Assembly (NCBI RefSeq): GCF_003918875.1
Contig: NW_025767162.1
Location: 558,001-622,000 of the forward strand
DNA length: 64,000 bases
Origin: Haliotis rubra
Taxonomy: Eukaryota
Direction of reading: 5' to 3'
Positions 1 to 64,000 of this stretch are shown piece by piece; within the stretch, counting starts at the first letter, position 1; every line of letters starts with the position of its first letter. A program made the translations under genes and the position numbers. The notes beneath the pieces are model-generated. The model searched no databases, was not told the DNA's origin, and worked only from the letters and a program-made list of their open reading frames with translations.

Positions 1-85
1 GTTGACACATGTCATCGTATCCCAATTGCGTAGACATACATACGGTTGATCCCTTGATTGTCTGGTCCCTACTTAATGGCTATCA

Positions 86-401
86 GAAACGTAATCACGT
101 CTCAGACGTTCAGCTGGCGTAAACAATGTCTGTCAAGGTTTAGTCACACAATCTGACCTGGACATTTTGCAGTGCAGACAACTAGGCATTAAGGTATCTA
201 ATGTGTTACGTTGCATTGGTATATAATCGGCTTGACTGTCGTTATCTCAGCCAACTTGACGGCAGCCAGTGTTGTTGCAGACAAAATGAGGTGAGAATAC
301 GTTGAAAGCCTCATGTTTGTAAGTTGAAGTTTGTAGCATTTTTAAGTTTAACTAGTAGACACTGAAATTTTAATTCAGAAGTATATTGCAGTTACATTTC
401 C
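86..401 (+). promoter_or_regulatory. Orphan copy of GH26 copy-2 promoter/first micro-exon
   Basis: Colinear homology with 19907-20221; TATATAA at 220-226; ATGAG|gtgaga at 286-296 aligns with ATGACGAG|gtgaga of copy 2. Confidence 0.65.
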
Positions 402-1044
402 TGATGTAGGTATGCCTGATAGGTGACTAACGGAGTAACTCGCTGACTTGGTTGACAAATGTCATCGTATCTGTAGATCGATGCTCATGCTTTTGATCAA
501 TGGATTGTCTGATACAGACTCGAATATTTACATACTGCCGCAAAAGAGCTGGAATCTTGCTGAGTGCGGCGTAAAACTAAATTCACTCACTCAAAGTGCG
601 TCACATAACTCTTGTTGAAGGTTTCTTACTCAGCGTTCCTACATTCAAGGCCTTTGTGAAGTGTTCCAACAGGTACAAGATCCCGAATTGTGTCTGATAC
701 AATTACATATTTTGACGCGGGTTCACTTTTCAGGTGAACCCTTCACTAGACTTTGCAGGTGTTTGTGACGGATGATACGTTCACTGTGTTCACTATCTAA
801 CAGTCATGCAATACTGATTCCTTAGCACACGCTTATATGTGTTAGCATGTGGTATGATGAGGTAATTTAATTTCCCCAATGTATATTCTCATCTGGCTTA
901 GAGTTGTTACAGTCTACATCATAAAGCTAATTAATTATAAGAAACCAAGTCAATGTGATAATGCTGCTTTGGAAACTACTGAGAGTCCATTTCAGAAATT
1001 TGAACAGAAAACAACAATTATGCGATAATTGATGTCATAATTAA

Positions 1045-2221
1045 AGGTCACATGCAACGTAAAACACAACTTTGCAGATTCTGATATCTTTCGGTATGGA
1101 CTTATAGATACAAATAATCAAAAATGCAAATTCAACTTATAAAGTTGAAAAATAACGTGATGAAAAAAACCCCGCGAAATCGGAGTTCAAACGATTCACT
1201 AAATTCACCCCAGCGCTTGGGGTGAAAGTGGTTTCAACTGCTGGGCTTCGCTGGGCTGGGCTGCGCTCATAGCACATGCGCAGTGAAATAGGGTCGCGCA
1301 GCTTGGAAGCGGGATGTCGGAATTATAAGATCGTGAACAGGAGTAGTCTAATCAAAAGAAATAGTAAATAATCTACTCATTACATAAAAGTACCTTGTTA
1401 GGATCTAGATATACTCAGCTATGTGTCAGCCAGTGAGGCGTTCGACATTTCAAGACGGAAAACCTTCGCTGGCGGTGAATACTCGGTGAAGGCTTTGATG
1501 TGAGCTATTTTTTTCTAATGTTTTGTTGATATTTCACAGGCGCGAGCTTTTTATATGTTATGACAGTAGATTACCGATTTAACTGTTTATATAATTTCAT
1601 TTGTCTGTTTCACCACACGTTCTTCTTACCAAGTCACTTTCTTAGTCTCACAGACAAAACTCAACGTCTGTTTTATTGACACACATGTGTCTGCCTACCT
1701 GTCTGCTAATGACAATATTCAATACACAACTTCGATCACTGACTACATGCAATTTGAACTTAACACCTATCAGGCTATACACCATAAACAAAACGCATTG
1801 ATTTATGGCCCGAGTTCGGTCTCTGTCACATTATGTAATTACACAGACAGGCAGCTGTGATACGTGTACACATGACATGTTATGATGTCTGTTGACTGCA
1901 AATTGTTATACACAAAAAATGAGCATGCATTTACAAAACCCAACATCTCTATATACACACACACAATGAGCCTTGAGGGCATCGGCAAATGAACCAGCCG
2001 TTACACTTGAGCGCACACTCACCCGTTCTGACTGGGTTCGGTATCCTGGGTATCGTTTCGAGGGAAGTAAACCCAAGTACAAAATATTGAACTTTGATTT
2101 GCGATTATACGCTTATAATTTCGTTTATATGTTTTTTCAAAATCAGCAATGTATATTATATGTCATGAATAAGTGATAATTGTGTTTTAATTGTGTTTGA
2201 TTTTTTGGTTGCATGAGACCT
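1045..2221. mobile_element. Non-autonomous TIR element, Kolobok-like
   Basis: TIR aggtcacatgcaac / gttgcatgagacct flanked by TTAA / TTTA; no coding capacity. Confidence 0.55.
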
Positions 2222-5200
2222 TTTATGTGTGTATTTTTTGCATATGTGTAAATTTGCTTACGTAGGTCTATTTGGTCGTATAAACGCAATGACACATATT
2301 CAAATTTTACTAACCCAAGCAAAAATACTCTTGGCCTGGACCAGATGCAAATGTTTTTGCTTATTTTGCTACCCTAAGCACATGTGGTCGTATGAACGCA
2401 TAGCAAATTTACTTAGGATGAGTATTTTTTTAGCAACCCTTTTCTTTACATCCATCTGTATGATCAGAGTGAGAAAGCTCATTTTTCAGTCGAATGCAGA
2501 TAAATTCATATGTTTCTAGTCGCATTCTAAATTTTCACAACCATTCGGAATCAGTGATATGATTTCCTTCAACTTCAGTGTATACCAGTTACTTGATCTT
2601 TGCTTTCTTCTAGAATTTCGGTCATGGGAATATCCAAGCATCACACCAACACTGATGTAATATGGGAATGCCGATTTCCTCCTATTGGTCAGACAACCCA
2701 GTTAGACACATAAAAAACCCTAATTACACGGTTGAGTGAACAAATTTTGGAAGGCTGTTACTCATTGGGGAAATGGACAAATCCAACTTTTACCCCATTA
2801 GTCAGACATAAAGAGAAGACTGAGATTAGCTTAGACCAATTTTATTATCTTTTATATATTATTTATCCACATTCAACATCTTTTGTAATTTCCATTATAA
2901 TTGTCACTGTCATAATATCACATATATATAAGTAAAATCGTCATATTCACTAGCACTACAGGCATAGTAGGGAGCTGCACAGTCAAATTTAGCCAAGAAT
3001 CACCAGCTTTCCAACAGCATCTAAATACTGGATTGGAGTCCATGCATTGCTTCCTTGCTCCTACCGCTCTCACAATCGGCCATGTCGGTGGTTGATCTCC
3101 CCGTAAACCTTCTTGCGTGGCGGAGGAGCTGCACCAAAGTCAATCTGGGTGATTTTCCACTTGTCGGCCTTCTCAATCTCTTCTCTTGAGAATCTTGATC
3201 AGTCTGAAGACATTCAGATGACGACTCGAAAGGCTGGCATTCAGACGGTTGTTAAATCTCTCAAGGCAGTTGGTCCTTGGGCCGAAGGTCTCACGATTAC
3301 AGACATTTTGGGAAACCTGAGTTGAGAAGTCTGTCTCAAGTTTTAATTTTTTATTTTATTGATTTACTCACAATAGTAATTATGCCACACTATCAACTAT
3401 GCACAAGAAGACTCTTAATATTATGTGAGTATATCAATTAAAAGGGAATAAACTTTAACTGTCAAGGCTGACCTATGGGTGTTTGATCGTATTGTGCAAG
3501 AGATAAGTCATTTAGGCCTACTTAGGACGATTCCATTATCAATGTAATTATCATTATCCTCCCCAACTCTACTGTCTAACTTGTGGGGTGTCTGACTACA
3601 TCACATCTCACTACATCCATTGCTAGGGCAGAAATGATCCATCATCCAGATTTACTACCACTTTACTTATAGAACTTAAAGTCCGTACGAACGCACAGAT
3701 AAATTGTACACCCTAGCTAACTGCACACCCTATGTAGATTTACTGATGTATGCGCATTTGCACTTGTGTATATTTTCGCCGTATAAACAGGCCTATATAC
3801 TCTCGGTGTAAATGAACAGAATCGCTCGTTGTAGGTTTATGGGATAAACCCATGATGGAAACGGTGTCCACATATATAACGACATAAACCATCAGCCCAA
3901 TAATCTAACCTGGGCCAGACAATCCAGTGATCAACATCACGAGCATTGATACGATACCATGGCATGTGTCAATCAAGTCAGCGAGTCTGACCACCTGATC
4001 CCGTCAGTCGCCCCTTACAATAAGCATTGTAAACCAAAAGTCACTGCGTTCTTTAATCTGATTGGTTGAAAAACGTGATCAAATGGTATTTGATTCCCGG
4101 AAATTCTCATAATACATACAAACATCACTCACACCATTGTATTGTAACGTCGTCAGCTGTGATGACGTCATTAAAATCATATTGTGACGTAAAGTCCGAA
4201 TGACGTCACAAATGAGCAGTTCCATAGGCTACCATGGGAGACAGCAGAAACGGCCGGCTGATGACATTGCACTGCTGTACCCGTACTCAATGTCAATGAG
4301 TGCAGACACAAAAACGTGTGTGGACCTTTTGGTTTACTTTTGTGTTTACACGCCGTCGGTTCCAAATGAATTCCCGTGCTTCAAATTCTCAATAACACCC
4401 GGAAATTGCCCAACACATGATGTTTATCTCCTAATGGGTTGCTAGACAGCGAGAAGCAAATGAAAATACCCCCTGCAATGTCTGAATCAACCAGTTTAGC
4501 ATTGCTGAATAAAACATTACAAACAACTGACTGCTGAAGGATCTGCATATACAATGTTTTAATGTGACACAGGTGAATATACCGATGAATAACGCTATAT
4601 TAAGGTGAAACTGTGTTTATTTCAGTAAAGGGGCCACCGGCCCATTATACAGTTACATAGAACATGACATGTACGAGATGATTGAGCGCCGTAAAATACC
4701 AAGTTGAGAAAATGTGAACGTTTCATAAATGCTAGAAATATATATTTAGTCAAATTATTATTAAGAGAAGCATTATAAGAAAACAACAATTGTACAAATT
4801 TACGGAGAGATGGAGAAGAGTAATAATCCTTTGGGAGCAGGGCCTGATGAAAATTATTATAAAAAATACATTCTAAGCAGACTCAATTATGGATACAATA
4901 CAAAGAGGGCATAATCTTTCGTCCTTCCTCGATGAGCAGTTTGATGATTAGAGCATCGGAGCTTACAGAGTGCAATACAGTAAACTGGTACAGTAATTAG
5001 CAATAAATAATCCTCACATTTAATTTCACTTTTAACATATTTATATAACCGAAGTTTGGAATAACTCGATATGCTGTCAAAGAAACGCTGGTTTTCAATA
5101 GTACCACACCTTCCCTTAAAACTGGGTTTTAAAAATAAAACTGTTAATACAGCCTACATCTTGATTCACCCATACATAGCCGAATCCGTACCTAAACAAT

Positions 5201-5863
5201 CATTTTGTTAACATTTAATGCCCAACACTTCCTTCCAGCTTCTGCCAAACTATACTGAAACTTATAAGCTTTGTTTAAAATAACACTATCTTCTTGGAAC
5301 AGCAACCTTACCCAATATTTAATAATCTTAACATACTGATGAACCCGAAGAAATATCTACCAAGTTCGTCACGAGCTACCAAATTAAAACCAAGTGTAAA
5401 ACGTCTTTACAATAGTTATCATTAACCCGCGCAACGTCACTTGATGGATGAAACCCCCAGACTTCTGTGCCATACATAAGAATAGGCAGAATTTTAACAT
5501 CGAAAACATATGCAACAAAATATTGTGAGGGAGATTAAGATAATTATGAAAGTTAGAGCGGATAATTCTTAGCTCTTTCGAGGCCTGTTCGGAAATGACC
5601 TTCTGAGAGATGTACCCATGAACCTGAACTTAAAAAATGTATCCCGAGATATGTGTAACTACTAATAACCTCTAACCGTTCACCATGAAAGAGAAACTTC
5701 TAATATTGTCTAAGCTTACCAGCCTTCCTAAATACCATTACCTTAGTGTTTTCTATATTCATCTTTAACTGCCATTTATCACAATAATTACTTAACTTAT
5801 CGAGCCTTTTTTGTAATCCTATAACTGTACTATCCACGACCGCCATTTCGTCAGCAAAAAATA

Positions 5864-6222
5864 GACCGCCTCCGTGGTGTAGTGGTTAGAGCGTCCGCCC
5901 GGAGAGCGGAAGGTCGCGGGTTCGATCCCCGGCCGCGTCATACCAAATGACGTTAAAATATGGTACTTGTTGGTCCCTGCCTGGCGCTCGGCATTAATGG
6001 GTACAACAAGGACTGGTCGGCTCGGAGTCGATGTATAATGTGTCTGAGTGGGATATTCATGCTTCACTGCGGCATGGTATCTCAGTGGGCTAGCACTATA
6101 AAACCAGCTTAAGTCTGGGCTAGTACAAGCAGCCGCACATACACATACACACACATGCACGTCGACATATGAGCGAAATATTCTCAAGCACAACGTTAAA
6201 CCCAATTTCACCTCACCTCACC
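5864..6222 (+). mobile_element. tRNA-derived SINE with V-SINE-like central domain (family V), copy 1
   Basis: A/B boxes (tggtgtagtgg; ggttcgatccc), central gtcataccaaa.gac...aaatatggtac...ccctgcctggcgctcggcattaa, (TCACC)n tail, TSD tcagcaaa(a/c)aata. Confidence 0.85.
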
Positions 6223-6320
6223 TCAGCAAACAATAACATAAATATCTGCAAAACTCCAATCTCTATACTCCTCTGATCATCATCTCCCAAAAAGTTAATA
6301 ATATCATTTACATACAGAGG

Positions 6321-6672
6321 GACCGCCTCCGTGGTAGTGGTTAGAGCATCCGGCCGGAGAGCGGAAGGTCGCGGGTTCGATCCCCGACCGCGTCATACCA
6401 AAAGACGTTAAAATATGGTACTTGTTGGTCCCTGCCTAGCGCTCGGCATAATGGGTACAACAAGGACGTGTCGGCTCGGAGTCAGTATAATGTGTCTGAG
6501 TGGGGTATTCATGCTTCACTGCGGCATGGTATCTCAGTGGGCTAGCACTATAAAACCAGCTTAACTCTGGGCTAGTACAAGCAGCCGCACATACACATAC
6601 ACACGCATGCACGTCGTCATATGAGCGATATATTCTCAAGCACGACGTTAAACCCAATTTCACCTCACCTCG
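6321..6672 (+). mobile_element. Family V SINE, copy 2
   Basis: Near-identical to 5864-6222; TSD catacagagg at 6311-6320 and 6673-6682. Confidence 0.85.
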
Positions 6673-7840
6673 CATACAGAGGAAAAAGGAAGGGTAACAA
6701 CTGACAGCCCTGTCGAACACCATACATACACTCAAAGAAATCAGTAAAGCATTCATTTAGTGAGACACAAGACTTTACATTAAAATACATATTTTTAATC
6801 AATCGAACATTCTACCCTTAATGTTAGCCTGCCACAACTTGAATAGAAGACCATCCCTAAAGACTGAGTCAAATGCGGCCTTTAGGTCTAAAAATGCACA
6901 GTATACTCTACCCTTATGAAGTACTAATTATTTAGAGATAATAGTGCCCAACACAAAAATATTGTAGTAGTATAGTAGTTTGGAAGCCTTGCCTAAAACC
7001 CGCCTGCTGTGGAATAATAAGATTTTCATAATCTGCCCACATAACCAGTCTATTACAAATAACTTTTGAAACGATTTTACAGGATACCTCCAATAAAGTG
7101 ATAGGACTATAGTTCGAGGGTAAGTGTTTATCGCCTTTTTTGAGGATAGGTATAATAACGCCTTTAGACCAAACCTCGGGGTAAATACCTGTAACCAAAA
7201 TGGAACCAAAAAGTAATTGCAACAATTCTATACAAAGTTTGGGAGCAGTTTCGAAGAATTCGATAGGTAAACCACTATGAGATGGCGCTTTACCACATGC
7301 CATATCAGCAGTTACATTACTAATTTCTCCACAAGAGATCTCACGATCAAGGAGGTCTATATCAGTTGTAATGTCAATAAGGGCATCATCAATTGATTGA
7401 ACAAAGTCTGTTACACAGAGATAAAAATCGTTCTTGTGAAACATTAGCTCTATTGAATAATTTTAAAGTGTTAAGTCCAAGCACTATTAGTAATTTTATT
7501 AGACATAGAGTCTGTTCTTTTTCTCACTATAGACCAGAAGAAGAATATTGAAATTTTTGTGTTTTCAAAAATAGAAGCCGATCGGAAATGAAACATTCTA
7601 CTTTCCAAACCTACTTCAAAATATATATAGAGTAGCGGAGATAATGGGCAATGAAGCATTGTTTTGCGCAAGTTGGAAGCACAGATAGTAGTAAAAGAAC
7701 TGTAAAAAGATATTCATTGTTGAAACCTACATCAAACTAACATTGCAACATAAAATCAATGTTACATGGAATCTTAAAATCAGTTTCCCAGGTTTGATGA
7801 GATCGCAATATAGAGAGAAAACGCAATGCGATTGATACAT

Positions 7841-9294
7841 TTAGGGAATCAAACACATACAGTAAATATCCCACCCCTTCGCAATGACTGACTGGAGAGT
7901 GTATGACACAGTGTTATTCATCACATCAACGGCACCTACACTAGTAGGATAATAGCCACTGTAGAAGATGGTTCCTCTATACAGGACCAGGTTATAGGGG
8001 ATGGAGTTCAGTGTGGTCACCTCTGTACTCACGTTATTGGACACAGACATCTTCATCAGTTTCTTCTGTACACCATAGTACAACACACCTGCTGTCTGAT
8101 CCAGGGTTACAGCATGCACATTGAATCCTGTGGCTAATGTTGTCAGACCTTGACCATCATATGTCACAGTGAACAGTTTACTGCCATCACACCCATATAT
8201 CCTCCTTCTCCTTCTGTCAAGAGATATTTGCTTTGGATTACTACCGTACCGTAAGTCAATGATGGCAGTGAAGTTTTCCCCCTGTGTAGACATGCGGCTG
8301 ATTGAATATTGTGGACTGTAGGTGGCTATGAACACGATGTCCCGATCTTCATCCACTGCCATGCCCAATGTCCGTACAGGTTTTCTTAATACCGTCACGC
8401 GATTTGTATCCAGGGTAGATGACACTATCTTACCAGGGTTGCCTAACCCTATCAGGAGTTGTTTTGTCTTTGCTATGTAGGCAAGGGAAGTCACATCTTT
8501 CATGGTGTGGTAAGGATAGACACTGAGGGTGTTACTGTGAATGTTGAGTTGACGGAACTGAAGTGGGGTAAATGACCCTAGTGCAGCTAATAAAATCCGA
8601 CCTTTTTTTCTCCTCTGGCGTGGGTGTCGTTGTTGACACAGATGTCCTGGAGGTTGACGTGACATTTACAGGAGCGGGGGAAGAAGGAGACTCAGTGACA
8701 TTTGTTGTCAGTTTTGACATTTGTGACTGACACGTCTCCTTCAATGCCGTGATTTGCTTCAGGTCAGCTTTCAGATTGGCAATGGTAACATCGGCCTTCT
8801 GTAGGTCTATTGCCATTCTGTGCTTCTCTCTGACACATATGTCACTGGAGTTCTCTTCATTCAACACATTTGCTTTCTTGACGAGAGATTCGTGAAACAT
8901 GGTGGTCTTGTTCTGGAAGTCTCTGAAGGCTCTAGAAACATGGTGCAACTGCCTCTCTAGCTGATGGTAGCCCTCTTTCAGATGCCGCACTTCAGAGACA
9001 ACCTGACTTTTTTACCATGTCTTGAAGAGAATCTCCTTGTAGAAAATCCGCCATGGCTTTTCTCACTTCATCCCGTATGTTTTCCTTTAACTCGGCTCTC
9101 AAGGATGTCTTAGTGACATCAATACCATTTACTATCCTTTTCTCCAAGCGGATCATATCAACCTTGTTATCAAGCATTTCCTCCTGAAATTTGTCCAATC
9201 TTTGTATGATAGATCCAATGCTGTCCTGGCTTCTACAAAAACAGATCAAGGAGGTGCATGTCAGCAACCAGGAGAGGCACTTCGACATGGCCAT
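7841..9294 (-). CDS. Intronless secreted protein (~480 aa): signal peptide, coiled coil, Ser/Thr/Pro linker, beta-propeller-like C-terminus; two +1 frameshifts in poly-A runs
   Basis: ORFs 9294-8992, 8990-8532 and 8665-7841 join into one frame if one A is removed at ~9008-9013 (MVKSQVVSEVRHLK) and ~8603-8609 (EEKKGRILLAA). N-terminus MAMSKCLSWLLTCTSLICFCRS; repeats such as GMAVDEDRDIVFIA, QISLDRRRRRIYGCD, AVTLDQTAGVLYYG resemble YWTD/NHL-type blades. Confidence 0.7.
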
Positions 9295-9847
9295 CTTTAC
9301 AAATGTACAGATTCCTTTAAATGTCCTTGCCCGTTGATGTGATGCGTACCCAGCGGTGTGGTTCGGCGTTTTCTTCTCTGAATTGGCTGACGTGAAGTTT
9401 ATATAAACATTTGCTGTCTCATGACTATGTATTCAGTGTTTGAGGTCACCGCTGGTTACCTTCTCATATGCGAGAACACTCACGTGTCTCGATTTACCTG
9501 ATGTAGCAAACAACTCTAATATTAGTGATTTAAGTGTTTCGCAGTATATAGTCCAATATTGTCCCGCGCATGTACTGTGGTCTGACGAAACATTAGGCTA
9601 TTTTATTATCTGTATCACCCTTGAAGACCCGGGTTAGATGTGGTCTTCAGTAACCGATCTTGTTATACGAGATGACTAACGGGATCGGATGGTCAGGCTC
9701 CCTGACTTGGTTGAAACATGTCATCGTATCCCAATTGTGTAGATTCATGCTCATGATGTTGATCATTGGATTGACTTGTTTATCTACAAACTGGCGTCAT
9801 ATAGCTTGAATATTGCTGGGTGGCTGAGTGAGCTACACTCCCTCACT

Positions 9848-10525
9848 CATTTCCTCATTCCAATTTGTCCAATCTTTGTATGATAGACCCAATACTGTCC
9901 TGGCATCTACAAAAACAGATCAAGGAGGTGCATGTCAGCAACAAGGAGAGGCACTTCAACATGGTCATCTTTACAGATGTAAAGAATCCTTTCAGATGTC
10001 CTTGTCCGTTAGAATGATGTGAACGTGTACCCAGCGGTTAGGTTCTGCGTTTTCTTCTACTAATTGGCTGACGTGAATTTAAATACACATTTGCTGCCTC
10101 ATGACTATATATTCAGTGTTGCAGGTCACCTGTGGTTACCTTCTCATATGCGAGAACACTCACTTGTCTTGATTTACCTGGTCGAGCATACAGCTCTACT
10201 ATTAGTGATATGAGTGTGTCGCAGTATATAGTCCAATATTGTCGCGTACATGTACTGTGGTCTGACGAAACATTAGGCTGTTTTATTATTTCAGTCACCC
10301 ATGAACATCCGGGTTAGATTTGGTCTTCAGCAACCTATGCTTGTTGCCAGAGGCGACTTACAGGATCGGATCGTCAGGCTCACTGACTTGATTGAAACAT
10401 GTCATTATATCCCAGTTGCGTAGATTTATGCTCATGGTGTTGATCACTGGATTGTCTGGTCAAGATTTGATCATTTACGGACACTTATTTATTAAGTGTA
10501 ACGTAAAACTAAATTCACTCTCAAT
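9848..10525 (-). pseudogene. Tandem duplicate (~673 bp) of the 5' end and upstream region of the secreted-protein gene, with premature stop
   Basis: 9848-10525 repeats 9175-9847, including the same short retroposon at the same site; the copy reads MTMLKCLSLLLTCTSLICFCRCQDSIGSIIQRLDKLE*. Confidence 0.8.
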
Positions 10526-10664
10526 CAGTCTATCACTGTGCCTTCTTAGTCTTATTAGGGTTGGCAATTTATATACAGTATATGGATAATAGAGGTTGCT
10601 AATCTTTAATAAGATATCCATCAATAATTGATAAGAATCGGTAAAGTATCCTTGATAAAAAATG

Positions 10665-11112
10665 ACAGTATGTTTGTTGTATCTGTATGTTTGTTCTATC
10701 TTTATGTTTGCTGTATCTGTATTTTGATATATCTGTATGTTTGTTATATCCGTATGGCTGTCTTGTCGGTATGTTTGCTGTATCTGTATGTTTGTTGTAT
10801 CTCTATGCACGTTGTATCTGTATGTTTGTTATATATCTGTATGTATGTTGTATATGTATGTTTGTTGTATCTGTATGCGTGTTGTATCTGTATGTTTGTT
10901 ATATCTGTATGTTTGTTGCATCTGTATGTTTGTTGTATATGTATGTTTGTATATCTGTATTTTGGTTGTATCTATATGCTTGTTGAAATTGTATGTTTGT
11001 TGAATCTTTGTGTTTGTTATATATGAATGTTTGCTGTATCTGTATGGTTGAATGAAAGAACGAATGAACGAAAGAACGGACATACGGATGGACGGACGGA
11101 TGGATCGATGGA
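10665..11112. repeat. Degenerate TGTATC/TGTTTG simple repeat followed by (GAAT/GGAC)n
   Basis: Low-complexity tandem units visible directly. Confidence 0.9.
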
Positions 11113-12250
11113 TATTGTTTAAACGTGACTGACTTCCAATAGAAAAGGGGCGGTGCGGCAGCCAAGTGGTTAAAGCGTTCGCTCCTCAAGACTCGGACTC
11201 TATTCCCCACATGGGTATAATGTGTGAAGTCCATTTCTGGTGTCCCTCGCGGTGATATTACTGAAATATTGCTAGAAGCGGCGTAAAACCATACTCACTC
11301 ACTCACTCCAATAGAAAGGCACATATCTGATACATAACTCACAACAGCCACAGGTTGAACTATGACTGAGTCCAGAAATGAACGGTGCTCATAATATCGG
11401 CCACTTGATTTCCAGACTCGATTATTTATAGGATTCATCAGCAAAGAAACACAACCATCGTTTTGATTTGTAAAAAGAATCAAAAGAACTCTCACCGTAT
11501 GTAATTGACATAAAATAGTATGAAACCCATTCGGGAAAATCAGTTTCTCTTCAGTCAAGAAACATTCATAGGAGCGAATAGAACTACTGATTGAGTTGAC
11601 TGGACCAAAGCTAATGGCATAGGTCATACAAGTGTTATGTTGAAAACAAACATGTTCCTATGTATACTCGGGGTAATAGGACAGCCTTTCTAGAGGTTAA
11701 ATCGTCCGCTCCTCATGCCGAAAATCCTAGTTGGATGCCCCGCATTGCAACAAAGTATGAAGCCCATTTCTGGTGTCTCCCGCCGTGATATTGCTGGAAT
11801 GTCGCTAACAGCGGTGTAAAACTAAACTCACTTACAAACTCACTCAATGTATATTGATATTCGTAATTAATACTGTACGCATGTACACAAATAACATGGC
11901 ACAATTGTGTGGTACGTTTTTTTACCTAAGTTACGTTTGCCAAGGGAACAAACAGGTGAACCACTATATACCGTGACAGGTTCAGTAAATGTAACTCCAG
12001 AGAACTATTACAAAAGAAGTTTATCTGAAGAAATCTCATGGAAAACAAGCCGTTTTTAGGTGCGGGCCAAGGTATGTACGTCTCGATAATGTTTTAACAG
12101 CACACAAAGAATGTAACCTTTAATCAAACAACTGATAAACGGCTGACGTTTTGGTCCTGACTGATATGAATCCATAATATTATATGTATGAAAAACACAC
12201 GCTTGAACCAACTATGTACATGTGGAGGTTTGAGACAGTTTGAATGCAAG

Positions 12251-15200
12251 ATGTCAAGGTAAGTCAGTATTTCGGACAACTGGTTATGAAACAATTAGGA
12301 AAATTATGCACATGTTTAAGAAAACTGGGCTTTTCATTTTTACGAAGAAAGAATATACATGCTTTCTGATGAGAATTTCGTTAAATAAGTTGGTTAAACG
12401 CAGGAATATATATACTAATTCGTAATATTATCTAAGCTTCAGTAAAAGCTGCAATGAATATTGTTTTCTGTGTTTAAAAAACGTGTCGTGGACCATTATT
12501 TGATGTGATGTCATCATCTATTGTGACGTCATCAATATTACGTCACATAAGGGCACTAATGGCATGTGCGTAACGTTAATGATAGTGATCGAAGCGTGAA
12601 ATCACTGTTTCACATGTTCGTTTTATCTTTTATCCTCTGGTTTGTCGTGAACGTATTGTTCATAAACGTTAATAAGAATATATGTCAACTTTATTCAAAT
12701 ATAACCAAAAAAATGAAGAATTATTTCTCGTGTATTCGTAAGTATTAATAGCGTGTTTCCTTGATCATCGAGTGTTTTACATCACACGAAAAGGTATTTT
12801 TGTCCATCTCAAACACGTCGAGTAAGACGTGCGGCGAGATTGTATTATGCCTTTTTATGATTTTTAATTTAATTCTTGAGGCCATTTTCGAGATATTTCG
12901 AATATCTGTTTTCACACTTCAGCATATATATTGCACATATTGAATTGTTTTTCATTGCTAGGTATATCTACATAGTCCTTGTGCTGCTTCCAACTGTTCG
13001 GTGTCAACCCAATGACCCAGACGCCACACCAGAGACTGTTGCTCTGTACAATCGCCTTAAAGAAATGGCAGTCAATCCAAACACTATCATGTTTGGCCAA
13101 AGTAGTTCCACATGGTTTGGGGCCACTGGAGGACACGCCCCTTATGACGTCACGACCAATACCAGCAATCGTGGGTGGACTTTCACCGTATGTCAGCTAC
13201 GTAAATGTTCCTGTTACTTTCCCGTTAAAGAGAAACTTCGATCCTTGACATAGCTCATTTTGCGTTTATGAGATTATTATAAATTTCTAAGAGGTAGTAT
13301 CATCAGTATAGGAGAATGATTCATAAATGAATGTTTGTGATTCAGTTGAAATTGTGCAATTGTCCCTAGATAGTTAGATATCTTTAGTGTTATACGTACA
13401 GGCTCAAATGACTCATACAGGTCAAAAGATACTTTGTTTTGTTGACCGCCTCCGTGGTGTAGTGGTTAGAGCGTCCGCCCGGAGAGCGGAAGGTCGCGGG
13501 TTCGATCCCCAACCGCGTCATACCAAAAGACGTTAAAATATGGTACTTGTTGGTCCCTGCCTGGCGCTCGGCATTAATGGGTACAACAAGGACTGGTCGG
13601 CTCGGAGTCAGTATAATGTGTCTGAGTGGGGTATTCATGCTTCTCAGTGGGCTAGCACTATAAAATCAGCTTCAGTCTGGGCTAGTACAAGCAGCCGCAC
13701 ATACACATACACACGCATGCACGTCGTCATATGAGTGAAATATTCTCAAGCACGACGATAAACCCAATTTCACCTCACCTCACCTCACCTTTGTGTTGTT
13801 TCTTGTTTAACGTCGCACTCAGAAATATCACAGCAACGTGACACCTTTCAGTAAATCATAGAATCAGAAGTAGACAATCCAGCAATTGGGATACGATGAC
13901 ATGTGTCAACCAGGTCAGCGAGCTTGACCACCCGATCCCTTTAGTCAGGTGTGACGGCAAAGTTTAAACCTGTTTCGTATGATTAACTAATCTGTCGTGT
14001 CATAGGGTGATCTTCAACATATTTTTAGAAGTAAATCGTATTCAAACCGCTCACATGACAGATATGATGCAGTGATAAATAATTGGAAGTCCTTTAATCT
14101 GTTTTTAATAGTGGGGCGGTGTGGTACCCTAAAGGATAAAGCATCTGCTCGACACGCCGAAGACCCGGGTTCAATTCCCCAAGTGGGTACAATGTGTGAA
14201 CCCCATTTCTGGTGTCCCCTGCCGTGATATTGCTTGAATACTGCTAAAAGCGGCGTAAAACCATACTCACCCAGTCAGTCACTCTTTTTGATACCCGTGA
14301 AGGTCTTTGTTAGAATGTGCCTTCAGTAACCCATGCTTGTCGTAAGAGGCGACTAACAGGATCGGGTGGTCAGGCTCGCTGACTTGGTTAACACATGTCG
14401 TCGGTTCCCAATTGCTCAGATCTATGCTCATACTGTTGATCACTGGATTGTCTGGTCCAGACCTAATTATTTACAGGCCGCCGCCATATAGCTGGAATAT
14501 TGCTGAGTGCTGCTCAAAACTAAACTCACTCACTCCCTTTTTGATAGTATATATTTCATTCCAGCTGGCATATCAGTTGGATGGGACCTAGTCCCCCTTG
14601 GCGTTAGTCGAGGTCCAAACAAGGCCAGGATTACTGTTAAAGTATTCACAATGACGACATGAGATATGTTAGGTCTGTGCAGCAGTCCGAAATATCACAG
14701 ATAGATCATGGTAGTTTGTAAATAATCTCCCCTGACCGAAGAGTGATTGAGTTGGGTTTTACGCCGGTGTGGTAGCCTAGTAGTTGAAACGTCCTTTTAG
14801 ACTGAGACTAATATAAGTAAAACTAGATACTTTTATCCTAGATAATGACAGTTATCGATATGATGTGGGCGGTGGGGTAGCCTAGCGGTTAAAGCGTTCG
14901 ATCGTCACGCCGAGACCCGGATTCCATTCCCCACATGGTTAAGTGTGTGAGGCCCGTTTCTGGTGTCGCCAGCCGTGATACTGCTGAAATATTGCTTGGA
15001 AGGTCGTAAAACTAAACTCACTAAGTCTTACTTACTTTAATATACATGTTTAGTTTAATGTCCTTGTATTCACGATTGCATAGTCTCGGAAAGACTCCAC
15101 GTTAACCATGACTGGCTAAATACAAAGATAAAACGATAGATCATGTATTTGTTCATGTTGTTCTGCAGGTCGACCAAGCCCTCGAGAACTACCCGGATGA

Positions 15201-16110
15201 GTTATCAGACGTGAAGGGTGTCACAGGTCAATACCCCGCCATCTTTGACCTTGGGATGTGGCAGCTGACCCCAAACAGAACCATCGTCCTGTCATACCTC
15301 CTGAAGAAAGCCCACAGCAGAGGAATCATCACCACATTGTGTCAGCACTTGTACAACCCAGTCACTGGCGGCAGTCCATGGGTTGACAAAGACCCTGGCA
15401 ACGTCACTCACACCGTCAGACGTCTTCTTCCAGGGGGAGACACGAACTGGAAGTACAGGGACAACCTGGACAAGATCACCGAGCTGGTCCTCAATCTGAA
15501 GGACGAAGAAGGAAAACTGATTCCTGTTCTCTTTCGTCCTCTTCATGAACTGAACGGAGACTGGTTCTGGTGGGGGTATGGTAACAGGGCGAACAATACC
15601 TTACAAGATCTGAAGTCCTTCTACAAGTACATCGTCACCTATCTCCGAGATGTTAAGCATGTCCACAACATCCTGTATGTCATCAGTCCAGACAAGTTCC
15701 AATCCAAGGATGACTATCTTCAATTTTACCCAGGGGATGATTATGTTGACATCATGGGAACTGATTTCTATTATAAATCTTCAAACGACACCACATCCGA
15801 TTTCCACAGAAGTTTAACAGATCTGGTGGAGATGGCAGAGTCCAGAAACAAAATTCCAACACTTTCCGAATGTGGAATGGCAAATAATGGGATCAGTACT
15901 GATCTCAACTTCTGGAATGACAAGATCCTTGATATCATCAAGGCCAGTATGACGACAAGAAGAATTGCCTACATCCTTACCTGGGCCAATCAGTGTACTG
16001 AGAATACATGTCAGCTGTGGACACCATACAAGGGACATCCAGCTGAACATGACTTCAGGAACAATTTCTTTAATGACCCTGTTACAGTTTTTGCAGGCGG
16101 CATGAACTGA
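12251..16110 (+). CDS. GH26 beta-mannanase-like secreted enzyme, copy 1 (subtype A), intact, ~391 aa; exons 12251-12258, 12962-13187, 15169-16110
   Basis: ATGTCAAG|gtaagt micro-exon; ttgctag|G acceptor (phase 2) gives MSRYIYIVLVLLPTVRC|QPND signal peptide; ACC|gtatgt donor and ttctgcag|GTC acceptor (phase 0). GH26 motifs QHLYNP, FRPLHELNGDWFWWG (acid/base Glu), YPGDDYVDIMGTDFY, PTLSECG (nucleophile Glu). Spliced length 1176 nt is in frame; AATAAA at 16161. Confidence 0.9.
13444..13788 (+). mobile_element. Family V SINE, copy 3 (intron 2 of GH26 copy 1)
   Basis: Near-identical to the other copies; TSD ctttgt(t/g)ttgtt. Confidence 0.85.
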
Positions 16111-16587
16111 CGACATGGAAAATACACAATTAAATTTCCAAACATTGATTGTTTAGTTTGAATAAAGTCAGCGGGTCGTTTGAGAGGATGTTTTCATTGT
16201 CTTTCAGTATAACACACGTAATAGGAAGTGTGGTTTTAATTTTCCGCCGCTTTTAGCAATATTAAAGTATTATCACGGCGGAACTGGGCTTCACACTTTG
16301 TACTAATTTGGGGAATGGAACATCTGGTCGAACCGTGACGGGCGAACGCTTTAACCACTTAGGACTAGGCTAGCCCACACGCAGTAGAGGCCCTGTGGGT
16401 GGTGTCACAGCCTTTATGTGTTTACACTTCCTTTTACTTACACGATGTTGTTGATAATGCTCTGTTTATATGTTTGCTTGTTTAACACTGAATAGGGCGA
16501 TATCCCAGCTACATACAGCGGTCTTGTAAATAACACATTATGCAATTCTAACCAATATTTAAATTAGATGGTCTTACGTGCTATCTC

Positions 16588-19500
16588 AGTGAGTGAGTTA
16601 AAATTAATAGTCACATCGGCAATATTTCAGCCATATTGTGACTTAAAAAGTTATAAATTAATAATAAACACAAATACCTCATTAAACACCTGTCGACGAA
16701 GGACAGTAAAACAACAAGATTATCACAGGAATAAATTTAAGACTAGTAATTAAATGTAAAATATTTTACCTATAAATGACAATACAATATAAAAACAGGC
16801 TATAGATTGCCAACAACTGAAGGTAGATCACCATACTAGGGGCCATGCTTCCTGCTTCGGCCCTAGCTGGATTTACATCATCCCTTCAGCTGTCAGCAAT
16901 TTAGATACATCTAGCCATACATTAAAAATACACATATTCTACGATTAAAAAAATGGAAAGTTTCAAATTACCTTGAAGGTTTTGCGACTTACGTACCCTC
17001 TCAGGACAATAATTTTACAGTACTTTAACCCACCTCGAGGATACAGCCACTAACAATCTTAGTTACTAATTCAAACTTCTAATCATAAAATATTTATCTA
17101 TTTACAAATCATTTAACAAATCTAATTCCTTAAAAAATGCAATAATTAAATGAGAACTGATATTATTATAAAGATCCATCATAGTTTGTGATTTAAAATA
17201 GTTATCCCTTGTGATGGGTTTATTCAACACAGTCAAGCAAGACATGCTTGACCGTGATTCTTTCATCACAAGGGATGCAAAACGGAGGATCCTCACCTAT
17301 TAACAGGTATTAATGTGTATATCTAGTATGGCCAATACGACATCGTCGTATGATGACCTCTTCATATCTGGACTGACAACCCAAGTAGGTATAACGGATA
17401 TAAGGTTTTATTGCATGTATTTTTTTTAAGTCCCACTTGGGTGTCCCACTTCTTCTGCATCAGATCACGGATATAAGATCTAAAAGCAGCTTTGTAATCA
17501 GAGCATGGGATCAGAAGTGGTGTCACAGATTTGTTGAGTGCTGCCTTGGCAGCAAGATCGGCCATTGTGCTCCCAGAAATGCCAACGTGGCTGGGTAGCC
17601 AACAAAAAGACGATGTCGTATTGGCCAGTAGCAAGCTCATTATATAATTCAATAACTTCTATTAAAAGTGGATGTTTACAAGAAAGATTTTTAATAGCCC
17701 GAAGGCAAGAAAGAGAGTCAGAAAAGATTATATATTGTTTATGTTTAGGGTGTCTTTGAATATATTTAAGAGCTGTTAATATGGCGTTTGCTTCGGCTGT
17801 AAAAATAGAGCTGTTATCCGGTATTCGTGAAGATATTGTTCTTAATCCAATGGCAGTGGCACAAGCTACTGCGCCACCATCCTTGGATCCATCTGTAAAT
17901 AAGAACTTACATGTATTATATTTACTTTTTAGTAGATTATATTCGTATTTATATTGTAATTCATTAGTTTGGATTTTTTAAACGTTGTCAGTGTTTGGTC
18001 AACTTGTGGCCTCACTAATTGCCAAGGAGGAGAAGAAAGAAGACGGGAATGGGATATATTTTGTAGCTCAATGCCAGCAGCAGAAAGGAAAGGTTTGATT
18101 CTTAGTCCCAGAGGTGAAACAAGAGAAGACTTTTTGTTGTACAGATCCTCATAAAGAGGATTTAAAAGACAGTTAAATACTCTTTAGAGAATAGTTTAGT
18201 TGTATATTGTAAAGATAATTTTATACGGCGTTGTGTAAGAGATGGTTCATTGGCTTTAAGATAGTGACTGTCAACAGAATTTCTGAAAGACCCAAGACAG
18301 AGTCAAAGGCCTTGGTGGTGTACAGAATCTAATAGCTTAAAGTTGCTTTTGCAGGCTCCTCCATATAAGATGGAGCCATAATCAAGCTTCGAGCGGACCA
18401 GTGATCTATATAGGTGAAGGAGGGTAGGTTGATCCCCTCGCCATTTTGAGTTCGAAACAACTTTTAATAAATCCAGTGCCTTCAAGCATTTATTTTTTAG
18501 GTATTTATTATGCGGAAGAAAAGTTAAATGGGAGTCGAAAATTATAACCAAGAACTTGGCCTCCTTGACAACTTTGATGCGAGTGCCATTTAAAAATAGT
18601 TCTGGGTCTTTATGCGGCTTATATTTTCTGCAGAAGTGTAGACAATTAGTTTTAGACTTGGAAAATTTAAAGACATTGTCGAGACACCCTTTATGTATTT
18701 GTTTAAGCACAACTGCAGTTCAGTAGTATGCATATGTTTACCACGACAAGAAATATTAAAATCATCTACGAAAAGTGATCCATCAATTGAATCCTTTAAA
18801 ACCTTGGATAAACTGTTGATCTTAATACTAAACAATGTGACAGACCAAATACTGCCTTGTGGGACACCCTGATCCTGATTGTAATGGTCTGAGAGGGTTG
18901 AACCCACTCGGAAGTGAAATTGCCTGTCTATTAAAATCTGTGAGGTAAAAAGAGGTAAACGACGCCTCAAACAAAAGGCATGTAAATCCTTCAAAAGGCC
19001 ATGCGTCCAGGTGGTATCGTATTCTTTCTCGAGATCAAAGAATATAGAGACTGCATGTTGTTTATTTACTATAGCATTTCATGGTTTTACAGACACAACT
19101 CGTTAACGAGATTGATCTGTAATTCGACGGATCAGTATGATCCCGGCCATGCTTTGGTATGGGGACTACAATGGTATTAAGCCACGAAGTTAGGAAATTC
19201 CCTGAAGTCCATATTGTATCAAACATAAATATAAGTGTTTCCAAACATGGCTCAGGTAAATGCTTCGAAAGCTGATAATATATATTGTCAGCCCCTGTTG
19301 CTGTATCATGAGCTTGCTCAAGGGCGATATGGAACTCATGTAACGAAAATAGTTCGTTATAGTCTTCACCATTGTCCGAGTTGAAATTAGTTCTTTTCTT
19401 CTCCTGTTGTTTCTGGTATTTCTGAAACTCAAGGACAAAATCGGATGAAGGCGAATGCTTGGCAAGATTTTCACCAAGCTTATTGGCAATGTCAGCTTTA

Positions 19501-19608
19501 TCCTTCAATACATTGTCACCATCCTTCAGATAGTAGACAGTAGATTTGGAACCTTTGCCCTTTATCCTTTGTATCATGTTCCACGCCGTTGACATCGGTG
19601 TACGGGAA
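16588..19608 (-). mobile_element. 5'-truncated copy of the same I/Nimb-type LINE (RT + RNase H), decayed
   Basis: PIPKHGRDHTDPSNYRSISLTS, GVPQGSIWS, FVDD, RSKLDYG, WLPSHVGISGSTMADLAAK; same 3' UTR and (ACTC)n tail as 33741-38924. Confidence 0.88.
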
Positions 19609-20105
19609 TCATCAACATGAACATTAAGCAATTGGGATACGATGACATATTTCGCCTCTTACGTCAAGCATGGGTTCCTGAAGACCAATCTACTCACGTT
19701 TTGAATTGATACACGTTTTGGTTAACACTGCGTGGAATGGTGTGTTAGCTTATATGAATACACTGTGTATGACACAACTATTTCATGGACAAGAATCCCT
19801 TGTAAAGACGTCCCAGTACCGCGGTGCATCTGAAACGGCATTACAAAACATTGGTCGTTGTCCATATTAATTGTCACGTATTGGTGTTTTCAAAATAAAT
19901 GGCGCAAAATCATAATCGCGTCTCAGACTTTAAGAACGCGTGAACAGTGACTGTCAAGGTTTAGTCACACAATCTGATCTGGATATTTCTCCACTGCAGA
20001 CAACTAGGCCACCAAGATATCTAATGTGTGGCGTTGCATTGGTATTTAATAGGCTTGACTATCGTCATCTCAGACAGCCCGACGGCAGCCAGTGTTGTTC
20101 CAGAC

Positions 20106-23051
20106 ATGACGAGGTGAGACTAATTTGAAAACTGCATGTTTGTAATTTGAAGTTGTAGCAGTTTTAGGTTTAACCAGTAGACACTGAAATTATAATTCAG
20201 AAGTATATTGCAGTTACATTTTTATACAGTATACATGGATTGGCGAAAACATATGCGTGACAGATCAACCACATGGGCCACAAGAACTATGATCAAGGAA
20301 CTACTTTAACTACCCATCGTGACTCATCTTGGTAGAAGGAGTGAATGAGTTAAGATTTATAGTCACATCGGCAATAATTCAACCATATCGTGACTTTAAC
20401 AAATTACAGATTCATAATAAGTGCAAAGAAAGTATGAAAAACCTGTCGACGAAGGACAGTGAAATAACTAATAACTAGATTATCACAGATAGAGATGTAA
20501 AACTAGCGTGTAACTCTAGAATGAATCAAATTTATGAACAATTCATATATATATATATATATATTATTTCTATATATTGACTTTATATATAAAAACGTGC
20601 TGGAGATCACCAGCAACTGAAGGTTGATCACCATACTAGGGACCATGGGGACTTACAGTACCTTTGCTACCTGCATGGACCCTAGCTGGATTTATACCAT
20701 CCCTTCAGCCACTGGTGATTGTTGTGGAATTTAGCCATTATTTAAACATCATGTAAACAACAAATATTCTACGATTAACATTTTGTAGGTCGAAATTGAC
20801 TTTGAAAGTTTTGGGACTTACGAATCCTCCCAGGAGGTCTCATATTGGTAGATTTTTAACCGTGAATCTATTAAGGAAGGAAAAACAATATATGGTTGAA
20901 CAACGTTCAACCATAGGTTCCAACACTGTTATAAGCAAGTGATGTTTATGCATATCTTGTTATGCTTCCGTACTGACCCAACTTCTTTAAGGCATCTGAA
21001 AAATGTTACAACTGTTTCTAATAAAACACAAGCCATACACCACCGATCCCTTGAACAAACCGAAAGCAGCTAATTGTCACGAACAATATTTGAATATTTT
21101 CCCGGCCGGATATGACACAATCACATTTTCGTGAACATCTGGTATCACTGTTTGATTGTGATTCATAACCCGTGAAGATTCGGGTAACAATTGGTCTTCA
21201 GTAACCCATGCTTGTTGTAAGAGGCGACTAACGGGATCGGGTAGTCAGGCTTGCTGACTTGTTTCACGCATGTCATCATATCCCAGTTGTGCAGATCGAT
21301 GCTCATGCTTTTGATCACTGGATCTGGTACATACTCGATTATTTACAGACTGCCGCCGTGATCGTCCAATTGACTATGTGTTAGGCAGAGATTTCTCATG
21401 TATATGAAAAAGGTTTTGCCGCTTTTATTAGCAATTTCAACTGAAACCATCTTTTCTGGAGAGGTAGGACATATGTATTTGTTCTTCTGTCATGTTCTGG
21501 GGACAACACTTGTCCTGGCACCATGGTGTTTGAGTATCTTTGCTTTTCCAGACACTTCCTTTCTGTAATTATTCTCCTGGGGCCTGCCATGTGTGGTCCA
21601 GTAGATCAGAAGGCTACGCGGGAGACGAGGAACCTATTCAACAACATGAAAGATCTTGCTCGAAACTCCTCTAAAGTGATGTTTGGTCACCATGAAGACA
21701 CGTGGCTTGGCGCACAGGGTGGTCATCCGCCGTATTTGGTGCAGACTCTCACTCATGACGGAAACATACAGGCCTACATATTTTGGGCAAGTTAAACATC
21801 ATTTCACATTTGACCTCTGTTACGCGATACTTTTGTGTCAAATGAATCATTCTTACAAAAGAATCATGCATGTGTATTTTGTTGTCAGTCGATTTTGAAT
21901 TGGATATTATACGAGCTTTGAGTTGATCAAATTGTCAAATATGAACCATAATCTTGATGAACTCGTTGAAATGACGTTAGTCCTTCACCACTTTTGAAAC
22001 ATAAATCGTTTCAACAGATGGAGAACAAGGGGTTGGAGAGGCCGTTTTTACCATAAAAGGTTCATTCTGTGATGATGATATATATATTTTAGGCACAACA
22101 AGTCAGAGATGGGGATCCGGATGAACTCTCCGATACAAAAGGAGTTACTGGACAGTATCCTGCAGTATCTGGTTTTGACTTTGCTCAGTTCACTGATGAA
22201 CATATTATCACCCTTACCTATTTGGCAAAGCTTGCTTATGCTCGGGGGCAAATAGTCACGATATCGCAGCATCTCAACAACCCCGTGACTGGGGGTTCCC
22301 CTTGGGTCAGCAAGGATAATGGAGACGTTCTTCACACCGTCAGACGGATCCTTCCAGGTGGGGACAAGAACCACATCTATAAAGAGAATCTGGACAAGAT
22401 TGCCGACTGGGCTCTCAACTTCACTGACTCAAGCGGCAAACCAATTCCTTTTGTTTTCCGCATCCTTCATGAGCTAAATGGTGGATGGTTTTGGTGGGGA
22501 CTTTCAAAAGAGACCCAGAATACTGCGAATGATTTAATTAATCTGTACAGATACATCGTTACCTACTTAAGAGACGTAAGAGGCGTCCATAACATTCTTT
22601 ACTGCGTCAGCCCAGATAAATTCAAGACAAAAGATGACTACTTGAAAGTGTATCCAGGGATGACTTTGTTGATGTGCTCGGCACCGATTACTACTTCGTC
22701 AACGAGAATCAACCTCCTGTATCAGATCTGAAGAGAACCTTGGACGAACTGGTGGTGATTGCTGAAACCAGAGATAAAATCCCTGCATTGACGGAGACGG
22801 GAATCTTCAACAATGGTATCGATCGTGTACATAACTTCTGGAATGACCACGTACTGGACATTCTGAAGACCGACTCTAAAGCTGCAAGAATTGCTTATAT
22901 TCTTACCTGGACTAACCATTGTTATGGTAACCACAAGTGCGAGCTCTGGATGCCTTATAAAGGTCACCCTGCAGAGTCGGACTTTAGAAAGAACTTCTTC
23001 AATGATCCGATGACTTATTTTGCTGATCGAATTGGTGGAATGTACAACTGA
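20106..23051 (+). CDS. GH26 beta-mannanase-like copy 2 (subtype B), 1-bp deletion frameshift at ~22657-22659; exons 20106-20113, 21552-21786, 22093-23051
   Basis: ATGACGAG|gtgaga; ttttccag|A gives MTRHFLSVIILLGPAMC|GPVD; intron-2 donor is GC (TGG|gcaagt); attttag|GCA acceptor. Motifs RILHELNGGWFWWG and PALTETG. CCAGGGATGAC lacks one base relative to the paralogues (YPG-DD); spliced length 1202 = 3n-1; AATAAA at 23065. Pseudogene or sequencing error. Confidence 0.82.
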
Positions 23052-24173
23052 AAGAAATCATCAAAATAAAGTTATGTATTTATATATCAATTTATATTTG
23101 ATCTTTATTTCTCAGTATTTGAATTAAGAAAATGACAACTAATATTATGAATGACAACTTCCGGTTACTGAATGAGCATCATTACAATGTAGATTACTAC
23201 ACTGTTCTCAAGAGGAAATATTCACTTGAGCTTTGTAGAAAATGACGGCAACTTTTCAAGAAATATTACGAATGTGACTTGACGTTGGATCGGGGCTTTG
23301 TTTCCTCTAGGTATTTCTTTAAAATATGTTTTCGGTCACTTTCTCTGGATCACTTATTTTTCAATTGTTTGTAACTGATGCTAACTTGTAGATGTTCAAG
23401 ACTTATGGTAATTTAAGGAAAATATAGGTTAATGATTGATCTAAAAATGGACTATATGTGCAGTAAGTTAAAGAAAAAAATATTATTTTGTGTGAGTAAG
23501 TTAGCTGCTTTTAATGGCGGTAAGAACATTGATCCAGTTATATCACTGCGTGTAAGTCTACTGTGGAATGAAGGCTGGAAGAGACACAGGTCTCAATCGC
23601 TTGCCGCTATAGTGTAACTCCTTAAGGGCAGAAGACTGACCAGCAAGAAATCGGTACAAACTGATGTGCCAAAGGGAAACAACTCGAGTTCCGAAACCAA
23701 CAAATTAGAGTGAGTTAGTTAAAACTGAACGTCACGTGGCGAATGTCTCAAACCATATCATGACGAAACAAGACCACAAATAACACATGTGTTTAAAGAG
23801 TAGTTTTAAGACCATTCAAAGTATTAAAATATCAATTAACAACACAATATTAAAAGGAGCTAGGAATCGCGAGAACCAAAGCTAGGCTGCCTAACTAGAA
23901 ACTGTAGGGAGAAACCACTAGAGTTCTGACAGACAAAAATTTCTCACTGTGGCTGAATATAGGATTCGAACGATGATCAGAAGACATTTCGACAACTAGA
24001 GGACAAATCCGTGACGCGCCTTAGAATTCAACAGCTGGTTGTGGTTAAATAGACAACGATGAAGCATTTGCCCTAACCTAAGATGACCCGTCAGTTGTAG
24101 ATATGAAATATAATCCGACCAATTTAAGAAATGTTTAAAAGCTTAAATGTAATCTTATCCAAACATATCCATA

Positions 24174-24179
24174 TATAAA
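24174..24179 (+). promoter_or_regulatory. TATA box of GH26 copy 3 (equivalents at 40749-40754 and 52691-52697 on minus strand for copies 5 and 6)
   Basis: TATAAA/TATATAA conserved 52-55 nt upstream of the micro-exon ATG in three paralogues. Confidence 0.55.
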
Positions 24180-24225
24180 TAACACCCAAATCGACTAAAG
24201 CGCACAAGACAGTTGCCTTGGAAGG

Positions 24226-27200
24226 ATGGACGTACGGTAGGAAAATGTACTATAGTAGATAACTGTTTTAGAAAGGGGACAACGCGCATAATAGAGTTTT
24301 TAATTATTATCGTATAAACAGAAGTTTAATCAGTTTTACATGTCATGTATTATAAATAAATAAGGAATGACAAATTGGGAAATTTGTGCAAAGTTTACAA
24401 AGATGGTAGAACAATTTAACGGGTTCAATTTTATTATTAGTACCTCATTGAAGCATGTAGCAAACACTGATCGCTCCTTACATGCAGGGACGAAGGTGTC
24501 CAAGTTGTCTAACACACTGCAACTTTCTGTGCAGAGATTCGTCCACTGAGTATGACATTAACCTGTTAGTTAGTACCCCGGTTTCTCCACTGAGTATGAC
24601 ATTAACATGTTAGTTAGTACCCCGGTTCGTCCACTGAGTATGATATTAACCTGTGAGTTAGTACCCCGGTTCGTCTACTGAGTATGACATTAACATGTTA
24701 GTTAGTACCCCGGTTCGTCCACTGAGTATGACATTAACCTGTTAGTTAGTACCCCGGTTCGTCCACTGAGTATGACATTAACCTGTTAGTTAGTACCCCG
24801 GTTCGTCCACTGAATATGACATTAACCTGTTAGTTAGTACCCCGGTTCGTCCACTGAATATGACATTAACCTGTTAGTTAGTACCCCGGTTCGTCCACTG
24901 AATATGACATTAACCTGTTAGTTAGTACCCCGGTTCGTCCACTGAATATGACATTAACCTGTTAGTTAGTATCCGCCCCTATTAAGTTTCTAGGTTTGTC
25001 AGAACCACACCAAAGTATCGGCTGTAGAAGGTAGAAGGTGTTAAGCCTTGAAGGAGATTTAACCTCCAGGATATCTAACTGCCATGGTATCTCAGTGCGT
25101 TAGATCTACAATAGAAGCAACAAAAGCCTTTTCCACGTTCGTAAGAAATCTCGATTGTATCATTGTGACTATGTCATGGGCATATTTTTGTTTTAGCAGT
25201 ATTACACCTGTACGATGTTGTTTGTAAACAAATCGAATACCACGTGACAATCCACTGATTGTCACAATGCGATACGATCACTGAACATGTGTTTATGAAT
25301 CACTATGAAATAGTCATGATACCACGTGTTCAGGAAAAGGACAGGTTATGCTTCCCCACCGGAGGCACCCGTCATAAACATATACAGTCTAGTCAGTTGT
25401 TCACCAGATATGTATGGTACAAGTCAACATAGGGAATCGCATAGGACATCAATTTTGCCACTGACGCATCAGCACATGAATCACTGTGGAAGTCTGGACT
25501 AGTACTGACATACAAATACACATCCATGTACGGCGTTATATATGGTCAATAACATGGAACACAACTTTAAACCCAAGTGTAATCAGCCACACACACGTAA
25601 GTAAAATAATCTTAAATGCGACGTTAAACACCACCACCATTATGTCAAAATATTGTTATTTGTCAACAGGAACATACCAGTTATAGCTCTCGTCTTTCTC
25701 ACAACGACGCAGTGTGAGCCAATTGATCAGCATGCTACTGTGGAGACTAAAAACCTGTACAAGAACATCAAAGCCATGGCTAGGAACTCCTCCAAAGTGA
25801 TGTTTGGTCATCATTTTGACACAATGCTGGGGGCTCAAGGAGGGCATCCTCCATACCTGTTTCAGACGCTGACTCACGACGGCAATGTGCAAGGATACAC
25901 CTTTACGGTAAGTGTTCAAAATATCAATGGGGCAAGAAGCTATCAATACTAAGGATACTCCGTGTTTTTCAAGGCATATCATACAAGAAAGTAATGGATA
26001 ACAACTTCTTTATTATATATTTCTTATTAGTCACCAACTTCTAAATGCCAATCAAACAGAGCATATCATACAGTCAAACAAAAATGTATCGATCTTTGAT
26101 GTCTCGAAGTATAACCTTGGTCCCTTTGTATGCTTTCCCTTGTCAGACAATCCAGTGATCAACAGCATGAGAAACAGAACATTACACCAACAACATATAT
26201 ATATATTTACTTTGTTCTCTTGTTGGACCCGAGGTAATACATCTATGCTATGCTAAATGTTGGTTCAGCCTTTTTGTACAAAGCGAGATTATTCGATACC
26301 AATATGAAGTTTATTTCCAAAAATGAATAATCCAGCCTGATTTCACTTCTGATGGTCCACGGTTAACAGTACATTATTACGTTTTAAATGTTACAGAGAT
26401 GTTTGAATAAGACAGCTCATTAATTAAAATTACATCATCAATAGTTTACGTGCAGCGACTGTTTTCACCTGGCCAAATTAATTAGTGTGCTATTTTTATC
26501 TGCATTTTGGGAGGTCTGCGTTATGGGAGTAAACCATCACTGATTCCGCCTCCAAATTTCTTTCGGCTCCAAAGAGTTTCTTTTCAGCATATAAGGCTGG
26601 CTGTTCTCGAGCGTTCACAATTTTTGTGCTATTTACATTTGTCAAAAACTAAAGACCATGTATTTTATTTCAGGAGCAACAGGCTCTATCTGGCTATCCC
26701 GATGAGTTGTCTGACACCAAAGGTGTCACAGGACAATACCCAGCTGTGTCTAGTTTTGACTTTTCTCAATTTCAAGATTACCAGACCGTGACCACAACTT
26801 ACCTCGCCAAGCTTGCTTATGCAAGAGGCCAAGTTATTACCCTTTCCCAGCATCTCAACAACCCCGTCACTGGTGGGTCTCCATGGGTGAAGCAAGATTC
26901 AGGGGACGTTCGTCATACAGTTAAAAGAATCCTTCCTGGAGGAGACCGTAATCAGAAATACAAGGAGAACCTGGATAAGATTGCTGACTGGGCTCTCAAC
27001 CTAACCGACTCCAGTGGTAAACTAATTCCATTTATCTTTCGACCTCTTCACGAACAAAACGGAGGATGGTTTTGGTGGGGGCTCTCTACCCAGACTCAGA
27101 ATACGGCGGATGATCTGAAAGATCTATACAAGTATATAGTGACATATTTACGAGATACACGAGGTGTCCACAATATTCTGTATTGCGTCAGCCCAGGCAG

Positions 27201-27634
27201 CTTCAAGGCTAAAGATGACTACCTCAGGGTGTATCCAGGAGATGACTTCTGTCGATATCATGGGCTCTGACCTCTACTACATGCATTCAAACCAGCCTCC
27301 AGTCTCTGATCTGAAGAGAACCTTGGATGATTTGGTGGACATGGCAGAGGCAAGGGATAAGATTCCAGCACTGACAGAAACAGGCATCATGCAGAATGGT
27401 ATTGATTCTGTACATAACTTCTGGAATGACCATGTCTTGGACATCCTGAAAACCGATTCCAAAGCAGCGAGGATCGCTTACATCCTGGCATGGGCCAATC
27501 GTTGTTCTGGAAACCATAAATGTCAGCTCTGGATTCCTTACAAAGGACATCCTGCCGAAGCAGACTTTAGGAACAATTTCTTTAATGATCCCATGACCAT
27601 GTTTTCAAACCAGATCGATGGCATGTATAACTGA
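24226..27634 (+). CDS. GH26 beta-mannanase-like copy 3 (subtype B), 1-bp insertion frameshift at ~27250; exons 24226-24236, 25670-25907, 26674-27634
   Basis: ATGGACGTACG|gtagga; tcaacag|G gives MDVRNIPVIALVFLTTTQC|EPID; ACG|gtaagt; tttcag|GAG. RPLHEQNGGWFWWG, PALTETG. GATGACTTC(T)GTCGAT has an extra T compared with copies 5/6; spliced length 1210 = 3n+1; AATAAA at 27725. Confidence 0.85.
24538..24972. repeat. 44-bp minisatellite x10 in intron 1 of GH26 copy 3
   Basis: Unit ttcgtccactga(g/a)tatgacattaacctgttagttagtaccccgg, head-to-tail with no spacers. Confidence 0.95.
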
Positions 27635-28384
27635 CAGTCGTTTGAAGAGAATACTATTTCTTATATTATTCCATTAATATTTCTAATTTTAATAATATCC
27701 AGGATATCGCTTTTGGTTAATAACAATAAACGTTAGACAGTCGATGATGTGGTGGTTATATTTTATAGGTAGTTCTGTACCTGTCAGTAACATCGAGAAT
27801 GAGTTTGGTCTCATGCGAATCAACACTTTGTTGAAACCCACGAAAAGCCTGGCGCATAATAAGGCCATAAACTACGATCATAACCAGTAAATAAGCCGAT
27901 TTAGCATCAATCCAAGACATAAAAACGTTAGAGTAATGTTTGTTTTTTGTTGTTTCTTGTTCAACTTTGCAAAGTTCCAGACATATGACGGCCGGCCTGT
28001 AAAAGATCACTCTGATTATGGTGCTGATGTGTGCACATTTAACTGAACTCAGTGTAATTTTCCAAACTGGGCCATATCCATTTTAGAAGAATACTTTTTT
28101 CACCCGACAGGTTAAGAAATCATTTAACAATATTTCAACCACATTATGACGCAGACACGCTACACATAAGAGTGATATATCAGGTAAAGTTGGTTTACGA
28201 AACTTCATGTCATTTCTCAGCGATTCACTCAGTCGTAGATAGTTATTTATAAAATCCACCATAATTGGGAGATAAGGAACAAGTAGTTTTTTCTGCTATA
28301 TGTACAGTATTCCATAAGGAATTGCACCATCTCTCCAAAATCAAGTCGAAAATGAACATGCCTGCAATGATTAACAGACCTCAA

Positions 28385-28640
28385 ATGGAGATCTTGATGA
28401 ACTCTCCAACACAAAAGGTGTTACTGGACAGTGTCCTGTAGTGTTACCTTGCTTTACGTATTTGGCAAAGGTTGCTTATGCTCGAGGTGAAATAGCCACA
28501 ATATTGGAGCATCTCAACATCCCATATACTGCATATTCTGAAGACCGACTCTAAAGCAGCAAGAATCGCCTATATTCCCACCTGGACTAACCATTCTTAT
28601 AAAGAGTGCGATCTCTGAATGCCTTACAAAGATTATCCAG
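28385..28640 (+). pseudogene. GH26 relic (copy 4), internally deleted, copy-2-like
   Basis: Start of exon 3 (gatgaactctccaacacaaaaggtgttactggacag...tatttggcaaaggttgcttatgctcg...catctcaac) is joined directly to the late part (attctgaagaccgactctaaagcagcaagaat...tggactaaccatt...atgccttacaaag). Both catalytic Glu regions are missing and a TGA stop replaces Trp. Confidence 0.85.
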
Positions 28641-28904
28641 GGACGAGTGAAAGTGAATTCTCATTTGAGATTCCCTATGATGATGGCTACATGTTTGTGA
28701 GGACCATACTGCTTGCTATTAACCAAAGTAGGAATTGTATCTTATACCCTGTGTTATTTCGGGATTAAGGGCTGATTTGTGACTGGAAATAAAACTAAGG
28801 AGTTTGTTTGATACGAGTAGTATCGTTGGATTATTGTTTTGGATTTATTACCAAATGCAATTTTCAAGTGTATGCATGATTCGATTAAAGGTTACACATA
28901 CGTA

Positions 28905-31344
28905 CAGTACAACCAGAAATTATTGAGAAGTTAAAGATTGTAATTTTATATTTTTTTTCACTCATTGCTCACGTATTGAATGTGCATATTTGCGGAACAT
29001 AACTCCAGATTCAAAGACAGGTGAACAGTTCGTATTTTGTCAAGTCACCATGGGCAGCAATGCAGGCTTCAATGCGGTGGGGCATACTACTGATCAAAGA
29101 AGTTAGAAAGTCGTGGTCCACGCTGTCCCAATATCGGACCACCTCTTCTTTCATTTCACCAATATTTGTCAGATTTTTCTTATTGACACTTTCCTTCATA
29201 AGTCCCCAAACATTTTCTATTGGATTAAGGTCAGGGCTATAGCTTGGCCAATCTAATAATGTCATATTTTGGGTCCGAAACCAGGCCTGTGAATGCTTTG
29301 AACGATGTTTTGGGTCGTTGTCCTGCTCGAAAATCCAAGAATTTCCATACAACACGTGAGCAGATGGAAGTAAATGTCCCTCGAGAATATCTGTGTACCG
29401 CTTGCTCACTGTTCATATTCCCTTCAAATACACAGAGGGGCGTTGCCCTAACACAGATATGCCACCCCACACGTTAAATTTCGTACTTTGGGCGCTGATA
29501 CATAGGTTTTTCAGTTTGTTTGGTCCAGAATTTCAGCGTATTAGGAAACAGCCACACAGAACTTTCATCTGAGAAAATCACATTGTCCCAGTTAAAATTT
29601 CTATGCTGTAAGCACCAGTTTAACCTTCGTTCCTTTTTTATGCCCCCGCAATTTATGGCAGGGGCATATAGGGCTACCCTCGGTGTCCGTCCGTCCGTCC
29701 GTCCGTCTGTCCGTCGGTACGAAACAGGGAATGTATTCTGTCCTCTTCTCCACCATAACCGCTCTGTTGAATTCAATGAACTTATACATGGGCTTTCTTG
29801 GGACTCTAATGGTGTGCATTTCATATTTTTTAAAAATATTTTTACTGTTTTTTTGGGTAAGTTTAGAGACATTTGAACTTAGGTACATTTTACTGAATTT
29901 CTCTATGATGATAGTGTAAAAGGGGATGAAGTTTATTCACTTCTCCACAAAAAACTGCTCAACAGAATTGAATGAACTTCTACATGTCTTTTGTAGGGAC
30001 TCTACAGGTGTGCATTTCATAATGTTTTATGCAATTTCTTAATTTTGTCACTTCTACAGATGTTTGAACTTCGTTGAATCTCGTTCTATTCAGCCAGTGT
30101 TCGTTCCAGCCAACAGGGGGTGTATGTTATCCACTTCTCTTCAAAAACTACTTTATGGAATTCATTTAGATTACACATGTGCTTTATAGGGAGTCTTAAG
30201 GCGTGCATCTTATATTTTGATTGTGTATTTTATTTATTTTTCCAATTATAATGCCGTTTGAACGTAGATAAATTTTGTTGAATTTCTCTCTGAATATAGT
30301 GTTGCAGGGGGTGAAGTCTATCCACTTCTCCACAAAAGCTGCTCAACAGAATTGATTGAGCTTCTACGTGTGTTTCATTGGAACTCTAAAGGTGTGCATC
30401 TCATACCTTGTTCATCTAATTTCTTAATTTTGTCACTTTTACAGATGTTTGAACTAAGTTGAATTTTGTTCTATTTAGTCTGTTCGTTCCATTCAACAGG
30501 GGGTGTACGTTATCCACTTCTCCTCAAAAACTACTTTATGAAATTCATTTAGATTACACATGTGCTTTATAGGGACTCTAAAGGTGTGCATCTCATATTT
30601 TGATTTTGTATTTTATTTATTTTTCCAATTTTAATGCCGTTTAAACTTGCATACATTTTGTTGAATTTCTCTCTGAATATAGTGTCATAGTTGCATAGAT
30701 GTTTATTGAACTTGTTCGTGAATTTTGTTCAATTATTGATCTTTATATGTCAGCGGGGGCATCCGTGTCCCTGGACACAAATTTTTCTTGTTTGTTCAGG
30801 TTTCATGATCGGTGATGGAATTCCTCGACTTTTCTGCCAACCCATTGCATGCAGCTCAGTTCTAAGTGTCTCCTTACAGACAGCCACAGTTCCTCTATCA
30901 ATCATATCCAGCCTTAAGTTTTCTAAACTCCTTCGTTTGTTTTTAGAAACAAGAATACCAAGCCGCCTCCTGTCACCGACAGTCAATTTTCTGGGCCTAC
31001 CTGAGCCTCCCTCGTGCTCAATGCCATATCCATTTGCAATATTTTCCAAAACACGATAAACAGTGGACAAAGGGATGCCTGTTTTGCTTGAAATCACTTT
31101 AGCTGATCTGATGTCCTTGTTATAATACTCCCTCTTCTCTAAATCATCCATATTGAGGATGACTGAAAATGTCGTCTGCTATCAAGTAAACAAAGGTGGA
31201 TAACTCTCCACAAACTAATGAAAACGGATAACGGAGTTGTCTCTCTTGAATGAAACCAAGCACTTGATAGCTGGTTAAGGTTGTATATACAAGATATCCA
31301 ATTTAACATATTTCTAAAATTCTCAATAATTTCTGGTCATACTA
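28905..31344 (-). mobile_element. Tc1/mariner DD34E transposon, interrupted by a Helentron-type insertion
   Basis: TIRs (c/t)agt...accagaaattattgagaa with flanking TA; transposase from 31151 (HTH, GSGRPRKL), FSDES, FEQDNDPKH, SPDLNPIENVW with 34 residues between D and E. Confidence 0.9.
29636..30791 (+). mobile_element. Helentron-associated non-autonomous element (HINE/DINE-1-like) with internal ~190-bp tandem repeats
   Basis: tttatgcccccg start, (GTCC)n microsatellite, subterminal IR cgggggcat at 30754, palindrome gtgtccctggacac, T-rich end, inserted in a T-run; removal restores ...KPEQ-KERRLNW in the Tc1 ORF. Confidence 0.8.
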
Positions 31345-31987
31345 TAACTCATGTCAGGGAAACTAAAAGCAGGGCGTACATTCAAGTTGTGACAGCGTGT
31401 GCAGTGAAAAAAACCAAAAGCATCACCAAATCGGCACTATGCTGAACAGTTGCCGAAACAACACAACAAACATATCTCAGGTTCAATTCCACCCTTTTCA
31501 AACACGATGCATGGAGATCGAAATGACTCAGATATCACTTTGGTCTGCAAACAAAATCTTCCTTAGAGGAAATCTTGAATTTCTGGTTTCTTGGGTGGGA
31601 TCATTTACAGGCAGCCTGCCACGTGTCTGGAACTCTGCAACGTTAGATAACAAACCACCGAGTCCTAATCTTTTAGCCTTATTAAGTTTTATGATTTTAC
31701 GCACCATATCCATGTACATGGGTTTTAACAAACCGTTAACTGGGTTCTACGAGCTCCTCACACAGGGAGTTGAATAGCCTTTATGTAACTGGAATACAAC
31801 TGATCCGTATTAGATCAAACTCCTTCATCTTAACTGTGACTGACACGAACAGATATTTCAAATAAAACGTTAGCCACATATAGAATATAACCACACCACC
31901 ATTGATTGATTAATGTTTATTGAATATAATTAAAATTACAATTATTAATGGATTAATAACAGAAATAGTATTCTCGTCCAACGACTC

Positions 31988-34900
31988 TCAGTTATACATG
32001 CCACTGATCTGGTTCGCAAATATAGTCATAGGATCATTAAAGAAATTGTTCCTAAAGTCTCCTTCGGCAGGATGTCCTTTGTAAGGAATCCAGAGCTGGC
32101 ATTTGTGGCTTCCAAAACAGTGATTGGCCCATGCCAGGATGTAAGCGATCCTTGCTGCTTTGGAATCGGTTTTCAGGATGTCTAGGATGTGGTCGTTCCA
32201 GAAGTTATGTACAGAATCAATACCATTCTGCATGATGCCAGTTTCTGTCAGTGCTGGAATCTTATCCCTTGCCTCTGCCATGTCCACCAAATCATCCAAG
32301 GTTCTCTTCAGATCAGAGACTGGAGGCTGGTTTGGATGCATGTAGTAGAAGTCAGTGCCCATGATATCGACGAAGTCGTCTCCTGGATACACCTTAAGGT
32401 AGTCATCTTTAGTCTTGAACTTATCTGGGCTGATGCAATACAGAATATTGTGGACACCTCTTGTATCTCTTAAGTATGTCACGATATACTTGTACAGGTC
32501 TTTCAGATCATCCGCCGTATTCTGAGTTTGGGGAGAGAGGCCCCACCAAAACCATCCTCCATTTAGTTCGTGAAGAGGTCGAAAGATAAATGGAATTAGT
32601 TTACCACTGGAGTCGGTGAAATTGAGAGCCCAGTCAGCAATCTTGTCCAGGTTCTCCTTGTATTTCAGGTTATGGTCTCCTCCAGGGAGGATTCTTTTAA
32701 CTGTATGAACAACATCCCCTGTATCCTTCTTCACCCATGGGGACCCACCAGTGACGGGGTTGTTGAGATGCTGGCAAAAGGTTATAACTTGCCCTCTTGC
32801 ATAAGCAAGCTTGGCCAGGTAGGTCTTCGTCGCGGTTCGGTCATCAAGAAATTGAGAAAAGTCAAAACTAGACACAGCTGGGTATTGTCCTGTGACACCT
32901 TTGGTGTCAGACAACTCATCAGGATAGCCAGACAGTGCCTGTTTCTCCTGAAATATAATGCATGGTCTTTAGTTTTGTAACAAATGTAAATTGAAACAAA
33001 CACGTCAACGCTCGAGAACAGCCTTTCTTGACTTTCTGCCGAAAAGAATATAATTGGGAGCAAGGAAAGTAAGGGGCGATAATTACATGTATGGATCACG
33101 AGAACTCAGTGATGCCATCAGGTGTCCAAAGAAAACAATAACAGTCCTGTTCCAGTCGTTGCTGCATGTAAATTATTGGCGATGGAATATTCCTAAGTAA
33201 GATATCTTGCTAAAACAACTAAAACAACAGACATATACTTCGACACATTTGGGTTTGACTTAATGCCATGCCTAGAGAATCTGTGGGTTTTGGCTCTGTT
33301 GCCTTCTCTTCCCATGGGCATTTTGAACACTTACACCAAAGATGTATCCTTGCACATCGCCGTCATGCATCAGCGTCTGGACCAAGTATGGAGGATGCCC
33401 TCCTTGAGCTCCCAATGTTGTGTCAGCATGATGACCAAACATCACTTTGGAGGAGTTCCTAGCCAGGGCTTTGATGTTCTTGTATAGGTTTTTAGTCTCC
33501 ACAGTTGCATGCTGATCAATTGGCTCACACTGCGTCGTTGCGAGAAAGACGAGAGCTATAACTGGTATGTTACTGTTGAAAAATAACAATATTTTGGCAT
33601 AATGGTGGTGCTGGTGTTTAATGTCGCATTTAAGATTATTTTACTTATGTGTGTGTGGTTGATTGACGTAAAAAGCCTGGATCCACAGTTGAGTTTTTTT
33701 AAGTAGGAGCTGAAGTCGTGTTCCAGATTATGGCCCTAAGAGTGAGTGAGTGAGTGAGTTATTATTTAACGTCACATCGGCAATATTTCAGCCATATCGT
33801 GACGAGAACATATGTGACATTGAAATGGAATATATGTATATTATAAAAACCTGTCGACGAAGGACAGTAAAACAACTAGAATATCACAATTACAACTAAA
33901 CCTAGTGTGGAAAAGTAAAACTAATAGCACTAATTGGACAATACAATATAAAAACTGGCTATAGATCGCCAACAACTGAAGGTAGATCAGCAAACTAGGG
34001 ACCATGGGGACAGTACTTTTGCTACCTGCATGGACCCTAGTTGGATTTATATCATCCCTTCAGCTGCTGGCGATTGAAGTCAAATTTAGCCAAATTTAAA
34101 ATGACAAGAATACTACATTTAAAACAGCTGGTAAATTTAAATTTCCTTTGAATGTTTCGGGACTTACGTATCCTCTCAGGAGGACAATAATTTTACAATA
34201 CTTAAACCCCCACTAACAATCTCAGTTACTAATCTAAAATACCAATAACAAAATATGTATATATTTACAAATCAATTAAAAGGTCTAATTCTTTTAAAAA
34301 TACAATAATTAAATGAGAACTTATATTACTAAAAAGATCCTTCATAGTTCATGATTTGAAATGGATATCCCTTGTGATGGAATATTCAACACAGTCAAGC
34401 AGGTCATGCTTGACCGTCATTCTTTCATCACAAGGGATACAAAACGGAAGAACCTCACCTTTTAATAGGTACTCATGAGTATATCTTTTGTGGCCAATAC
34501 GACATCGTCGTATGATGACTCTTCAAATCTTGACTGACAACCCAAGTAGGTGTAACCGATACTTGGTTTTATTGTATGTAATTTACACCTACTTGGGTGT
34601 CCCACTTCTTTTGCATCAGATCACGGATATAAGATCTAAAAGCAGCTTTGTAATCAGAGTATGGGATCAGAAGTGGTGTCACAGATTTGTTGAGTGCTGT
34701 CTTAGCAGCAAGATCGGCCATTGTGTTCCCACAAATGCCAACGTGGCTGGGAAACCAACAAAAGACGATGTCGCATTGGCCAGTAGCAAGCTCATTACCA
34801 TTAAAATAATTTCTAATAAAAGTGGATGTTTACAAGAAAGATTTTTTTAATAGCCTGTAGACACAAAGAGAATCGGAAAATATTATGTATGGTTTATGTT

Positions 34901-37900
34901 TACTGTGTTTATTAATATATTTAAGAGCTGTTAATATGGCGTTAGCTTCTGCTGTGAAAATAGAGCTGTTATTTGGTAGTCGAGAAGATATCGTTCTGGA
35001 TCCAATCACAGTGGTACATGCCACCGCACAACCATCCTTGGACCCATCTGTAAATAAGGATTTGTATGCATTTTTCTTATGTTTTAATTGATTATATTCT
35101 TGTTGATATTGTAATTCATTTGTTACAGTTTTCTAAAACTTTGTCAGAGTTAGGTCAACTTCAGGCCTCACCAGTTACCAAGGAGGAGAAGAAAGAAGAC
35201 GTGAAGGAGATATATTTTCCAGCTCAATGCCGGCAGCAGAAATGAATGGATTAATTCTCAAACCAAGAGGCGGAACAAGAGAAGGCTTTTTGTTGGACAT
35301 ATCCTCATAAGAAGGATTGAAAAACACAGTTAAATGCAGGATTTGACTCATTAAAATATAGTTTTGTTACATACTGCAAGGATAATTATATACGGCGTTG
35401 TGTAAGAGATGGCTCATCGGCCTCGCCGTAGAAACTGTCAACAGAAGAAGTTCTAAAGGACCCAAGACAAAGTCATAGACCCTGGTGGTGGACAGAATCT
35501 AATAGTTTGAGGTTGCTTTTGCAGGCTCCACCATAAACGATGGAACCCAAATCAAGTTTGGAACGTACCAGTGACTTTCAACAAGTCAAGTGCCTTCAGG
35601 CATTTAGTTTTAAGGGATTTAATATGTGGTAAAAACATTAAGTGTGAGTCAAAATAATTCCCAAGAACTTGGCCTCCTTCACAACGTCAATGGTGTGTCA
35701 TTTAGAGATAGTTCAGGGTCTTTATGCGGTTTGTATTAAGGCAGAAATGTATACAATTAGTTTTGGATTTAGAAAATTTAAAGCCGTTTTCAAGACACCA
35801 TTTATTTATCTTGTTTAAACACAACTGCAGTTGCCGTTCAATAGTATTCATATTTTTACCACGACAAGAAATATTAAAATCATCCACAAAAGGTGATCCA
35901 TCGATTGAATCGTTTAAAACCTTTGATAAACTGTTGATCTTGATACTAAATAGTGTCACAGACAAAATACTGTCTTGTTGGACACCCTCATCCTGACTGT
36001 AATGATCAGACAGGGTAGAACCCACTCGGACTTGAAATTGTCTGTCATTTAAAAAGTTAGCTTTAAATTGAGGCAAACGGCCTCGCAATCCGAAGCCATG
36101 TAAATCTCTTAAAATGCCATATTTCCACGTGGTGTCAGATGCCTTTTCAAGATAAAAAAGACACAGCGTGTTGTTTATTAATTAGAGCGTTTTTAACAAA
36201 TTATGCACCATAGGATGGCAACGGAAATTATGTTCTGCTTTTTTCCTTGCCTTCCTAGCTTGTTTGCACTCATCGTTGAACCATGGTTTTCGGATATGTG
36301 GATTTGCAGAGGACTGTGGTATACATCAGCTATGGTATTCAGTTCATCAGAAAAAACAGTTAATAGCATCAGGAACGTCAATAAAAAGTTCAGGTTTCAG
36401 TTTTGTAGCACACAGTGTTTCATATAAATCCCAGTTAGCCTCCTTAAAATTCCACCTTTGTGATGGAGGTACATCAGATGGAGTTAAAGGTTTTAGTATA
36501 GTAGGAAAATGGTCACTTCCACAGAGGTCAGCGTAGACTGACCATTCAAATGCATTTAGTAGTTCAGAATTTGTGACTGACAAGTCGAGAGCAGAATAGG
36601 TTCCTGTACCAGGGTGTAAATATGTGTTTGAACCATCATTATAAATACATAAATCAATATCTGAACAAAACTCCTCTAGTAATTTACCCTTAACGTTTGT
36701 ATTTGCACTACCCCAGACTGGGTTGTGCCCATTTAAATCTCCCATAATAATACAGGGCTTTGGGAGTTGCTCATATAGCTTGAAGATCGGTTTTTGTGAA
36801 ACGTTGAAGACGGAGATATATAGAGAGAGCATAATGTAAACGCAACGTGCAAAGTTAGTTGCGCTGCAACAGCCTGAAAATTAGTAGTAAGTGCAACAGG
36901 GATATGGATAACGTTCTGTTTGACTAGGATGTAAGATCATCCAGTGGCCCTGTCACCCAGTGGTAAAAAACAATGATATGCATTGAAAGAACGCAGGACA
37001 AAAGCATTCGTCTGTTTTAAATAGGTCTCCTGCAAACAGAACGCTGATGGTGTTAAATCCTGGTCTAAAAGTTGTAATTCACTGAAATTAGTCCTCAGTC
37101 CTCTACAATTCCACCGTATAATATGACTGTGATAAACTATCTTTAGAGAGGATTTATTGGGGATCTTTCCCGTACTTTTTTGATGGGCGACAAGCTGTGC
37201 GCCCTAGAACGGACAGTTTCGGACACATCCTTGTCCTCAAGGGAACCATATTTGTTGTATAAGTTGATTTGATTTTCTGACCCTGAGTTTTTTCAAAGAA
37301 TCTGGCTTCTTACCTTTGCCTTTAAGGGGCTGAGTAGACTTTGATGTCGACTGAGATGATGCGTCAAGATCAGAGGATGTTTCACATTGGCTTTGAGACG
37401 TACTAGGAACTGATTCTGTTGTTTGGGTAGATATTGCAGGTGAGAATATCAGAGGAGATTCGGATTTAACCCAGGTCAAGTTTGTCTGACAGCATGCAGA
37501 TGACTTTGTTATTCTAGTGGTTGCTTCTGACAGTGTTCTGGTGATAGAAGCATAGCTCCCCTTATGCTCTGAGATTTGAACTAGTTTTTATGCATCGGCA
37601 AAACTAATATTTTGGGTAAATTCGATTCTATTTATCTCCATTTGATGCTTCCAAACAGGACAGTTTTTAGAGTAAGATGGATGATCCCCGTCACAGTTGG
37701 TACATTTTTTAAACATTACTGTCACAATCTTCTGTTGCATGTGTCTTTTCACCACAGTGAGCACATACAACAGACAATGTGCAAGTATTTACGCCATGAC
37801 CGAACTTTTGACATTTGAAGCACCTTAGAGGGTTCGGAATGTAGAGATTTTGGAACTTTTGATGACGAATATGACAGGTAGGTATTTGTTTTCATAACAG

Positions 37901-40700
37901 CATAATTTTTCCGGGTTGATAAACGTTTGACAAAGAGTACGCCTTGACCTTTCATCTCAGAGACGATGTCAAGTTCCAACATATCTGCAAACTATCGATC
38001 ACGGTCTTTGATGATTCCCTTGCTCTTGTTTAATGTTTTATGAGCCGTGACTGTGGCCGGAACGCTGACAAACGATTCTGTACTCATAAGGTTGGTGGCT
38101 TGTTGCCTTTTCCCACATTCAACCAACAGAGCACCGGAACGTAAACGTTTAATATTCTTGACATCACCAGCAATGCGCCGTATACCCTTAGATATAGCAA
38201 AAGGGTTCAACTTCAATGGAGTCTTGTCAACAGTTTCAATAGCAAGAAATCGTGGCCAGTATTCAATGGACGTGGACAGTCTTTAATCATTATAAACTGG
38301 ATCAGTGTCTAGTGGACGTTTGGGTTTTGTTAGGGGGGTTTGGTAAGCCATGGTTAATTTTTCAAGGTTCATCATCCGATCTCCCCATCCACCACGGAGT
38401 ATCACAAGGACAATGCTAAAAACAAGCGGATCTGCGACTTGCAGCACCAAGGATACCCGGATGATATACTCCAGCAGAAAAATTAAAGATCCAGCAGATT
38501 GGCCCATGAGCCACCGCCTTCTGGACATACGACTCTAAGCAAAAACATACATGAAATTGTATATTTGAAATTTTGTGTTTAAAAAAATCATGGAATAATT
38601 CTCAAAATTTTGTGCAGTAGTACATATATGTAGCACATGGCTTGGCGTGACCAGCCGATTGATAGAACCGGGCCAGTTCTACCACCCGTGTAGGTGAAGT
38701 CAGGGGCGAAGTGGTGTGTTGGGCAAAGGAACGCTGTTCCTGGAACCAGTGCCCTCAACCACCAGACTCCCAACCACCAGACTCCCTTCCTCCAACGACA
38801 AAGGGGCGCAACCCACGGCAAACGGGCTGGTGGACCAAATATACCCCGGGTCCGCAACGGGGGGTTGAAGAGCGCTTAGCGTTACCCAGCACCCACCACG
38901 AGGAGGTGGCTCTTCACGGGTGCATATTGCCCTAAGTTAACGATGTACATGGTTGGTTGTTTGCCATAGTCCAGACTATAGTTTACTACCAACCCACTGA
39001 GATACAATGTTTGCCTAGTGGCCAAAGCGTCAGCTCATCACGCCGAAGACCAGGGTTCGATACCTCATATGTACATAATGTGTGAAGACCATCTCTGGTG
39101 TCCCCTGCATGTTGTTGCTGGAATATTAAAAGCGGCGTAAAATCCAATCACTCACTCAAGAAACCAAGAACTCAAGAAACCATGGAGAAGGTGGACATAG
39201 ATGTCCCACTTCAGAGAAAGAATAATGATTCCGAGCCGATCGTGATGCTGAGCTTCTGGCCCTAACCAGCAAGTAACATCATTTATTGCATTTTGTCTTT
39301 GGGGGATGGAAACACCAACATTCCTCTCAAGCCGATGATGATGCCTAGCTTCTGGCAGTAACTAGCAAGCAACATCATTTAATCTATTTTGGCATGAGTC
39401 GTGTGGGATTGACATTGTCCCCTACAAGACGAGGCAGAAGATGCCGATCTCGATTCATCCCCTTGAAGACTTAACACCTTCTGACTCATTACCGGAATGT
39501 TTTATTAAACTAAAACATCCGAATAATTATTGAATCGTTTGTAATCACATTCATGTTAGGAGTGAGTGAGTTTGGGTTTAATCCCACTTTGAACAGAGTT
39601 CCATTAATAGCATGACGTGTTGGCTCAAAGTGGAAGTAAGGATGCAGAACAGTTGCCACTTTGATGACTCTGACGACCAAGGCTGTGGTTCTGACAAACC
39701 TAGAAACATACTGGGGTCGAACCGGGATTCTAGCTCGCAGGTTAATGTCACACCCACTATACGAAACCTTGCTCGGACAAAAACTTGTAGTGTTTTCGAC
39801 GACTTGGTTACCTTGGCCTCTCCATGGAAGGAACGACAAATATTTGCTCGTTTTGTAATGAGGTACAGTAGTAAAAAACAGGACCACGTAAAATCCTTTT
39901 TCTATCTTGTTTACCTTTTCAAACGATTCCCAATGTTTTTGAATATCTTTTTATAATAAAATAGACCATAAGTTGCTAATATTTGTGTTTATACGATAAT
40001 ATTAGAATAGTATATATGCACTTTACACCTTTCTTATAATTTGTATAGGGGGCGGTGGGGTAGCCTAGTGGTTAAAGCTTTGGCTCGTCACGCCGAAGGC
40101 CCGGGTTCGATTCCCCACATGGGCACAATGTGTAAAGTCCATTTCTGGTGTCCCCCGCCGTGATATTACTGGAATATTGCTAAAAGCGGCGTAAAACTAA
40201 ACTCAGTCAGTCAGTCAGTATAATTTGTATATATTAAAGTCAGTTTTCTTACCGAACTTTCAAAGTAAAACATAAATTTACCACATTTTAAACGTAGTAT
40301 TTTCGTTCTTTTAACTGGCAGCTAAATTGGCCTACAATCGCCAGCGGCTGAAGGGATGGTGTAAATCCACTAGGGTCAATACAGGTAGCAAAAGTAATGT
40401 AAGTCCCCATGGTTCCTAGTATGGTGATCTCCCTTCAGTTGTTGGCGATCTACAACCCCTGTTTTATACTGTATTGTCTTCTTTAACTGTAATGTTTTAG
40501 CTTTGCTTGCTAGTTTTATATTCATATCTGTGATTCTCTAGTATTTTTACTGTCCATCGCCGACAGGTATTAACTTTCCAAATGTTTTCTATTATTATTG
40601 TCTTAATTGTTTTCGTCACGATATGGCTGAGATATTGCCGATGTGACGTTAAATATTAACTCACTCACTCACTCACTCAGTTTTCTTACCGTATGTTCAT
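31988..40700 (-). CDS. GH26 beta-mannanase-like copy 5 (subtype B), intact, ~402 aa; exons 40700-40690, 33572-33335, 32947-31988
   Basis: Minus strand: ATGAACATACG|gtaag; ttcaacag|T gives MNIRNIPVIALVFLATTQC|EPID; GGT|gtaagt; tttcag|GAG. RPLHELNGGWFWWG, YPGDDFVDIMGTDFY, PALTETG. 1209 nt in frame. Intron 1 contains a 5.2-kb LINE. Confidence 0.9.
33741..38924 (-). mobile_element. Full-length but decayed non-LTR retrotransposon (I/Nimb-type; ORF1 gag-like, ORF2 APE-RT-RNase H) in intron 1 of GH26 copy 5
   Basis: ORF1 from ~38351 with CTNCDGDHPSYSKNC zinc knuckle; APE motifs IMGDLNGHN and SDHFP; RT GVQQDSILS...FVDD; RNase H SIFTAEANAI and IFSDS; (ACTC)n tail; TSD tatggccctaag 33729-33740 / tattgccctaag 38925-38936; many frameshifts. 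Confidence 0.9.
40048..40218 (+). mobile_element. Short (~170 bp) tRNA-derived SINE (family S); other copies ~11147-11306, 11670-11845, 14113-14283, 14866-15020, 16237-16375(-), 39010-39158, 54488-54649
   Basis: ggggcggtggggtagcctagtggttaaagc...gggttcgattcccc head, LINE-like tail ...gcggcgtaaaactaaactca; TSD tataatttgtata at 40035-40047 and 40219-40231. Confidence 0.85.
40255..40676 (+). mobile_element. 3'-UTR fragment of the I/Nimb-type LINE with 15-bp TSD (other fragments ~20340-20860, 56036-56290, 60436-60845, 61307-61492)
   Basis: Matches the LINE 3' end and ends in (ACTC)n; TSD tcagttttcttaccg at 40240-40254 and 40677-40691. The 61307-61492 copy has TSD ttcagcagaatggg. Confidence 0.85.
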
Positions 40701-42771
40701 GCTTCCAATAGGCAACTGTTTCATGCGTTGCATTCCATTTAGGTGTTATTTATATGTGAATATATGTTGATAAGATTAAATTTAGGTTATCAGTTTTATC
40801 AGGTTATGACATTATTTTTTAAAATGGTTGGTCATATTTCTTATCTGTATTTTAGGGTAGGGCTGAAGTTCCATAGGTGTACATTTAACCACAACCAGCT
40901 GTTAAGTTCCTGATCCCTGAAAGGTTGTGCCCTCTTGTTATCCAAATGTCAACTCTACATGGGTTCTAACCGCAGGTTCATCCGAATTAAGATGCTTTGT
41001 CTATCGTAACTCTTGTAGTTTTTCCCCCCTGCTAGGAGTTAGGAATTTGCTTGCTAGCGAACCCTAGCCCCCTATTATATTATGCTGTTACTAAATATTT
41101 TATTATTTTGAAAGCACGTTGTAAAAGATATGTGATAATGAAGTTATTATATTTTTCTTTGAAGACAGGCTGTTTTACAGTCTAAAAATATGTGTTATTC
41201 ACGTACGATTTTGTTTCGTGACGACATGTCTGAATTGTATCTCACTTACTCATTCTTGTGGGCTTCGGAGTTGTTTCCTTTGGCACATCAGTTTTACCGA
41301 TCACGGTTCTGATTGGTCTGTCATCTGCCCTAATGGGAGTAACACTTTAACGGTAAACGATCGACACCTAAATCTCTTCCACAGTAACTGACACGCAGTG
41401 ATATAACTGGAATGTTGTTCTTAAAACCATCTCGTTCCCTCAAAAGAGTTCTTAAAATGTAACTTACTGTACAGAAGATGCCTTTTTAGATCAATTATTA
41501 TATTTTCCTTGAATTACCATAAGTCTTGAACATTTCCTCATTATCCTAAGAACCTAACCATTTGATTCTACTGGATAAAAATATTTACATAGCGAAATAA
41601 ATCAAAACATATTTTAAGAGATGCTTATAAAGAGAACATGCAGGCCCGACGTCAAGCCATAATATACCTGTGTTTTAAAACATTACCGTCATTTTATATT
41701 TTAGGTCTTATCCTAACGTCCCAACTGTCATATAATCCCTGAAGAAATTAATGGAACATGTAGGAATGAAATTGGCTCTGTATGTATGTGTGTGTGTGTG
41801 CGTGCGTGCGTGCGTTCATGCGTGCGTATGTGTGTGTGTGTGTGTCGTCGCTCATTCAGTAACCAGAAACTTTCTTCATTGATGATCACTGGATTGACTG
41901 GTCCAGACTCGATTATTTTCAGACCGCCACCATATAGCTGGAATATTGCTGAGTGCGGCGTAAAACTTAACTCACTCATTCACTCTTAATTAAAATAATG
42001 AAAAATAAAGATCAAATATGAATAAATGCATCAATACTTTATTTTGATGGTCTTTCCCTAGTGAGTCATATTTACTGGAATATGTATTTGATATATCACT
42101 ATTGAGTACAGTGTACTTTCAAGTTTTATACTTTAATGTTTTACATATGATTTAAATGTATAACTTGTGTAAGTCATAAAGTGGTTACAATATTGTTAAC
42201 GTGATGTGATATATTGTAGCTCATTCCCTTTTCAATCCCCCTGGATGCCAGAGGGACATTTATGTCCTTCCTCTTTAAAGTTCACTTTAAGGTCTAATTC
42301 TACAGTAAATATATCACGCACACAAATATACTTCACAGTTTAGGATTCTGGGGAAAATGTCCTGAATCTTGATACCATCACTATTATCTTAGATAAAGCT
42401 AACGTGTTGAAAATAGCTTATGATATAGCTTATGATAATTTTGAAACAGAACAGAACAGAACTTAGTTTATTTCATTCTGTAACGTTGCCTATGAACCTA
42501 GAATCGGTTGGAATGTTTTCGAAAATACACTGATACGAACGCCAAAGTGCGCGTTCCGTGAGCGCCAGTACTGAGACTCCCCTTACATCACGTATATTTC
42601 ACACTCAGCTGCTGTAAATGCATCACTGAATTCCTCAGGCATTTTAGAATCAAACTACAAATGGTCTTTGTAATAAATACCAAGAGTCTAGGTGAAATGA
42701 AACAAAAGATTTTTTCTCAAACTGTCAGACACCCATTAGTCTATTCGTAGCATGCATAGGCTCAATACTTA

Positions 42772-43360
42772 TAGAATATGCTTGGAAAGAACATCCTAAC
42801 AACAAATAGCGAATTACAAATAAATACTACACAGTAATGTGATATGTTTATGGGGGGAAATATGTACTTTTAGAATATACATGGAAAGAGAATCCTAACA
42901 ACAAATAGCAAATTACAAATAAATACTACACAGTAATGTGATATGTTTATGAGGGGAAATATGTACTTTTAGAATATGCATGGAAAGAGAATCCTAACAA
43001 CAAATAGCAAATAACAAGTAAATACTACACAGTAATGTGATATGTTTATGAGGGGAAATATGTACTTTTAGAATATGCATGGAAAGAGCATCCTAACAAC
43101 AAATAGCAAATAACAAGTAAATACTACACAGTAATGTGATATGTTTATGGGGGAAATATGTACTTTTAGAATATGCATGGAAAGAGCATCCTAACAACAA
43201 ATAGCAAATTACAAATAAATACTACACAGTAATGTGATATGTTTATGGGGGGAAATATGTACTTTTAGAATATGCATGGAAAGAGAATCCTTACAACAAA
43301 TAGCAAATTACAAATAGATACTACACAGTTATGTGATGGAAATGTGGAGGGAAATATGTA
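42772..43360. repeat. ~99-bp tandem repeat x6 next to assembly gap
   Basis: Unit tagaatatgcatggaaagagaatcctaacaacaaatagc...ggggaaatatgtacttt. Confidence 0.92.
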
Positions 43361-43482
43361 CATCTGTATGATCCCCAGGGAGTTGAGATTGACAATACGA
43401 TGTTCCGTTGAGATTGACATCCAGTGAACGAGGGAAAAACAAAGCGCCTTTGAGCAGCTGAGCTGAGCTGGATATCGGCGCT

Positions 43483-43725
43483 NNNNNNNNNNNNNNNNNN
43501 NNNNNNNNNNNNNNNNNNNNNNNNNNNNNNNNNNNNNNNNNNNNNNNNNNNNNNNNNNNNNNNNNNNNNNNNNNNNNNNNNNNNNNNNNNNNNNNNNNNN
43601 NNNNNNNNNNNNNNNNNNNNNNNNNNNNNNNNNNNNNNNNNNNNNNNNNNNNNNNNNNNNNNNNNNNNNNNNNNNNNNNNNNNNNNNNNNNNNNNNNNNN
43701 NNNNNNNNNNNNNNNNNNNNNNNNN
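43483..43725. other. Assembly gap (243 N)
   Basis: Run of N. Confidence 1.
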
Positions 43726-44439
43726 CGAATGTATTCGTTTTTGCTTCGACATGATCGAATACACGAATTTTAACCCGCTTCACATTATAATAATAAGCCG
43801 ATAATATTTGAAATAGTCCATGTGATTAGTGGACATGTCAGGCCACCGTGGCTAAATACTGTCTCTGATAATTTCAAGCAATGGGAATATATCTGAACTC
43901 TGCATGCCTTCATACAGTTAATTGTGTAATTGTGATGATTATATTAATAATAAAATACTCGTCTCCAGGTTCTCCTTCGTCCTGGTATCAGGACACCCAT
44001 CCCGAATGGATACCAAGTTGAAACAATGACAAGGGTTCTCGTTTCTTCCGTCTCCAGGGAAACTAATCATGTTTAATGTTTATCATGTATGTATATTTCT
44101 TATGTAACTGACTTGTCACACTTAAATATAATGTTTCTGCCTATTTGTCTGTCTGGTCATTTGGACAGTTCTGATTTGTCTAGTAGTAGAAATCCCTGGT
44201 AGTTGAATTAAGGATTTTGAAATTAAGGGGTGCTCGGTTAATTGACTTTTGCTGTAGTGTGTAACACAGATTTTCTCCCCAATCCTAAATTATTTACATC
44301 ATATACATTGTACTGACCTCTTGATTTCCAAGATTTATTTTTGAACACTGTTTAAGATAGAATGTTTACGCACCAGTGCATTTGCTACATGAGTGTTACT
44401 GAAATATATGTAATTAGCCAAATAACTGGTGTTCTTTGT

Positions 44440-47130
44440 CATTTAGGAGCGCAAGGGAGCATCAACACTCTGGAACCTGCGGTTTGATCTAGAAGAGGGA
44501 CTTTGTGAGGAAGAATCAGAGATAGAACCAGTAGATCAGGACCATAATATTACACCCAAGCAGGAACGTAAACGTTGCAAAACTGAAATCGACAATTCTT
44601 AAATCAGAAAATGAATCTTTAAAACATGAGAATAATGGACCTGAGAAGATAGTTTATAAAATGAAAGTAAATAACACTGTACACTTTGAAGGTGATGATG
44701 ATAACGTACGATATTATACTGGCCTGCCTCCTTTTGTAACACTAATGGCATTGCTCAATCTAGTATCATTACATTCATCGTTGTTTCAAAAGTAAATTAT
44801 TACATTAATGAGACTGAATGGTTTGATCTGGAAGAAAATTTCCAGGACATTTAATCAGGTTATGAATGTCTTGTACATCAACTTGAACAACTTGTGTTCT
44901 GGCCAGATAGAGAGCATTTATGGAAAACAAGGGCAATGGTATTCAGAAGGTATTTTGCACGCAGAGTGTCTGTTCCTATAGACTGTTTTCAGATTTTTAT
45001 TGATAGACCATCAATTCTGACAGTTTGACATGGTCAACGTACAAGCATCATAATACTGTAACATGTCGCCTTGGCATTACTCCCCAAGGTTCTGTAAGTT
45101 ACATTTCTGAGGGATGGGGAAGTCGTGTTAGTGATAAGTGTTTGACAAATAAAAGTAATTTCACCAACTATCTTCTCCATGGTGATATTGTATTAGCAGA
45201 TAGAGGCTTTGATGTACAAGACAGTATTGGTTCTGTAGGAGCGGAGTTAAGGGCTCCAGCATTTACAAGAGGTAAGCCACAGCCGAGTATCGCTGAAGTA
45301 GAGGAAAGACTTCATGTGGAAAGGGTTATTGGTAATGGCCGTCAGAAATATATGATACTCAGCAGCAATATTCCCATTGATTACCTAATGACAAAGAATA
45401 ATGAAATTGAAACTGTACGTGTACAAAACAATTCCTTGTCAACACTTTCTGGAGCAAACCCTTTCACGTGTGTTCAGGAAGTGTCGTGCAACAATCTACA
45501 CAGAGTAACAGATGTGTAGAACAGCATTGCCTGGTCAGCTACTGGTTTCCAGAATGCCATACAAGGTGTAATTCTTTTCACAAATATATCATTGTTTGTA
45601 CAAACAACAAAGTAACAGTATTCATGATTAGTTACAAATATTTGTGTTTGCACCCGGTGATAAAACTTAATTTCACCTGTACCATCGTGCAATATCCAAT
45701 CAATGTCTGAGTGCACACGAACATGTGTTTTTCATGGAGGCCGCCCTCATGGATGACCTTTCTGCACTAAGCATGCAGAGCTAATTTTTGAACGAAACTA
45801 CTGAATGACTTTCAAAATTGCATGGATCAAAGGCCCTATAAGGGAGATAACTCCAATTACTCCATGGGGCACACTAGATACCAGGAAGTAAAATGTATCA
45901 TATATGATACGTGGGGCACTAGAGGGTTAATTGCAGTGAAGCATTAACCCCTCTTTGTAAACTGTCATCAAAGTTATCCTTTGCACAGAATGGACACTTA
46001 ATCTCAAGACAGCCTCTTCTACAACAACCACAGTTAACAATACCATCAGGAGTTGCACCAAGATGTGGATACTCACAGCTGAGGAATAAGCCACATTCCT
46101 GAATACTGAAGTTATGGTGACGCTCAGTAAATACTTTCTCATAGGTGTCCCTAGCTGTTACTCCGTGGCTACATCCCCATCTCGTAGCTCGCCAGACAGT
46201 GATGTACGGACACTCTTCATCTTTGATTCTGTTTTACACCCAGGTCTGAACTGAAACCAAACTGGGAAACACGCTTGGTTTCTTGTTGCTGCTTCAACTG
46301 CCAATACCTCCTCTGCTGTCATGCTTAGATTATTTATAACGTGGTGTCAGTGTTGTAAAACGTCATCATATCGGATGCCAACCATACATTAACAAGAATT
46401 TGTTTGATGTACTGATTAACTGTCATATCTTTATGACTCATGAGTGGAATATGGCTCTTCACGCCATCACACTCAGACGCTGAATCTGAAGATATGTTGA
46501 ACGCAGCTCGGCACAAAACGTTCATATTGGGTGATGCCTTGTCTTTCATCCCGTGTTGGAGAAACTGAACCTAACTTATCACCAATTTTTCAGAATCTGC
46601 ACGTTCACGGTGTTGCTTCATCGCTTCCATTATAGTCGTCTCAATACAAGGACAAACACCGTCTAACACCGATCCCTCACAAACTGATTTCTGATGGTTT
46701 GGTCAGACTGTAGGTGGCATCAGCAGGTCGATGGCGTAGATGAAAGGCCCGGATATAGCGATCGTGTGCAGGGGTGTGACTCTCTGGTATTTCACTTCTC
46801 GACGATCACGGGTTGAACTGATACCGATACCGAGATATGGTGCTCTGGTACATTGACGTACAACTGCAGACTATTTTCTTCCTGCTTCAAGACGTCATCT
46901 GGCGATGTTACCATTCAGCCTCGCACACTCCCATTTCGACAAACGTAAGTCGACAAACCTACATCAAAATGCTGACTAACGTTTGACCTCTTTTCGTCAT
47001 TTTCACTGCACAATGTTCTCAATGCGTTTCCCTAAAAGCTGGATTTGACCATACAGTCGTATCAAGTACATTTCTCACCCATTTCCAGCCACCTTTAAAC
47101 ACAATGCATGAAGCCCCAAATCATCGTTGG
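44440..47130. mobile_element. Decayed ISL2EU/Harbinger-type transposon: DDE_Tnp_4-like transposase (+) and convergent YqaJ-like exonuclease remnant (-); ends approximate
   Basis: [50 protein letters not shown] at 45025-45400; minus-strand YHRVQTQIFVTNHEYCYFVV at ~45660-45600 and ATRWGCSHG..ARDTYEK at ~46190-46135. Confidence 0.65.
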
Positions 47131-47422
47131 TTTGGCCTCATTATGTTTCATTTTTTGGCGCACTGTAATCGTGTTCGCGCTTTCCTCCTACAGTGAGCTG
47201 ACGTATAACTGGAATACACTTAAGCTGTGTTAAACCAAACTCCCTCATCCTCGCTATTGCTGACAAAAATCTTTCATTTGAACCGTAAGCTACCCTTAAA
47301 ATGCAACCACAACATAATTGATTGTCTAACATTTATTGTTATGAACGAAAACCTATATCCTGGATATCATCAAATAAGAATAGGAATGGTTTTACACAAG
47401 AAATAGCATTCTCAAATAAATA

Positions 47423-50400
47423 TCAGTTGTACATACCACCGATCTGGTTTGCAAATATAGTCATAGGATCATTGAAGAAATTGTTCCTAAAGTCTGCTTC
47501 GGCAGGATGTCCCTTGTAAGGAATCCAGAGCTGGCATTTGTGGTTTCCAGAACAGCGGTTGGCCCATGCCAGAATGTAAGCTATCCTTGCTGCTTTAGAA
47601 TCGGTTTTCAAGATGTCTAGGATGTGGTCGTTCCAGAAGTTATGTACAGAATCAATACCATTCTGCATGATGCCTGTTTCTGTCAGTGCTGGAATCTTAT
47701 CCCTTGCCTCTGCTATGTCCACCAAATCATCCAAGGTTCTCTTCAGATCAGAGACTGGAGGCTGGTTTGGATGCATGTAGTAGAAGTCAGTGCCCATGAT
47801 ATCGACGAAGTCGTCTCCTGGATACACCTTAAGGTAGTCATCTTTAGTCTTGAACTTATCTGGGCTGATGCAATACAGAATATTGTGGACACCTCTTGTA
47901 TCTCTTAAGTATGTCACGATATACTTGTACAGGTCTTTCAGATCATCCGCCGTATTCTGAGTTTGGGGAGAGAGGCCCCACCAAAACCATCCTCCGTTTT
48001 GTTCGTGAAGAGGTCGGTAGATAAATGGAATTAGATTATCACTGGAGTCGGTTAGGTTGAGAGCCCAGTCAGCAATCTTGTCCAGGTTCTCCTTGTATTT
48101 CAGGTTATGGTCTCCTCCAGGGAGGATTCTTTTAACTGTATGAAGAACATCCCCTGAATCTTGATTCACCCATGGAGCCCCACCAGTGACGGGGTTGTTG
48201 AGATGCTGGGAAAGGGTAATAACTTGGCCTCTTGCATGAGCAAGCTTGGCCAAGTAGGTTGTGGTCACGGTCTGGTCATCTTGAAATTGAGAAAAGTCAA
48301 AACTAGACACAGCTGGGTATTGTCCTGTTACACCTTTGGTGTCCGACAACTCATCGGGATAGCCAGACAGTGCCTGTTTCTCCTGAAAAAAATATCTTTA
48401 GTTTTTGACAAATTTAAATAGAAACAGACATTCGAGAACGGCCAGTCTAGATTGCCGCACGGAAAATGTATTTCATTGGGACCCGAAGGCAGTTTACTGG
48501 CGATAATTACATAAATCCGTAATAATCACGAAACATATGAAACAGTCCTTTTCCAGTGATAACTCATTATGGATATGAAAAAATGTCACTTGGTATAAAA
48601 ACAAAACAATTATATTGGCTTAGATGTGCATCAAAATGCATTGCCTCGAATCCAAAAAAGGTACACAGTTAATGATAATGTAATGCTGGCGTAATGTCCT
48701 GATGAATACAGTCAAAAACTGAAGTTGAAGGAACCCACGTGAACGCCTCGCGAGATCAGAGATTTTAAGGGAATATATATTAATGGACACGCTTGTGATT
48801 TACTATACGATATGCCGTAGGAAACACAATATATCTATGGGATTTCTCTTTGTTAGATTCCCGTCCCATGGATATTGAACCCTTGAAGATCCGGGTTAGA
48901 ATTGATCTTCAGTAGCCCATGCTTGTCGTAAGAGGCGACTGACGGCATCGGGTGGTCAGGCTCGCTGACATGGTTGACACATGTCATCATATCCCAATTC
49001 CGTAGATCGATGCTCAGGATGTTAATCACTGCATTGGCTGGTCTAGACTCGATTATTTACAGACCGCCGCCATATAGGTGGGATAATGCGGCGTAAAAAT
49101 ACACTCACTCACTCATGGATATTTCGAAGACCTACCGAAAAGGTGTATCCGTGCACATTGCCGTCGTGACTCAGCGTCTGAAACAGGTATGGAGGATGCC
49201 CTCCCTGAGCCCCCAGCATTGTGTCAAAATGATGACCAAACATCACCTTGGAGGAGTTCCTAGCCAGGGCTTTGATGTTCTTGTACAGATTTTTAGTCTC
49301 CACAGTAGCATGCTGATCAATTGGCTCACACTGCGTCGTTGTGAGAAAGACGAGAGCTATAACCGGTATGTTCCTGTTGAAAAATAACAGTATTTTGGCA
49401 TTATGGACCATATGGATGCGCGGTGGTCTTTAAGATTAGTCAACCTACTTGTGTTGCTGATTGCATTCGATTGATGTAATGATCACCGATCCACGCCAAC
49501 GTGGATTTGTGAAATTGGGCTTAACGTAAAAGTTGTATTCCATATATAACGCCGTACATGGATGTGTTTGTATGACAGTACTAGTCCAAACTACGACAGT
49601 GATGCACGTGCTGCTGCATCAGTGACAAAAATTATGTCCGATGCAATCCCTATTTTGACTAGTATCATATTTTCCCGAATTATATCAGGTGAACAATGGA
49701 CTAGACTCTGCATACGTTTAAGACGGGTGCCACCGGTGGGGCAAGATACGCTCACCTTTTCGCGAACACCTGGTATCATCACCATTTTAGTGATTCATAA
49801 GCACATGGTCTGTCATCGTATTACATCTAAATGATGCTGTCTGTAAACAAATTAGCTATCAAAGAGGTGGAATGAGATGAGGCTTATTGTCGTGTTCCAT
49901 GTTATTGCACTTATATAACGACGTACATTGATGCGTGTTTGTATTTTTCTACTAGTTCAGCACGTTTTATAGGGAGACACCATTTCGGTAAGGTAACCTT
50001 GTGGTTACAGTGTCCGCTTATTTGAATGATTGATTTAAATTATATATTTTATTTATTCACAAATATAAGGGATTGGGCACAGGTTATCCAACTTAAAATA
50101 CTCGCTCCCTAATATTTACATACGTGCATTTGCAATTTTATACATTTTAGGTAGGAATAGAGAGAAAGTATAAGGAAAGTTTAAGAGAGGATAAGAAGGG
50201 ACAACTTATATGATCACTCAAGAACCAAGTAACGTTAATGTCTCTCTTTGAGTGTACAGTTTAAAATCGCATACGAAGTGATGTATAATTTCACAAGCAT
50301 TTCCACAGTAACAAAAAGCAGAATCGTTCATGTTGAAACGATACAGGTCATACTTTAGCTAACCAGTCATATATCTCATATAACTATAATATTTAATTGT

Positions 50401-52642
50401 ATAATTTGTTATAGTAGTGTGTTTTTTGTAAGTTGTAATATCACATTGATTAACTGATAGTTAATATGGGTCACAAAGTTTTGAGTGTGGGTTTTGGTTC
50501 GCATCTCGCATCATGTATGTCCAATTACACTAGTATTTAGTAATACAGCCATTTACTGCAAGTACAACCCTAATTCGCTTAGGTAGGGTAGAATACAGTG
50601 ATTTGATGTACTCTTGAGTGAATGATGTACAGGTACCTTGAACGTGATGCATCAGATCCTGCTTGGTTTAAATTTCATGTAACTGTCTTTGTAACCTGAT
50701 TGTCAGAGTTCTCCATACATTTTCAATTATATTATGTACAGTCTGGGGACTGAGGAGGCCAATTCTTTGTCTGAATGTCATTCTCACGTTTCCACTGAAT
50801 TGTCTGTCAGACAAGGAAAATTGTCCTCTTGAGATATATAGCCCCGATGTGCTGGAACTTTGCCCATTATTGGCCAGTATATCTATATAATTTGTAGAAT
50901 TGATATAACCATCTACATCAACACCTTCAAACCCGTGAAGGTCCGGTGTAGAGGGCGCAAGAGTCGATATAATGCAACGTTGCATTAATTCCTTCGAACT
51001 TTTCAATTTAATATTGTAATCTAATACGTAATTTTGTTTGGGTATACATTATGTGGTAGCTTCCCTGAGGGCTGATAGTTGGTATTATTGAGAGAAATGC
51101 ATTATTTTTTTATAGAGATATCTCGTGTGACGTTGTGCCTTTAATGCTGTTGATGTACCCGTGAAGATCCGGATTAGAATTGATCTTCAGTAAGCTTGTC
51201 GTAAGAGGCGACTAACAGGATCGAGCGGTCAGGCTCGCTGACTTGGTTGACCCATGTCATCGGTTCCCAACTGCACAGCTCATGCTGTTGATCACTGGAT
51301 TGTCTGGTCCAGGCTCAATTATTTGCAGACCGCCGCCATAGAGCTGGAATATTGTTAAGTGCGGCGTAAAACAAAAGTCACTCACTCACTTCAACACCTT
51401 CAAAACAAATACACCCCTAGAACATCACACTGAGACGTGGATAATTTTTATCCATGCACACACCAAGGCACCGGGGTTTCCACTATTCTTCATTAATCCT
51501 CCAAACATAAACTTTCTAATCTTTTCCTACAACAACTTGACTCTCATCTGAAAATATTACCCGTGACCAATCTCTATTTACATTCTATCTGAAATGTGTT
51601 CTTGCAAAGGCTCTTCTCTTGAACCTGTTTTGAGAGGATATGGTGAAAGTGAATGACTCTGATGAGTTAATGTTTTAGATTTGTGACCCAGTATTTTAGA
51701 TTTGTAACTCAAATGCATTGTACTAGAAATCTGTCATTTATTGTAACCTTGTTCGTGATCTATTCAATATTCGGTATCAGGAATATTATTCCATAATCTT
51801 ATAGTTGATGGAACAAAGAAAACATACGAATGTCTTAATCAGTCAGGATGTAAGATAATATTGTTAGCATTCCGAAGGTTATAACTAGATATCTCGATTC
51901 CAAATTATCTGTAGTTATATCTTTTAAGTATACAGGAGCTGAATTATTTCGAATTTTATAAAATAGACAAAGCGTTCTTAATTTTCTTCGTTCATCTAGT
52001 CTTTTCCATCATGTCTCATACCTAACGACAAATTATAATATTATATCTAGGAAGACCCGTAACTATTCTTGTAGCTTCTAACTGAAGTTTCTCTAAGTTT
52101 TCCTTATGTTGTACGGTACAACCACCCACACCCACACCCACACCCACACCCACACCCACATCCACACCCACACCCACAAGCATATTCAAAGCGTGATGTG
52201 AAATGTATTCCATTAAACATAAACTGGAACGGCTGTGGAGCTGACAAACATAGAAACATAATCGGGGCGAGCAAAGGTTCCAGGTCACAGGTCAATATGT
52301 CACACCCACTGAACGAAACTCTACACACAAAGTTGCTGTGTTTTAAACGAATGGGTGACCTTGGCCTTTCCATATAAGGAACGACAATTATTTGCTAAAT
52401 GTTGTAATGAGGTACAGTAGAAAAATCTACTAATTTATAGAAATCTGTAAAATGCTTTCACCACCTTTGTAAACTTTTCAAAACTTCGCCCAATTTGTAT
52501 TTCATTATTTCTGTATGATAAAATACACAAATAGTTGATTATACATCTGTTTACATGAAAATACTTAGATATTCTAAATGCAATCGTACATCTTTCTAAT
52601 GATTTTGAAATAATAAAGTCCATTTTCCTACCGTAAGTTCAT
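47423..52642 (-). CDS. GH26 beta-mannanase-like copy 6 (subtype B), intact, ~402 aa; exons 52642-52632, 49373-49136, 48382-47423
   Basis: Minus strand: ATGAACTTACG|gtagga; ttcaacag|G gives MNLRNIPVIALVFLTTTQC|EPID; TCG|gtaggt; tttcag|GAG. RPLHEQNGGWFWWG, PALTETG. 1209 nt in frame. Confidence 0.9.
50040..52120 (-). mobile_element. CR1-type LINE 3' remnant interrupted by a Tc1-like relic (related 3' end at ~54860-55500); ends approximate
   Basis: LEKLQLEATRIVTGLPRY and following CR1-like C-terminal residues; shared terminal sequence tttattcaca...ttatccaacttaaa..cgctccct at ~50052 and ~54866. Confidence 0.55.
50500..51620 (-). mobile_element. Tc1-like transposase relic; ends approximate
   Basis: FSDESQVV...VWR in broken frame at ~51550-51490 and IIENVWRTL at ~50720; interrupted by an insertion with TSD tcaacaccttcaaa. 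Confidence 0.6.
52123..52177. repeat. (CACACC)n microsatellite; (TG)/(CGTG)n also at 41781-41845
   Basis: Visible directly. Confidence 0.9.
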
Positions 52643-52950
52643 CCTTCCAATAGGCAACGGTCTTATGTGTTCTATTCTATTTAGGTTTTGTTATATATGA
52701 ATATTTCTGGATAAGATTAAATTGAGGTTGTTACCTATGTTTTTAAAACATACATGTTGAGGTCAGGTCATCTCTGATATCTATCGGGTCATCATATATA
52801 CAGGGCCATCCAAGGTTACGGCTGATGATTGGTAGTAGGGTTGTGTTGCCGGCCAAATGTCATCTTATGAAGGATTCGATTCCCAGCTACAGACACATTC
52901 ATGTACTTTGTCTGTTGGAACGCTTGTGATTTCTCCCCTCTGTCCCTAGT

Positions 52951-53413
52951 TATAGTCCGTTTGAATTCAGTTTAGACCGATGAATTTCTCACTTACACAC
53001 AAAAAAATATTCAACAAAACCCCCCAAAATGTTATTTATTATTTTGTTGTCACGTGTCGTTTATTCGTGGGGGTGTGGGTATGGGTGTAGTGGTGTGTGT
53101 TGTGTGTGTGTGTGTTGGGGGCATGCTGGTAGAACAGCCAGTTGTGCAAGCTGCACGTGTGATATTGAAATTTCACTACACACGCTTGTTCGTTACCTGG
53201 CTGTCCTCCCAACAAGTGGTACCCCCTCGTACGATATAGCGTAGAGTGACAACAAATAATAACATTTTTATTCGGTGTCCAACATTATGATACAAATCAT
53301 CAGAGTTGGTCTGTCGATTTCACGGGACTGCGCAAAATTTGGCTTAGTTGCAGTTATTAGATTTTGTGTTAGTGAGCAATTCATCGGTCTCAAATGAAAT
53401 CAAACAGACTATA
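52951..53413. mobile_element. Palindromic MITE-like element
   Basis: tatagtccgtttgaattcagtttagaccgatgaatttctcact is inverted at 53362-53413; inner IR aaatgttatt...ttgttgtcac / gtgacaacaaataataacattt. Confidence 0.6.
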
Positions 53414-54990
53414 GGCGGCTTTACTTAGGTTGCTGGCAATCACTAGCTCCATTTTGTGTTCTTAATTGATATTCTATTATTTTGAAAGCTCTTGAACTAG
53501 TTTTTGAAAAATATGTGACCATCCCGCTATTATGCTGTTTTTCGACTACAAGATTATACTCAGGTTCCATATAAATATATGTATTCTTTATGTGTGATTC
53601 ACGATACTCTTACATGTATATCATGCATTGAACATTAAAACATGACTTAAAAAGGATAGCCTACACAAGCGTAATATATCACATATAGGCATATGACTGG
53701 TTCAAGAAAACTGAAATTAGGACGATTTGTCAGCGATTCAATCGGAAGCATTATCTTCAAAGGCCACCGTAAGGGACATTGGGGACAAGCGTTATAGCTG
53801 TATGGTATTCTAGCACTTGTTGTGGAGAAAATCAAGTCAGTGCAAAAAACTAAAATCAGTGCAACGATGAAGATTGTAGTTTTATGTGAAAGTACTTTGA
53901 TATGATCTTACATAGATTATCACCCGTTAAGATCCGGGTTAGAATTGATATTCAGCAACTCATACGTGATCGCATCCCAATGGCGTAGATTTTCTCGTCC
54001 AGACTCTATTATTTACAGACCGCCGCCATATAGCTGGAATACTGCTGAGTGCGGCATTAAACAACAAACCAACCAACATAGATTATCGTCTCATAGGGAC
54101 AGCTAGTTTACGCTCTAACTTAAGGATATTTATCAACCTGAACAACCTTGGAATATTCCACATTTGTTATCTGTAAGGAACCTTCACCACAACTCATCTT
54201 ACTGAGAGATGGGAACATTTTCTGTTTGTGCACATGGTCTGTATAAGAATAGTTTCAACTATCTCTTATATGCCGGCCAGGTTAACAGACATCGGAATGG
54301 CAATCAGGTACCAGCGATACATTATTTCTATTTTACTTGACGTAAACTTCCATTTAAATTATTCTGTTGACATTGACATTTCTCTCTTAAGGGAGTTGTT
54401 TTCAAATAATTATGTACTTATATTTTCAGAATAGGACCGTTTTCATTAGATTAAACAATAATCATTGCGATGACATCCTAACCATGTGGGGGCGATGGGG
54501 TAGCCTAGTGGTTAAGGCATTCGCTCGTCACGCCGAAGACCCGGGTTCGATTCCCCACATGGGTAAAATGTGTTAAGCCCATTTATGGTGTCCCCCGCCG
54601 TGATATTGCTGGAATATTGCTAAAAGTGGCGTAAAACCGAACTCACTTACTAGCCATTTGTTCATGAATTACTAGACTAAAGCTTAGTCCCTCGATCTAT
54701 ACATAATTTTGATAAATATACCCATTTGAATTTAAGGGCTTTAGCATTGCAGAGGGCTAGGCGGTAGTACACTACATGGAAATAATGTGGTTCAGGGACT
54801 GTGAGATAGACTGATGAATTACTGTCACCTAGTGATGATACAGGGTGTTTTGATTTAAACATATTTTATTCACAATTGTGAAAGAGGTTGGGGACAAGTT
54901 ATCCAACTTAAATATCCGCTCCCTGGTGTTTACATGAATGCATTTTCACTATTATACAAATTAGCAAGGAATAGAGAGAAAGTGTAGGCG

Positions 54991-55232
54991 TGAGTGAGTT
55001 TAGTTTTACGCCGCACTCAGAACTATTCCAGCTATATGGCGGCGGTCTGGAAATAATCGAGTCTGGGCCAGACAATCCAGTGGTCAACAGCATGAGCATC
55101 GATCTGCTCAATTGGGAACCGATGACATGTGTCAACCAAGTCAGCGAACCTGACCACTCGATCCCGTTAGTCGCCTCTTACGACAAGCATGGGTTGCTGA
55201 AGATCAATATTCTAACACGGATCTTCACGGGT
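54991..55232 (-). mobile_element. ~240-bp short retroposon starting ACCCGTGAAG (family P); other copies ~413-593, 3910-4030(-), 9618-9847, 10297-10525, 14293-14536, 21168-21360, 48879-49113, 51157-51390, 53922-54077, 57935-58145(-)
   Basis: Many dispersed copies with shared ends, (ACTC)n tail and TSDs (ctttttgata at the 14.3-kb copy; catggatatt at the 48.9-kb copy). Confidence 0.85.
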
Positions 55233-57028
55233 CAGGAAGTGTATGAACGTTAGAGAGAGAACAGAGGAAGGGACACAACTTAAGTTATTACTCAAAAACG
55301 TTTTGATTGATAAATGCAAGTTTGTACACACTTGGAAACATATTCATTCTGTTGAATAGTCATATCTGCACTTCCAAGTAACATTAATAAAATATTGTAC
55401 AATGCGGTTCTATCTTTGTCTACCTTTGAATGTTGTACAGTTTACATTCTAAAAGGAAGTGATGTACAGGTTCACAACTTTTACCGGAGTAACATAGTCT
55501 AGTTGTCTTGTGTAAATACAAGGTGTTTGCGACGAAGTGTGCGACTCGTCACAAACACATGCAACGACAAAGAAACTTGATACATGAAGTAACACGTGGA
55601 TATATGCTTATGTCCGTCTTCGGACACCATGAAACCCCCAATGTTTGTCTTGTCATTGCGAGTCATTTTGATAGTTATGATGAAATATTAAAAAGAAATA
55701 TTTGTATCCAAGTTGAAAAAGGCTCTTTAAGCCATACAGGTTGTACTGTGAACCTTTGTCTAGAATAGAATGTATTTCTTGTACATTTTCCAAGATTTCA
55801 AGGAGCCTCACAAGAATTTGGCTCAGATGTTCGTTTAATCAAAGTTACAAAATCCATGGTCTCATTAAAGCTTTCAAAGGTCCAATGGAACACATGAGGA
55901 AAATACTATCAAATTTGAAGTGCAGAAACGATGTTCGATGGCAGGCTGAAGTGGATGGCACTGGCCATATTTCTTATCATTGCATCATATTTTGAGAAAC
56001 AAATTTATATTTTAGTGTGAGGTGTTAGCCCTGTAGTGAGTGAGTTAAGATTTAAAGTCACATCGGCAATATTTCAGCCATATCGTGACTAAAACTAGTT
56101 CTAAATTTATAATACATACATATATATATAAAACCCTGTCAGTTGACAGATTGAGTTTAGCTAGCATATATCTTTAAAAGTAGAAAATTATTTGTGGACA
56201 GTACAATGTAAAATTGGGCTATAGATCGCCAACAACTGAGTAGAACACCATACTAGGGATAGGGACTTACAGTGCCTTTTACCCGTGAACTGTTAGCCCT
56301 GTACAATTGGTAGAACATGCATATTAACATAAACAGACATAAATTTCTTGACGTTTAAGCTATGAATTACAAGGAGGGTGAGTTCTGTACTTGTACTGTA
56401 TTTACTAGTTTTACTTTGACATCTGTGATTAAATAGTTGTTTTACAGTTCTTCAGTTCATCGAGTCCATTTCTGGTGTCCCCCGGGCTTTTAATTGCTAA
56501 AAGCGGCGTAAAAACAAAACTCAGTCAGTCAGTCCTCATTTTCTTGATCTTTAATATGTTAACTAATTATTTCCGTTACGATATGGCTGAGATATTACTG
56601 ATGTGACGATAAATATTACCTCACTCACTCTGCTCTTAAATGCGATGCAGTGGCGCCATTCGAATGATAGCTTTGTCCGTTTAATAATGATTTTAGTTTC
56701 TTGTCCCCAAAATAGAACAATTTAAAGTGACGCGACACAAGTGTCATGATTTTCAGCTTGGATCTGTGTGTGTTTTGTTTTTGTTGCATGTATTTGTGCA
56801 GATGTTCATTTCCACTGCACTGTCAGTACTAAGTGCCTACCCATGATGAGACGACATACGGGATCGGATGGTTGATGCATGTCCCTGTCATGTAGACTGA
56901 TGATGAAGATGTCTATCAACACCGCCACGTAGCTGTAATATTGGAGTGCCGCGTTACACAACACTCAGACTGTTTTTGTCCTATTTCGATTGCAGGGCAA
57001 CTTCTTGGTCATGTATTGTTCCTTACAG

Positions 57029-59210
57029 AACGAGGGTTCACAGTTTTCGCCAGTATTGCCTACATCTCTACCCACGGACCAGCAAGTCATAGCAACCATC
57101 GAGTCTTGGAAATGAGAAGGAGTCTCCACAGGATCGGGCAGTGCAGTGGATCAGAACCTTCTGATGATGGCCGCGTTAAACAACATCTGTGACTATTTTT
57201 GTCCAACACCTTTTATGTTTGGGCATGGTCCACCAGAACCTTCTGATGATGACTTTATGTTTGGTCATGGCGTGGACTGGTTCATCCGGTGGCCACGCCC
57301 CGTACGACATCCTTACTAACACTAGTGATAAAGGCTGGACATATACAGTATGTATCTACTTAACGATGTCCACTCATACATTCGTGAACTGTTCTATACA
57401 TATACATTTTATGATTGAATTTAATCTCATGTATATACCTTGAGCACCATCCATACAATGTGATCCCAATGCGATTCCTGGTCCCATGCAGCTAGACCTC
57501 ACAGTTTGTAAAGAAAGAGTAATAGTTATGTAGAGATTCCGGATACGAATATATGCCCCCAGAAAATATGTTTTCGTATCGTATGAGGAAGCCAAATGAA
57601 GTGGGCGGTTTGGCTCGATGACACGATTAAGGGCATATTGCTCTATCCAGACGTTCTTTGCTCATAACATCCATCACTGGATGTTCTGGTTCAGATTTGT
57701 GTATATACAGTCGTATTCCTATAGTTTAAATATTCCTGAGTGCGGTGTTACACAACGAACATGGAATACAACATGCGTAGACAAATGCGTACTGCATGAT
57801 TACACATGGTATTATTGTTTAGTATAGATGAACAGTTCATTGAGGCCATAACAATTTCATTGAAGGAACACATCACTGGTTGTGAGCTCAATCACAGATC
57901 AGTGTCACATTCTTTTTTGGGGTGTTTTCATGGTGTTTAACGTCGAGCTCAGCGATATTCCTGATATTTGGCGTCAGTCTGTAAATAATCAAGATTAGGC
58001 CAGACAATCCGGTGATGAGCATCGATCCACACAATTAAGATACGATGACATGTGTCAACCAAGAGGCGACTAACGATCCCGTTAGTCGCCTCTTACGACA
58101 AGCATGGGTTGCAGAAGGCCAATTCTAATCCGGATCTTAATGGGTCTCAAGGTGTTTACAGCTATCGTTCATGTTTTACATCGACCAACTCAGTTAAAGT
58201 AGGAAACAAAGTAGTCCTACCGTAGTGATACATATTTGATTCATTGACAGGTTGAACAGGCTTTGAAAGATTATCCAGATGAGTTGTCTGACGTGAAGAG
58301 CGTGACTGGCCAGTATGCAGCAGTAATCGACTTTGGGCTCTGGCAGTTGAGTGATGACAGAAGGATAATTCTGTCCCATCTTATCAAGAAGGCCCACAAG
58401 CGAGGTTTGATTTCAACCCTGAGCCAGCACCTGTTTAACCCCGTCACTGGTGGAAGTCCATGGGTGGAAGACGACAACGGAACTGTCCTCCATACCGTGA
58501 GGCGTCTCTTACCAGGAGGAGACTTCAATTGGAAGTACCAGAAGAACCTTGACACGATCGCCGATATTGCTCACAACCTGACAGACGACCAAGGAAAGCT
58601 TATCCCTGTTCTCTTCAGACCTCTTCATGAGCTTAATGGAGACTGGTTTTATTGGGGATTGGGAAATAAGGTTCAAAATACAGAAGATGATCTGAAATCA
58701 TTTTACCGATACATAGTTACGTATCTACGTGATCGAAAGAACGTTCACAACTTCCTGTATGTCTTCAGCCCGGACAAGTTCAAGGATAAAACAGATTACC
58801 TCAAAGTGTACCCCGGTGATGACTACGTTGATGTTATTGCCACCGATTTCTACTACAAGACGCCACAAGATAAGACAAGTGACTTTCACACAGCAGTCAA
58901 ACACGTTGTGGAGATAGCAGAGTCCAAGAATAAGATAGCTGCTGTGTCAGAGGCTGGGCTGTTTAACAATGGCATTGATACAGAGACTAATTTCTGGTTT
59001 GATAAAATCCTTTCTGCGATAAATGGTGACCCGATTACTCGGCGTGTTGCATACATCCTCACATGGGCTAATCAATGCAATGACAATCACTGTTCGGTGT
59101 GGGTTCCTTACAAAGGTCATCCTGCTGAAAATGACTTCAGAAGATACTTCTTTAACGATCCCATGACCCTGTTTGGAAGTGATATCCCAAATATGTACAT
59201 CCCTTCTTAA
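57029..59210 (+). CDS. GH26 beta-mannanase-like copy 7 (subtype A): intact catalytic exon 58251-59210, disrupted exon 2 (~57029-57347); possible pseudogene
   Basis: ACA|gtatgt donor at 57348 after GGHAPYDILTNTSDKGWTYT (homologous to copy 1); ttgacag|GTT acceptor; RPLHELNGDWFYWG, YPGDDYVDVIATDFY, AAVSEAG; AATAAA at 59306. The upstream part of exon 2 is frameshifted and locally duplicated; first exon not identified. Confidence 0.8.
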
Positions 59211-59606
59211 GTTATACAAGATACCTACTATGTACAAAGTAGACTGTTACGAACGGTATTCCATGAATAATTTCAATTGTTTTATGTAGCGAGTGTTCGA
59301 AAAGCAATAAAAAAACGTATTTTGAATTGAATCATTTATTTATGCAACTGCAGGGGCTTGTGACGTAAAAGAATGGACTCAATGGTACATACTGTCATTG
59401 ACAGAGTCAAAACATTATATATAACAAATGGGGCGTAACGAGGTTAACACATCAAGTTAGTTTCATGGCGAATTAAACATTGTCCACAGTATATACCCCA
59501 ATCAAATTATGTACGCATTTGAAGACAATCGATTTACCTTGATAATGAGATCTACATCACAAATATCCAAGCAGCAATTTGGGAGCCATCTTCGATAACC
59601 TTCCGA

Positions 59607-60059
59607 TAAATCTCCACTAGTACCTTGGATGCATCTACGGCTCGGCCCGATAATTGTATTGCCTCCCTTTGCAGGCGTTTTATCCAATCAGGTGTCTACG
59701 CTGGAAAGTTGAGCGTGCCAATCACAGCGCTCCTATCACAACTCACTTTCGCTTCCTTTATCTTACTGATTAAACTTGGCAACATAATTTTTGCAGAGAT
59801 ACTCTGAAAGAGATAGAAGGAGTTATTGCATATATTTTTGGAAGGTTTGAGACCTGTCAATTTGTCTGTATGATTTTCCCCTAAATCTGAGTCGCACAGC
59901 GAGCAAACCTTCGCGGCTGCGGCCACTATCTTTCTTGACACTGGCAAGCTCGGTTGTAACGGCTTATCTGATTGTCTACTGTGCGAAGGCGGACCCAGCA
60001 AAGGGAGGTAATAAAATTATGGGACCAAGCCGTAGATGCATCCACTACTGGAGATTTAT
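59607..60059. mobile_element. MITE-like element with ~65-bp terminal inverted repeats
   Basis: ggatgcatctacggctcggcccgataattgtattgcctccctttgc at ~59627 is inverted at ~59997-60043. Confidence 0.6.
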
Positions 60060-60949
60060 TGGATTTATTGGAATGAATACCGTGGAGATTAGCGAGGATG
60101 TTTGGGAGCTAGCGTCTTCGGAAGATTGTGATTTCTCGATTCCGAGCCAAAATCCCTGCTCAGAATCATACAAACACAACATACACCAGCACATGCTGAA
60201 TTGATGGCACCTGTCAGCGCAATAAACGTCATTCCTTCGGAGACTTGCAGCCAACTATCATAATGATGAATACACAATGCATTTACAAAGTGGTCAAATG
60301 TAACATGTGTCATATTTGGGATTACACTTTCTTTGTAACGTACATATTCTAATACTTTTGTTGGGTTGGGTCCCATCAGGGATTCTAACCCACACCCTCA
60401 GAGTCAGGCACCTATTCGCCATCACACAAAGTCAGTGAGTGAGTGAATGAGTGGGTTAAAATGTATTGTCACTTTGGCAATATTTCAGCCATATCGTGGC
60501 TTAAAAGGGTCATATTGTAATACTATATTGTGTTGTGTCTTAAAATCTGTCTGCGAAGAACAGTAAAAGAACTGAAAAATCAGTTAGAGATTTAAAACTA
60601 GTGAGAGTGAGTGACTTAAATACTATTTGGCACATTACAATATAACAACAGGCTATAGATCACCAGCAACTGAATGTAGATCACCATACTAGGGACCATG
60701 GGGACCCTAGCTGGATTTACACCACCCCTTCAGCCACTGGTGATTGCAGTGAATATAGTCATTATGTAAAATAACACATATTCTACGATTAAAGTTTTGT
60801 GGGTCAAAATTTACTTTGAAAGTTTCAGACTTACGTATCCTCTCGTTTACGTATATCTATTCATTGCAAACCGGCCTATGTCGTGCCCGTTTGACTTTGA
60901 CGATCTTGGCCTTGACCTGCCCACACTAACAAGAGCCAGCGACCTGATA

Positions 60950-62530
60950 GGACAAAAGTAACTGTGCATAACATAAAATGGCATAAAATAAAAATTATTT
61001 GAGAAGTTATAACAATAACCCTAAATAAACACGTAGCAAAGCACTTTGCATGAAATTCGATGTTACGTATCGAGCGTGCAACGTGCACTTTGTGAACATT
61101 ACACTTACTCACTTTTAGCATGTTCTTTGACACCTGAAATTCACACACATGATATTGAAAATTGAAGAACGGTTGGTTATTCAGACTTACAGAAAGTCAG
61201 CGTCTCCGCTGTTGGAGACTGGAATGGCCCAAAATGGTGTGGCCAGCCATTTGGTGTCCATCGAAACATGATCTCATCTATATGGAGACGTTTTCAGCAG
61301 AATGGGCGAGTGAGTTAGTTAATATTTAACGTCACATCGGCAATATCAGTAAAACAACTAGAATATCACAATTACAACTAAAACTAGTACGGAGAGTTAA
61401 AACTGATAGCACTATTTGGACAATACAATATAAAAACAAGCTATAGATCGCCAACACCAGAAGGTAGATCACCATACCAGGGACCATGGGGATTCAGCAG
61501 AATGGGAACACGAGAGATTTTCCCCTCGCACCGGCCGTCCTTGCGTGACGTCACGTCAGCAAGACAACCAGATTCGGGTTACCCATCTAAGGAATCGACT
61601 GCCAATTTGATTTCACGGACCATTCCAGGCTTACGTCCAAGCAGTTCCAGGACTGTACGGAACCGACTGAGGGAGCACAACATCCGACACTGACGGCCTG
61701 CAATACGCTCAGTTTTGCTCCGTCGTCACCGACAGGCACGTCTTGCCTGGTGCAGACAGGATCTACGGCACAAGAGACAAGATTGCGATGGCCTTTTGTT
61801 CACTGACAAGTCGAGATTTCATCTCGACAGCTCTTTGCAAGGGTGTACAGACGGCGAGGTGCACGATGTGCTAACACGTGCGATGTTTAACGTTGACAGG
61901 TTGGTGGCGAAAGCGTTATGGTATGAGGAAGCATCAAATCCCTTGGTTGGACACAATGGCAGTCTGACAGATCTGCGATACAGGGATGAGTTCATTGGGC
62001 CCCATGTGCAGCCGTTCATTCGAGACGAACTCCACGCTTCAGCAAGATAATACCCGCTCACATGTCGCTTGTGTTGTGACATATTTCCTGAGACAGCAGA
62101 ACATTCCGGTACTCCACTGGCCAGCTGTTTCTCCGCAACTGCCCACTATCGATCACGCTTGGGATGAAATGGAGAGACGTTTACGTTAAGCCCAGATTCA
62201 GCCATTGATGTTAGTTGAACTAGCACAGGCGTTGGATCAGACATGGAACAACATTTCCCAAGCTTTCCTCAATCGCTTAGTGTCGTCTATACGTCGACGT
62301 AGTCAAAGCCTGCATCAACGCCAATGCTGGAGACACACTGGAACTGACTTTTGACACCACATCTCTTCAAGGGCGTGCCACGATGCCTGGTATGAAATCA
62401 TAACGATTTCGATAGTATCCTGTCAACAGTCATACAGTGATTAAGGAAAACACCACAAATCATGATATTATCTTTTACCATTAAAAAGTGGCATAACATT
62501 AAATAATGCGCAATTAGTTTATTCCAGTAA
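60950..62530 (+). mobile_element. Decayed Tc1-like transposon; ends approximate
   Basis: SSRTVRNRLREHNI, RHRQARLAWCR, LFTDKSRF, LQQDNTRSHVA, WPAVSPQLPTIDHAWDEM in shifting frames. Confidence 0.75.
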
Positions 62531-62538
62531 CATATTTT

Positions 62539-63010
62539 AACAAGAAGACAAAGTCATCAATATCCCCCCGCAATGGGAAAATACTCTTCATGATAATGTT
62601 TAGGAGTTATGATTATGTCAAATATGTAGGTGTGTATATAGAAAAGTGGAAGGAGAGTATTGAAAGGTTTTTAAAGTTCTGCTCCAGAAAGGAGCACTAG
62701 CACCAATTTCAGTCAAACTTGTTGCCATGGAAATGCTAAAAAATATTTATTCAGAAATCCCAAACTACCAAAAGGCACCAGTACACCACCAGATCTATGT
62801 ATGTGCCAAGTTTGGTGAAGAAACATTGAACGGTTTTAGAGTTCTGCTCCGGAAAAGAGCAATACCACTAATTTCAGTGTAAGTCAAACTAGTTGCCATG
62901 GAAACGCCAAAAATATTTTATTCAGAATTCCAAAACTACCAAAAGGCACCAGTACACGAACCAGATCTATCCATGTGCCAAGTTTGGAGTTCTGCTCCGG
63001 AAAAGACAAA
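62539..63010. repeat. Interspersed element with ~170-bp internal duplication (probable HINE-like fragment)
   Basis: gttgccatggaaa...ccaaactaccaaaaggcaccagtacac...gtgccaagtttgg occurs at ~62721 and ~62892. Confidence 0.45.
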
Positions 63011-64000
63011 TGTACACATCCATCCTCAGATGGTCGCATGAGATGACATTTCGAATCATCCAAACATTCCGAGACCTCTACATTTTCTACATGTGATGAG
63101 TATTCAGACCAGAATGTCCTATACTTGAAGCTTAAAACGAACTTAAAACGATCAGTACAGAATGTAAATCATTAAGGATTGGTTTTGGTTTGTTGTTTTA
63201 ACGCAGCACTTTGAAATTAAGGAAGTAATTAAAGAACCCAGATAAGAGAAGCCACCGAAGGAATATTTGACTGTTACAGGCGAGAGAACAAACTGATACA
63301 TTAAACACCAGAGATCTGAAAGCAACAGTTACCTTTGGGATATTGTTCCAAATGTCAGCCAAAGATTGCACCAGTCGAGCTAGCGAAAGATGCTGGTTGT
63401 TGTCTTGTAGACGTTTCTCATTTCATTCCAACCATTTTCTGTAGGGATGATGCCCGGAGAAACAATCGGTCATGGCTACACGGCATTAGTATACCGGTAG
63501 TATATACAGACATAGCGACGTAAAGGGGGCACTAATCTGCCGCAATGTGACGCTAGGTCAGCTTAAGACAAAGGGAATTTCGAACGATGTTGAAGTGTAT
63601 GCCATTCAAAAATGTTGAGCCGTATTCTCCCATGAGTTGTCAGTTAACCATTACACCTCCATCTCCATGATAACGCCATTGACAAACGCCCGCGTTCTCC
63701 TGGACCCCGTTTGACGCTTACATGGCCATCAGATATTTCCAGATGAAATCTACACAGTAAAACTGTCCAAAACTTTCTCTTCTGTTTTGTTTGACCTCTT
63801 TAATTGGCATTCTAGAAGTTGGGTACATGAAGAATGAGGACTATTTGTATGGATATACAACTTCTTTATTCTGTTTAGGCGACGTTTCGACATAGATTCT
63901 AATGTTGTCAAGCAAGTGGTCCACTAAATAATCCAAGTTAGCGAGCCTTACCGCTCGATCCAGATAGTCGCTTCTTACGACAGGCAGACTCGTTGTATTC

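What the first reader, a model, noticed from the sequence alone, without database searches (positions are those of the whole stretch)
12251..59210. Intron-containing, secreted GH26 beta-mannanase gene array in an animal genome: candidate domesticated bacterial HGT for algal mannan digestion
Seen: seven paralogues with GH26 clan-A motifs (HLxNP, RxLHE[L/Q]NGxWF[W/Y]WG acid/base, YPGDD[Y/F]VD, [S/T]E[C/T/A]G nucleophile), signal peptides, GT/GC-AG introns and poly-A signals, embedded among SINEs/LINEs. Established: GH26 is mainly bacterial and fungal; HExNGxWFWW is typical of GH26 mannanases rather than the GH26 beta-1,3-xylanases; characterised mollusc mannanases are GH5; some red and green seaweeds have beta-1,4-mannan walls. 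Inference: a bacterial GH26 was transferred into an algivorous invertebrate lineage, gained introns and expanded into a digestive-enzyme cluster. I cannot confirm from here whether this is already described.
Basis: partly seen in the sequence, partly recalled or inferred. Interest (0 to 1): 0.92.

Follow-up and report, generated by a model that had tools for sequence, protein, structure and literature searches.

The report
Abalone GH26 mannanase gene cluster
This stretch of blacklip abalone (Haliotis rubra) chromosome carries six tandem copies, three of them intact, of a secreted mannan-digesting enzyme gene that molluscs probably took from a bacterium-like donor before chitons, snails and bivalves diverged; the genes are real and already auto-annotated, but their origin does not seem to have been written up.

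Summary
Window 12251-59210 holds six GH26 (PF02156) genes plus one decayed relic, with all the quoted motifs, poly-A signals, GT/GC-AG introns and surrounding transposons. The genes have three exons, not two: a tiny first exon carries the ATG.

The window is Haliotis rubra. [quoted passage not shown] Only c1, c4 and c5 are intact. c2 and c3 each carry a 1-nt frameshift, 10 nt apart. c6 has a decayed exon 1. The N gap (43483-43725) is intergenic and touches no exon.

The HGT idea is partly right, but the event is far older than proposed:
- GH26 genes from a chiton, four gastropod orders and six bivalve orders form one clade (bootstrap 100).
- They share two inserts, and a phase-0 intron at one alignment column in the five genera mapped.
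- No other animal phylum appeared in four large searches.
- The best tree nests molluscs inside prokaryotic GH26, but an AU test does not reject a sister position (p = 0.36), and the donor is unresolved.

The predicted fold and catalytic Glu pair match bacterial beta-mannanases such as CjMan26A. The substrate is untested. This is a moderately interesting new example of a known kind.

The parts
12251..16110 (+). GH26 gene c1, apparently intact, 391 aa. Exons 12251-12258, 12962-13187, 15169-16110. N-terminus MSRYIYIVLVLLPTVRC then QPND.
   Evidence: Exon 0 found by alignment to the H. cracherodii orthologue. The assembled CDS has no internal stop. Exons 1-2 match NCBI protein P0490 exactly. PF02156 E 4e-40.
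20106..23051 (+). GH26 gene c2. Exons 20106-20113, 21552-21786, 22093-23051. Intron 2 is GC-AG. A 1-nt deletion near 22659 in the YPGDD codons gives a premature stop at 22731.
   Evidence: NCBI model P0484 (293 aa) ends at the shifted stop. The downstream frame is otherwise open.
24146..27634 (+). GH26 gene c3, with its TATA-type promoter motif at 24146-24182. Exons 24226-24236, 25670-25907, 26674-27634. A 1-nt insertion near 27251 gives a premature stop at 27270.
   Evidence: NCBI model P0011 (281 aa) matches 100%. dN/dS downstream of the shift is 0.09 against c5.
28375..28708 (+). Decayed GH26 relic. Only residues of about 96-162 and 346-407 are recognisable, in two frames.
   Evidence: tblastn at 47-56% identity.
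31988..40782 (-). GH26 gene c4, intact, 413 aa (402 aa from the second ATG). Exons 40733-40690, 33572-33335, 32947-31988. Promoter motif at 40746-40782. Intron 1 (7.1 kb) holds a LINE insertion.
   Evidence: Exact match to NCBI protein P0481. Promoter motif. LINE endonuclease domain at 36347-36832.
43483..43725 (.). Assembly gap (243 N), intergenic between c5's 3' end and c4's promoter. Its content and true length are unknown.
   Evidence: No GH26 similarity within 2.5 kb on either side.
47423..52723 (-). GH26 gene c5, intact, 402 aa. Exons 52642-52632, 49373-49136, 48382-47423. Promoter motif at 52687-52723. N-terminus MNLRNIPVIALVFLTTTQC then EP. Catalytic Glu210 (acid/base) and Glu318 (nucleophile).
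   Evidence: Exact match to NCBI protein P0482. Motif. Catalytic residues from the alignments. Model pLDDT 93.6.
54297..59210 (+). GH26 gene c6. Exon 0 (54297-54307) and exon 2 (58251-59210) are intact. Exon 1 (about 57053-57347) is decayed: about 140 nt of extra sequence, an in-frame stop, a short duplication and a frameshift.
   Evidence: NCBI model P0008 (353 aa) starts at an internal Met and lacks a signal peptide. Exon 2 dN/dS is 0.07 against H. asinina.

Best explanation
The region is a tandem array of nuclear GH26 genes in the blacklip abalone Haliotis rubra.

Product and chemistry. Each intact gene (c1, c4, c5) is transcribed from its own promoter; a conserved TATA-type motif is visible upstream of c3, c4 and c5. 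The transcript is spliced from three exons and polyadenylated. It yields a protein of about 390-413 residues with a cleavable N-terminal signal peptide and one (beta/alpha)8 GH26 catalytic domain. Inferred from the family's well-studied chemistry, the enzyme is a retaining beta-1,4-mannan hydrolase. It uses Glu210 (HE motif) as acid/base and Glu318 (TE[T]G motif) as nucleophile, in c5 numbering. It is most likely secreted by the digestive gland to cut dietary mannans or glucomannans from algae and detritus.

Evolution. The array belongs to a mollusc-wide family that descends from one ancestral gene. That gene was most probably acquired from a prokaryote before crown molluscs diverged. It then gained two clade-specific inserts and a phase-0 intron between them. 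It split into several old paralogue lines and expanded in tandem in abalones before Haliotis species separated. Abalones added a second, phase-2 intron inside the signal-peptide codons.

Shown versus inferred. Shown: family, gene structure, fold, catalytic residues, mollusc monophyly, the shared intron, purifying selection. Inferred: secretion, tissue, substrate, direction and age of the transfer.
For: Family and fold
- PF02156 at E 1e-40 to 1e-44.
- HMMER to solved GH26 mannanases: 4yn5 at 3e-50 and CjMan26A (1j9y) at 5e-47, with the HE and SE/TE catalytic motifs aligned.
- AlphaFold model pLDDT 93.6, pTM 0.92.
- Best PDB matches are CjMan26A, CjMan26C, Bacillus JAMB-750 Man26, Muricauda GH26C, BoMan26A and CfMan26A, with TM (by target length) 0.78-0.88 except CfMan26A at 0.69. 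GH26 lichenases and beta-1,3-xylanases follow far behind.

Host integration
- Exact three-exon models with GT/GC-AG introns.
- Poly-A signals and transposons between copies.
- Orthologues lie on 49-106 Mb chromosome scaffolds of H. asinina and H. cracherodii, with c1 then c2 in the same order.

Selection
- dN/dS is 0.06-0.09 against H. asinina orthologues.

One mollusc clade
- 39 mollusc rows form one clade at UFBoot 100 / SH-aLRT 100, on a stem of 0.43 substitutions per site.
- The phase-0 intron sits at alignment column 96 in Haliotis, Patella, Lottia, Littorina and Mizuhopecten.
- Inserts of about 19 and 9 residues are shared and absent from 11 bacterial homologues.

Prokaryotic affinity
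- Three word-index searches and one exhaustive HMM search of 1.84 billion representatives gave only molluscs above the prokaryotic hits.
- The best ML tree nests molluscs 12 nodes deep in prokaryotic GH26. Supports on the nearest nodes are 95/67 and 97/94.

Expression hints
- NCBI models include isoforms.
- A scallop GH26 is reported as hepatopancreas-expressed (PMC7560691).
- A metagenome contig carries an intronless, caenogastropod-like full-length ORF that looks like spliced mRNA.
Against: - The AU test does not reject a tree in which all 53 close prokaryotic sequences form one clade apart from molluscs (delta lnL 7.9, p = 0.36). Nesting, and hence direction, is favoured but not significant. 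The UFBoot run had not fully converged.
- The donor is unresolved. The sister group is a mix of Bacillota, Actinomycetota, Cellvibrionaceae and Asgard MAG sequences.
- Non-mollusc eukaryotic GH26 were not in the tree. One AlphaFold-DB cluster hit at 29% identity has an accession style typical of marine-protist transcriptomes.
- No activity, tissue or splicing data for H. rubra itself were available. There is no signal-peptide predictor here, so secretion rests on inspection.
- Half of the copies are damaged in this assembly.
- The characterised abalone mannanase is a different protein. It belongs to GH5 by my own knowledge; the only reference seen is. The GH26 genes are therefore not needed to explain known mannanase activity.
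Confidence: 0.72

Rival explanations
1. Vertical inheritance. GH26 of this subtype was present in an early eukaryote or animal ancestor and was lost everywhere except in molluscs. No gene transfer into animals occurred.
For: The AU test allows molluscs to be sister to, rather than inside, the close prokaryotic group. The gene is very old within molluscs. Some protists and fungi do have GH26.
Against: No other animal phylum appeared above prokaryotic hits in four large searches. Solved fungal and protist GH26 are far more distant than bacterial ones: E 1e-8 to 1e-13 against 1e-47 to 1e-50. The outgroups beyond the close group are also bacterial. This reading would need dozens of independent losses.
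Confidence: 0.15
2. Recent or repeated transfer. An abalone or algivore ancestor, or several mollusc lineages independently, took up bacterial GH26 genes.
For: Abalone copies are only 40-43% identical to Littorina copies, about the same as to bacteria. Taken alone, that could suggest separate origins.
Against: All mollusc sequences form one clade at 100/100. They share two inserts and one phase-0 intron site. Littorina's nearest relatives are other molluscs, not bacteria. Paralogue lines c1, c2, c4/c5 and c6 each have orthologues in other Haliotis species.
Confidence: 0.03
3. The enzymes act on a substrate other than beta-1,4-mannan, such as mixed-linkage glucan, beta-1,3-xylan or a mollusc or microbial glycan. 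Alternatively, they serve a non-digestive role.
For: GH26 also contains lichenases and beta-1,3-xylanases. The mollusc-specific beta-hairpin insert of about 28 residues (pLDDT 69-74) could alter the cleft. The family is kept in filter feeders as well as grazers. One Patella copy has Lys in place of the acid/base Glu.
Against: All near structural and sequence neighbours are characterised beta-mannanases or mannobiohydrolases. The lichenase and xylanase branches score much lower: Foldseek E 1e-9 to 1e-13 against 1e-29 to 1e-33. Residues invariant across the mannanase-type alignment are kept.
Confidence: 0.15
4. Bacterial contamination or mis-assembly rather than animal genes.
For: None beyond the bacterial affinity of the protein family.
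Against: Spliceosomal introns at conserved sites, poly-A signals, animal transposons between copies, GC content of 36-45% like the flanks, and orthologous arrays on chromosome-scale scaffolds of other abalones.
Confidence: 0.01

Closest known systems
Cellvibrio japonicus CjMan26A (PDB 1j9y, 1gvy, 2whm) and Cellulomonas fimi CfMan26A (2bvt): bacterial GH26 endo-beta-1,4-mannanases
   Same: Same Pfam family and (beta/alpha)8 fold: TM by target 0.82-0.85 for CjMan26A and 0.69 for the longer CfMan26A chain, at about 30% identity. The HE acid/base and xE(x)G nucleophile motifs align.
   Different: The abalone proteins are encoded by spliced nuclear genes and have a eukaryotic signal peptide. They carry two clade-specific inserts near the N-terminus (about 19 and 9 residues), lack an 8-residue bacterial segment, and have no CBM. 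Their activity is untested.
CjMan26C (2vx4) and Bacteroides ovatus BoMan26A (4zxo): GH26 mannobiohydrolase-type enzymes
   Same: Equally close in fold (TM by target 0.85-0.88) and in sequence (E 2e-43).
   Different: Whether the abalone enzymes are endo- or exo-acting cannot be read from these data. The loop that blocks the -3 subsite in those enzymes was not examined.
Abalone endo-beta-1,4-mannanase HdMan of Haliotis discus hannai (Ootsuka et al. 2006, cited in PMC5159873) and other characterised mollusc mannanases
   Same: Same presumed substrate, organ and animal group.
   Different: To my knowledge those enzymes belong to GH5, a different family of the same clan GH-A. This was not tested here. 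The GH26 genes are a second, uncharacterised set.
[quoted passage not shown]
   Same: The same gene family. The window's six genes are themselves NCBI models for H. rubra.
   Different: That survey gives counts and tissue only. Origin, intron conservation, the inserts and the abalone array were not analysed there.
[quoted passage not shown]
   Same: A polysaccharide hydrolase of bacterial type fixed in an animal genome and used, or presumed to be used, in digestion.
   Different: Those are young, lineage-restricted transfers. This one is phylum-wide and probably of Cambrian age or older, with introns and deep paralogy.

Membership tests
Glycoside hydrolase family 26 (CAZy GH26 / Pfam PF02156) | Significant match to the family profile above the curated threshold | tested here: met
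   138-151 bits against a cut-off of 20.2 for c1, c4, c5 and c6. The precomputed PF02156 domain is listed for all homologues.
Glycoside hydrolase family 26 (CAZy GH26 / Pfam PF02156) | Clan GH-A (beta/alpha)8 barrel | tested here: met
   AlphaFold model pLDDT 93.6. Foldseek E 4e-33, and TM (by target length) 0.78-0.88 to six of the seven nearest solved GH26 enzymes (0.69 to CfMan26A). The structure is predicted, not solved.
Glycoside hydrolase family 26 (CAZy GH26 / Pfam PF02156) | Two catalytic glutamates: acid/base in the H-E motif after strand 4, nucleophile after strand 7 | tested here: met
   The HE(Q/L)NG and (S/T)E(C/T/A)G motifs align with the corresponding motifs of CjMan26A. Both Glu (E210 and E318 in c5) are invariant in the 50-sequence alignment. 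E318 is invariant and E210 nearly so in the other alignments. All six window copies have them.
Glycoside hydrolase family 26 (CAZy GH26 / Pfam PF02156) | Retaining hydrolysis of beta-1,4-mannan (EC 3.2.1.78) for the mannanase subgroup | not testable with these tools
   Inferred from the nearest characterised relatives only.
Animal gene of horizontally acquired prokaryotic origin | Physically part of the host genome: introns, host repeats, host flanks, orthologous loci in related species | tested here: met
Animal gene of horizontally acquired prokaryotic origin | Phylogenetic nesting of the animal clade inside donor-group diversity with statistical support | tested here: inconclusive
   The best ML tree nests molluscs, with nearest-node supports of 95/67 and 97/94. 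The AU test does not reject a non-nested tree (p = 0.36).
Animal gene of horizontally acquired prokaryotic origin | Absence from other animals and close outgroups | tested here: inconclusive
   Only mollusc names appear above the prokaryotic hits. Most database hits are unnamed, only the best 120-150 rows are shown, and eukaryotic protist GH26 exist.
Animal gene of horizontally acquired prokaryotic origin | Evidence of expression and function in the host | tested here: inconclusive
   Strong purifying selection, dN/dS 0.06-0.09. Literature reports scallop hepatopancreas expression. A transcript-like intronless contig exists. No H. rubra RNA data were accessible.
Secreted protein (classical signal peptide) | N-terminal basic residue, hydrophobic core of 10-12 residues, small residues before the cleavage site | tested here: inconclusive
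   Seen by inspection in c1-c5. The N-terminus is low-confidence and helical in the model. The mature start aligns with the start of the bacterial mature domains. No predictor was available. c6 lacks this peptide.

The most novel reading that the evidence does not exclude
The mollusc GH26 clade records a single transfer from a prokaryote to a stem mollusc, of Cambrian age or older, that has not been formally described. Its clade-specific beta-hairpin insert of about 28 residues hosts the conserved phase-0 intron. On this reading the insert reshapes the substrate cleft and gives a specificity, for example for algal mannans, that bacterial GH26 enzymes lack.
Probability: 0.15. Interest if true: 0.6.

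Novelty: new member of a known kind. Interest (0 to 1): 0.42.

Why it matters
If the transfer reading holds, GH26 joins the short list of bacterial-type carbohydrate hydrolases fixed in an animal phylum. Unusually, this would be at the base of a whole phylum rather than in one insect or nematode lineage.

It offers a dated case of intron gain, paralogue birth and death, and possible concerted evolution in a foreign gene. The shared intron and inserts predate the splits among the lineages that carry them.

Practically, it points to an uncharacterised second mannanase system in farmed abalone, scallops and mussels. That system may bear on feed formulation with mannan-rich seaweeds or plant meals.

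It does not change any established view. The genes are already annotated, and the family has been counted in molluscs.

Tried and rejected
- The search of earlier findings, by place and by words, returned nothing.
- Rfam at gathering threshold gave no hit in the window, so the 160-nt repeat could not be typed.
- I looked for the MTO1/GidA neighbour that flanks the array in H. cracherodii. Only repeats matched in window 1-12250.
- My first two-exon models lacked start codons for c1, c3 and c4. I dropped them once the tiny first exon was found through H. asinina and H. cracherodii loci and confirmed by exact NCBI protein matches.
- Seven literature searches found no paper treating mollusc GH26 as a transfer, and no biochemical characterisation. 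The abalone gonad paper's 'ManA' could not be tied to GH26.
- The two-domain bacterial proteins of about 690 aa that out-scored single-domain hits did so only by summing two GH26 domains. P0343 (2457 aa, four GH26 stretches) probably scores for the same reason.
- Contamination and repeated-transfer readings were rejected, as set out under the rival explanations.
- The AU test meant to prove nesting did not reach significance. I report it as such.

Full report
**What is there**

The window has a uniform animal-like GC content of 36-45%. Translating the long ORFs between 12 and 60 kb gives repeated proteins of about 300 residues. Four of them hit Pfam PF02156 (Glyco_hydro_26) at E 3e-40 to 5e-44. 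tblastn with one copy, and with related abalone proteins, finds six full copies and one short relic. All the quoted motifs are present in the translations.

**Identity of the genome**

The best database hits are Haliotis proteins. Two NCBI Haliotis rubra proteins match the window at 100%: P0008 to c6 and P0011 to c3. Cluster members P0481, P0482/P0483, P0484 and P0490 are the H. rubra models for c4, c5, c2 and c1. [quoted passage not shown] The window is therefore blacklip abalone, and every gene here is already an automatic RefSeq model.

**Gene anatomy**

An exact protein-to-genome search reproduces the NCBI proteins. It shows three coding exons, not two.
- A tiny first exon carries the ATG plus 5-8 further coding nt. 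In the NCBI model of c4, which starts at an upstream ATG, it has 44 coding nt.
- This exon is joined by a phase-2 intron to an exon of about 235 nt that finishes the signal peptide.
- A phase-0 intron then joins that to a last exon of about 960 nt.

I found the first exon by comparison with the H. asinina and H. cracherodii loci. For c1 it is at 12251-12258, exactly the finding's start. Its assembled CDS is open for 391 codons.

Other gene signals:
- c3, c4 and c5 share a 37-nt TATA-type motif 40-50 nt upstream of the conserved ATG of exon 0, against 0 matches expected by chance.
- Introns are GT-AG, except c2 intron 2, which has GCAAGT.
- AATAAA follows each stop within 14-96 nt.

Between the genes lie a LINE endonuclease/RT remnant, a Tc1-like transposase, a Harbinger-type transposase and at least eight copies of a 160-nt SINE-like repeat shared with H. 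cracherodii.

**State of the copies**

c1, c4 and c5 are intact.
- c2 lacks one base and c3 has one extra base, 10 nt apart within the YPGDDFVD codons. The NCBI models end at the resulting stops.
- Neither change is in a long homopolymer. The frames are otherwise open, and c3's downstream part still shows dN/dS 0.09. These are therefore very recent lesions or polishing errors between 90%-identical paralogues. The same assembly underlies the NCBI models, so they are not independent evidence.
- c6 keeps exon 0 and a perfect exon 2 (dN/dS 0.07 against H. asinina). Its exon 1 has about 140 nt of extra sequence, an in-frame stop, a short duplication and a frameshift.
- The relic at 28375-28708 retains only two short homologous stretches.

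**The assembly gap**

The gap at 43483-43725 lies 2.7 kb beyond c4's promoter motif and 3.7 kb beyond c5's stop. No GH26 similarity is nearby. No exon or frame crosses it, and the 'ORFs' over it are runs of X. Its length and content are unknown, and I did not try to fill it.

**What the protein is**

HMMER against PDB sequences gives Bacillus JAMB-750 Man26 at 3e-50, CjMan26A at 5e-47, CfMan26A at 1e-45 and CjMan26C at 2e-43. The HE and xE(x)G catalytic motifs align. Fungal PaMan26A (1e-8), a termite-protist enzyme (7e-13) and the CtLic26A lichenase (1e-6) are far weaker.

An AlphaFold model of c5, built from a 50-sequence alignment, has pLDDT 93.6. Foldseek ranks the same bacterial mannanases first, with TM by target 0.78-0.88 (0.69 for CfMan26A). 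Lichenases and beta-1,3-xylanases follow much later.

Both catalytic glutamates (E210 and E318 in c5) are invariant in the 50-sequence alignment. E318 is invariant and E210 nearly invariant in the other two alignments. The exception is one Patella protein with Lys at the acid/base position.

N-termini such as MNLRNIPVIALVFLTTTQC|EP look like classical signal peptides. The mature start aligns with that of the bacterial enzymes. A secreted retaining beta-mannanase is therefore the best functional reading. Substrate, endo or exo mode and tissue are inferred.

**Where it came from**

Homologues named by their sources occur in:
- a chiton (Liolophura);
- patellogastropods (Patella, Lottia), vetigastropods (four other Haliotis species) and caenogastropods (Littorina, Batillaria);
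- bivalves of six orders (scallops, Mytilus, Pinctada, Mactra, Mercenaria, unionids).

Next come bacterial and Asgard MAG proteins at 33-42% identity. An exhaustive profile search of 1.84 billion representatives again put only mollusc representatives on top. The exceptions were one unnamed four-domain metagenome protein, and named identities were checked only for the top ranks.

I fetched 80 named prokaryotic loci and four distant plasmid-borne GH26 genes, three of which served as the outgroup of the 95-row tree.
- A 145-row quick tree recovered one mollusc clade at SH-aLRT 100.
- A 95-row careful tree under LG+C20+F+G4 recovered it at UFBoot/SH-aLRT 100/100, on a stem of 0.43.
- In the careful tree the clade sits 12 nodes inside the prokaryotic sequences. 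It is sister to a mixed Bacillota/Actinomycetota/Cellvibrionaceae/Asgard group (95/67), then to Hydrogenedentota (97/94).
- An AU test does not reject the alternative in which the 53 close prokaryotic sequences form their own clade (delta lnL 7.9, p = 0.36).

Nesting and the donor are thus suggestive only.

**Independent rare-change characters**

The phase-0 intron falls at the same alignment column (96) in Haliotis, Patella, Lottia, Littorina and Mizuhopecten. Mollusc proteins share two inserts flanking that site, which 11 bacterial homologues lack. Littorina has five further introns, scallop one, and abalones the extra phase-2 intron. This fits stepwise intron gain after a single origin.

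Taken together, the family is vertically inherited within Mollusca from a gene already present before the sampled lineages diverged. Its restriction to molluscs among animals, and its much closer kinship to prokaryotic than to solved fungal or protist GH26, make an ancient transfer from a prokaryote the best explanation. I put this at about 0.7-0.75. Ancient eukaryotic descent with massive loss is the main rival.

**History of the array**

The c1, c2, c4/c5 and c6 lines each pair with orthologues in H. asinina, H. cracherodii or H. rufescens. Synonymous sites between these lines are saturated. The tandem expansion therefore predates the Haliotis radiation. H. cracherodii keeps c1 then c2 in the same order.

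c3, c4 and c5 are closer to each other (dS 0.15-0.24) than to their H. asinina counterparts (0.35-0.43). This points to gene conversion or later duplication. Abalones also hold more distant GH26 paralogues at other loci (P0014, P0238, P0245).

**Comparison with what is known**

A 2020 survey lists GH26 counts for seven molluscs (Lottia 4, Chlamys farreri 1 with hepatopancreas expression, Pinctada 1, none in oyster, two mussels and octopus). It does not discuss origin (PMC7560691). Searches of the held library found no paper on a mollusc GH26 transfer or enzyme.

The existence of the genes is therefore known. The evolutionary reading and the abalone array's anatomy appear not to be. This is a further example of a known kind of event, bacterial-type CAZymes in animals, notable for its depth.

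**Verdict**

Interest is moderate.

Noticed in passing
window 22659 (c2) and 27251 (c3): Two independent 1-nt frameshifts, -1 and +1, fall 10 nt apart in the same YPGDDFVD codons of neighbouring paralogues. Chance for two random sites in a 960-nt exon is about 2%. Selection signatures downstream are intact. Possibly a polishing artefact between near-identical copies.
   Followed up: partly
P0009 (Patella vulgata), alignment A4 columns about 219-224: This limpet GH26 has HKLNG instead of HELNG, so the acid/base glutamate is replaced by lysine in an otherwise conserved protein.
   Followed up: no
L092:33-1238 (JGI sample 3300021294, 1356-nt contig): An intronless full-length ORF, 56% identical to Littorina GH26, with the mollusc inserts and a Kozak-like start. 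It spans all six Littorina intron sites. It looks like a spliced snail mRNA captured in an environmental data set. It groups inside the caenogastropod clade in the tree.
   Followed up: partly
window 40049-40209, 54489-54652, 14112-14273, 11147-11303, 11695-11844, 14867-15022, 39013-39165, 16237-16357: A SINE-like repeat of about 160 nt, 76-89% identical to a copy in H. cracherodii (L091:9506-9666). No Rfam family matches it.
   Followed up: partly
window 24146-24182 (+), 40746-40782 (-), 52687-52723 (-): A conserved 37-nt motif containing a TATA box (…CATATATAAATAA), 40-50 nt upstream of the conserved ATG of exon 0 of c3, c4 and c5, and also in H. asinina. It is a likely core promoter of this paralogue group and was not found upstream of c1, c2 or c6.
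   Followed up: partly
window c3/c4/c5 exon 2 against L001 (H. asinina): Paralogues c4-c5 have dS 0.145. That is lower than any orthologous pair with H. asinina (0.35-0.43), which suggests gene conversion or independent recent duplication in each species.
   Followed up: partly
L091:10001-90598 (H. cracherodii): The NCBI model of the c1 orthologue spans 80 kb, because its last exon lies 78 kb from exon 1. This is either a huge intron or an assembly or annotation problem.
   Followed up: no
P0124, P0240, P0242-P0244 (metagenomic, about 690 aa): Prokaryote-like proteins with two tandem GH26 catalytic domains. They scored above single-domain bacterial hits only because the two domains add up.
   Followed up: partly
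AlphaFold DB cluster hit A0A7S2GLN7: A 521-aa 'GH26 domain-containing protein (Fragment)' at 29% identity. Its accession style is typical of marine-protist transcriptomes. Eukaryotic protist GH26 of this subgroup may exist, and they were not placed in the tree.
   Followed up: no
window 29011-31151 (-), 45025-45519 (+), 36347-36832 (-): Tc1/mariner-like transposase pieces (DDE_3, HTH), a Harbinger-type DDE_Tnp_4 ORF and a LINE endonuclease domain. The LINE sits inside intron 1 of c4.
   Followed up: partly
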